From NCBI RefSeq assembly GCF_018977255.1, contig NW_024704743.1, positions 4,280,001 through 4,344,000 of the forward strand: 64,000 nucleotides of DNA, in the 5' to 3' direction. Made by a program: the position numbers and the translations under genes. Below are positions 1-64,000 of the stretch, one piece after another. The notes under the pieces are model-generated. The model was not told the origin of the DNA, made no database searches, and saw nothing but the letters and a program-made list of their open reading frames with translations. The first letter of the stretch is position 1; each line of letters starts with the position of its first letter. This DNA is from Callorhinchus milii. Its lineage: Eukaryota.

Positions 1-1949
1 ATAATAAGAGCATTCAGGAGGTACGAAATAGGAGCACCTCTGGTTTTATATAGACCGGCATTTTGCACTCAGAGCTGATAACCATATTTAGCCATGAAAA
101 GTAGACGCATTGAAAAGCTCAATAAATCGGTTCTACTGCAGCAAATGCCCATCTTTTTAATGATGTTTAAAAAGACTTCAACAATTAACATTATAAATGC
201 ATAAATGTACCCATTGTGGTGGTGACCAACAGTCTTATGTTCAATCCGTGTAAGTCATAAATTAAAGTTTATTATCCCAAAGTTTACCAGAGTCTAAGTT
301 ATCTATACCAAACCCACAGAACCCGCTGCTCAGACAGGACAGTCAAAAAAGAAACTTGCAATATAACAAGCTCAACAATTTAAAATAAATGTAATGAGTC
401 ACATGCCTCCCTGGTACTGGTCCAAACTGAACAAATGGATTTTGGGGGGAGGTCAAGAAAAGGGATAGAAATCTTTTGTGGAAAATTAAAGCTGCAGGGT
501 CAACAACTCGGTCTAATAAACATGAGTGCCAACACTATCACCGGTGTCATTTTTCCACTTCTTTACGAAATCTGGAAAAAACTGTCAACTGCTTTACGGT
601 ACAACTCCGTTGCTCATTACACATCGGTAATTCTGCAATTACTGACTCAATATCTCTGAGAATCAGGAAATTCATCTGTACAATCTCTCTCAAGGAGGTC
701 AGAGTAAATTTCAAATACTTTGGTTGGGAGATTTTACGGGGAACAAACAGCTATAAAAGCCATCGGGATTACAGGATCTGCTACGATTAAATGAACGGGT
801 GGAATAGGCTCAATGGGGTGAATAGCCTCCTTCTATTTTCCTCCCTTTCCTAGGTTCCTCTGCATGGAATAGGGTCGTGTGACTGTGGAAGGACTTGATG
901 GGACAAATGGCCCTTTCCTGATCCGTGCTTTATTACACTTACACACCCGGACACGAGTTTCTACACGCTTTTAACTGGCGCTCAGCTATGCAAATTATGG
1001 TTAAATAAGTTACGTTGATGATGCTGATATTCTGAGTAATGTTAGCTAAGAGATACGGTATTGCAATTTGCAAAGATTCGGTGCAAAACATACTGGGCAT
1101 AAGCAGTATAAATTATCACAAATAAATGACATTACATTTTATGGAAGGACGAGTAACTCCGAGTCAAGAAGGTGAGCAATTGTAACGCAAACAAATTCTG
1201 GCGCACTAGCATCCAAGACTTGTGTTAACAGCGAGGGCTTTCAGTCAAACCAAACAAATGTGGGATATCTCTTTAAGAATAACGGACGATTTAAAAACCA
1301 ATGAAGTGAAAGCAGGAAGTATAAAAAGGACACTGGGAAGCAAGCCAATATGTGGCTGGAGTACTCAACGTCTGAGCCGCTAATAAAGAAATGACCTAAC
1401 ACACCCAGGCTTTGGATTTAATATCATTGCAAAATAAGTCCAAGGCCAAGCGTTGATGGTGCTTTAAGTCAAACAAATAACTGTTCAATTGCCGAATAAT
1501 AATACAGTACACTCCAAATAACTTGACCCGAGATTAACACTATCACTGTTTAAGTGGTTATGCCATCAATATCCCAGCCAGCGCCCAGGGAAAATATTAA
1601 TAAAGGACTTTGCTTTACTTGTCACTCCACTGAATATGTAACGGGTCATTGTACGTTGTCGTCGTCGTAGAAATTCTTGTCAGTGGTTAAAATGTAATAC
1701 TGATCAGATGTATGCATCCCAGTGGTCTCCTTCCTTATCCTGTGACTTGTGCGGGAACTTGACGTAAACTGGGTTTACTGGGAGGGGGGTAGGGAGGGAG
1801 GGTGGGGGTGGACCTATTGCTAGCTCATCACATCTGATAATTCGCCTCTGGACCCTCTTCTCTTGGACTGACGAGTTCCTGGACTTTTTTTTCTTTTTCT
1901 TGTAAATATCTTTATCGTTAGAATGATGTCTCCTTCTTTTAAGCTGTGT

Positions 1950-2272
1950 AGTAATAATATAATAATACTTGCATTTGATATAGCGCTTTTCACATCGGGA
2001 GGACGTCCCAAAGCGCTTCACAGAACACACTGTAAAGTGAATTGACTGTATATTTGTGGGCGAACGCGGCAGCCAATTGCGCACAGCAATGTCCCACAAA
2101 CAGTCGTAGATTGAAAATTACCAATTTATTATTGTTTTTGGTTTTGGAGGGATTATTATTAGGCTTTGTGTGGAGTAAGGAAACTTGCCCAAGGTTTCGC
2201 CCTCTGCCTGGAATTGAACTCGGGTCTCTCGCTTGCAAAGCGAGCGCTCTAACCACTGAGCTACAGGACTCC
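1950..2272 (-). mobile_element. Full-length tRNA-derived SINE (Ala-like head) with L2-type 3' stem-loop and (ATT)n tail
   Basis: Head GGAGTCCTGTAGCTCAGTGGTTAGAGCGCTCGCTTTGCAAGCGAGAGACCCGAGTTCAATTCC (A/B boxes); nearly identical to the copy at 61540-61850. Confidence 0.9.
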
Positions 2273-3999
2273 ACAAGTACATGGGCTGCATGTCCTTATG
2301 TAGCCTATTGGTATTTGCTTTTACGATCAATCCCTTTGGTGTCAGCGCACTAGCGATCCTGAATATTTGAGCAAAAAATCTTACTGAATATGGAAAACAT
2401 GCTCTTGTACATTTAACACTGCATCTAATCCTTCCTTGTGCTTTGATATGATTAATGTGTTCAGCACGATACTCACTTTAAGGATGTGTTTTTGTTATGT
2501 TCCGAAGCCTTAATAGGTTTATCCTTCTCCTCTTGTGACTTGTGCTTTCAGGTGGATCAATGGGGCATTCCAGGATTTAGATCACTTTTCCTAAACCATT
2601 TATATTGAGCAAATAACCTTCCTAGCCTAAATAGCCATCCTTCGGATGGTACAGGAGGGTGACATCTACAAAATAGCGCTTCACAGAATATACTGGAAAA
2701 TGAATTGACTGTATATTTTGTGGGAGAAATGTGGCAGCGTCCCATAAGCAGTCGTGGATTGAGTGACCGTTTTTTTTTATTTTCAAGGGATTATTACCCC
2801 CAGAAAGCGATTTGCCAATCTACTAACAACCAGGTTCCTACTTACTGCTAAGTAAGCAGAGGCGTGTGGACTCAGGAAACTTGCCTCTAAACTTTACTCT
2901 ATGAAGTACTTCAAGACTTTACTCTATATAGAGTGTTTCAAGATGTTATCCTATATGCCGGGAGTGCAAGTTGTTGCCTTAAGTGGCATCGGATACTGTC
3001 TTTCGGCAGGAAAACACCACCAAACAGGATCTCAGGGTACATACGAGCAATCAGGTAGTGTGTTGAGCTGGAGCTTCTGTCCTGCCATCACTAAGAGGAG
3101 TTGGTTTGAGGAGTGATGTGATTTTCGCCCATGTAGGATATAAACAAATGCTACTTTTCCAGACCTGTTCCATTTCTCCAGGAGGGAAGGAACGTCAAGG
3201 TAGAGGTAAAAGCAGCCTGCAACTCACAAGAGCCTCTCTTATGCTGAATAAAGCTTGCAGCTCCAGACTAGTCCCAGTTCTTATTAATGTGAGACAGCCT
3301 GCTTACACACTGAAGGAGAATCATCTGTCAAAATTAAATATCCAAACAATCTGAGTCAGAGAGAAAGCCTGAAACAGGAGAAGGCAGGTTAAAGCGAGAA
3401 CGACGATAATAAAAGTTGGTAATCTAATTTCTGACTCTCATTTAATCTAATTTCTGACTCTCATTCATTTAGACCCTCATGTGACCCTCAAGTGGGCGGC
3501 TCACATTAATCACAATGAGCTGAATAAAATAAAATACAGCGGTCTACTTCAGTGACTCCTGTATCAAGGGAGTACCTTCTTTGGAAATTAAAGATATATT
3601 GCTGAAATGTCTCAAAAGCACTTCACATGATTTACTGTTGCAAAAGCTGTATTTTGGCAGGCGATCACAGAACCCTCAAACTCTCGCGCCCAAAAGGCTG
3701 TGGATGCTGGATCCATTCACATTCTCAAGACGGAAGTAGAGAGATATTTGTTAGGTCAGGATATGAAGGGATATGGGCCAAGGGCAGGTTGTTGGACTTG
3801 AGGTACAGATCAGCCGTGATCTCTTAAAATGGCGGAACAGGTTCAAGGGGCTGGAAACAGCCTACTCGTGTTTCTATGTTTTAATTTCTAACCAATTTTT
3901 GCTATGCCGTGTCCCACAAACAGCCACAAGGTGAATGACCAAATTTTATCTGGAGGATTATTGGCCAGCACACCAAAAGAAAATCCCTTCTTTTCCAAT

Positions 4000-4368
4000 G
4001 GAGTCCTGTAGCTCGGTGGTTATAGCGCTCGTCTCGCAAGCGAGAGGACGTGGATTCTATTCCCGGGCAGGGCGAAACCTTGGGCAAGTTGCCTTACTCC
4101 ACGCGCCTCTGTTTACCCAGCAGTAAGTTAGGAACCCGGTTGTTAGTCGATTGGCGATCGCTTTTCCGGGGGTAATAATTCCTTCAAGATAATAATAATT
4201 TGGTCATTCAATCCCCTACCTGTGGGACGCTGCTACGAGCATTTGGTCGTCGTGTTTCGCCCACAAAAAATACAGTCAATTCACTTTACAGTATATTTTG
4301 TGAAGCGCTTTGAGGAGTCTCAAAGAAATGATTAGGCTCTATATCAAATGCAAGGGTTATTATTATTA
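4000..4368 (+). mobile_element. tRNA-derived SINE, longer subfamily
   Basis: Same head, body with GCCTCTGTTTACCCAGCAGTAAG, tail AAGCGCTTTGAG...TATATCAAATGCAAGG(ATT)n. Confidence 0.85.
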
Positions 4369-4899
4369 ATAGTGTCTCTGGATGGTTTATTGTCCACCTG
4401 AACAGGCAGCCAGGGCCTTGGGTTAACATCTCACCCAAAGGATGATACCTCCCCCAAAGCAGCCCCCCATCACGGACCCCCCCACCCCCAGCGCTGCAAC
4501 GGAGTGTCAGGCGTGACTGTGAGCTCAGAGTCTCGACGTGAAGCTTGAACCCGCAACCTTAAACTCACAGATGAATGCGAATGCTGCCAACTGAGCCGTG
4601 CTAGCTCCGTGAGGTAGAGCGTGCAGACAGATGTGGTCGGTGCCTGAGGTGAGAAGGCGGTAACGGTAGCTGAACGAGAGAGCCCCGGTGCTTGTCAACA
4701 TTCAGCAGCGGAAAGCCGCACTGTTTTGCAGACGGGCGCAAGCGATTCGCAACGCCGTGAAATCGGAAATATTCTGCCGTTTGTTCCTTCGCACTGCCAT
4801 CTAGTGTCAGCCAATAGGTTCAACAGAATGCAGTGCCATCAACTATGTCTGATGGCCTTATCTTTTATTTACGTGCAATCGGCGGCTATGTCAAATGCA

Positions 4900-5790
4900 A
4901 GGATTATTATTTATAATAATAATAATCCAACCATTTGATATAGCGCCTTATCACGTCTTCGAGACGTCTCAAAGCGCTTCACAGAATATTTTCAGAGCGG
5001 GGTAGGGACATGCAGTGAATTGACTGTATATTTTGCGGGCAAAACACGGCAGCCAATTGCGCACAGCAGTGTCCCACAAACAGTGACCAAATTATTAGTA
5101 GTATCTTTTTTTAAAAGGGATTATTACCCCCTGAAAAGCAATCCTGAGTTCAATTCCAGGCAGAGGGCGAAACCTTGGGCAAGTTTCCTTACTCCACACA
5201 GAGCCTAATAATAATCCCTCCAAAACTAAAAACAATAATTAAATTGGTCATTTTCAATCTACAACTGTTTGTGGGACATTGCTGTGCGCAATTGGCTGCC
5301 GCGTTCGCCCACAAATATGCAGTCAATTCACTTTACAGTGTGTTCTGTGAAGCGCTTTGGGACGTCCTCCCGACGTGAAAAGCGCTATATCAAATGCAAG
5401 GATTATTATTATTATTATTATTATTATCCACCAATCGACTAATAACCGGGTTCCTACTTGCTGCTCGGTAAACAGAGGCGTGTGGAGTAAGGAAACTTGC
5501 CCAATGTTTCGCCCTGCCTGGGGATCAAACCCAGGTCCTCTCGCTTGCGAGGTGAGTGCTCTAACCAGAGCTACACAACTCCATTAGAAAAATTCCATGG
5601 CACCATGGAGCAAGTGGCTTCCGAGAGGGCAAGTCAGCGAGCGAAAGTCAGAAATGCGGGGATAATAGGAGACTCCATAATAATAATAATCCTTCCACTT
5701 GATGTAGCGCTTTTTCACGTCTTCTAGACGTCTCAAAGCGCTTTGCAGAATAGACTGTAAAGTAAATTGACTGTGTATTTGTGGGATAAT
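4900..5790. mobile_element. Cluster of four SINE pieces in alternating orientations
   Basis: Minus tail about 4910-5130, plus copy about 5140-5427, minus head about 5428-5583, minus tail about 5678-5790. Confidence 0.8.
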
Positions 5791-6300
5791 AAGGGGAATA
5801 GAGAAGCTTTTCTGTAGATGAAATTGTGAATCACAAATTCTCTTGCCTCCCTGGTGCCAGGGTGCAGGATGTAACAGCGGGCACTGATGATTTTGGAGAG
5901 AGAGGGAGCCATTAATTGTAGTTCATGTGGGAACTAATGCTGCAGCAAAGAGTGGGTTCCAGATCCTGCAGAGGGAGCTCCACGCATGTGCAAAGCAAAT
6001 GTCTGGCAAGGAATTAAGAACAGATTAAGGTACAGGACCTCAAGGCTGTAAAGTCAGGATTACTCCTTGTGCCATGTGCCGTTCAATATAATGACAGGCA
6101 GATTCGGAAGATAAATTAGTGGCTGAAGAGATGGTACAGTTGAGATTCTTAGGACATCGTGACCAGTTCTGGGGCAGGACTGAGCTGGATGGAATGAAGG
6201 GCTGCACACGATCAGTGCTGGCACCAATCCTCTCGCTGGAAAAATAGCCAGGGCTGCCGCAGAGCAGAGGATTTAACCTAATATGTCAGGAGGTTGGGAA
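5790..6300 (+). mobile_element. Degraded CR1-type ORF1 (SGNH/esterase-like) fragment
   Basis: Remnant motifs CLPGARVQDV and VHVGTN, with stops/frameshifts. Confidence 0.55.
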
Positions 6301-7704
6301 GAAATGGTATGTGAGTGGGGTAGGGACATGCAGAAAACAAAATAACCTTGACCTACGTGGCCACCCACATGCACTGGTTGGGATTAATGGCGAATTTCCG
6401 TGCTGCACATTCTCTGTAAATCTTTGAGCCTTGGCAGCTGCCTATTCGATTACAGCGGGTTTCGCAGTCACATCCGAACCTGTTCTGAACTAATATAACC
6501 CCTCCAGCAGGGCTCTCTGGATCATGTCAGAACTATAAATCTTGGATAATGTTTCTCCTCCCTAACCTAAGGCACTACGACATCAGCGCACACCTCCCCA
6601 GCCTATGTTAAATTAAATATTAAATTAACTCGCTGAGGCATTGGGAGAAATACAATCGGAGTTAGCGATATGTTCCTGCATAAGAAATCAGCCACTACAA
6701 TAATGAATCATTTCTGACAGTAATAATCCTTGCATTTAATATAGCGTCTGTCAGATCAGGAGGACATATCTCAAGGCGCCTTCACCAGATTTACTGTCAA
6801 GTGTAGTGACTGTGTCCTTTCAAGTCTATTTGTGCACTGCAATGTCACACAAACAGCCATGAAGTGAACGATCAATGTTATCTGAGAGACTGTTAATTGT
6901 GGACCAAAGTTTAGTTTCAATCTTCAAAATGAAAATCAGGAGATGGGGGGGGGGGGGGGGAGGGGGAGGAATCTGAAGAGAAGGGTTAGGGGTTAGGGTT
7001 GACTTTTTTCCATAAAAAATTAGTCACATAAAGATAAAACTAATCCTCTTTTACCTCTCCAGAGAGGTAAGAAATCACAAACGTTTGAAACAGAAATTTT
7101 CAGCATAGAAAGGAGGCGATTCAGCTTATCATATCTGCGTCATTCCTAATTGGTTTTTTTAAAAAATCCCTGCTGGAAGTGTTATACTTGTTTACAAGAC
7201 TTTGGGACTTGACTGTAACACTCGCCGTAATCTATTTATTTAGCTCATTTTTCCTGTCCTTTCCCCAAGTTCCTAAATTTGCTTATAGCAAAGATGTTTA
7301 ACCAACTCCTTTTTGAATGCTTGCAGTGTAGTGTATCAACTTCGACAGCCATAGCCCACCATGTTCTTGGTTAATGAATTCACTGATGCAGCTGGAAGTC
7401 TGTTAAGTGTGAATGTTCAGCAATGCTACTCGAACAGACTTTCCAATTTGGTCAGGATTTCTAATCTGTCCACCGGTACGCACTCGCCCGTTTCACCAGA
7501 CATCGTCAGGCGCTTCTTATGTACCATCTAAAGTGGCAAGACAAGGTAACTTCAAAGACTTCGCGACAATTCTACATAACATTAGTTATCCACAGTTGGG
7601 CTGGCTTTACCGTTGACAAAATGCTTAATATTGAAATTGGTGTACTGCGTCTCACAGGTATAATAACTCTTACCATTTTGGAAGTTGTAAAAATAGCACA
7701 ACCA

Positions 7705-8120
7705 CCACCACAACAAAATTACATTTGTAAGGCGCCTTTCACATCGGGAGGACGTCCCAAGGCGCTGGACAGACAGGGTTACGCCCCCGAGCTGAGGGTC
7801 GGGGTGTGTGAGGAGGGAGGGCAGTGGGGGGAAAGCAGGGAGATCGAAAGCACGGTCGAAGAAGTAGGCCAGAGCCCGCTGAGCGGAGGGAGCGAACAGG
7901 GTGATAGGGGGTTAGGAGGTCGGAGTGGTAGTGGGGGAGCAAGACCGTGGAGGGCTTTGAAGGTGAGGACCAGGATCTTGAACTGCATCCTCTGTGTGAT
8001 GGGAAGTCAGTGGAGTTGGGCGAGGGTGGGGGCGATAAGAGTCGCGGAGCCTGGTGCGGGAGAGGATACGGGCTGCAGAGTTCTGGATGATCTGTGGAGG
8101 GAAGAGTTGGGGAGGCCGAC
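7705..8120 (-). mobile_element. L2-type LINE 3' fragment; related fragments at about 10230-10465 (+), 25750-26260 (-), 36570-36850 (-), 52040-52380 (+), 56380-56720 (+)
   Basis: Residual ORF2 tail (QFKILVLTFKALHGLAP; LHWLPIPQRIEFKILVLTFKALH at 25782-26207) and 3' stem-loop GCGCCTTGGGACGTCCTCCCGAYGTGAAAGGCGC followed by (TTG)n. Confidence 0.85.
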
Positions 8121-8161
8121 AAGCACCATCATCATAAGCCGCAAGTTTACATTGACAGTAC

Positions 8162-8299
8162 CTGTCCTTCCAGCATCTCGCGTGGTAAAGCGACACGATC
8201 CTGCTCAGTGCTGTTGGTTCGACGAATGGAGAGAGTGTGAGATTTGCGTTTCTGTTTCACCTGCCGTGCAGCTGCACTATTTCCACTTTCTACAGGCAT
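8162..8299 (-). CDS. WDR37: WD repeat-containing protein 37, first coding exon (the whole exon spans 8162-8329 including 30 nt of 5' UTR); the rest of the gene lies left of the window
   Basis: Minus-strand translation [46 protein letters not shown] matches the recalled vertebrate WDR37 N-terminus (MPTES...[19 protein letters not shown]...MLEGQ, 46 codons). Acceptor ttttag before 8329, donor CAG|gtactg at 8161. Synteny with IDI1/GTPBP4. I did not find the next coding exon in 1-8160. Confidence 0.95.
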
Positions 8300-9314
8300 C
8301 ACTTCCTGGTGAACTGTTCACCTGGCCTCCTAAAAGGACTGGGAAAACATAAGATTTTTTCAAAACAAAACGTTAGGATAATACAGGTAATCCCAGGTCG
8401 GTAACGGCTCACTAACATTCACACCTATGTCACGGCTGTCCCTCGACCCCACCGCTCCACTATACCCCTAACCTCCAGAAATCCCTGGCATAACCTCTCG
8501 AGCCTTGTCCCCTCTTTGTTCCATCGTTAGATCGCACCTGAAGACTTTCCTCTTCAACCACGACTCCTTTCTCTCTGAAAATGTGTCTCTCTGTACCTGT
8601 GAGCGTATGTGTCTCTCTCTCTCTCTCTGTCTGTGTCTCCGTCTGTGTCTGATGCCCTGAGAGGCAAGAGGTGGTGAAGCTCCTTGTAGCCCCGCAGTCA
8701 GGACACAGATCCGGAGTGTCTGTTTATGGTGGATCTCCAGGTCCTGCGGACCTGCGCTGGTGCCCCTGCCCACCACCGATCCCTGCCTTGACCTTCAAAT
8801 CCCTTCACTGTCTTACCCCAGATCTCTTCCAAACCTCGTCCTGCCCATATCCTCCAATTTTGGTCTAATTCTTATTCCTGCATTTCTCTTTTCACCGTTC
8901 CACCATTAACTAATTAATTAAAATTAGTCCCAGACAATCAAGTAATGCTGGCTACTTAATTAACCAGTATAACTTGATTGTCTGGGACTAATTTTTGAAA
9001 TCTCTTCCCCTTGCTTTCTTTCTCCCTGCCTTCAAAAGTTCTTTTAAAAACATCTTCCATTGCGAATTTGGTCAACAGGACTAACGCTCCCATCTTTCCT
9101 CTCCATGCCACCGGCTCTCAAGAATATCAGGTAATCACTTTAAGGTGATTAATGCTGCTTGAAGGACTTTAAAGTGTAAGTTGTAGCGATTTATCATTAC
9201 GTGAGATAACAGCATTTAACACACCAAAAAGTTTACAACTTTCCTCCAGTTTTCTCCAGTTAAAAGAATGCTCAACTTATGTCAAACTACGGTTCCACAG
9301 CCCTTGGGAGTAAG

Positions 9315-9610
9315 AATAATAATCTTCGCATTTGATACAGCATCTTGTCATGTCGTCGAGACATCTAAAAGCGCTTCAAAATATATACAGTAAAGTGGAC
9401 TGACTGTGTATTTTGTGGGTGAAACAGGACAGCAGTCGTGGATTGAGTGGCCAAAATTTTTTTTTTTTTTAAAGAGATTACCCCCGGAAAGCGACAAACA
9501 ATTTGGTTCCTATTTACCGCTGGGTAAAAACTACATGTGGGATAAGGAAACTCGCCTAAGGTTTCGCCCTGCCCAGGAATCGATCCCGGGGTCTCTCGCT
9601 TGCGAGGCCA
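9315..9610 (-). mobile_element. tRNA-derived SINE copy
   Basis: Same body and tail motifs, partial head. Confidence 0.75.
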
Positions 9611-11520
9611 ACTCGCCAACCAATATACTACAATTTCTCATTCGTGAGCACAGATTCTGAGCTGCAATTGACAACATCCACAGAGTTCTCCTTTGACATC
9701 CACGAGGCTTCTGGCAGACATCATTCAGCAGGGAGTGCCAGTCAATCTCTGGATCCAGGTGTAGATGTGGTGTCGAAAATTTACAGATGACAACACATGT
9801 AGGCGGCCGGGGGGGGGGGGGGGGGGTGGTAGGGGGGGTTAAGCAGTGAAGGGGATTGCAGAAGAATGCGGGATGACATACATGCCAGCAGAATGGGCAG
9901 ACAGATGGCAAATTAAAGTTTAACGTAGGAGAATACGAAATCCACTGAGAGATTATAGCAAATCGTGGTCACTTTCCCCATACCACCTCCTGCCCCCTCG
10001 CCGCAGGGGCGCCTTGTCATAATCCGTAGTATTTCAAAGAGCTCAGAAATAACTCGGAACAAGAGCACTTTGTTCTAACTTCGAGAACGCATGACACTGA
10101 CTTAAAGACGTTTACCGTAGCAAGGTTAATCACAATTATAAAAATAAACAATTGAACTCATCCATCCATCGCCTTGCAATCACAGCTTGTACGCTATTCA
10201 AAAAGTGAGAATGCAATTTCCTATATTACCATTTGTCCTTGGGGCTTGCGCTGCTTCGCCTTGCGTCCTCCCTTTCCTCCTTCAAGGCCGGTCTCAAGAC
10301 CTTTCTCTTCGACCGTGCCTTCAGCTCCCCTCTCGACTCTCTACCCCCTCCCCTCACCCTGACCATTTCCCCCCAAGGCTCGGGTCCTGACCCAACTGTA
10401 CAGCGCCTTGGGACGTCCTCCCGACGCGAAAGGCGCTCTATAAATGGAATCTTGTTGTTGTTGTTTTCTCCGAGTCTGTTAATTTGAGGGCAAAGTGAAT
10501 CAAATTTGCTGACTTTACACCACCAGAAGATTACAGGCAAAGGCCGATGTGTATTGCGGGATTTTACATTACATTTTTTGGAACACTGCTTCCTCTTCAT
10601 CCAAACCGCTTTAATGCTTTCTTTAATGCTTGAAACACTTGAATGAACCCTTAGCTGCTGTTCTCCTCAACAGCGTTTTCAGGTTTTCAAGAGAACACGG
10701 CTAATCTGAGAACCATAATTACTAGTACTGAAATGAAGCCTCGTTGAGAAGGTATTGAAGCAACCCCCTGGAAAAGGGTACCAAAGCCAAAACAGACCTC
10801 GACCATTCTAAGGCTGCCTACCCTACCCCACACGCACTTTCCTCCACCTCCGCCACATTGTGCCAGACAGACGCAGCCGAAACTCTCGTCCGTGCATTCG
10901 TCAGCTACTCCCACGACTACTCAAATGCCCTCCTCTCTGGTCTCCCCAGCTCCAATATTCACAAAATCCGGAATAGATCTGCTGGAACACATCTGTATGC
11001 GTGGATGCCGTTCGTGAACGGAACTGGGCTCAGTTGCAATGCCTTCAATTGCGTAGCCTGTCAACATTTATGAACATGACTCACGTGAATAACGGTCACT
11101 TGGGTAAGACAAGAGGACACACAGGGCTACAGCAAAGTGACAAAAGTGACAAAAACAAAGTCAAAAACACCTTCAGCAATAAAGGAGCCTTTTTTTTTAA
11201 ATTACACCAAAAACAGACACTGAGAAATTGGCAAACCAAGAAAAAAGACAAGGATACCATTCGACGGGTGAGGAAGAAGAGATCGAACTCTCCAAAATGC
11301 TGCTAAAACATAAAGGGAAGGAAAATCTAGCAGAGCTATAATGCACGTTAGAGGCAGCGGCTACTGATTGCTATACAGTAAAACTCACATAAGTTGTATC
11401 AGCCGGAACCATAAGATTTCATATGACTTCCACAAAGTCTGAGTTGCAGGTAAATACCTAGTATAAAACCCGATTTAAATCAATAATCTACCCTGTGCTT
11501 GTGTAATTCAATGCAGCCGG

Positions 11521-11835
11521 TAATCATAATAATCCTTGCATTTGATATAGCACTTTTTCACACCGTCTCGATGTCTCAAAGCGCTTCACAGAATATACTG
11601 TAAAGTGAATTGACTATGTTTTGTGGGCGAAACGCGGCAGCCAATTGCGCACAGCAGCGTCCCACAAACAGTCGCGGATTGAGTGACCAAATTATTATTG
11701 TTTTTTTTCCTTGAGGGGTTATCATCAGGTGTGTGGGGTAAGGAAACTTGCCCATGGTTTCGCCCCCTGCCCGGAATCGAACCCAGGTCTCTCGCTTGCG
11801 AGGCGAGTGCTCTAACCACTGAGCTACAGGACCCC
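11521..11835 (-). mobile_element. Full-length tRNA-derived SINE
   Basis: Head GGGTCCTGTAGCTCAGTGGTTAGAGCACTCGCCTCGCAAGCGAGAG, tail as above. Confidence 0.88.
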
Positions 11836-14354
11836 ACAGGTAAGTGCGCATACGGTGACAGGTCAAGATTACGTTTCTCGTGATTCAATGCAGCCAGCTG
11901 GTAAGTGGCATATCTCCAACTACAGAACCCAACTCAAATTGCACACTTCAATCTGATCAAATGCCACAACCAAAGCATCTCAGATTTAAATACTGCTTTA
12001 ATATCGAGGGACTATTCCAGCAGCTCACTCACACTCCTGGACAGAAGTCGTAGAATTATATATAGCTCGGAAACAAGCCTAACCAGACTACGGCAGCTTT
12101 TATGTCTCCACACGAACCCCTGCCACTCTTTTCTCCACTCCTCCACCCCTCAATGCCCGTCTCCCTCGTGTTTGCATCAAGTTTCCCCTTGAATACATTG
12201 AGGCTTTTTTCTTTTGCTTCAATCACAGCTTCAGTGCAGCAAAAACTTTGTCCTCTTGCTCACTTGCTTCTCGGTCACGACCTTTCTTGCCTTTCTGTAT
12301 TTAATCGACGCCACGGATCACTCATCCTCTAAATTTTCCGTTTTTTAAATAAGCCGAACGAAATATTGTTCTTCAAAAGAGCCAGCGCCGACTCGATGGG
12401 CCAAATGTCCTTCTGCATTTCTATTAATTCTACGTTCTCCCACAGGATCGGTTTGCAATGAAGAAAACCCATTTGATCTCACTCTTCCGGAACCCCCAAC
12501 TCTACCATCTTCCCTCCATGTACCTTCATTGTGTTAAGAATCCAAATTGCTTGTTCAGACTCTCGTTCATGCCCACACCTCCATTTCCCTTTCCTCCAAC
12601 AATCTAAAAGCTTTTAGATCAAATGTGAATTCACCAACAAAACAAATGTGAATCTGTTCTGTAGTGTAATGATGTCACAAGTTCATAGTTGGAAACTTAC
12701 GAAGACACAAAAATGAAAATTGTTAATAAAAATCATACCCTCAAACCCATAATTTTTTTTTTGGAAAAGTGTTCAATTGTCACCTCCCCTATATTGGTTT
12801 GATATTAACCCATAATAAGGTTCAGTGGAGATGGAAAAATAATGATAACAACAATAACCAAAGCCTCAACATGCAAACGTGTTCAGGATCAGTATCGGAT
12901 GTCAATCTCTGATAGTTTTTGTGAGTCAAATACTGTAGAGGATTGATAAATGAGAATGCTCATCAGCCCCCACCCACCCCAAGTTCAACACCATCTAGAC
13001 AAGGGAACTGATGAGGTGACACTTCATTTTGATATCAAATGGAAGGATTATTATTATTATCCAAATCCTGGCCATATGGACTAGCTCCAGAACAGATAAT
13101 AATCTAATGAGAATAATCTTTGCATTTGATATAGCGCCTTATCACGTCATTGAAATGTCTCAAAGCACTTCACAGGATATACTGTAAAGTTAATCAACTG
13201 TGTAGCGTGTGGGCAAAACGCAGCAGCCAACTGCGCCCAATGGTGTCCCACAAACAGCCGTGGATGGAATGACCAATAATTTTTCTTAAAAACCTTGGAT
13301 GGATTATTGCCCCTGGGGCTTGGGATCTATGGCAAAGGCACACGTTTCCTCAAATCATTATGTAATCCTCTGATGCCTCAGCATTGTGAGCAAGGCTATT
13401 TAATAATAATATTTACGTAGAATTAGACAGTGCGTAATGGTGTGGCGTCAGGCTATTCAGCCCGACTTGTCTGCGCTGGGGTTGATATTCCACAAACCTT
13501 CGAAAAAAAAATCCTCTCCTGTTCCGCTCTGCTCCCCTCTCCTCACGTATTCATCCCGTTTCCTCAAATGAGTTGTCAGTTTTTTGTTTTACTCACAGCT
13601 TCCGACAGTGAGTTCTCAATTCATAAAACTCTCTGCATAAAGTTCCTCTTAAAACTCCCTTTTAGATCTACTACTGACTGGCTTATGGTTATGCTCCTTT
13701 GTTTTGGACCCGCTACCACTTGGAACCAGCCGATCAACATCGACCTCATCAAATCCTTTCAAACGTGCTTTCAGCAACCTTCCTTCTCTTCCCCCTCTCC
13801 CGTTCTCTCTTTCCCACACCCAAACATCCAAGCTCCCAACCAGCTGTATACAGCAATTTGAAACATCTTCCCGATGTGAAAGGTGCTATGTCAATGTCAA
13901 ACTATGTGGCTGTTGTAGTACTCCATCTACATATAGTCAAATGTTTTGCAAATTCACTGCTTGGTCACAAAATCATATAAATGGCATCAACTGCCCTAAC
14001 AGGTTCCTGACCAAAAGTGGAACAGGGGACTTGAGGAGGGGAGCAGAGGAGGAAGGCTGCAGAGGTTGGACAGAGACGGAATAGAAGGCTCTCTTCCCCC
14101 CCCCCCAATCAATCTTTACTTTCAGGAAGCATTAAATAGGCTTCAGGAATCGTAAAAAGCAACAAAAACCACCATAAATAAACTGTCTGGATCCACTGCT
14201 TTTGGAACAGGAGGGCGGTGAAAATTGTAGAAGGCTCCTTTTATTTTCAAAAACAAAAAACTCCCACCAGCCGCCGCCCCCCCCCCCCCCCCACACACCT
14301 TCCAAACCAACCTACGAGCTCCGCTTGGAGCGAGTTAATAACGAACGGCATCCC

Positions 14355-14700
14355 ACAGCGTAGTGGTTAGTGCGCGCACCTCGCAAGCGTGAGGACCCAG
14401 GTTCGATTCCCCGGACAGGGTGAAACCTCAGTCAAGTTTCCTTCCTTCACACCCCCTCCATTTAGCTCGCGGTAAGTAGGAATCCAGTTGTTGGTCGGTT
14501 GGCGGGTTCGCTTTCTGGGGTTATAAGCCATCCGAAACGAAAAAAAAAAAAAAAAAACCTCAATCCACGACACTTCTGTGCGCAATTGGCTGCCGCGTTT
14601 CGCCCACAAAATACACAGTCGATCCACTTGGCAATATATTCTGTGAAGCGCTTTGAGACGTCTCAACGACACGATAAGGCGCGACAGCAAATGCAAAGTG
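14355..14700 (+). mobile_element. tRNA-derived SINE, diverged
   Basis: GTGGTTAGTGCG...GGTTCGATTCC head; CAATTGGCTGCCGCGTTTCGCCCACAAAA body; stem-loop tail. Confidence 0.8.
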
Positions 14701-14784
14701 GCAAACAAAACAGCAGACCAGCAGAAGCAGTCTCCCTATTGCTGTGGGCGCGGGAATTCAGAGCCACAGTTTTATAGGGAAAAG

Positions 14785-15290
14785 TCACACACACAGAGTC
14801 ACAAACACAGACATAAACGCACAGACACACACACGCACAGACACATACGCACACGCACACACACACACACACGCAGACACACACACACATACATACAGGC
14901 ACACACAGTCATAAACATACAGACACACGCACAGACACATACGCGCACACACACGCACATATACACATACAGACACACACAGTCACAAACACAGACATAA
15001 ACATACAGACACACACACGCGCGCACAGACACACACACATACACACAGACACACACGCACATACACACAGAGACACACACAGTCACAAACACACACACAG
15101 ACGTACAGACACACACAGTCACAGACACTGATATAAATACACAGACAGACACACACACACACGCACAGACCCACAGATAATACACATACACACAGGTCCA
15201 CACACAGACATACACACACATACACACACATACATACACACACAGACACACATAGTCACAGGCACTGACATAAATACACAGACACACAGT
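14785..15290. repeat. Degenerate (CA)n-rich microsatellite
   Basis: ACACAC/ACAGAC/ACATAC units. Confidence 0.95.
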
Positions 15291-15465
15291 GCCGCGGGGG
15301 GTGGGGGTGGGGGGGGGGGGAGGGGCCTGAGAGGCTGTGGCCGAGGTGAGGGCAGCGGTTTGACCGCTCTCACTCCGGCCAATCCCCCCCCCGGGGCGGG
15401 GCAGCCGCGAGGTTTGACTGTTGTCGTTGTTGTTACCGGGAGCCTCCACCGCCCCGACATTAACC
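15290..15465. promoter_or_regulatory. CpG-rich element with CCAAT and GC box (alternative WDR37 promoter/first-exon candidate)
   Basis: ggccaatc and ggggcgggg motifs; possible minus-strand donor GGA|gtgaga near 15372. Confidence 0.3.
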
Positions 15466-16097
15466 GTGTGTGTGTGTGTGTGGAGGGGGCTGGGGAGGGT
15501 GGGGGGGTATGTGCGGGGGGGTGTGGGGTGTGTGTGTGGGGTGTGCGTGGGGGGGTGGACGGGGCTGTGTGTGTGTGTGGGGGGGGGTGGGGTGTGTGTG
15601 GGGGTATGTGGTGTGTGGGAGGGTGGGGGGGGTATGTGGGGGTGTGTGTGGGTGTGGGGGGGGGGTGGTGTGGGGGGGGGGGGTGTGGGTGTGGGGGGGG
15701 GGTGGTGTGGGGGGGGGGGTGTGTGTGGGGTATGTGGTGTGTGGAGGGTGGGGGGGGTATGTGGGGGTGTGTGTGGGTGTGGGGGGGGGGTGGTGTGGGG
15801 GGGGGGTGTGTGTGTGGGGGTATGTGGTGTGTGGGAGGGTGGGGGGGGGTATGTGGGGGTGTGTGTGGGTGTGGGGGGGGGGTGGTGTGGGGGGGGGGGG
15901 GTGTGTGGGGGTATGTGGTGTGTGGGAGGGTGGGGGGGGGTGGTGTGGGGGGGGGGGGTGTGTGTGGGTGTGGGGTGTGTGTGTGTGGGTGTGGGGGGGG
16001 GGTGTGTGTGGGGGTGTGTGTGTGTGGGTGTGGGGGTGGGGGGGGTATGTGGGGGTGTGTGTGTGGGGGGGGGGTATGTGGGAGGTGGTGTGGGGGT
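15466..16097. repeat. G/T-rich low-complexity tract (GGGGGTGTGT-like)
   Basis: Dense G-runs interspersed with TG. Confidence 0.95.
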
Positions 16098-16102
16098 CTC
16101 AC

Positions 16103-16230
16103 CGCTGTGGTCACGGCGACATGTTCCTCTCTCTCTCTCTCTCTCCGCCTCATCCGGGCCTCGGCGACCCCACAGGTCACACGGTGGGCGGGGCCCCGGC
16201 CTGGACTGCGCAGCCGCAGCTTCAACAGTC
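16103..16230 (-). promoter_or_regulatory. WDR37: Probable WDR37 non-coding exon 1 / CpG-rich TSS region
   Basis: Unique CpG-rich island between simple repeats, with a GC box (gggcgggg) and a minus-strand donor GCG|gtgaga at 16102. It is the nearest CpG island upstream of the WDR37 coding exon. Confidence 0.5.
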
Positions 16231-16640
16231 CCCCCACACCAACCCCCCCCCACACCCCAAACCCCCCCCCCCACACCCCAACCCCCACACCCCACCCCCC
16301 ACACCCCCCCCACCCCAACCCCCCCCCCACCCCAACCCCCCCACACCCCAACCCCCCCCCCACACCCCAACCCCCACACACCCCAACCCCCCCACACCCC
16401 AACCCCCCCCCCACCCCAACCCCCCCACACCCCAACCCCCCCCCACACCCAACCCCCACACACCCCAACCCCCCCACACCCCCACACCCCAACCCCCCCC
16501 ACATCCCAACCCCCCCACACCCCAACCCCCCCCCACACTGACACCCCCCACACCCCCACACCCCAACCCCCCCCACACCCCAACCCCCCCCACACTGACA
16601 CCCCCCACACCCCCACACCCCAACCCCCCCCACACACCCC
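16230..16640. repeat. C/A-rich tract (CCCCAACCCCCCCACA-like)
   Basis: Dense C-runs. Confidence 0.95.
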
Positions 16641-16644
16641 AGAG

Positions 16645-17660
16645 ACACACCCTGACACAGGCTCTCTCACACACACACACACCCTGACACAGGCTCTCAG
16701 AGACACACACCCTGACACAGGCTCTCACACACACACACACACCCTGACACAGGCTCTCACACACACACACACACACCCTGACACAGGCTCTCACACACAC
16801 ACACACCCTGACACAGGCTCTCACACACACACACACACCCTGACACAGGCTCTCAGAGACACACACCCTGACACAGGCTCTCACACACACACACCCTGAC
16901 ATAGGCTCTCACACACACACACACACCCTGACACAGGCTCTCACACACACACACCCTGACACAGGCTCTCACACACACACACCCTGACACAGGCTCTCAC
17001 ACACACACACCCTGACACAGGCTGTCACACACACACACACACACCCTGACACAGGCTCTCACACACACACACCCTGACACAGGCTCTCAGAGACACACAC
17101 CCTGACACAGGCTCTCACACACACACACCCTGACACAGGCTCTCACACACACACACACCCTGACACAGGCTCTCACACACACACACACCCTGACACAGGC
17201 TCTCACACACACACACCCTGACACAGGCTGTCACACACACACACACACACCCTGACACAGGCTCTCACACACACACACCCTGACACAGGCTCTCACACAC
17301 ACACACCCTGACACAGGCTGTCACACACACACACACACACCCTGACACAGGCTCTCACACACACACACCCTGACACAGGCTCTCACACACACACACCCTG
17401 ACACAGGCTCTCAGAGACACACACCCTGACACAGGCTCTCACACACACACACCCTGACACAGGCTCTCACACACACACACCCTGACACAGGCTCTCACAC
17501 ACACACACACACACACACCCTGACACAGGCTCTCACACACACACACACACACACCCTGACACAGGCTCTCACACACACACACACACACACCCTGACACAG
17601 GCTCTCACACACACACACACACACACCCTGACACAGGCTCTCTCACACACACACACACAT
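16645..17660. repeat. Minisatellite CCCTGACACAGGCTCT(CA)n, roughly 30 copies of about 28-38 bp
   Basis: Near-invariant core with variable CA tail. Confidence 0.95.
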
Positions 17661-17844
17661 ATATAATTTGTAGAGATTGATTGATCAGTTTTTCTCACCA
17701 TAATTTTGATTTGAAATTCGCATCATCAATAAAGAGTATTATGAAAAACGTACACCACGGAAACAGCCACTCATCCCAACCCGTCCGCGGCACTGTTTAT
17801 ACTCCATTCCTTATTCCCTCCCATGTTCTAAAGAAGCATTTAGA

Positions 17845-18160
17845 TGTTATAATAATAATCCTTGCATTTGATATAGCGCTTTTCACGTCTTCTCGACGTC
17901 TCAAAGCGCTTCACAGAATATGCTGTAAAGTGAATTGATTGTATATTTGTGGGTGAAACGCGGCAGCCAATTGCGCACCGCAGCGTCCCCACAAACAGCC
18001 GTGGACTGAAAATGACCAATTTATTATTGTTTTGTTTTGGAGGGATTATTATTAGGCTCTGTGTTGGAGTAAGGAAACTTGCCCAAGGTAACTCCGTGTC
18101 TGGAACTGAACCCAGGTGTCTCGCTTGCCAGGCGAGTGCTCTTAACCACTGAGCTGCAGG
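17845..18160 (-). mobile_element. Full-length tRNA-derived SINE
   Basis: Same family motifs. Confidence 0.88.
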
Positions 18161-19103
18161 ATATGTTCTATGCAAATTAATATTGTTGGCCAGTCTTTGA
18201 ATATGAATTCTAATTATGAACTAAATATATTGACGAATCTGTTCAGGATGTGCTCCAGCTGCCCTAGAATAATGTTGTTGTCTTTTTAAGACCTTTCAAA
18301 GACAGAGAAGTGTTTTGATGAAGGTGCATACACAAGATAAAATAGCAAATTCAACTTTAAATATTTACTAATGCACGCGCTGACAAAAATATTTTACCCT
18401 CAAAGGCAATATTCCAGATAGCTATATATATATTTCCTGTTTTTCTCTCTGCAAATTTTCACTTCTTCCTTGTTTCAGATTCTGTGATGAGTGCTTACCT
18501 GTTGCTTATTGCACGAGTTTGTTTTGTGTAACGCACTCAGTGTTTTGTGTAGTTATTTTCTCTTGCGTTTAACTGTTTTTCTATCGGTCTGCGTCTATCA
18601 GTTTCAATACTTCTGAACAAGCATTGTGTCATTTCATTTAGCTTTGTGACTTTTTTAATTACATCTTTGTTTGATGAAGGTAGGAATGAGTTCAGAGATT
18701 TTCTGTGACAACGGTGCAACATTTTCAAGCTCTTTTCCTTTATTGCATTTACTAAACTGAAGTTTGCTTGTAAGTCTCCACATATTTTGCAAAAAGAAAA
18801 TGCTTCAATTAATTTCAAATATAAAACAGCACATTAAAATTATTCAAGTCATTTTTGTCATACACAAAAATCCTAAATGATCTAGCAATACAGATAAATA
18901 ATTTGTTTAAGTAAGGGCTGGCAAACACAAAATGTTTTAAAAACTATATTAACGTTTGCTTAAATTCCTGACCCCAATTTTATTTTATGTAGTTTCTTAA
19001 TTCCAAGATACTTATCTTTACTTTGCTTTACTTTGATGTTTGTAACGTCACAATTTAATGTTTAATTTTACTTTTCAGCTCAAACATAAATGCCTTCATT
19101 GCT

Positions 19104-19660
19104 TTAGGAGTCAAGCTTAACAATCACCTTGTCATCTTCACCGCTTTCTATTCTCTCAGTAGCATAGTGATAGAGTGACTTTAAAGTTTCTTTCAACTTG
19201 TGCAGTTTATCCAGTGTGTCCTCTTCATTATTTAATTCAGATTTCCAGGATTCCTTTGCATCATCTGAAGACGACAGCTTCTCGATATCATGTTGTTTCT
19301 GTTTTTCCCTTAATATCCTCTCGGTTTCTTCTTCGTGTCTTATGATGTTCAACAACTTATCATTTTTTTGATCAATCGCTTCCTTTACTTCTATTTCTTT
19401 ACCACCCAACTGTAAGTTCTGATTCAGATTTTCAATACCCATTTCCGGTGATCCCAGTGTGACATTAACAGCATGTACGTCTGGTTTATGAACTTGTTCG
19501 TATTTATCTAGCAAGCTGTGGGCTCCATTGTTCTGTTTTTGTCGTTCAAGTTCATCTCGCCCAGGGAGTGATGAAACTGCACCAGCTTTGATGGCCTTCA
19601 TTTGTTGAACAATTCTCTCTTTATCAAGTGAGAGTTGATTTTTTTCGATTTCTTTTGTGT
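19104..19660 (-). CDS. LRRC37-like exon 8 (terminal, charged / coiled-coil-like tail)
   Basis: tttcccacag acceptor, phase 1, in frame with ORF 19104..19601 (YTKEIEKNQLSLDKERIVQQMKAIK...VIVKLDS*). Minus-strand AATAAA at 18979-18984. Confidence 0.8.
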
Positions 19661-20048
19661 CTGTGGGAAATAATCATAACGTTCATTAAAAGTGTACATT
19701 CCAGGTAGAGAACCTTGAGAAGATCTATATTTTTTTTACCCAGAGAGTTGTTGCAGTCTGAAACGCACTGCCTGAAAGGGTGGTGGAGGCAGATTTGATA
19801 GTAGCTTTCATAAGGGAATCAGATAGGCTTAAAAAGGAAAAACTTGCGGGGATATGGGGTAACAGCGGAGGAGTGGGGTGGGACTGGTTGGTAGCTCTTT
19901 CAAAGAGCTGGCACAGGCATGATGGGCCAAGTGGCCTCCTTCTGTGCTGTAAGATTCTATGATTTTACTCAAAAAAAACTTGTTTCATGCATAACAATCA
20001 ATTAATATTTAAAATAATAACCTGATCAACAGAAGTAATGATACTTAC

Positions 20049-20173
20049 AACACTGAATCAATGTCACGGTACAGTAAATATTCTTGCAGTTAATCTCCAC
20101 TTTCCGTGGCAGAATAAGATGGTTCAGAAGTGGAAACTTGCATAAGCAGCATTTCAGAGTGTGGGATATATAA
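20049..20173 (-). CDS. LRRC37-like exon 7 (Cys-rich C-terminal cap)
   Basis: ctgcag|..YISHTLKCCLCKFPLLNHLILPRKVEINCKNIYCTVTLIQC|gtaagt, phase 2-1; CCLC motif and Cys spacing as in LRRC37 (ILPSHMACCLCQF...LHCNSACLTNTTHC). Confidence 0.9.
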
Positions 20174-23100
20174 CTGCAGAATGGAAAACAAATAAGAATC
20201 TAGTGACAATAGTTAGAATAGACAAGAAACCTTGAAACATTTATCAAAATCAATCCTGGACTTGTTTGAACATGAAAAATATCTGAAATCATATTTTACA
20301 TTTGGATTTTATTACAACATTTTGAAAAAGTGTTTGTTATGCAGCAGTCCAAATATGAGGACACCATATCCATAATATGCTCAAAAACCTCAAGCTTCCA
20401 GAAGAGTGAGCATTTGTCTGTGTCAGCTTCCAGATGCTTGCAGATATAACATTTAATGGTAACTGAAACAAAGTTTTGAAACACGGGTTTAATATTAATA
20501 ATAATATTTGCATTTCTGTTGGAAAATAATATCTCGCGATACAATATATAGTTTGGGACACTATGTGTCAGGCCACGACCAGGATTAGTGGGTGGCGAAC
20601 TGGATCGCCTAGCAAATTCTTATGTGCTTACGTTCATGTTACGTTATGTTGTTGTTATGCCGTTGTTGTTGTTTTTGCTGTTCATTTCATACAGCGCTTT
20701 AGCATGTCTTTAAAACACTGCTTTGTGACGGTCAGGGAAGAATGTTTTTTTTATTCTTTTCAGAATGACCCCAGAATTGACGGCACTGCCCAGGATGTTA
20801 TCAAGAGCAGCGGTCAGGAATGAAGAAACATTTTCCGCCTTGGGACACCTAATGTCGGTTTAGAGCACTGACAGGTCAAATCGCTAGAGGGGTAAGGTAC
20901 CTTCTACTTTCCACCAACGACACTGATTCTTAGAAGGGTGCACCAGTGCAATTGTCCTATCCCACACAGCTCTCATTGTGGCCTTTCTTTGTGAAAGTGG
21001 CAATTAATGCCAGCTCGTGGAGCATCTAGTCACTGGAATGAGATTCTCCAAATATATCTGCATAAATACTTCACAGGAACCGGAAACTAAACCGTATCCT
21101 TAAAATGAAATATGAGCACTCTAATCCAATCCCACACACAATTCGTCTTTTTTGAGTGTTCTGAATACAGATATTTCTCTATACTTAAGTCTGAAAAACC
21201 CTCAGCTAGTTTTGAACTGCCAGTTTGCACATACCTGATTGGACACATAAAATGATTTATCTTCAAAAAGCACCAAATACTACAGAAACAGAAGGATGCA
21301 AATCAACTGTATAATAAATCATTGAGGGAGGGCGCCTCAACGTGCTTCACAGAAATTACTGGTAAGTAAATGTATATTTGTAAGTGAAATGCGGCAACCA
21401 ATTTGTGCATAGGAATGTCCCACAAACGGCCATGAAATGAAATGTATATACGTGGATGTGAAATCTGTATATGATAATTATTTTAATTGTTTTTTCTCAT
21501 ATGTTTAGGTGTGTATATCTTCAACTTCTTGTGACATCTCCCATTCGAGTTGGCAGTGCAAAGGAGATTTGTTCAATAAGCTTTTCAATCAGATTCATGT
21601 CTGTAAAGGAATTTACATAAACACAACAAAAGTATATTGCTGTCCCATGGGAAGAAATAGTGCCAAGGTTTCACTGACCTTGGATTCACTCAATCAAAAA
21701 TGGTTATTCAACCATTAAAAAATACAAATGTGAAGAAATACTCAAGTGGCTCATTTATAACAAAAGTAACTATTAGTAAAAAATATGGTCACTCAATCCA
21801 GTGTTGGATACTGCTGCGTGCAATTGGTTGCCACGTTTCGCCCACAAAATATAGTCACCACACTTTACAGCATATTAAATGAAGTGCTTTGAGATGTCTC
21901 GAAGACGTGATGAGGCGCTATATAAAATGCAAGGATTATTATTATTATAGGTAAATGGTCATAATTGCAAATGAGACAGTCCCAACAGTATAATGATTCT
22001 TAATAGGGAATAGAGAAGGTTTGTTTGCCACAGAATAAGAAAATGAAATATACTTCTGTTTCTAAAATTATCCGCTGCATGATCCAGTTCTGTACAAAAT
22101 GAGAGGCTGATAAAAGAGTGTAGACAGTGTTTTCCCATATATAAACACACTGCTAAAAACACACTAACATTCAGATGACAGAATTTATGTTCTAAGTTGC
22201 AAGCATGAAATAAAATAATAATAATCCTTGCATTTGATATAGCGCTTTTCACGTCTTCTAGATGTCTCAAAGCACTTCACAGAATATGCTGTAAAGTGAG
22301 TTAAGTAAATAAAGTAAATAAAGGCAGCATGGTGGATTAGTTGAAACAGGTAGGTTTCAGGCTGGAGCTAAAGACAGATAGTGAGGAGACAAGCGAGCTC
22401 TAGAGTTTGGAGGTGTAGACTCTGAAAGGCTTGGCCATCGATGCAGGCACAGAGACGGTGGGGAATGTGCAGCAAGCCCAAGTTAGCCAAACGGAGGGTG
22501 CAAGCAAAGTGAGATAGGAGAAAATCAGAGAGATAGGCAGGTGTCCAGGGGACAAAGGGATTTATAGGTAATGCAGTACTACAAATCTGAGGAGTTTGAT
22601 TTGCCCTCACAAAGAGGAAGCGGTGATACTGGAATCAGAGATCACTTGAGACCTTGGTCACTAGGCTTTCCCTGCCAGAGGCATGATCCAGTCACCCGAC
22701 ATGGTCAGGTCCTCATTGTCCTTTGACAATTTGGGGCCTAGAAGAGTATGGGGGAATTGGGGCTTGTTTGCAGAGACAACCCTCATTTCCAAAGTGGAAT
22801 GTTTTGGTCTAATTCGGTCAATAATAATAATATTTCTTGCATTTGACATAGTGCCTTATCACATCTTCGAGACGTCTCAAACTCTTTACAGAATATGCTA
22901 TAAACTGAATTGACTGCAGATTTTGTGGCCGAAAGGCGGCAGCCAATTGCGCACAGCAGTATCCCACAAATAGTCATGGATTGAGTGACCAATTTATTTT
23001 TATTTACTTTGAAGGAATTATTATTACTCCCGGACCCTGGAAAAGCGATCTGCCAATCGACTAAAATCCAGGAGGGGGGAGCAGGTCTAACCTCACTCAC

Positions 23101-25147
23101 CAATAAAAAAAATGAAGGAATTTCTAAGTGAGGGTGAGTACCTTGAAATTGATTCTTATAACCACGATGACAGAGCCAAGCTAACACGCAACAGGTTAGA
23201 TATTGATTCTAGATTTGATTTAATGCTAATAAATGTAACTAGGATAAAGGTGTCAACGTGTCACCATCAGAACAGATTGCTAAATTATATCAATTTAAAG
23301 TTAAAAATAATACAAATAGGAAAGATTGAGAAGCCAGGGGAGCACAGTATTTTTGTTTAATATGTTGTTTTGCTTTGTTTTTATCTATAAAGCAATTTAA
23401 TGGGTTATAGAAGTGCAAGTTTGTTATTGTTTATATATTCTGCAGTAATCTATGGAGTTAAAGGTTTCAGAAAAAACACTTGGTTGTAAATTTGAGGTGA
23501 TGGAGCAGATAAGGATTCATTGCTCAAGTGTGTAAAGTGAATGGTGCATTACTGTATTAACTAATATTCAAATGATGATAGACTTTCTACCAAGATATTT
23601 TACAAAAACATTCCACCTCACAAAATATAGATGCTTCTACAGCTACTGAACCATGGTCACCTCAGGCCTTGATTCCTGTATATGGCCTTGTGAGCAATTT
23701 TGAGGTTATGTATCGAGAACATAAACAAGTAAGAACATGCCACCCCTTCCTTTTGATCAGTATCTTTGTAACTGAGCCTGTAAATGAGGAAGCCACCTCT
23801 CTTGCAGCTTCCTCATTTTACCAGCCAGAGGATATGCTGGGGACTATTGGTACCTTGTTTATAGAATAGCTGTTTAGTGATGGCTCCCTTTAAACAAAAT
23901 GAATGAAGCATCAGATTGGGACAATTGACGTAAACTGAAATATGGTTTCAAAACATTTTATAAAACATTTTATGCTCAAGGTAAACAAACAGACAGTAAA
24001 GGAATTTCAGATTGAGCAGTTGTACGGTCACTATCGAACAAATGCCATGGCAAGTGGTAGCACTGTTTTGAGCGCAGAAAAATATGATTATTTTGTAGAT
24101 GCAGAACAGTAATAAATTATACAAGTGTAATAAGGAATGAAATATGCATTAATCAAAAGATACCAATAATAAGGATCATATAGAACTGGGATGATGTGAT
24201 GATGCAACGTGTTTGTTGGGGAGGATGGGCAGATTTTTTTCTTCACTGTATTTAAAATCTCAGGCACATTTCTGCAGGAAAATCAAGCAGTGGTCAGATC
24301 TGACCTTGGAGAGACAGAGTCATTCTCAGATAGCTGTTGAAAACATTCTGGGGCATCTTAAAATTGAAAGCAAGCAGCAATCCACCTCAAACCTCCTTTC
24401 TAAGTCACAGCTGTTGGATGATCAGGGTGCGCAGAGAAATGAATACTCTCCCAACAGTTACAAAACAACAGGGAACTCGGAAATTGCTGGTTCAACTAAA
24501 AATACAGATATCCACAATAACAACAACAACAAAATTGCATTTGCATAACGCCTTTCACGTCAGGAGGCCGTCCCATATATAAATATAAATTCAAAATATA
24601 AATGTTGTTATATAAATGCAAGTTGTTGTTGTTTGCTGTTAATGTAAGGATTTAAGTTGTTGTACAAATACTGCGAGTGACTTCTATTTAGTGATATATT
24701 GCCAATTACCTATTACCCAGATAGTCGACGCGTTTGATATTGTGACATCATAAGCATCAACAAAATTCGTATAAATTAGATATTGTTTAGCCAATACAAA
24801 ATTACCACCTCAATTCATAAATATTATATATAATAACCTTTATCAAGTGATTCCATGGTAATATATGACTCATGTATATTTATCGATCTACTAGATCAGT
24901 GTACTCAACATTTAATCAACCCGGGAAATACTTCATACCTCGGTCAATCGTAACAAACACATACTTAAACATTCACAATTTAGAAACATTTGGCAATGTA
25001 TACAGGTAGACAATATACAGCGTCCCTGCACTCCATCCAGCCTCGAAGGGCCCTATATAAATGCAAGTTGTTGTTGTTGACAAAAGATACAATGCATTAT
25101 AACATATTTTCATGTAGTATCCAATAATTCGTAATAAATATACTTAC

Positions 25148-25222
25148 AGGTTAACAATATTTGTTGTGCTCTGCAAAATAGCTCTGAGAACATCAAGAGA
25201 AATGGAAGTTGCACGAAGGTCC
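25148..25222 (-). CDS. LRRC37-like exon 6 (75-nt last LRR)
   Basis: ttttag|..(L)DLRATSISLDVLRAILQSTTNIVNL|gtaagt; parallels LRRC37 [25 protein letters not shown]. Confidence 0.88.
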
Positions 25223-27219
25223 CTAAAAGAAAACAAAAGTGCATTACACTTTTACAGATAGAATTATTTTCGAATTTTGATAACGGGTTATAAGTAACGT
25301 GTGAAATATTAGCCCAGAGCTTGGCTCTGTCAAAAGTTCTCCTGAGTTTAGCACACAATAGCAGTTTCAACACAGCTTCCCACTACATTTTCTCTTTATT
25401 TCCAGTTTCTCCGCAACTAAGATTTTGAAGTAAAGGTGTTACTCCTACTCACCTCTCTATGTATTAGTGCTCCAACATGCAACGCTAACTTGTCAGAATT
25501 TTAGTTTTAAAGTGAAACGCCATGAAAATACATTATTAAATGCAGTAATCTGGTTCTCTCAAGGACAATTTTCTGGAGCAGTTTGGAATTTAGCCTTGCA
25601 ATTCAACTTGCAAAATTAGAATTCATCCAATCTCTTCTTTTTTAATTAATTTCTCTGCATAGCAATGGGCCGCCAGGTTGTTTTTCCCCAATGCTTTTTC
25701 ACAATTTTCCCACATCAAAACAAAATGACAGATGGGCAATGTCTTGGAAACAACAACAAAATTACATTTGTAAAGTGCCTTTCACGTGGGGAGGACATCC
25801 CAGGGTGCTGAACAGTTAGAGATCAGGACCCGAGCGTGGGTGGCAGGGTTGGGATGAGGCAGAGCAGGGGGGGTAGGAGGGCAGCTGAAGGCACGGCCAA
25901 AAAGGAGAGTCTTGAGTCGTGCCTTGAAGGAAGCAAGAGAGGGAGCGAGGCGAAGGAAGAGATGGAGATTGTGGGATGGAGTTCCAAAGAGTGGGGGCAG
26001 AGAGGCTGAAAGCCCGGCCACCAATGGTAGACCAGGAGCAGGCCAGAGACCGCTGAACGGAGGTTGATAGGGGGTCAGCAGGTCAGAGATGTAGGAGGGG
26101 GCAAAGCTGTGGAGGGCCTTGAAAGTGAGGACGAGGATTTTGAATTCTATCCTCTGAGGGATGGGGAGCCAGTGGAGCCGGGCGAGGGTGAGGATGATCG
26201 GGTTCACGGAGCCTGTTCACAAGGAGGGAGTTTCTGTAGTCAAGCCTTGAGGTGACAAATGCATGTATGAAACTACCAGATAGAAAAATGTAAGAACTGG
26301 AATGGAATATTTTTGTTAGCTTTGCTGTATTGCAGCTTACATACACACAATATAGCCACATATTTAGAATACACTGCATGGTCATTCCGAAGTCATTATA
26401 AATATATGTAACAAAGTGAACTAATTAATCAAGGATTCATCTAGTTCATGGGCACAGCTTATCCGAACCTAAGGGGCAATCAAAGAGGTAGGTCGAGATA
26501 GACCTTGAAAGAGGTGAGGGAAGGGAGACTCTGGGATGGAGTTCCAGAGAGCGGGGGCAGAGAGTGGAGGCCGATGGTGGGGTGAGTAGGGCGGGGGACG
26601 TGAGGCAGGTGATGCCCTCTGAGCGAAGGGATTGGTTAGATCAACAACAACAAAAAAATTACATTTATAGAGCGCCTTTCATGTCGGGAGGACGTCCCAA
26701 AGATCAGTACGGTTTCAGGAGCTCACAGAGGTAGGGCACCATAAGATCATGGAGGGATTTAACTATTCTATAACAATATCGATTCCCTAAAACAGCACTG
26801 CCCAAGCAATTACATTTGATTGAAACTCCTCTATTCACAGGACTGTTTCAAGAGTCACTGATCTTTCGCACTATGGCTGACTGAACCTGATGCCGATTGG
26901 CTTGTGAAAGAAACCCAAAAGCAAACAAGTGAGAAAACAAGAACAACTTGAATTTGTATAGCGCCTTTCACGTCGAGAGGGCATCCCAAAGCAAAGCAGC
27001 ACACACCCAGCAGAGCACTGGAGTGTCAGCTTAGATCATATGAGCTCAAGGTCCTGACGTGGAACTTACACCCTTCTAACGCCAAAGTAACAAGCAATCA
27101 AAAGAATAGCAAAAAAAAACCTAAAAACATACTTTTGGTAATTAATGGCAAAATAAATACATCAATTGCCTCTGTACATTTCATTTTCATCAGTAGTATA
27201 ATAGCTGGAATATACTTAC

Positions 27220-27291
27220 AAGTAGATGATTGAAGACAGGTGTTGAAAAGCTCCATTACCTATTAAGCTTAAATAATTATCACTTATATTC
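27220..27291 (-). CDS. LRRC37-like exon 5 (72-nt LRR)
   Basis: ttttag|..NISDNYLSLIGNGAFQHLSSIIYL|gtaagt, phase 2-2. Confidence 0.9.
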
Positions 27292-27997
27292 CTAAAAGAG
27301 AAAGGGTAAATTGTTAAAAAAAACTATACATATTTTTCTCAATAGGATATATAAATAGGCTGTAAATGTTTTTTCAGAGTTCTGTGGGCACAGCTTTTGT
27401 ACAATGATTCTGTTTCTGCCTGCATTTATTAGCATCTAATTAAAAGTACTTCCTATAAACAAAATGCTGAATTAACATAACAAAAGCTGAGCTCTTTAAT
27501 TTAGTTAAATCTAATCTATTTGATTTCTATTGAAAATCACGTGAAACAAAGGACTTGTGATTTTTGTATCACTTTATTGCATCAAAAACAAGGAATTCAC
27601 AAATTCTATTTTGAAAGCAAACAGAATCAAACAAGGGTGCTACAAAAGCCAGGCCAACAGACAGACAGAAACTCCCTTCTTTTCAAATAGCATCACGGGC
27701 TATTTGATACTGAGCTGAAGAACAAACAAAGCCTTAGTTCACGACTCAAATGAAGGACAACACCTCCAACAATGTAGCACTGCACAGGACTGCATTGGTT
27801 TACGACAAACTGTGCACTAGGGTCTTGACGTGGATTTTGAACCCAATGGCAAGAGTGCCACCAAATGAGCCAAGCTGGCACATGTTACCAATAAGCAAAT
27901 ATGAGTTAAAAATCTGGATTTATTTAGGTGTGTTTTTACGTGAGGCACTTATGCATTTAGCTTCACAACTCGCTTTAACTAAAAGAAAAATACTCAC

Positions 27998-28069
27998 ATG
28001 AAATGCAAGTTTGTTAGCTGACTGAATGCACTAGGCCCTAGTACCAATATATCATTACTGCTCAAATCC
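27998..28069 (-). CDS. LRRC37-like exon 4 (72-nt LRR)
   Basis: caacag|..(L)DLSSNDILVLGPSAFSQLTNLHF(M)|gtgagt, phase 2-2. Confidence 0.9.
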
Positions 28070-29216
28070 CTGTTGAAAAATACAGAAATATACAACTTGT
28101 TACTCAATGTGCACATGAAATCTTGTTCACATAAAAAAGACAAAAGCTGGAAATGCACAGGTTAATCAGCATCTGAAAGAGGACGATAACTAATTTTAGT
28201 GTTACCCTTCAGGTTCAGATTTCCAATATAGTGGAAACATTGTTGAGATGACAATTACAGTCTTATCACAATTGGCATAAAAATACTTGCAAATCAATGT
28301 CAAATATATAGATATTATTAGTTCCCCAATTGTTTGTTCTGTTTTTATTTGCAATGCTTCCATTATTTTATTTTTATTTTCTGGAATAATAAAAAAAATC
28401 CTTGCATTTGATATCGTACGTTTTCCATCAGGAGCACGACTCAAACGTTTCACAGGATTTATTGTGAAGTGCTGTGACTGTATATTATGTAGGCAAACAT
28501 AGAAACTGATTTGCACACAGCAATGTCCCACAAATAGCAACGAAGTGAATGCTCAATTTTATTTGGGGGATTGTTGGTTAGGACACTGGGGTTAACTCCC
28601 TTCTCTTTTCTATTTTTTTAAAACTGAATCTGGGTTCAAAGTCTCATCCAAAGGACAGCCCCTCCAGCAATGCTACGCATCCCCAGTACCGCACTGGAGG
28701 ATCAGCCTAGATTTATATGAGTTCAAAGTCCACAACCTTCTGACTCGGAGGTAAAAATTTTATTATCTGAGTTAGGCCGAGACTTGTGTAGGAATTAAGA
28801 GTGTTTCAAAAGATCCTAGCAACCAATATGTAGAAGAACAAAATCCTTCAAATCCAGTCGTTAACGCTCCTTCAATTTGATTGATGTCACATAACAGCTA
28901 GTCAAGATATACAACAGAACAACCCTTCCCTTTTGACATGTTTTAAAGAGGGAGGGCCACACAGTACAAATATAATCGCAAGGTACAACATGTAGGAAGT
29001 AAGAATAGGAAACACATGTACTCCGATGGATGAAATAGAAGTTGCCAAGAAGGAAGTGGAAATAGATCTAAGGGTGTGAGCTGACTCATCATTCAGCATA
29101 TCAAAACATCAACTTGCATTTTATATTGCGCCCTTCACCCGAGGTAGCGTCTCTCAGTGCTCAATAAAATGATGTACTGCAAACTGCCATGAAATCACCA
29201 TTTTTATCAAGAGATT

Positions 29217-29527
29217 ATAATAATAATCCTTGCATTTGATATAGCGCTTTTCACGTCTTCTTGACATCTCAAAGCGCTTCACAGAATACACTGTAAAGTG
29301 AATTGACCGTATATTTGTGGGCGAACGCGACAGCCAATTGCGCACAGCAGCGTCCCCACAAACAGTCGCGGATTGAAAATGCCCAATTTATTATTGTTCT
29401 GTTTTGGAGGGATTATTATTGGGCGTGTGGAGTAAGGAAACTTGCCCAAGATTTCACCCTGCTGGGAATTGAACCCAGGTGTCTTGCTTGCAAGGCGAGT
29501 GCTCTAACCACTGAGCTACAGGACTCC
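29217..29527 (-). mobile_element. Full-length tRNA-derived SINE
   Basis: Same family motifs. Confidence 0.88.
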
Positions 29528-31824
29528 ACACCTATCGTCACCATATAGTCACCTCACAGAAAGTTTGGCAAAGAATTTTGTCCCATTTTGACATGATAAG
29601 ATGCTATGTCAAATGTAAAGATCATTATTCTGAACTACATGTCACTGGTCAGCCTACACTTGATAAGCTGCTTGCATTTGGGCACTCTGTCCAAAAAGTG
29701 TTGAGTTTGAAATGTTCAAGGAAGAACAATGAGAATGATTCTTGCAAGCTGAGAAAGTGAAATTTATATTTGTGAATGAAAAAAGTAGACCGAGTTTGAA
29801 AAGTGGGTTGGTGAAGAACATTTTGGAAGCTTTGCTTGCCTGCTAGCTTTTTTCGTTGATTGTATTATATATTTTATATTGGTAGGCAAATGTATCAGCC
29901 AATTTCTGCACAGGAATGTGTCACAAGCAGCCATAAAGTTAATTACAACCTTTTTATAATGTACAGAATTGTCAGCCAGGTCACCAGGAGCAACTCCCTC
30001 CTCCTAGAATAATTTATCTTGAGTTATAGTTAAATGTAGCCTATTATTGGATTAACTGTTGACAGCAATTTCACATTGACTGTAAACCTTCATTGAATGA
30101 TCAACCAACCAACCCAATTCACTACTACAGTTTATGAATATGTTCAAAAATTAAATCAAACTTGAATCAATGAATTTGTGTCTTAAGAGTGTGAAAACAT
30201 TTTTAATAGTGCTCTTTTTGATCTATTTGATATGTTGCCTCTTTACAAGTCTGAGGAGAATCTGTCAACCATTAGGAGGACCCACCAGCTGAAAGCTCAG
30301 TTTGTATACTGGATGCAGTAACATATCAATTGTAGTGTAATTGGAAGCTGGCACCAAAGCCTCTGCAGCCTCCAACTACAGCCAGCCAAACCCCACTCTG
30401 TGATGAAATATTGTCATGTCACTCACTGCCCATTTGGGTGAGACCAGACCACAATTTTACCGAAATTTTAAATGGATGGACAAGCTCTGGCCAAAATCTT
30501 TCACTTGAATGCTTTTCATGTATGGCGGAAGTGATGGAGAGCCAGCATCTGTCTATTATGGCTGACGTGCCATTATATCTTTTTGACTCAGCTCGTATAG
30601 TGAATCAACATTTGATCCAGTAACATCTATGGTCTTTTTACTCCTGCTGTTCAATAACATATTAATTGTATTAGACTCAGGATCTCTTGAGTGCTTCCAT
30701 TCACCAGACATCTCATCTTCATATAAATCGTCATTGGGCTGCTCCTCAGAAATCACTGACTTCCTTGCTTTGCAGACTCTAAATCTGGAAGAATTAGCTG
30801 CAGAGACATGAAAGAATTAACTTTGTTAATTAACTTTGAACTACACAGGTAGTGAAAAGTATTTGAGCAATATAACTTTGCCAGAAGATAAAGAAACAGC
30901 AATTGCTTATGGACAATGAATACTCTGCACCAGATTTGCATGAGTACAATAAATACTATTGATAAAGATATTAAAGTAATGGAAAAAAATGATTGTTTCT
31001 TGTAATTAGTATATATTTTTAAAAGATTACTTACCTACCTGGGTAGGTTTTTTTCTCATTCTTCAAGTAGAGGTATTCTCCACACACTGAAGCAGTTTGT
31101 TGGGATCGGACAATTCTGCTGCAGGGAAAAAAGGAACAATGTCCTTCTTTAGATGTTTCTGACATCGATGACATCATGGCATTAGGACGTTGCCCATCCA
31201 ATTTTCCCTGCTCTCACTCATTATAAACGTTGCACTCCAACTCGAGGACCTCAGTTCATTTCGACCTGGACCTCAAAGAGGAAGAAAAAGGGGAATAATA
31301 CTGGATTATACTAACAAGGGACTGAGGTGAAAGCAAGGTGGAGGTCCAGTGCGTGAAGGATGGCTCTCTTTGAAGAATGAAGAAAACTCTTTCAAGTACA
31401 CAATCCCTTTTTGATCCCCAGCATCCTCCACACACTACAGGTGACGTCACAGATTGACCAAGTTGTGCAATTGAGAAGTGAGTCGATGACAGACGAACTT
31501 GGGGAATTATCTGTTGTGTTGTCCTTCAGGATCAGCGTAGAGACTTGTTATTCCTGCACTATCAATACTGTGTCTTGACAGAGGACGATGGAAGCTTGCT
31601 CCCGTCTTATTCATTCATATCACCTAAAAAATGAGCTATTCAGTACAGATAAAGGCCAGTACTTCTATGACAGATATTTCTTCTCTTCCCCTCATGCAAA
31701 AGGGGGAATCGATTACAGTAGATCTTCGAAGGTTACAGTGCCAATCTGCTGTTCCCTTTCAGACCTTCATCAGCTCTTAATTAAATGCATATTATAAAAT
31801 ACCTTTATAAAAAATTGGTCTTTA

Positions 31825-32390
31825 TAAAACACTGGTTAGGCCTCAGCTAGAGTACTGTGTTCAGTTTTGGGTAACACACTTTAGGAAGGATGTCAAGGCA
31901 TTGGAGAGGGTGCAAAGGAGACTTACCAGGATGATACCAGGAATGAGGAACTTCATTTATCAGGAGAGGCGAGAGAAGCTGGAATTATTCTCCTTGGAGC
32001 AGAGAAGGTTAAGAAGAAACTTAATAGAAGTTTTCAAAATTATGAGGGGATTCGATAGGGTGAACAAGGAGAAATTATTTCCACTGGCGGGTGGGTCGGT
32101 AACTCAAGGAAACCGATTTAAATAGTTGTTAAAAGAAACAGAGGGGAGGTGAGGAGACATTTTTTCACACAGTGAGTTGTTCGGATCTGGAATGCATGGC
32201 CTGAAAGGGCGGTGGAAGCCGATTCGATAACAACTTTTAAGAGAGAAGTAGATAATTATTTGCGGAGGACAAGTTTGCAGGGCTGTGGGGAGAGAGCCGG
32301 GGAGTGGGATTGAATTGGATAGCTCTTTTCAAAGAGCTGGCACAGCCACAATGAGCCAAATAGCCTCCTTCTGTGTGTATAATTCTATAT
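31825..32390 (+). mobile_element. CR1-type LINE 3' fragment; other CR1 debris at about 19735-19965, 33880-34380, 35720-36120 (-), 44480-45310, 62640-63050
   Basis: ERVQRRLTRMIPGMR...LELFSLEQRRLRRNLIEVFKIMRGFDRV is typical of the CR1 ORF2 C-terminus. Confidence 0.85.
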
Positions 32391-35300
32391 GTTATTGCAA
32401 TCCATCTATAACAAAACTTGCATGTCTATCCTTATCACATAAGAACTCCCCATTGAGGGGTTTCATTTGCCATCCACTGATCTTGGATTCAGTACTATTG
32501 CATGTGAACCCTAGTACAGGAAAGCATCTATCTCCCAATTAGTACTAATGAATATTTGCTGCTGTGATCAACACTACATTTTGGGTTTAAACTTGACCCA
32601 CCCCCATCAACTCAACAACTTTTGGAAAATATTGACTTCACAGGTTCAATTGAAATCTCATAAACAATTTTGAATCAAAACACCACGAAGAATGCCACAG
32701 ACAAAGAACACAACACTAGTATTGTACTCTGATCTAGTCCTTGCTTGGAACACAAGGTGGGGGAACACAAACACTAATAGACTGTGAAGGGATGACGGGA
32801 TGATGGATGGAAGCTACCATCAATCCTCAAACTGAAAAACGTTGGCCTAATTAATGATTGCCGCAATGCTTTCAACACTGTTGCTCATCGCTGCTTTTTT
32901 ATTTGGTCAGTCAGGTGCCTATTTCTGAATGTGGAAACCCAGCACCATGCTTAAAAATATATACACCAGAGGGAGAATATGTATGCAACCTACTCATGGA
33001 AATGTTTGTTTCTGGAATGGAATGCACGCACACTCTGGACCTAGAGGGACACAGGCTGCTTAACTAATTTTGTAAAATTATCAGGCATAAATTGACAAGA
33101 GCCAAAGCTTGGCAGGTTGTGTGCTGAGGCGTTGCTGGTTGGTTTGCCATCAACGTTTTGAAGTACTGCGATCCCACCTGGCTCAAGAACCGATTACAGA
33201 AACAGAATTTTGACTCAATTCTGACATTCTGTTATCAAACACATCAGCTCGTAGCCAGCTCAGCTCAAGGAGATATTGTTAACGTCCATCCTGAGGAAGA
33301 TTGTCACTGGTTGATCAATTGACATCCAACAAGCACAGGTCTGAGCCCTCAGTAAGTAGGTAGCAGATACTCGGAGCTCCTGTGAGCTTCCTCGTGAACA
33401 GCACCACTCAATACGAAATGTGTGAGAACATTACCACCATCCTCCTGCCTACAGCTTGGAGTTGCTTAACTCTTTACACACCAATCAAGGTGGATACCAA
33501 TCCCTGGATATATGATCGTGTGTCCACATATCTGGACTCCAGGCAATGCCTTCCAGTAGCTGTCATCCCAAGCCTCAATTTCCTCATTATCTACTCGACA
33601 GATATCAAAGTGGGAGGAGATTCTTTAGAATCTATGCAAGAAAGCTTGTGAAGTCCCATCCACCTTACTCTTCTAAGGGTTCAAACACAGGCTTATTCAA
33701 CAACCAACTGCTTAAAACTCATCTGCTCTGCAAGTCCATTAATTTGGACATGGTCTGAGGAATACCTCCTGGATTGTAATCTTGTCGTATGTTATTTACC
33801 TCTGGTAAATTAGCTTCATTGGGGAGAGGGCAGGGAATGAAGGTTACAATTCAGAGAAAGCAGGGCAGGAAAAAAAGTTGCAGGTGACACTAAATTGGGG
33901 GGAACTGTGAAATCAGAGATGGCAACAAAGGGAGCTTGAAAGGGTACACAAATGGTCAGATAACTGACAAATAAGTTTAACACTGATAAATACAAGGTAA
34001 TACATTTAAGATCCAAGAATAGGAAACACAATTATTCCATCACTGGGACTAAACTTGCCAACAGGGAAGCTGAAAAAAGATCTAGGGCTCAAGTTGACTC
34101 ATGCTCACTATGGAAAAACAATGTGAAACAGCAATAAGCAAGGCAAACAGGATATTGGCTATATTACTAAATCAGTTGAATTTAGATCCCCAGTTGAGTT
34201 TAGTTCCCCAGGCTTTACAGTGTTCTGCTCAGATCATATCTTGAATACTGCATACAGTTCTGGTCACCGTGACATAAGGGGGTTGTCTTGGCCCGAGAGA
34301 TGGTGCAGAGGACAGCAATGAGGATTACCCCCAGTTTTAGAGAAATGAGCTACAAGCAACGATTAGACAAGCTAGGCTGCTCATGTGGCTAAAAACAAAT
34401 CTTTGGAATCTTTAGTTTCCTGTGCTCTTTTAATTCCATCAATGTGCTGCTCCTTAACAATATTTTAGATCATAGTGCAATGAGAAGCAGTTCAGACACT
34501 TGGCAGTGCCTACAGCAATTATAAACAGTCCATGTATTGCCTATGAGACAGGAAACAATTAATACTTATTGATTCAATCAGCACCAGTTGGTACATTGAA
34601 AACAAATGTCACAAGTTTAATAAACTGTTTGTGGCATCAAACACAGAAAAGTAAAGCAAATTAATCTAAACTACAAGACACATGACTGAGTACAGAAAGA
34701 ATGGTTCCAGTTTGGGTAAAAACAAATCAATAGGATTATTTCCTTTGTACAGTATAGAGAGTTGTGCAGGGAAATTACATAAATGACAACCCACCATCAT
34801 GATTTCCTGAACATAAAACTGATTTATTAAACCCATCATGCTTCTGCCCATTTTGGAACATATCTGCTATAGCAAACCCTCCTGTGTGGAGGATCCTTGA
34901 AATGGTGAACCACAAGTTTTATTTCATTTCATTCGATCATCTTTATAGGATTTTCCATTTCGAGTTGTTTCTACCATTTCTATGCAGCCACCATAAGCTA
35001 TACTCTTGAAAATGCCCCTTTTGTGATGTGATGTAATGTCAACCCCAAATATAATTAGAATACTTGGGTACTTAAGTACTTGAGCAAAGCGAAAAATATT
35101 TGAATACAGAAAATGGTTGCATATCATTATTAGTTACCACACTGATCATAGAAAATAGGAATATCAATAAGTTTTGATGAGAAACCTTAAATGTTTGCAA
35201 AAATAACAATAATAATAAATACATGTTTTCAGAACAGAGAAACAAACAGGACATAATATTGGTATAGAGAGTACTTTCTCCCAATGTCTTTGGTGGATAA

Positions 35301-38300
35301 AATGCACCAAGAACATCTCCAGTTCAGTCCAGAGCCAGGACAGAGCAAGCTGATCTCAGCCAGGGTGGAAGTAGGGACCTCCATACATGGCTTCATATTC
35401 TCAGGCAAGACAGAGGGTGTAATGACAGATTTCACATTTCTAATAGGACAAGACACCAGAGGACTGTGGTAGTTTATAGCTTGACCACTGCCATGAGTCA
35501 CTGCTGTCAGGAGAGGACATTGGGAAAAATTAATAAATATATAGTGCATTGATATATATAAATAGTGCAGGTTACTCACAAGACTTTCAGCTTCAGTAAT
35601 CCATGCTTTGTCTGAAAAAGATCCCTTTGTATTGCAAACAATCTGTTGTTGCTTACATCACTTTAAGAAAAAGGATAGATTTTAATATGCAGCCTTTTGT
35701 ACAAGTAATTTTACTGTATTTCATAGAATCTTACAGCGCAGAAGGAGGCCATTTGTCCCATCGTGCCTGTGCCGGCTTTTTGAAAGAGCTATCCAACTAG
35801 TCCCACTCCCTCGCTGTTACCCTATATACCTGCAAATGTTTCCGTTTCAAGTACCTATCCAATTCCCTTTTGAAAGCTACTATCGAATCTGCTTCCACCA
35901 GCCTTTCAGGCAGTGCATTTCAGATCGTAACAACTCTGTGGGTAAAAAAAATTCTTCTCTTTTTTTNAGCAAATTATCTTAAATCTGCATCCTCTGGTTG
36001 CCGACCAATTTTTCCCACATAATTTAGAACACTTCTATTAAATCTCCCCTTAATCTTCTCTGCTCTAAGGAGAACAATCCCAGCCATTCTCATCTCTCCA
36101 CATAATTTAAGTCCCTCATCCAAGGTATTTTTAGTGTTTCAACTAAACTTACATAAGTTCAATTTCAGGAGTGTTCTGGAACATATAGTCTGCAATAAAT
36201 CTGATCCGATTATGAGATAAAAACCTGTGAGATAAGAAAAAGCGTGACGGAGTATATATTCTATGACGTTAACCTTCGCCCTACTGAGTAAACAGGAAAA
36301 TTAGCTAAATAAACAATGCAGTTAGAGTTTTAACATTAGCCTTCAATTCAAGCCTGAAAACCAAAAGTATTCTCATTTTAATTTTTTTTTAGCAGCACTG
36401 TAACCGTTTGAAATGACTTCCCGGGATAATAATGATCCTTGCAATTGATATTGGACCTATACAATGTCAAAACATACCAAATCACTTTATAGGGGATTGG
36501 TATCGTAACTCTATCCTTGCAGATGAAGATGGCAGCCAATTAGTATACAGCCATGTCCCAGCAATAACCAACAACAACAATAAGATTACGTTTGTACAGC
36601 GCCTTTCACGTCGGGAGGACATTCCAAGGCGCTGGACAGTGTACAGCATTTCAGACCCGAGCTGAGGTCGGGGGGGAGGAAGGGAGGGGAGGGGAAGGGA
36701 GGGTGGCTGATGGCATGGTCGAAGAGGAGGGTCTTGAGGTAGGACTTGAAGGAGGCTAAAGAGGGGGCGAGGCGGAGTGATTGGGGGATGGAATTCCAAA
36801 GGTTGGGGGCAGAGTGTCTGAAGGCTCTCCCGCCAATGGTGGGGCGGGTGACCAATTCTCATCTGGCAGCTTGTTTGGCAAGGACACTGGGAGAAGCTCT
36901 TTTTGATTATCAACATTAGGTCTCTAATACCTATTTTAACAGATAGACAGGACCTCAGATTAAAATCCCATCCAAATGATGGCACCTTTCAATAAGGTAG
37001 CAGCCTCCCAATGTCAGCTTGGACTATGAAGTCAAAGTCCTGATATGGATGTTGAACCTACTGTCCCAGATGTGAAAGTGCTACCAACTAATGAACTGAT
37101 AACACAAGTTCATAAAACTCTGTACAGATGATTTTTGAAAATCAATTTATTCATTTTTTAAATGAGAAAAACCCCCAAATCATTGCTACATCATAGTTTA
37201 CAAATGAACATTACATAAACACTTGACACTGCTCAGGATCTGTGAAATGGATTGCAACTGCAGGGAGGGAGGGCTCCGGCCTGCAGTGGCTTCAAAGCTG
37301 GCATGTATATTTGCCAAAGCCCCTCACATAAAGACTTGGATTAAGCAGCTGGTGCTGAGTAAACCCAGTTGGTACACAACATTGGACTTGGACCTTGAGA
37401 ACATCAAGGTGACTGGCACACCTGTAAATGTCTTCCCACCACATTGAAGACAGATGTCCGTCAGATAGCTGATGAGGAAATTCTGAGGCTTGGGATGACA
37501 GCTGTTGGAAAACATTACCTGGAGTTCATTCAGATATACAGGGCTTGGAATCCACCTTGATTGGTATGCAAAGTGGTAAGCAGTTGCTGCTCAAGCTGCG
37601 CACCCCCGATCACTCAATGGGTAGGGATGTCTGTCCAAGCTCTTACACATTTCATGCTGAGCTGTGCAAGGAGTTTCTAGTACCTGCCATCTACCAACTG
37701 CAGGCTCAAAACTGTGCTTGTTGATGTTAAATGACCTACTGGTGACTCTTCTCCGTGGGGAGCGGGGAGAGAGGTAAGCAGGATCTCCTTGGCACTAGCG
37801 CTGAACTGGCTCAAGGGTGTCATGCTTTGCAACAGAATGTCAAATAATAATAATATAATAATCCTTGTATTTCATATAGCGAGATGTCTCACAAAATATA
37901 CCGTAAAGTTTATTTTGTGGGCGAAAGGCGGTAGCCAATTGCGCAAAGCAATGCCTCACAAACAGTTGTGGATTATTTTTGTTTTGAAGGAATTATTACC
38001 AGTTCAAGTAAATTTTCTGTTCCTGTCTCACTTGTCCATCCTGAGGCAAAAGGGTCCACAGTACTCCAGGTCACTGCAGATGACATCCAGCCAGCCTGGC
38101 TTATCAGTAGAACTTGGAGGGACAGATCAGTTACTGGCGGCAAGGATTCTTCCCACTCAGCTCGTTAATTACGGAAGCCAAAGCCTAACAAGCGGAGTGA
38201 TCCTAACTGATAAGCAGCAAGAAAGTTTGCCAGATGGTGCTTTCAAGGGCAAGCTATGTGGTTTTTCCTGCTTAAACTTCAACACTACCCCAACACGCAC

Positions 38301-39303
38301 TCTGGTATCCTCAAACCTTGGCTCTTCACAGTTTATGATCAATATTCTCTGGAATCAAATAAACAGGGTGTGTCCCTCCAGGGATAGAGCCCAAATTCCA
38401 TTCCAATACATGGGAATTTCCATGTGTAGGTGGGATGCAAGTTTGATCAAACTGGGTTTGATTTGGATATTCGTAGGCAGGGTGATGGGATTTCCAAATG
38501 CGTCAGACACAAAATAGACCATCATGGTTCCTCTTCTCTGAACCCTCTCTATTATTTCAACGCCTTTTGAAAATAGGGATCTCAAAATTATACAATTCCA
38601 ATTGGAGGCTCACGTGTGATTTATTCCAGGTTAGAATAACTTTTCACAACATATGTAGTCAAAATGTAACCTAATATTTGATTAGCTTAATACAATAATC
38701 ACACCTCAGTACCTTCTGTGCACACCCACCAGAAACTCTGCAAACTCCAGATTTGGAGAAAATACTTTGAGGTAAATCACACAATGAAAGAATGGAGATA
38801 ATTCACATATGTTAGTTGTGTAAGTGGAGTCAATAGAGTAAAATGTAACTAAAGTTCTAAAATGCAGGATTAACATATTTGAGCGCAAATATAATATGAC
38901 AAACATTAAAGATAAAACACAAATCATGAGATAATTTTGGCCTGCGAAAGGGCTGATACTGGCCTGAATAAAATGATGTACTGTATTTGGTATAATCAAA
39001 TTGTGCCTGGGATTATTCCTGCACTGCTGTAGCTTTGATACAATTTGAGAAATATTACATCTATATCAATCCAAGAAAAATGAAAAATGAAATTCAGATA
39101 TTAGTATCTCTGCCTTTCATTCTTCAGGTAAGTTTTACTTTAGTTTGCTTTTTATTTGGAACCTAATTTTTTGGGCCTCATATCAGCTGTACCTATCTAG
39201 TTGCAAAGCAAACCAAATCTCAGAAATCTTTTTAATCGTTCACTTATACAAATCAGAATACTAAACTTAAACATGAAAATAGTAAATAAAACAGGAAACT
39301 TAC

Positions 39304-39375
39304 AAGTATTTCAATTGTGAAAGACCTTCGAAGGTTTCAGGAATCAGATCCGTTATATGGTTCCCTTTTAAATTT
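39304..39375 (-). CDS. LRRC37-like exon 3 (72-nt LRR)
   Basis: ttcag|..(L)NLKGNHITDLIPETFEGLSQLKYL|gtaagt, phase 2-2. Confidence 0.9.
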
Positions 39376-40029
39376 CTGAAAGTACAGACATTTCATAAAT
39401 ATGTATGGACCTTAAGCTGTTCAACATGAGGGGTTTTAGTCAAACTAATAAAAGCTTTAAAATCACCTGTGGACGAGGTAAGAAGTCTAAACCTTTACTC
39501 CACAAAGCTACTTGTCACCACAATATGTAGGAGTTGGAGATAGAGGGAAAGGTGAATTACTGGAGATGTTTGGGTCAAAGAGGAAAGGATTTATCCTCTT
39601 CGAACCCATTGCCATTGACTTCCTCGTACTAGAGTTTCCAAGATTTGCTTTTGATGGAATAGAGAACAGTGAAAATGCCTGGGATGAGTTATTCAGGTGG
39701 AAGATTAATTAACAACTTTACAACTTTTAACTGAACAATTTGAAAAATAGCAATGATGGGCAAAAAATATCTGCTTGTAAGACTGACTGGACAATCACTT
39801 GTCACTCATGCATTTTGGTCAGTTTCATTCGTGAAGTGTTTATATTGCTAGTTATTATATTATATGGCCACAGGGATGTGCTTTCCAGTTTTGTAATACG
39901 TCAGCTCCGTAATCTTGACCATTCACATATCTGTAGTGCTCACAAATATAATGAGCGCAAGAGAGATAAAAAAAAAGTGGAACAGATCAAGTAAGGAAAA
40001 AGACACCGGCCTCTGTGATGAGGCTAAAG

Positions 40030-40230
40030 GCAAAATACTGCAGATGTTGGAAATCTGAAATAAAAATAGAAATTGCTGAGAACACTCAGCAGATCACGCA
40101 GCATCTATGGAGAAAGGAAAGTGAGTTAAGGTTTCAGTTCATCGACCTGAAACATTAACTCACTTTCCTCTCTCCATAGATGCCGCTTGACCTGCTGAGT
40201 GATTCACCCAGTGATTTCTGTTTTTATTTA
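40030..40230. mobile_element. Palindromic (fold-back) Penelope-like terminal repeat; related copy at 47340-47540
   Basis: AAAATACTGCAGATGTTGGAAATCTGAAATAAAA...CATCTATGGAGAAAGGAAAGTGAGTTAA/TTAACTCACTTTCCTCTCTCCATAGATG inverted arms. Confidence 0.65.
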
Positions 40231-43200
40231 ATGATGAGGCTGTTAGTCTCAGAAAAAAACAGTTGACAGTTGAAATTATCAGGAAAATGAAGATCCAGCT
40301 TCAAATCAGATATCAGCCTCTTCTGTTTTTCTGTTGAGCCTTTTCTGCAAGATCCCATAGTGGAGTTGATATACCTCATAGCTGAGACATCTTAGCTTCA
40401 CCTGACACAAGGTTATTAAAGGCTGCGGGAGTCCATAATTCCACATGGCTTCATCCTAACGCAATGAACATTCAAAGCCTCAGAGAGAGCAAGGCAAAGA
40501 CCAAGAGACTGACCGAAGAAACTCTCTCCATATTATCAGCTGAAGAGTCACAGAAAGAGAATCAGTGAGACTTACCTTCTGACACACTCTATGTGTGGTC
40601 ATTGACTGCCGCTCGAGAACCAAGCCCCAATCTCTGTCCTCCATTTTACTTTTCTCAATTTTCACTCATTTTTTTACTTTGTTTCTTCCCTTTGTTTTCT
40701 TGTTTTTCCTTCCTTCTCAATTTTTTAATTGTTTCGGATAATTTGAATCATCCTTCAGAAGCTTCTTAACGTCAAGCGTACTGACCCAGCTCCTCTCTTC
40801 CCTCACTGGATACTGGCCTGCTTCATGTCCCCCGCTCTATCTGATAGCTCCACCTTTGGTGGGTGGGATTTCAGCCATTTTCCCCTCGCTCTCTTGAATG
40901 CCATCCTGGAATCTCTCCAATTCATTCCCCCCCACCTCCCATCCCCGGTTCAAGGTACATCTAAAACTTATCTTTTTGACTGGGATTTCAGACATCTTTT
41001 CTCTCCCTCACCCCCTTGACTCACCTCCATCCAACATTGTTAAGCTCTTTCAGACATTCTCCCAATGTCAAAGGCGCTATATAAATGTAAATTGTATTTA
41101 AGTAAAACCATCTGCTCAAAAATAGCATTCTATTAACCATGAAATATGACCAGTATCCATGACTTACTTCTCTCTCCATCTTCAAGTACAGTGATATACT
41201 TCACCAGTAGATGACTCTGTATTACTGTATTTCACTCCTCTTATTAGGCCAGATATTTAGATCTTCCCAATTTATAAAAAAATCACAAACATCAGACAAG
41301 CTAGCATTTACTAACTGCTTTTATTGTTGTGGTTTTTGTGCATTAAAGTGGTGTACAAGTTTCCATTTAATGGACATGAAAAGACAGAAATACTGGACCA
41401 CCCCATATTAACATTGGTTTCTGAATTTGTAGTAATGCTGAGACGAATGCTAACCACACTAAATGCCAATTTGACACAATAGGCCATTACACAACTCAAT
41501 TCTTGCTGAAGTTAGTAACCGCAGCAATATATGTCCCAAAGCATTTACTTCAGCTTCTAAATGCAATTGTGAAGAAAATATTTTTAGCATCAATTGGTCA
41601 ATTTCGTAAGCTCCATATTTAAAAACAATTCCCCTGCAATCTGCTCTCCTTCTGTGTCCTGAAACAACGGCCTTATGTTGGGGGTGCCAGGTGCTAGGGC
41701 TACAGGTGACCCTCCATTCTCATGTTTAAGTACATATCCTTCAAATCCGAGTACAGACATTAGAAGTCCCATTTTCCAGAACATTTATGCAAAAGATGTA
41801 GCTGAATTAGTATGTAAAATAAATCTGTGCTCTCGTGAACAAATAGCATACAATACAATTTACATATATATAACTCCTTTCACCTTGGGAAGATGTTTCA
41901 AAGCGATTTCCAAAGCTGGATGATCTTACTTCCGTTTTTCAAGCATTTGCAAATATCTCGTGCAACACAACTAGATACACTACTGACCAATTAGAGGGGC
42001 TCTTCAGAACCAACTAAACACAGCGGAGGAAATTCATAAAATAATCCTGTCAATTGGCCAATTGATGCTAAGATTGTTTTGTGATAATTTTCTTGCAGAT
42101 GGTAAACACATAGCAATGGCTCTAGTGGGTAGGACCAGATCAGGCCTGGCAAGCAGAGACGTTAGGCACTGAGGAAAATATATTTTGGGCCAAGATCGCT
42201 ATCATTGTGCACAATGATATCTGGTTGTAAAAATCATAACATTGAGCTCTCGGCAGTTTCAAACACGGTCGGCAAAAATAAACAAACTAAGTCATTGTTG
42301 CTCAATAAGGTGTAGTTTTAACAGGGGGCCCCAAACTTCTTGTACAAAGTTTAAATAAGCCAATTAATATTGTTGCACACAAATATCTGCTCATGATTTT
42401 GTGGCAATTTCAATTTCACAAATAAGCAAGAAAGACAATTAGATACAAATTAAGCAGTTGAAAGCATTATTTTCTTATATGATTATACAAAAATCTAAAA
42501 AGCATTAATAAAACATTTATATGCCATCAACAATGAAGGTATATATCCACGAGTATAAAGTTGCAACATTTCTCATCAAGTAGGCAACATTCAGGGTGGC
42601 AAAGTCTCACTCTCAAAAGGGACCAAATGAATTGGCAAGGCACGATGCAACAGGTTTCAAAGATGAAACATGCACCGACTATAAGCAGTGTGAAAAGAAA
42701 CAGGAAGACACTCAAATGATAGTCAGATGTAATGTCGTATTGTCACCATAACTTGGGAGTATGCAGGTCAAAGTCAAAATATAAAAGGCATTTGAATGAT
42801 GAGTACAATTGTTCTGCTTGAAGTGTAAATTTCAGTTGTAGATTATTGAAGATTTTCCCCACCAAGGATTAAAAATAATTGCTTTCCAACAGATCAAGAA
42901 AACGCTGAGAAACAGGATAATAATAGTTCTTGAAGGTATGGCCATCAACGCTTATCTTGAGTAGATTACTGCCATCGTGGACTCCTTCAATGTGGTCACA
43001 AGTCCTTAGATCAATAAGATCCGCTGCCTCAGTATCTATTTGTTGAGGAAGTAGTTGCCTTGGTTTTGCCAACATAGTTGCCCCATCCCTAGATGCCACT
43101 AATTCTCTTGAAGTACCTGCCAGTTTTGGAGATCAACCTTCAACAATTTGCTTTCTTGAATATATTTGTCTGTCAAAGCCATGTTGACCCTTCAAATCAT

Positions 43201-45562
43201 ACATTTGAATTTGTCTGTGACACTGCCCTCTACGTATCCAACATCCTCCTATAAATATATATCTCCTCCCAAGCAAGTCTCGTTGCAATGGAAGGGTCTA
43301 TACAACTTTAGACAATTGCTAAGTACTTTTCAAATGAAACAATGAGAACAACAACAACAAATTACATTTGTAAAGTGTATTTCACGTCGGGAGGATGTCC
43401 CAAGGTGTTGGACAGTCAGGGATTTGGACCAGAGCTGGGGATTGGGATCAGGACAGGTGAAGGGCAAGGAGAAAGATGTACATCACACATGTCCTTTTTT
43501 TCCGATGACCACATATTTGCAGAAGTCTCTGTCTAAAGTTATGCCGTGCATGAAATACAATCAGTGCATTTTAAATCATAAACAATAGCTTGCACCCTTC
43601 ACGCAGAATAGCATCTCAGAGCACTACACTGTGGTGGAACTGCATGCTGAGCAAGGGAGAAGGTTTGACCTTAAGTGTTTGTAATCAGTGGAGGAAGAGA
43701 GAAGCTTGGCTGGGCTAGCTCCAAGGTAACATGTCTTGTCTTAATTGAATCGACCCTCTGTGGCAGTCTTAGTAATCCAACTTCTGAACCAGGCAAGTCC
43801 GCAAGCCACTACTGATGACAGACCAGCAAACCTGGCTCATTGATTGAACTTGGAGAAACAGGCAAGTGGGCAGTAATTCTTCCCACTCAAGTCCTCTTAA
43901 TTCTACAAGCTAAAACGTGGTCCTAGCTGGATAAGCAGTGGGGAGCTTACCAGACAGTGCTCGCAATGCCAAGCCACACGATTTTAGCTGGTTAAACCTC
44001 AACTGTATTCCAATGCACAATCTGGGATGCCCAAATCTTGGCTCTTGTCAACCTGTGCAAAATACTCTCTGAAATTAGCAAAACAGTGTGTGTCCCTCCA
44101 GAGAGGGAGAGAGAAACCATATTCTATTCCAGACACAGGTATCACATTATGTCAATTTCTGTCCTCCTTTAACATCCAATCATTCACTTTCCAGCAGGTT
44201 TAGAAATTGGAACCCTTGTTGAAGGGCAATAAGAACAAATGTAACATCACTGCAGGTGAGATAAGCTAACTCAGCCCAGGACACTGGTCAAATCTAGTTA
44301 ATTTCAAGTCTATATTATTCAATTTCACAATTGACAGTTGCTTCATGTTTTATGCTCCAAGTTGTGTTCAGGCTCATATACTTAGACTTCTCAAAGTGCA
44401 GAAGGGGCAATGTAGTACTTTGATCAACTTAGGACTTATTTCAAACACTGCTTTATTTTTGCATATTACATCAATATGTTAATAGATATGAGGTGTTACA
44501 TTTGGGAGAACAAGAGAAAATATATGTTAAATGGTAAACTAAAAGAAGTGGAACAGCTAAGGCACAAGGGATGAATGTACACACATGTTTAACGGTGGGA
44601 GAGCATATTGAAAAATAAATGAAATCCTGGTTACATAGATATTATGAAAGCAAAGGAATTATGCTAAACATCCATAAATCATTTGTAAGGCCACAGTTGG
44701 AATAATATGTCTACTTTGGACACTCCACTACAGCAATGATTTCAAGGCCAGAGACTCGAGGAAGTGGAGCTGTTTTTCATGAAACTGAGTGGGTTGACAG
44801 GAGATCTGATCAAGGTTTTGAAATTAATAGAATTTTTTAACAAAGTAAATAGAGAACAATTATTTCACCTGATTTCCACAAATGTAATGTAATTACCAAA
44901 ATGACAAAGGGAGAGATTAGTAGATTTAGGGGGTAATATTTCCTTAAAAAAAATTGATTACTCAATCCACGACTATTTGTGGGATTGCTGTGCAGAATTA
45001 GCTGCCGCGTTTCGCCCACAAAATATACAGTCAATTCACTTTACAGTATATTCTGTGAAGTGCTTTGAGACGTCTCAAAGATGTGAAAAGGCGCTATATC
45101 AAATGCAAGGATTATTATTTAGTTTTTTTTGTATGAGGGTTATTAGGACATGGTATACCCTACCTAGAATGGAGGTTGAAGCAGACTCCATATAAACTTT
45201 TTTAAGAGGGAATTAGATAAATATCTGAAAAGGAGAAATATAACAAGAGATGAAGAAAGAGCAGAAAAATGTGACTAAATGGATAGCTCCATGTACAATT
45301 GGTCAAATGACCTCCTTTTCTGTGGCAAATGTGTATGGTCCTACAGTTGATGCTACAAGCAAAGTGTAACAATTGTATTTTTGAATTGTAAATATGATTT
45401 AAGAGTTAATGTGAAACATAATGCACATTAATTATGTATTTTTATTGGTAACTATGTTCTATATAACTATAATCAAAGGCTTATATTTGGCCAACAGAAA
45501 ATGATATATAGCTTTTGCTAATGAATGATTTAAATACTGGTGCAACTCACAATCATACTTAC

Positions 45563-45634
45563 AGATATTCAGTCATTGTAAAGAAAATCCAGTTGTTTTT
45601 CCATATAAATGATATGTTATTATCTCGAAAATCC
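45563..45634 (-). CDS. LRRC37-like exon 2 (72-nt LRR)
   Basis: tttag|..(L)DFRDNNISFIWKNNWIFFTMTEYL|gtaagt, phase 2-2; similar to LRRC37 [25 protein letters not shown]. Confidence 0.9.
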
Positions 45635-47733
45635 CTAAAACAAATGGAAATAAAATATGTACTGTAAAACATTATATAGACTAAACATTAAGCATATAGA
45701 AACGATAGCTAAGATAGTCACCATCATAATTTTAAAAATGTCACATTATAATCTTAAAGCTATTATAGATATCTGAAAGAATATTTAATATTATAACTTG
45801 GCTTTAAAAAACTAAATTCTGATAAGTTCAATACAATTTCATATTTTTTAAGAAACCTTTTCAATATTTAAGATTTGTCTCCCAATCTTCCCCCATTCAC
45901 CCATCCTTCTCTGAAAGTCATCATAACTTATGCTGGGATACAGTTCTGTACCTGCTGGAAATCATTCAGATTGTGCCAAAGTAGTCTTTATATTTGAGAC
46001 CAGTCAATGAGTAATTATAGTATCAAGCTGTTCCGGTCATTAATTACCCTTTGAGTAAAGAAAACAACCCGGTATCTGGCCTGAAATTGTCCTTTACTAC
46101 TCTAAACCCATGTCCTCTTGTTTTACAGTCTTATTGCATTCCAAAGTATTGATCAGGATTTACTTTTTCAATCCCATTTAAAATGTTTATCCCTCAATGC
46201 ATTGTCTTCTCTCAAGAGCCCTAGTTTTATCTTATCAGTAAAGCATAGGAAGTCTGCTAGTTAGATCCAGGACCCAGTGTACCACACTTCTGGTTAACAA
46301 GGCAGCTCTAAATTGAAGGATGCCGTGCCACAACAGGGTTCCCCTTTACCAACTTGTAAGTCAAGCTGTGTAGTGACAGAAGATGTTTCTGGCTTCAGAC
46401 ATCAACCTGTCCGCTCCCTCTATTTGGCTATCCTCTCTGCCCTCCACCCTCCCCAATCCCAAACCCCTACCACCCCCCAGCTCGGATCCTAATGGCCCTG
46501 ACTGTTCAACGTTGGGACGTCCTCCCGACATGAAAGGCTCTTTACAAATGTAATTTTGTATTGTATTGTATCATCACCTTCTAAGGTAAAGTCAAACATC
46601 CACCTACAACTACAATTTCAGTAAATTCTGTGAAGCTCTTTGAGACAACTTCTTGACATGAAATGCAACTACCATTAATGATCACTTTACTCAAAGGCTC
46701 CTCTTGCAGCCAAGAAAAATTTTGAGGTGACAAGTTGAGCACCAGAAGATGATCATCCTCAATGAGTGACAGATCAAAAGGAAAAGCATCATAAGGTCAA
46801 TGCTGTCATTCTGTCAGGACAGCAGTGGTCCTGGAGTTGAGGGTAGAAGCGGAGAAATAGAGTTGGGTGTCATCCGCATACAAGTGAAATTGTATTTCTT
46901 ACAATACAAATTTACATTTTTATAACGCCTTTTACGTTAGGAGACCCTTGACAATTCTAGCATGGTACCCGAGCTGGGGGGGGGCAGGTTGGGGAGAGGT
47001 GGGGTGGAAACACGACCAAAGGGTTGTTCATTGGTTGGGGAGTTTTGACCTGTCCCCGATTTCCGGTCCAGGTTGAGGTATTGTGTCCCTGATCAAATCT
47101 GCCCTGTCTTGAGTTCAGTAATTTTCTGGGTTATGGGGCAAGTGGGGTGGAGTGGGTTTAGCTATATAAATGCAAGTTGTTGTCGTTCATGTTTTCATGT
47201 TTCAAATTGGCTGAGCGCAATCGGCTGCTGTGTTTCACCCAGAGTACACAGTCACTGCACTTTACGGTATATTCCGTGAAGCGCTTTGAGACGTCTCGAA
47301 GACGTGATGAGGCTCTGTATCAAATTGCAAGGATTACTATCAGGTCAGGCAGGATCGATCTATGGAGAAAACGAGTCAACGTTTCGGGTCCACAAACTCT
47401 CCTGACGAAGAGTCGAGGACCCGAAACGTTGACTCGCTTTCCTTTCTCCATAGACGCTGCCTGACCGGCGAGTGTCCCCCAGCCACTTTTTTTTGTTTTC
47501 GTTCCAGATTTCCAGCATCTGCAGTATTTTGCGTTTTGCAAAGATTATTATTATACATTGTATTACATATATATATATATGTGCCAGGATTTGGTTTACA
47601 AGATAATACAGTCACCATTTGTGGGAGAGTGGGGGGGAAACAGATCTATTAATACTTATACGTATACACACACACACACACATATATGCATAGCCATGTA
47701 CACGCGCGTGCGTAAAAGGCAACGCAAACGTAC

Positions 47734-48119
47734 AACACAGTGAAGGCCGTCAACACGTTGCCCAGCATGGTGCCCCTGGGTCCCTCGGGGATGCGGGTCA
47801 GCATCGCGGAGCCCGTGGCGTTGGACTGCGTGTCGTTGCGCTGCGACTTGCCGTGCTGCTTGCTCGGGGGCGGCTGGCCGGCCCCGGCCCCGGCCCGGTC
47901 CCCCTTGCTGTCGTGCACGTGCGAGCCCAGCGGCTTCTCGGGGTGGCACGACAGGATGTTGATGTAGCAGCGGCACACGGCCGGGCAGGCGGCCGGCGTC
48001 GAGTTGCTCTGGTGCAGCACCACGAACGTCTTCTTGGCCTCGCCGCCCGAGGCGGCCAGCAGGCAGGCCAGGAGCCAGGCGGCCGCGACGGATCCCCTCC
48101 TCATGGTCGCCGTCACCAT
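47734..48119 (-). CDS. LRRC37-like protein exon 1: signal peptide plus LRRNT cap
   Basis: MVTATMRRGSVAAAWLLACLLAASGGEA (signal-like), then CPAVCRCYINILSC...LTRIP...FTVL, resembling the LRRC37 LRRNT (CELCTC...LSC...LRQVP...FTTL). Two in-frame ATGs in good Kozak context (48119, 48104). Phase-2 donor TT|gtacgt. Lies in a CpG island. Confidence 0.85.
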
Positions 48120-48199
48120 CGCCCTCCTCCGCTCATGGCCTCCCGGCCCGGCCGACCCCACCCCCCACCACACCCCACTCCCTCACCTCCCCCCTCACC

Positions 48200-49050
48200 T
48201 CACCTCCCCCTCCCCTCTCTGAGGTGACCAAATCCCTCCTCCTTCTCTCCCTCCTCTCTTCCCCCCCCCCCACCACCACCACAACCCCACCACCCGCGAC
48301 TGAAACAAAAATGGCGGTGGTGGTGGCGGTGGTGATGGTTCGGGGGCGGGTGGGCCTTTGGAAGATATTTTTCGTCGTCGCTGACTGAGCTAAAGGGGGT
48401 GGGGGGGGGTGGAGAAAAAAAAAGGGGGGACGAGGACGACGCTGAGGTGCAGTGCAGTGAAGATGAGGTGAGGCGGGGGGGGGGGAAGAGGGTGGGGCCG
48501 GGAGAGGAGGAAGGGGTGGGGAGGGGTGGGGTTTTTTTTTGGGGACACGGCCGCAAAAAAAAATGTCCGCCGCGCGCGTGTGTGCGCGAGGCCGGGCCGC
48601 GCGAGCGATTGCCGTTGCCCCGAGTGACTGACGTGGACAAAGGGGGCGCGGCCGCCGTCACACGCGGTCCGCGTGGGTAAAACTGACGCCCCGCCCCGGC
48701 CGCTGGCGCGTGGCTCCCTCCCTCCCTCCCCCACAATCCAGCGGGCGGCCGGAGTGAGCCTGTGACGCGTGGCGCTGGGAGAACGGGTGGGTGCGTGCGT
48801 GCGTGCGTCATCGCGACAAAGGGAGACAGAAAGTGTGGGTGGGGGGAAGGGAGAAGCCCCGCCCCACCAGGCCCCGTCCCGCGCGCGTCGTCGCAACAAA
48901 GGGAGAAGGTAGGGAGAAGCCACGCCCCACGCCCCCAGTCCCGCCTCCAGCCCCGCCCCAGACCCTAGTCCCGCCCCCAAGCCCTGGTCCCGCCCCAGCC
49001 CTTAGCCCCGCCCCCAGCCCTCCCCCTAGCCCCGCCTCCACCCTCACCCT
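48200..49050 (-). promoter_or_regulatory. CpG-island promoter of the LRRC37-like gene with a GC-box cluster
   Basis: High CpG density; repeated CCCCGCCCC/CCACGCCCC (Sp/KLF-type) motifs at about 48855-49040 upstream of the exon-1 ATG. Confidence 0.6.
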
Positions 49051-50454
49051 GACTTGTTTTATCATTTGACATCTGACAGGGGCCTGAGTGGGTTCCATTC
49101 CCCCCCCACCCCCCCCCCCCCCCCCCGGGCACTTTTCGGTCAGCGGAAGCACAGCGTAATTTGTTCGGGTTCACCCCCCCCTCGCGTCCGACAGAGACGT
49201 GCGGAAACCCTTCACCACATCTAAGAGTTCCGTGCATCCCAACAACAACACCAAGATTACACTTGTGCGGCGCCCTTTCACGTCGGGGGGGACGTCCCAA
49301 GGCGCTGGACAGAGTGCAGCATTTCAGACCCGAGCTGGGGTTGGGTGGTGGTGGTGGGGTGGGGTGGGAAAGGGTGTGGCCGATGGTATGGTCGAAGACC
49401 TGCACGTGGAAATTCCAGAGATAGATTGCCGGAATGGAATGCGCACGCTCTCCTTGGAGGACGGGTCCTGCTTACCTAATTCCGGTGAGTATTAGGTGCT
49501 GGCTGGCAAGAGCCAAGGCTTGGGGACCCCAGAGTCTGCGGTGGGGTAACTACTGGAGTCTAACCAGTTAAAACCACGTAGCTTGCCATTCAGAGCACTG
49601 TCTGGCAAGCTTTCCCGCTGCTTGTCCTGCTAGGACTACACTACCATTGGGGCTTTGGCAGGCAGGGGTAACAGGAGCTGAGTGTGAAGAGTCCTTGCCC
49701 CCAGTGCCTGGCCTGGCCTTCCATGTCTAGCCATCAGCAGTTCCTTAGAATTCTGCGGACCCACCTGGCTCAGGAAATGGAATATCGAGACCACCAAACG
49801 TTTGGCTCCTTAGAGCCAGTTCACCTGCAAGGAGACCCCTCTTACCTCCTCCCAAGGAGGTGGGCATTGGCAGAACTGAGGGAAAGTCACTTGACCCAAG
49901 GAGCAAAGATTGAAAAGGGATAATGTCCTTAATTGGGATGGGAGGGAGTTTCTATGACGTACTTGCCGACGATTAACGTCACGTAAAGAATGAGCGAGAA
50001 GTAATAATAATCCTTGCATTTTGATACAAGAGCTTTATCGCGTCTTCGAGATATCTCAAAGTGCTCCACGGAAGAATATACTGTCAAGCCTTGTGGAAAG
50101 TGGCGTGACCGCAAATAGAGAAGTGAGCTGGTCCGCGGTGATTAAAAAAAAATCGTCTTTACATCAGCACGTGTTTTTGTTTTTTTGCAGAACAAAAAGC
50201 CCAATGTAGTGAGTTGCTGCGGCACATGGCAGCGCGGCGGAGCGGGAGCGCTGTGCCCGGGAGGCGGCGGGCGGGCGGGCGGGCCGGGTTGTGACGCGCG
50301 AGGGACCGCGTGCAAGTGGTCACGCGGATAGGTTGGCTGGTGGGCTGGACACAGACACAGAGTGAGAGTGAGTGAGTGAGTGAGAGGGAGGGGGGAAGGA
50401 GGGAGGGAGGGGGTGGGGTCAGCGTGGGAACCATGAAAGGGGTCAGAGGGGTCG

Positions 50455-50880
50455 GCAAAGCGGTGACGTCACAAAGAGAGCGGCGCAGCCGCTGTTGGTG
50501 CAAACGACCGAAGGGGGGGGGGGCAGTGAATGAGCGGTGACGTCACAAAGAGCGCGCGCAGCCGCTGTTGGTGCAAACGACCGAAGAGGGGGAAGTGAAT
50601 GAGCGATGACGTCACAAAGAGAGCGGCGCAGGCGCTGATGCTGCAAACGACCGAAGGGGGTGGGGGGCAGTGAATGAGCGGTGACGTCACAAACAGAGCG
50701 GCGCAGCCGCTGTTGGTGCAAACGACCGAAGGGGGGGTGGGGGCAGTGAATGAGCGGTGACGTCACAAACAGAGCGGCGCAGCCGCTGTTGGTGCAAACG
50801 ACCGAAGGGGGGGTGGGGGCAGTGAATGAGCGGTGACGTCACAGAGAGAGCGGCGCAGGCGCTGATGGTGCAAACGATCA
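50455..50880. repeat. About 75-bp minisatellite, 6 copies, each with a perfect CRE (TGACGTCA)
   Basis: Unit GCGGTGACGTCACAAAnAGAGCGGCGCAGCCGCTGTTGGTGCAAACGACCGAAG(G)nCAGTGAATGA; CREs start at 50464, 50538, 50607, 50682, 50758, 50834. Confidence 0.95.
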
Positions 50881-51309
50881 AAGGCGCCACCGTCCATTGT
50901 TCAACTCGCGACACGGCGTTCCAAACGTTGTTGCGGCTCAGCCTGGCCCGCGGGCCGCGCTCACTGACTGATTGGTTGGTTGGTTGATTGATTGGCAGCT
51001 GCGGGGTCAGGGTCGGGGGTGGAGGGGTCGAGGGGCGCGGCCTCTGCCGAGTGCAAACTCGGCACATCCACAAAAGCAAAAGGGGACTCTACTCCTCTCT
51101 CTCTGCAAAGCGAACGCGTCAAAATGCAGCAGCGTTTTATTGTGGAGGGAAACGTGGCTTTTTCTCTCTCTCTCTCTCTGTCACTCACTCACTCCGATTC
51201 TCTCCTCACACACACACACTGCGGTGTCTCTTAACTTTCTTCCCTCTCACTCTGTGACGCACTGGGAAACTCTGCCCTCTCACTGTGTGACTCTGTGAGA
51301 GACTGATAC

Positions 51310-51745
51310 ACTCTCTCTCTCTCTCTGTCTGTGTGGGGGTGTGTCTCTCTGTGTGTGGGGGTGTGTCTCTCTGTGTGTGGGGGTGTGTCTCTCTGTGTGT
51401 GTGGGGGTGTGTCTCTGTGTGTGGGGGTGTCTCTGTGTGTGTGGGGTGTCTCTGTGTGTGGGGGTGTCTCTGTGTGTGTGGGGGTGTCTCTCTCTGTGTG
51501 TGGGTGTGTCTCTCTCTCTGTGTGTGGGGGGGTCTCTCTCTGTGTGTGGGGGTGTCTCTCTCTGTGTGTGGGTGTGTCTCTCTCTGTGTGTGGGGGTGTG
51601 TCTCTCTGTGTGTGGGGGTGTGTCTCTCTCTGTGTGTGTGGGGGTGTCTCTCTCTGTGTGTGTGGGGGTGTGTCTCTCTCTGTGTGTGGGGGTGTGTCTC
51701 TCTCTGTGTGTGGGGGTGTGTCTCTCTGTGTGTGGGGGTGTCCCC
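51310..51745. repeat. Compound GGGGGTGTGTCTCTCTGTGTGT minisatellite just upstream of the IDI1 promoter
   Basis: About 20-24 bp units. Confidence 0.95.
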
Positions 51746-51753
51746 CCCCGGTC

Positions 51754-51860
51754 CTGGTGTGATGGGGCTGAGGCAGAGCCGCGGCGCTGATTGGCTGTGT
51801 GATCGGAAGGTGACGCGCGGTGGGGCGGGTCCGGCGGCAGCTGTGAGCTGATTGGCTGAG
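51754..51860 (+). promoter_or_regulatory. IDI1: IDI1 proximal promoter: SRE-like site, two inverted CCAAT (NF-Y) boxes and a GC box
   Basis: CTGGTGTGAT at 51754-51763 (reverse complement ATCACACCAG, SRE-like), CTGATTGGCT at about 51787 and 51848, TGGGGCGGG at 51821. Confidence 0.7.
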
Positions 51861-51873
51861 GCGGTATGTAACC

Positions 51874-51956
51874 ATGTTGCGGCACCTGGTGCTGAGGAGC
51901 GGCTCCGCACTGCGGCCCCGACCCCATCCCGCACCGCGACCCCGACCCCGCACAGG
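51874..51956 (+). CDS. IDI1: Isopentenyl-diphosphate delta-isomerase 1, exon 1 (Arg-rich N-terminal extension)
   Basis: accATG, MLRHLVLRSGSALRPRPHPAPRPRPRT(G), donor GG|gtaagt; phase 2 joins exon 2 in frame. Confidence 0.7.
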
Positions 51957-53069
51957 GTAAGTGCAGCCCCTCCCCGGCCCCGCACCGCCACCCCGACCCC
52001 GGCCCCGCACAGGGTAAGTGCAGCCCTCTCGCCGCTTGTCAACCCCCCAACTCCTCCCTCCACAGGGCTGCGGGTCATCCGGAACTCTGTAGCCCGTGTC
52101 CTCTCCCGCACCAAACCCCGTGACCCCCATTGCCACCCCCACCCCCCACCCCCCGCCTTGGGACTTTCCCCCCCCCCCCCCCACCCACCCTCTGGAATTC
52201 CATCCCACGGTCCCTCCTTTGCCCCCTTTCCGTTCCCGAGACCCCCTCTCCTCGACAGTGCTTTCGGTCACCCTCCACCCCTCCTGATCCCAACGGACCG
52301 CTCGGGCGCTGATCCCTGACCGCCGTCCGGTGCCCTGGGACGGTCCCCTCCCCCCGACGTGAGAGACGCGACAGCCCTGCGATTTGTCGTCGCGGCCGTG
52401 ACTTTTTTTTTTTCGGTCACTTTTTTTTCTTTTTTTTTTAAAAAAAAAACACCAAAGCGTAATCTGTCATCGACAGGTTTTCCAATCGGATCGGTGTGTT
52501 TACAGCGACAATGAATGAGCACAGACGGTCGTGTCAGTGCCTGATTTACGTTTCAGAATAATCGGGAGCCAAAGGGTCACACGAGCCCAACATTACACCG
52601 GGAACGTTGGAATTCCCTTCCTCGCTCCCTTCGCCTCGAACCCTCTCTTCCTACCTTCGGGTCCCTTCTGAAGACCTTTCTTTTCGACCGCGCCTTTGGT
52701 TCACCTTCCTCTCCCCGCTGGCTCGGCCCCGGGATCCGTTCCTGTGAAGCGCTCTGAGACGCCGTCCGGGGCGGAGGCCGCTGCATAAATCCCAAGTTGT
52801 TGTAGTTGAACATGAATACATTGGCCGAGTAGTATTAGGGTATAAATCTGTTGGGCCGATGAAATCCCAATCTAGTTTCAGAATAGAAATGCCCAGATTT
52901 TTCTCACCCCAAAGTGTAAGACCATCGGTACTGTGGGCAGTAGTGCCGTGTGATCTGCTCGCGGTAAACGTGTGGCTGGATTGCAAGTGATTTTTTTTTT
53001 AAAAAAAAAAAAGCTTTATACCAAGTACTTGCAATTCTGTTTGTCAGTGAAATCTCAGATCCAATTTAA

Positions 53070-53333
<264 letters not shown>

Positions 53334-53722
53334 TAATGAACTTATTTTTGATCTCGAGTGTGCCATGCTCGAACACGCATTTGGGATTCGCCGAAGAGTT
53401 TACTAATCTGACACTCTTGTTTGCGTTCCAAATTCTGCGGAGACAGCTGGTGTGCGCTTATGCTAGCAGCCAGTGGCTAGCAATACTACATAAATCGGAT
53501 TTGATTTGCACTCATTGCAATTTCGCCCACAAAACATAGTCAGTTCACTTTACAGTATATTCTGTGAAGCGCTTTGAGACGTCTCGAAGACGTGATAAGG
53601 CACTATGTCAAATGCAAAGCATTATTACAATAGACGACAGCTTCAAAACCATCTTGTTCAAAATATTTAGAGATCGAGTCAGCTCCTGGGTTAATTATTT
53701 TGCACCGAATTTTATTTTTTAA

Positions 53723-53959
<237 letters not shown>

Positions 53960-54295
53960 TAAACGCTTGATCCGCAAGGCAAAACAATGTGATGTTTTCA
54001 ACCTTGATTCTTTGGGTTGTCCTTAAACGGTCGTGTTATTTGGTTAGCGTTGCAAACATTAATTTACGAAACGGTTTGGGATGCCCTCCAACGCGAAATT
54101 GTCATTAATTATATTGGCTTTTACAATTACATTTTGACCCTAGGGTGTTAACCATATATGCGTGAGATGTACAATACATTACTGGGCTGGCAAGAGTTCC
54201 ATCTGTCTTGCCAGCCCTCTTTGCCCCCCCCACCCCATTCAATTACCAAACTGAGTGGTGCTATATGGCAACTGAAGTCTCTGCCTTGGGAGTGA

Positions 54296-54754
<459 letters not shown>

Positions 54755-55079
54755 TAGATGTATATTGTATTGGTGTGCGAGGCTGGAAAAAACATATTAG
54801 AAACTAACTTGGAAACGCTTGTAAATAATGAACCAAGATTTTCCAATTCATTTGTAAATGTTCCTACGGTGCTTGTTTGCCTACTGCTACAGAGATTGCA
54901 TTTATATAGTGCCTTTTGTCTGTCAACAATAACAGCCACTACAGTAAAATCAAGTGAAGCAGTCGAGACATTGATCCATGTGAGGTGCCATAACAAATGC
55001 AAGGATTGTTATTTTAAACCCCTGCTCTGTTTTCAGTATGACTTCAAAACTGAATTGGGATTCTATTTGACGCCACACC

Positions 55080-55425
55080 TTTTTACATCTATTTTAGGCG
55101 AATGTGGCAGCCAGTTTGCACAAAGCATCATCTCAGATGAAGCCTCAAAGGTGCAACTGATGTTATCTCAGTAACTGTTGGCCAGAACGCAGAAACTCCC
55201 TTTTCTGTTCAAATAATGCAATGGCACCTTAACGTCCACCCAAGCAGGCAGGCGGGACCTCAGTTTTTATCGCCTGGTCCAAAGGATGACACCTCCAACA
55301 ATGCAGGACACCCCCGGCAGTGCATTGGAGAGTCAACCTAGATCCGAGTTCAAAGTTCCGACATGGGGCTTGAACCCCCACACTTCCGATTCCAAAGTGA
55401 GGGTGCGACCAGCTGAGCCAGGCTG
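55080..55425 (-). mobile_element. Older SINE family (SacSINE1/DeuSINE-like); related copies at about 4380-4600, 28390-28780, 36890-37090, 58530-58850, 63070-63380
   Basis: Shared motifs GTCCACC..CAGGCAG..CCTCAGTTT..TCCAAAGGA..CACCTCC..CAATGCAG..CACTGGAGTGTCAGCC..GCTTGAACCC..CTGAGCC; family name is from recall only. Confidence 0.6.
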
Positions 55426-55795
55426 ACAGTAAATAGATTATTACAATTGCTATGTTTTGTGAAGTAATAATTACTGGACACAATTTGGTGGTGTAGGGCA
55501 ATTCTTGGGCCAATATTCTCATTTTAGATGCCTTTGTTTCCTTTATCGTAGAATAATACAGCACAGGAGGAGGCCATTCGGCTCACCGTGTCTGTGCCGG
55601 CTCTTTGAAAAAAGCTATCCAATTCAATCCCACTCCCTCGCTCTCTCCCCACAGCCCTGCAAACTTTCACCCACAAAATATACAATCGATTCACTTTACA
55701 TTATATTCTGTGAAGCTCTTTGAGACATCTCACCAACATGGTAAGACTATATCAAATGTAAGTATGATTTATATTAACATTCTGTCTACGTTTGA

Positions 55796-56119
<324 letters not shown>

Positions 56120-58275
56120 TGTTTTCAGCGCACCTTAATTGAAGTATTAAGCAGAAATCTAAGTAGCAGTCGATGTTCATTAACAGCCTCGTCTGAAACT
56201 CACCTTTTTAAAAACTTTTACTGGATCCAGATACCTGTGTGGTGTGTTCAAATCCAGGCTTTACTTTTTAATGGGCACCAATTTCTTGTGATTAACACCA
56301 AGGTAGAAGAAAAAAAAACAATGTCTTGTCTATATCAAAATGTTAAGTTGAAATCAAAATGCTATGAAGAAAGTGTCAATTACTGGTCCTCACCTTCAAA
56401 GTCCTCCATGGTCTTGCTAACTCCCTACCATCCTGTTCGCTCCCTCCGCGCAGCGGGCTCTGGCCTGCTTCACGACCCCCACTATCGGTGGGTAGGCCTT
56501 CTGCCACTCTGCACCCACTCTTTGGAACTCCATCCTGCAGTCCCTCCGTCTCGCCCTCTTCCTACGCCACCTTCAAGACCCTCCTCTTCCAACATGCTTT
56601 CGATCTCCCTGCATCCTCCCCCACCCTGACCCTCGGCTCAGGTCTGAAACCCTGTCTGTCCAGGCCTTGGGATGTCCTCCTGACGTGAAAGGCGCTATAC
56701 AAATGTAATTTTGTTGTTGATTCAATAATGCCTTTTGACATATGGAGACATGTCCTGTATAGTATATTAAAACTTATTAATTGAAATTTTTGAAAGTCCG
56801 CCAGTGTGGTCCTCCACAAATGTTTTTGTGGTTTTGATGCCAGTTTACCTTTGTTGAAAGAAATAAAAAATTTGATATCACAAACTAGTTCCTGGGAAGA
56901 GGGGTTTATGAATAATGACAAAAGGAAGTATTCCGGAATATGTCAAATGCGAGTCAAGCCAGTCACGTAGCTAGGAACTCCAGAGTTAGTATATGCCATA
57001 AATCCCACTTATTTAGTCATAGTTTTGGTAGTCCATAAAATTGCAACCAGGCTTATAACACGATAGCCAGCTAGCTGCATTGTTTGAATCCCAACCAGAG
57101 TTGAACCGAGGTGGCAGAGTTGCAATGGTGCGAGTTTTCAGGATGTTTATTGCACGTTTCGGAAGGAAAATGTCAAGAATGCATAACCTACCCACGTTAG
57201 AAATAAAATTGCTTTATAATGAAGTGCCATTTTACAGGCCCCCAACTGCAACATCGATACAAAGCTCTTAAGCGGCCACATGGTCTTTCTCCAGTAATCA
57301 CACAATTTAGTCAATTCACTAAATATTCCATCTGATGGTGAAAACACAAATTATTTTTCATATGGATTGTGCTTTCTTGTAAGAGTCGGATGATATTTCA
57401 CAATGTTTTTCAAAAATTGTTCAATTTAAACCAAAAGTAGAACATTCTTTCCATCAGTTTGCTTATTAAAATACAAAGTGTTGCACTGCACGTCTGAAAG
57501 ACATTAGGAGGAGGAAATGATAGAAAGACAATGACAAAAGAAAGGCAAATGTCCAGTAAACTCTGGATAATCTTCCATCCTATGCCGTCACAGGATAGGG
57601 CTGGAGGCTTCTGCAAGACGCCACCTTATAGGACGGGTTATCCGATCAATTTTGCAAGTACTTAAGAATTTCTAGAGCGTGACGAGTTAGCAGAGCGACA
57701 AGTAAAGTGGAGGGATATTTGACAGCACGGCCACTTCAGTGGTAGTGGCAAGTTAAGCCAGGGTCGAGTTATGAAGACTTTGCAAATGTAACATTTAAAC
57801 AAAATTTAAATTGTAACCCGGAACAACCTGTGAAGGATATATAACTTGGCAAATTATCTAATTATAAAAATTGTCGCGACGTGCACCTGGCAAACAAGTG
57901 TAAAAGCTGTGTTCGTTCACTGAACACAGAAGGAACCTGAAATCATTGCACATTGCATTCAAGTTGTCCGAAGGCAGTGTCGAAAATATCAAATGGCTGT
58001 CAAGGGAATACTCGGTAGCATTAGGCACTTTTTCACATCAAGATTCTACCCAAAGCTCCCGTAAAACTGCAATGCACACTTTCAAATGGCCTTTTAAAAT
58101 CCTGGAAGACATAAACTTATCCAGGCAATGAATTATCTTTTGTATTTAGGACCCAGACTCAACAACGCGATAACATTTTGTCATTTTAATCACAGGATAT
58201 TCCGAAACTCTTCAATTATTTTTCATGATGGATTACAATTAAAGAAGTCCCGTAACCTGGAGTACCATATATTAT

Positions 58276-58428
58276 TTATCTTCTATCCTTTTTACCCATC
58301 TTGCTCTTGCCAGCAAAGAGATGCTTTGGTTTAAGATCGAAAACGTGTCTGTCAGCCTCTCCCTTCTTGCCCAGACGATTCATACCCTGCTGGGAGTTCT
58401 TCATCATCCTCTTAACCTTTTTCAACAT
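58276..58428 (-). CDS. GTPBP4: GTP-binding protein 4 / NOG1, last coding exon
   Basis: tctag|[50 protein letters not shown]. Confidence 0.96.
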
Positions 58429-59341
58429 CTAGACGGGGGGAAAAAAGTATTATTTTTAATAAAAAGGAATGTAATGTTCTAAGAAGGCAAAACTATGGGG
58501 AAAAATAATTGGAATTTCATTCCAATACAATGCAGACCATTGCAAAACAGAAAGCCGTGTCCCTCAGAGGTAAGAATCACCTGGACCAGTTTATCTGGAG
58601 GATTGATGGCCAGAACACTGGAAGAAACATGCTTCTCTCTTCAAATAGTGTAACGGTATCTTTAATGCCGAGCGAAACAAGCAAATGGGATCTTCATCCA
58701 AAAGCCGACAATTTCTGACAATGCAGCACTCCTCTGGTAAAGCACCGGAGTGTCAGCATAGACTACGAGCTCAAGCCCTGATGTGGGGCTGGAACCCACA
58801 GTCTTCTGACCCACGGCGAGAGTGTTCCCGTAAGCAAAGCTTAACACAACAATTGAGATGAACCAGTAATCTCGCTTTGTCTGTATGAGGCAGCAATGTC
58901 GCTTGAGAAACATTTCATGGCTGGTAAAGCCGTAGACGATTATAAAACTATGAGCCATACAGAACGGTAAGATCTCAGGCTGCTCGGGCTGTCATGAGTT
59001 TGTTGATCTGCGCTGAGAAAAGAGAGGGGGGGGTGGGGGCAAAAATTAAGTCACGGTCCCTACTTGACCTCAGTGGAACGTGAATGTGCGTAGGCAGGCG
59101 AGGGCAGGTTCAAGCTCCACGACAAGGTAGTTAAATTGAGTTCACGGTTATTCTACAGTGAGGATCGCAGCATAAGGTTAACAGCTCCAGAACAAGTTTA
59201 GCAAACGTTCGGTTGTGGCCTTTATTCTCAAATCGATCTAATCACCTGAGGTTCATTAACGGCGCAGCGTTCAAAAACAAAGCGACGAATTGCACTGCAA
59301 AACGTGAACTTTAACTGTAAAGTTAAAGGTGGGAAACAAAC

Positions 59342-59485
59342 CTTCTCGTCGCGCACGCCAGAAAGATCACGCGGCGTGCGGGAATTGCTGCGACTGCGTG
59401 TTACCGAGGTTGGCGGCTGAGATTCGTCACGTTTACGCTTTCTGGTGATACTCCTCGATCGTCTAGCCAGCTGTGCATAGTGTGT
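59342..59485 (-). CDS. GTPBP4: GTPBP4 penultimate coding exon
   Basis: tctag|THYAQLARRSRSITRKRKRDESQPPTSVTRSRSNSRTPRDLSGVRDEK|gtttgt, 144 nt. Confidence 0.95.
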
Positions 59486-60467
59486 CTAGACAAGAGTGCA
59501 GCGGTCAAACAGCGGTTACATAACACACAGCAAACTACATTGTTAATACACTTCTGATATCACTATTATTTTACCTCCGAACGATGAGGAAAAAAAATTA
59601 AATGTGCAAATAAAAGTGAAAACACTTTAAAGTATTAATACAATACCGGTCGGTGTGCATAAGATATTTCCGAAGTCGAACATTAACAGCCCAAAGACAA
59701 CCAATGTGAGAAACGTCCCCAACCAAGGAGATTTACTTCTTTTAACATTCATCTCCCAACACAGAAAAGCAAGCATTGGACTTAAAATGGGGTCCATTTA
59801 AAAGATGCAATATGGATTGCCTCAAGAACATTTTCAGTTTACCCATTCCGTTTATCAATGGCTGTGAGGCAAAATTGCGACTGACCCAATACATCCAAGT
59901 GTTTCAAAAGATTCACTGCAGAAAGAGACCAAGGAATCTTCAGCACAGAAGACCATTGTCAATTGCTACCGGTTATCCTTTTTATTAATCCTATTTTCCA
60001 GCTATTTTTCCTAAATGACTTAATATTTTTACTTTTCAAGTTCAGTTCAGTTCCCCTTTGAATGATCCCACCAAATCTACTCAAATCTCCACTGCTCCGG
60101 ATCCCCTCTTCTATACCCCTCTATTTTTGTTGCTTTCCTTCCCATTATATATATATAATATATAAATATATATGAATGACATGGTATACTTGCTTTTAGA
60201 TTCAATATCCAATTAATAAATAGATGCCAGAGTATTTATAAGCAGATGACTATTTATTAGTCTTAATATTAAGATATAATTCATATCTTAATTTACTAAT
60301 TGGAGTCATCAATGTGATGGAGAACCCATATGGTATACAAGGACACTGCTATGGGGACTCTCATACAAAGCGTAGCCCCCACATCCCTGCTTTTGAAATG
60401 AACGGTTTAACCTTTGTAAGCCACTATTTTCTGAAAAGAAACCAACCAACCAAAAAAAAAAACTTAC

Positions 60468-60533
60468 TTCATCTTTACTTTCCATATCCAGACCAAGAGA
60501 ACTCATCTCCTTCTCCAACGTTTTTCGTTCAAC
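60468..60533 (-). CDS. GTPBP4: GTPBP4 internal exon
   Basis: cacag|VERKTLEKEMSSLGLDMESKDE|gtaagt, 66 nt. Confidence 0.95.
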
Positions 60534-61147
60534 CTGTGAAAATAATTAAACATTATAAAGGGATATTTTTCGGTGATATTTTAATGACAGAAAATCATTC
60601 ATTGGAAGTTTAAAAAAAAACGTTGTCCTCCCCGATCCCATCTCATTCATTCTAGGGATTAATATCAATCGGTCTTCTGTTGGGAAGTGAATGTTTATGG
60701 GTCAGAGGGATGTTCTGTGCGCTATAGCACGGTCCTCCGATCTCCAGTATGAATCTAGACAATAATTCTGATACAAAATTTGTGATCTCACACACGAAGT
60801 GCCACAGTAGAAACATTTCAAATGGGTTTAAGTCTTCACAGAGTAGGTTACATTCTGTGTGTCCTGTGCTCTATTTGTCTGACCGCAAAAGGACTAAGTC
60901 TGAAATTATGTGTTTGGCCTTTAAAACACACACACGTGTATATTTGCAGCTGATTAATCAGAAGGTTTCCACCAAGAAGGAAGATTTGTATCATAAGGTC
61001 ATTTGGAATCAATGTAGAAGTCGCTTCAAGGTGGGAAACTACATGTAATAATTCACAGACGGAATTTTAAAAAAAAGAAAATGATGAAAGCAAATCCCAT
61101 GGCTTCAATAAGCCAGCATTTTAGAGTTAAAATACACGTGAACTTGC

Positions 61148-61348
61148 CTTTTTAGCAGTTCTGGGCATTTTGGGACCCTTCTTAGTTTGTTTCTCTCTGG
61201 AAAGCAGAATTCGCATTTTCTTCTTCTCTCTGATCTTACTGGCCAACTTCCGGATGTCTTTCATCTCGTCGTCATCGCTCTCAGAATCGGAATCGTATTC
61301 ACCAGCAGCTTCCTTGAGTCCTTCTTCTTTTTCCAGCTCTTGAAGTTT
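61148..61348 (-). CDS. GTPBP4: GTPBP4 internal exon (GC donor)
   Basis: ttcag|[44 protein letters not shown]...[10 protein letters not shown]|gcaagt, 201 nt. Confidence 0.95.
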
Positions 61349-61539
61349 CTGAAAAGGGCATTTAGAAAGTTTGATAATTGCTTTGGTGACAAGAAGAGGA
61401 AAAAAAAGAAATGTCTTGCAGTCAAAAATCACACAACTATTGTCCTGAATTCAGGCCTTTATCAATGAACTACTAAAGGACAGCAGATTCAGTCCAAACT
61501 AAAATCTGGAAGGCAAATACTTCTATATTTCTTCTTCGT

Positions 61540-61850
61540 GGAGTCCTGTAGCTCAGTGGTTAGAGCACTCGCTTTGCAAGTGAGAGACCTGAGTTCAATT
61601 CCAGGCAGAGGGCGAAACCTTGGGCAAGTTTCCTTACTCCACACAGAGCCTAATAATAATCCCTCCAAAACCAAAAACAATAATAAATTGGTCATTTTCA
61701 ATCTACGACTGTTTGTGGGACATTGCTGTGCGCAATTGGCTGCCGCGTTCGCCCACAAATATAGTCAATTCACTTTACAGTGTGTTCTGTGAAGTGCTTT
61801 GGGACGTCCTCCCGACATGAATTGCGCTATATCAAATGCAAGGATTATAT
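61540..61850 (+). mobile_element. Full-length tRNA-derived SINE in a GTPBP4 intron
   Basis: Near-identical to 1950-2272. Confidence 0.9.
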
Positions 61851-61992
61851 TGTGAAATATTCTCCAATCACTATAAATTTATCCAAACTACAAAAGGTTT
61901 GCCACTTTATAATTACCGCTAGTCCCTTGTTGATTTTCAACTTCAAAAACAAAACTAATCCATCACAACGTTACAAACTATGTGCAACTCAC

Positions 61993-62093
61993 CTTCATAA
62001 TGAGAGGGTCAATGTAGTCAGCTACATTGTGACCTTCCCATATTTCTGGAATCCTATCTTGCTTCTCGAATTCATTCATCAAATCCCAATATT
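61993..62093 (-). CDS. GTPBP4: GTPBP4 internal exon (NOGCT region); earlier exons are not seen in the window
   Basis: ctcag|..[33 protein letters not shown]|gtgagt, 101 nt. Confidence 0.96.
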
Positions 62094-64000
62094 CTGAGAG
62101 AATGAAGAAACAATGGGTTAATGAAAATCACAACAAGCATATAAAAGGTAGCACGTGTTAAATCAAATCTTTTTTTTAAAAAAAACCTCAGAATAGAAAA
62201 TTCTTTCATCTCCCAATACTGACATCACACTTTACATGACCGACTGTTTGTGGGGACGCCGCTGTGCGCAATTGGCTGCCGCGTTTCTCCTACAAATATA
62301 CGGTCAATTCACTTGACAGTCTATTCTGTGAAGCGCTTTGAGACGTCGAGAAGACGTGAAAAGCGCTATATCGAATGCAAGGATTATTATTTATTATTAT
62401 TTTACAATGTAAGAAACCCAAAGGAAAATAATGTCCCTAAATTTAAGAAACCCATTAATGAAAATAACATATCATTTGCTTCTGAATTTTATCACAGCAA
62501 CTCGCATTTAATCTCGAGCCCTTCACCCGGGGTAACGCCTTGGAGAGCCAACACATTGGCGGTCAACATTCACAATACTAGTTATCATTCTTGTTACAGA
62601 ACTTAAGTGTTGAAATGACTCAAAGCAATTCATAGGTAAGTATTGGACGTGTTCACGGTGGAAAGGAGAAGACTGAGAGGCGACGTGATTGCTGTCTGTA
62701 AGATTCTAACGTGGCAAGACAATATAGATCATGAGAGGCTGTTTCAACTTGTCCAGAATAGTAAAACCAGAGGACACGGCCTGCGATTGAAGTGGGGGGA
62801 AATTCAGAACCAATCTACGCAAACACTATTTCAGTGAGCGAATAGAGAACCTGTGGAACAGGCTCCCTGGGGAGACAGACGGCTGGAGCAGGAGGTGTTG
62901 ATTCTTTCAAACACAGATTCGATAGTTTTCTTTTAGGAAACAACATTACGGGGTATCGTACGTGGGTAGTGCACCTTCCGCCAGGAAGGTGGGAGGCGAA
63001 CTAGATGGGGAGCTTGGTCTTTTTTCGTCTCGCATTTCTTATGTTCTTATTGAAATGTAAAATTCCATTTGCAGCGGCCAATTTGAGTACAGCAGTGTTA
63101 CAAAGTGGATGATCAGTTTCATGTTGACGATTGCTGGCCACCACACCAGGAAAACCTATCCTTTTTTGAACAGCTTCATAGGATCTTTAAAGTTCACCTG
63201 GACAGGCAGATGGAACCCAGTCTAATGCCTCGTCGGAAAGACAGCGCGTCGGACAACTCAACACTCCCCCAGCATTGCACTGGAGTGTTGCTTTAATCTA
63301 TAAACTCAACTTCCCAAGATAGGACTTGAACCCACAACTCTCTTGACTCAGAAGCAAGAGTGCTACGAACAGAGCCTCGCTGACAAATGTATTTTATTTA
63401 AAGAGTGGGCCAATAATGTATAACTATGTAAAACAAAAGAGAGAAACAAGTAAATAAGACATTTCAGCTCATTTGATATCATCCTTCCAACAATGCAATA
63501 TGGAGCTGCCGAGGGAGGATCGTTGTGGGAAACATTGTGGAGAAGCAACCGAACACCAGGGTCATTTGCTCCCATGAAGGTATCAGTACGTTGGGAGCTT
63601 TACGTCATTGTTTATTCCTTTTCAAAACAAGTGCCGAGCCAGGCAAACGAGTTACCAAGTCACATTTGGTAAAATCCCATTGGTAGTTTGTTTTTGAGAT
63701 GTGGAGCCACTGGACGCGTGTAACGCATTATAATGAATAGGTGGACATAGACAGTCTCCAAAATGCCCATTTGAGAAATAAGCTCAATGTATTATAACTC
63801 GGGTTAGTTGAAATCGATTTTTATTTTTCTCATTTGTGATAGATAAAATCAATGTTTATTTCAATCAATCTTGTTGTCACTCATGTCATGTCCTCCACAC
63901 GTGCACAAGGCACAGGAAATCGTGTCTGTGGCAACCCACCTAACTGGAAGGCAGTCATTTTTGTTGTTAAAAAATTAATCCAAAATTTAAATCAACGAAA

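What the first reader, a model, noticed from the sequence alone, without database searches (positions are those of the whole stretch)
19104..48119. Intact LRRC37-like gene between IDI1 and WDR37 in a probable cartilaginous fish
Seen in sequence: eight exons with canonical GT-AG sites join in one frame (386+72+72+72+72+75+125+557 = 1431 nt, 476 aa plus stop). The ORF track shows only the first and last of them. Established: the exon-by-exon motifs (LRRNT ending FTxL, xFxxNxISxI..W....TExL, the D(M/L)xxT last repeat, the CCLC cap) follow LRRC37A/B. That family is best known from mammalian/primate expansions on human 17q, while IDI1 and WDR37 are head-to-head neighbours in human. Inference: this may be an ancestral or lineage-specific locus for the family in a basal jawed vertebrate, transcribed divergently from IDI1 across one extended CpG-rich region.
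Basis: partly seen in the sequence, partly recalled or inferred. Interest (0 to 1): 0.75.

Follow-up and report, generated by a model that had tools for sequence, protein, structure and literature searches.

The report
Anchor-less LRRC37 relative in elephant shark
A real ten-exon elephant-shark gene, already listed in RefSeq as LRRC37B-like, encodes a leucine-rich-repeat protein with no membrane anchor that sharks, rays, coelacanth and sturgeons also have, and is likely a soluble, sperm-associated relative of the mammalian LRRC37 genes.

Summary
The gene is real but has ten coding exons, not eight: 1584 nt, 527 aa, identical to RefSeq XP_007899394.1 'LRRC37B-like X1' of Callorhinchus milii. 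It lies between WDR37 and IDI1 as claimed. Relatives occur in 19 cartilaginous fishes, coelacanth, three sturgeons and paddlefish and form one clade. All 22 tested lack a transmembrane segment, and 6 of 6 lack both LRRC37 Pfam domains. Its exon plan matches the published LRRC37 plan with one extra repeat exon. No amniote LRRC37 sequence could be retrieved, so membership is not tree-tested. A 2026 preprint already reports LRRC37A homologues in cartilaginous fishes. A sturgeon protein of the same length and mass as one orthologue is in a published sperm proteome, so the protein is likely secreted or acrosomal. Open and not found in print: whether IDI1-WDR37 is the ancestral LRRC37 locus or holds a lost sister duplicate, and whether the gene tracks the acrosome rather than internal fertilisation. 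Annotated gene, modest interest.

The parts
47734..48119 (-). Exon 1 (386 nt): ATG, hydrophobic signal-peptide-like N-terminus, 4-Cys LRR N-cap, ~45-aa variable insert, start of LRR1
   Evidence: insert 11-33% identical among sharks and rays, absent in sturgeons
45563..45634 (-). Exon 2 (72 nt, phase 2-2), LRR
39304..39375 (-). Exon 3 (72 nt), LRR
   Evidence: Pfam LRR_8 E 6e-4 alone
36153..36224 (-). Exon 4 (72 nt), LRR; skipped in RefSeq X2 and X3
35580..35660 (-).
   Evidence: the same lengthened repeat is in coelacanth, sturgeon and paddlefish
27998..28069 (-). Exon 6 (72 nt), LRR
27220..27291 (-). Exon 7 (72 nt), LRR
25148..25222 (-). Exon 8 (75 nt), degenerate last full repeat (Thr at the Asn position), predicted helical
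20049..20173 (-). Exon 9 (125 nt, phase 2-1): truncated final repeat and six-cysteine C-cap (CCxC-x17-C-x4-C-x6-C)
   Evidence: six Cys invariant in 13 of 13 aligned proteins; junction to exon 10 in a contig of run X2
19104..19660 (-). Exon 10 (557 nt coding): charged, predicted helical tail, no transmembrane segment, TAA stop; poly(A)-signal hexamers follow at 19066-18984
8162..8299 (-). Neighbour: probable first coding exon of WDR37 (same strand, downstream)
   Evidence: found with a recalled motif, identity not database-checked
53190..56119 (+). Neighbour: IDI1 coding exons (divergent)
   Evidence: NUDIX
61993..62093 (-). Neighbour: GTPBP4/NOG1 exon
   Evidence: NOGCT, 50.3 bits, cut-off 27
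50459..50884 (.). 76-bp tandem repeat, 5.7 copies, each with a palindromic CRE-like site, in the shared upstream region

Best explanation
This is an intact ten-exon gene for a 527-residue leucine-rich-repeat protein that has no membrane anchor and is conserved from chimaera to coelacanth and sturgeon; it is likely a soluble early-branching relative of LRRC37 that is likely made in male germ cells and would work in or on the sperm acrosome. Shown: exon structure, seven repeat exons between Cys caps, no transmembrane segment, one clade across 24 species, one spliced junction. Inferred: the N-terminal hydrophobic stretch is a signal peptide that sends the protein through ER and Golgi into the acrosome lumen or onto the sperm head. 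There the conserved repeat face would bind the extracellular or luminal part of a membrane protein, as mouse LRRC37A is reported to do with Na/K-ATPase alpha subunits. The poorly conserved helical tail would stand in for the membrane anchor by self-association. Skipping of in-frame repeat exons would vary the length of the binding face. Whether it is the direct orthologue (about 0.4) or a sister duplicate (about 0.45) of mammalian LRRC37 is open.
For: Gene. Clade of 21 sampled proteins at 100/99 support against 12 generic LRR proteins, with batoids and acipenseriforms grouping as expected. Repeats and caps are 69-83% identical within cartilaginous fishes and 44-57% to bony fishes; the tail is 25-45% and 2-11%. 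No 19-residue window above Kyte-Doolittle 1.26 after the cap in 22 of 22 proteins. Exon plan as published for LRRC37 (PMC3530683 section 4 and passages): signal peptide in exon 1, each LxxLxLxxNxL split by an intron, truncated last repeat, frame-shifting cap exon, long exon after it. The supplement of a Siberian sturgeon sperm proteome (PMC11291920) lists XP_034769890.1 'LRRC37A-like', 286 aa, 32.237 kDa; P0224 of this clade is an A. ruthenus record of 286 aa and 32.237 kDa (a match by length and mass, the accession numbers differ). Mouse Lrrc37 genes are testis-only; LRRC37A is acrosomal, needed for male fertility and co-precipitates with ATP1A1/ATP1A4 (preprint 10.64898/2026.09.11.751093). 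Mammals also make predicted anchor-less short isoforms.
Against: No amniote LRRC37 sequence came back from any of four searches, so the family link rests on database names, exon plan and recall, not on an alignment. Pfam LRRC37 and LRRC37AB_C are absent in 6 of 6 proteins. 16 of 24 species' records carry other names or none (LGR4-like, LRRTM1-like, LRRC70-like, artichoke-like, uncharacterized). ESM-Atlas feature hits were osteomodulin/decorin-like secreted LRRs, and an LRRC37AB_C cluster ranked only 4th of 10 by structure, TM 0.67, no better than the others. No tissue is known for the elephant-shark runs; several RNA-like runs hold the last exon, which could mean wider expression. The promoter sits in a CpG-rich region next to a housekeeping gene. 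No partner is shown. Heptad regularity in residues 428-472 is weak (at most 0.42 hydrophobic at a/d; 0.62 in 486-514), and the AlphaFold model is poor (pLDDT 42).
Confidence: 0.52

Rival explanations
1. Hidden paralogue: the IDI1-WDR37 gene is a whole-genome-duplication sister of LRRC37, kept in cartilaginous fishes, coelacanth and sturgeons and lost in tetrapods and neopterygians, while the true membrane-anchored LRRC37 orthologue lies elsewhere in the shark genome. This is compatible with a sperm function but changes the evolutionary reading.
For: The sturgeon paper lists a second record, KAK1159025.1 'LRRC37A3-like' of A. oxyrinchus, which is not among the 4 members of the 90% cluster of this clade's sturgeon protein. 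Coelacanth keeps 54% identity over the core, yet no tetrapod, lungfish, gar or teleost protein with this cap was among the best 150 of 1.84 billion representatives. The 23 of 24 species with a contig length all have the gene on contigs of 97.7-494.5 Mb. Recalled, not tested: human 10p and 17q21 are sister segments of the vertebrate duplications (ARHGAP12/ARHGAP27, MAP3K8/MAP3K14, VIM/GFAP), and the 17q21 segment corresponds to a microchromosome in birds and non-teleost fishes.
Against: KAK1159025.1 could not be fetched and may be a differently modelled copy from the sturgeon-specific duplication. The list ended at 149 bits, crowded by giant LRR proteins; a paddlefish isoform at 41-47% identity scored 159, so relatives under about 40% would be missed. 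A paper search for the 10p/17q21 pairing gave no direct source (listing only).
Confidence: 0.45
2. Direct orthologue at the ancestral locus: LRRC37 began as a soluble seven-repeat protein between IDI1 and WDR37, and on the tetrapod or amniote stem it moved to the 17q21-type locus, lost one repeat exon and gained the long first exon, the C-terminal domain and the transmembrane helix.
For: One such gene per species was found (apart from sturgeon duplicates); all 5 bony-fish records are named LRRC37A-like; the family is known to relocate by duplication and to capture new promoters (PMC3530683, PMC3371713 passages); the preprint's 10-sequence tree treats cartilaginous-fish proteins as LRRC37A homologues (species and accessions not visible in the text).
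Against: It needs a move, a repeat loss and a domain gain on one stem. The mammalian ancestral locus is at 17q21. The searches were too insensitive to exclude a second shark gene. Neighbours in other species could not be read.
Confidence: 0.4
3. An unrelated secreted LRR protein (small proteoglycan-like matrix protein, or a released LGR-type ectodomain acting as a ligand trap) that only resembles LRRC37 through generic repeats.
For: Atlas feature hits are osteomodulin, tsukushi and decorin at 0.94-0.95. LGR4/LGR5 fill many top PDB ranks. Three species' records are named LGR4-like. A truncated repeat followed by CC at the same spacing occurs in P0138 (a 7TM-bearing LRR protein) and P0039/40/61.
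Against: Those matches cover only the repeats. A profile of the last repeat plus cap gave at most 7.4 bits on 309 non-family proteins, and the CC-bearing ones were not in the top 25. The cap fits the common CF1 spacing CxC-x17-C-x11-C plus two extra Cys as well as it fits the GPCR-type CF3 (definitions in PMC4561518). Atlas feature counts of 144-156 are below the ~170 typical of same-family hits.
Confidence: 0.13

Closest known systems
RefSeq XP_007899394.1 / 396.1 / 397.1, 'LRRC37B-like' X1-X3, Callorhinchus milii
   Same: Identical proteins: this is the annotated gene.
   Different: None. The name is an automatic similarity label, and orthologues in 16 of 24 species carry other labels or none.
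Mammalian LRRC37A/LRRC37B (human 1700 and 947 aa; PMC3530683, PMC10754148)
   Same: Signal peptide in exon 1; one repeat per exon, with the motif split by each intron; N- and C-caps; truncated last repeat; frame-shifting cap exon followed by a long exon; variable repeat-exon skipping.
   Different: Seven repeat exons instead of six; exon 1 is 386 nt instead of 1690-2612; no Pfam LRRC37 or LRRC37AB_C; no transmembrane helix or cytoplasmic tail; locus between IDI1 and WDR37 instead of 17q21.
Coelacanth XP_014346966 'LRRC37A3-like' and sturgeon/paddlefish 'LRRC37A-like' proteins
   Same: 45-54% identity over the 225-aa core, same seven repeats, lengthened fourth repeat and six-Cys cap, no anchor; one clade.
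   Different: Unrelated, often shorter tails; N-cap insert short or absent.
LGR4/LGR5 and other LGR ectodomains; small secreted LRR proteoglycans
   Same: Typical extracellular repeats at about 27-33% identity; CC after a truncated repeat in LGR-type caps.
   Different: No 7TM domain, fewer repeats, cap profile does not match.

Membership tests
LRRC37 (mammalian A/B) | Signal peptide encoded by exon 1 | tested here: met
   The most hydrophobic window is residues 10-28 (KD 1.46); hydropathy only, no dedicated predictor was run.
LRRC37 (mammalian A/B) | [quoted passage not shown] | tested here: met
   All eight phase-2 introns fall inside the motif; feature from PMC3530683. Shared with other one-repeat-per-exon genes (recalled), so not unique.
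LRRC37 (mammalian A/B) | Six LRRs in six repeat exons (exons 2-7) | tested here: not met
   Seven repeat exons here and seven repeats in coelacanth and sturgeon.
LRRC37 (mammalian A/B) | Truncated final LRR and LRR-CT on one exon whose skipping shifts the frame | tested here: met
   Exon 9 is 125 nt, phase 2 to 1; feature.
LRRC37 (mammalian A/B) | Single transmembrane helix and short cytoplasmic tail | tested here: not met
   0 of 22 proteins have a hydrophobic window above 1.26 after the cap; no donor-consensus site was found in the last exon, and hydrophobic frames downstream are repeat-derived bar one.
LRRC37 (mammalian A/B) | Pfam LRRC37 (PF15779) and LRRC37AB_C (PF14914) domains | tested here: not met
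   Neither appears at E<=0.1 in 6 of 6 proteins.
LRRC37 (mammalian A/B) | Reciprocal best hit or one clade with amniote LRRC37 | not testable with these tools
   No amniote LRRC37 sequence was returned; database names are only an indirect sign (8 of 24).
LRRC37 (mammalian A/B) | Synteny with the 17q21 ancestral locus | tested here: not met
   Neighbours are WDR37, IDI1 and GTPBP4; mammalian locus; the placing of these neighbours on human 10p15 is recalled.
LRRC37 (mammalian A/B) | Testis/sperm expression | tested here: inconclusive
   Tissue of the elephant-shark runs is not given; a sturgeon orthologue matched by length and mass is in a sperm proteome.
LGR receptors | 7TM domain after a CF3-type cap | tested here: not met
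   No transmembrane segment; cap profile does not find LGR-type caps.

The most novel reading that the evidence does not exclude
The IDI1-WDR37 gene defines an unrecognised, anchor-less sister branch of LRRC37 dating from the vertebrate genome duplications. It is kept in lineages whose sperm have an acrosome, including externally fertilising sturgeons and paddlefish, and lost where the acrosome was lost. That would contradict the preprint's link of LRRC37A to internal fertilisation and give a compact model protein for what the LRRC37 repeat domain binds.
Probability: 0.25. Interest if true: 0.55.

Novelty: new variant of a known kind. Interest (0 to 1): 0.32.

Why it matters
The ligand and original job of the LRRC37 repeat domain are unresolved in the mammalian papers read here. 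A 300-530-residue soluble version conserved across jawed vertebrates is an easier handle than the 1000-1700-residue duplicated primate proteins. Its presence in sturgeons and paddlefish, which fertilise externally and (for sturgeon, per PMC11291920) have an acrosome, points to the acrosome rather than internal fertilisation as the common factor. Against this, the gene is already annotated and the deep age of the family is already stated in a preprint, so the gain is a refinement: one mislabelled orthologue group, no anchor, a different locus.

Tried and rejected
Own-genome search: no genome is held, so a second LRRC37-like gene in this species could not be looked for. Three word-indexed protein searches and one full HMMER scan gave no amniote LRRC37; this is a sensitivity limit and no evidence of absence. 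One search covered only 915-2610 aa and returned generic LRR proteins. AlphaFold model at pLDDT 42, so no fold search was run. ESM Atlas and PDB sequence searches gave only generic LRR matches. LGR-ectodomain origin was considered because of the CC cap and was not supported. A candidate 81/84-nt exon at 31118-31035 has good splice sites but no LRR motif and is not in RefSeq X1-X3; left out. No listed run is on record as RNA, so tissue and level are unknown; 6 of 7 junctions in the laid stretch were not displayed, which is no evidence against them. Literature searches: LRRC37+shark, 5 papers, none on topic by listing; IDI1+WDR37+LRRC37, 0; LRRC37+WDR37, 1 unrelated; LRRC37A+acrosome+teleost, 1; paralogon search and acrosome-distribution search gave no usable source. 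Supplements of PMC3530683 and of the bioRxiv preprint could not be read (preprint supplements are closed); exon sizes, alignments and the preprint's accessions may be there. Earlier scan findings: none. Rfam: six tRNA-like matches only.
Full report
Observation. Ten exons (386, 72, 72, 72, 81, 72, 72, 75, 125, 557 nt) join into one 1584-nt frame of 527 codons plus stop, with canonical sites throughout; the first eight introns are phase 2 and the last is phase 1. The filter finds 7 repeat exons on the coding strand, none on the other, and 0.01 on average in 100 shuffles. A search with the last exon returned one protein, 100% identical, named 'LRRC37B-like isoform X2' of Callorhinchus milii. Its cluster holds X1 (527 aa), X2 (503 aa) and X3 (476 aa). 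X1 equals my ten-exon model, X2 lacks exon 4, X3 lacks exons 4 and 5.

Transcription. No run holding the last exon is on record as RNA; eight holders are guessed to be RNA. Laying contigs of four runs on 19500-39499 showed one contig of X2 stepping from 19660 to 20049, the exon 9-10 junction. In X4, exon 9 and exon 7 positions have the same depth, 66.7, against about 4-8 for listed intronic contigs, which fits one spliced contig but was not displayed as such. X9 covers introns in long pieces, as DNA would. The other six junctions in range were not shown because repeats filled the table. A 507-aa skate-like protein with all repeats was called on a 2976-base Logan contig (P0004), which implies a spliced full-length transcript in that animal (inference). 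Tissue is unknown.

Surroundings. IDI1 exons lie on the plus strand at 53.2-56.1 kb and a GTPBP4 exon on the minus strand at 62.0 kb. A WDR37-like first coding exon lies on the minus strand at 8299-8162 (recalled motif). The gene is thus divergent from IDI1 and in tandem with WDR37. The intervening 47-54 kb is GC-rich but broken into CpG-rich patches, and about 3.75 kb separate the start codons (IDI1 start read by eye near 51874), so a shared bidirectional promoter is possible but not shown. A 76-bp repeat with a CRE palindrome in each unit sits between them.

Protein. Signal-peptide-like N-terminus, four-Cys N-cap with a variable insert, seven repeats (the fourth lengthened by three residues, the seventh degenerate), a truncated repeat, a six-Cys cap and a 184-residue charged tail. 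Pfam finds only LRR families. There is no transmembrane segment here or in 21 relatives. AlphaFold was uninformative (pLDDT 42) beyond long helices at 430-472 and 488-514.

Distribution. Named relatives come from 19 cartilaginous fishes and from Latimeria, Acipenser oxyrinchus, A. ruthenus, Huso huso and Polyodon spathula. Core identity is 54% to coelacanth and 45-46% to sturgeons and paddlefish; the best unrelated proteins score 94 bits or less against about 200-460 for full-length members. In a tree of 21 family cores (one per species; Chiloscyllium punctatum, Hypanus and Amblyraja left out) and 12 generic LRR stretches, the family is one clade at 100/99 (outgroup branches are long). Only 8 of 24 species' records are named LRRC37-like. 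No tetrapod, lungfish, gar or teleost member was seen, but the full scan's list stopped at 149 bits, so relatives under about 40% identity would be hidden.

Comparison with LRRC37. I read section 4 and passages of PMC3530683, passages of PMC10754148, PMC3371713, PMC2235866 and PMC4561518, passages and supplement rows of PMC11291920, and passages plus the Discussion of preprint 10.64898/2026.09.11.751093 (29, 34, 80). The published LRRC37 plan matches in signal exon, motif-splitting introns, truncated last repeat and frame-shifting cap exon. It differs in repeat number (six against seven), first-exon size, the C-terminal domain, the transmembrane helix and the locus. Because defining features were tested and not met, I do not file it as an LRRC37 member; I call it an LRRC37-like, anchor-less relative, with about 0.85 odds of true kinship.

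Function. Mouse Lrrc37 genes are testis-only. [quoted passage not shown] The sturgeon sperm proteome lists an A. ruthenus 'LRRC37A-like' protein of 286 aa and 32.237 kDa, the same length and mass as P0224 of this clade. The best-supported mechanism is therefore a soluble secretory-pathway protein of the sperm head whose repeat face binds a membrane partner; location, partner and the role of the tail are inferred. Sturgeons and paddlefish fertilise externally (recalled), which does not fit the preprint's 'internally fertilizing' framing and suggests the acrosome as the common factor; the absence of acrosomes in gar, bowfin and teleosts is recalled, except for the sturgeon-teleost contrast.

Orthologue or sister copy. 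The mammalian ancestral locus is at 17q21. All 23 species with a contig length have the gene on a 97.7-494.5 Mb contig, a second sturgeon record named LRRC37A3-like falls outside this clade's 90% cluster, and human 10p and 17q21 are, from memory, sister segments of the vertebrate genome duplications. Neither could be tested, because no vertebrate genomes are reachable with these tools. I found no paper joining LRRC37 to IDI1 or WDR37 or discussing a shark LRRC37 locus; subscription journals and unread supplements are not covered.

Verdict. A real, annotated gene; family resemblance plausible and partly in print; the anchor-less architecture, the locus and the possible acrosome link are modest new points. 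Interest 0.32.

Noticed in passing
window 50459-50884: 76-bp tandem repeat, 5.7 copies, each with a full CRE palindrome: 6 of the window's 7 such sites (0.53 expected by shuffling, but the copies are one amplified unit). It lies 2.3 kb upstream of the LRR gene's ATG and about 1 kb upstream of IDI1. CREM-driven spermatid expression is a recalled possibility.
   Followed up: partly
PMC11291920 supplement file 4; proteins P0118/P0222-P0224: A second sturgeon record, KAK1159025.1 'LRRC37A3-like' (337 MS/MS counts), is not in the 90% cluster of this clade's sturgeon protein: possibly a second LRRC37-like gene.
   Followed up: partly
window 31035-31118, minus strand (intron 5): Open 81/84-nt segment with strong splice sites and the right phase but no LRR motif; not in RefSeq X1-X3.
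   Followed up: no
P0001-P0028, P0182, P0225-P0227: Database isoforms across species skip different in-frame repeat exons, in one Pristis model five in a row; mammalian LRRC37 transcripts do likewise.
   Followed up: partly
window 2204-2266, 5509-5580, 11766-11830, 18100-18155, 29454-29525, 61546-61608: Six tRNA-like Rfam matches inside recurring interspersed repeats, probably tRNA-derived SINE heads; the same repeats dominate read depth.
   Followed up: no
window 14800-17660 and 51320-51740: Long low-complexity (CA/TG and C-rich) tandem arrays flank the probable WDR37 and IDI1 first exons.
   Followed up: no
window 35967: Single N in intron 4.
   Followed up: no
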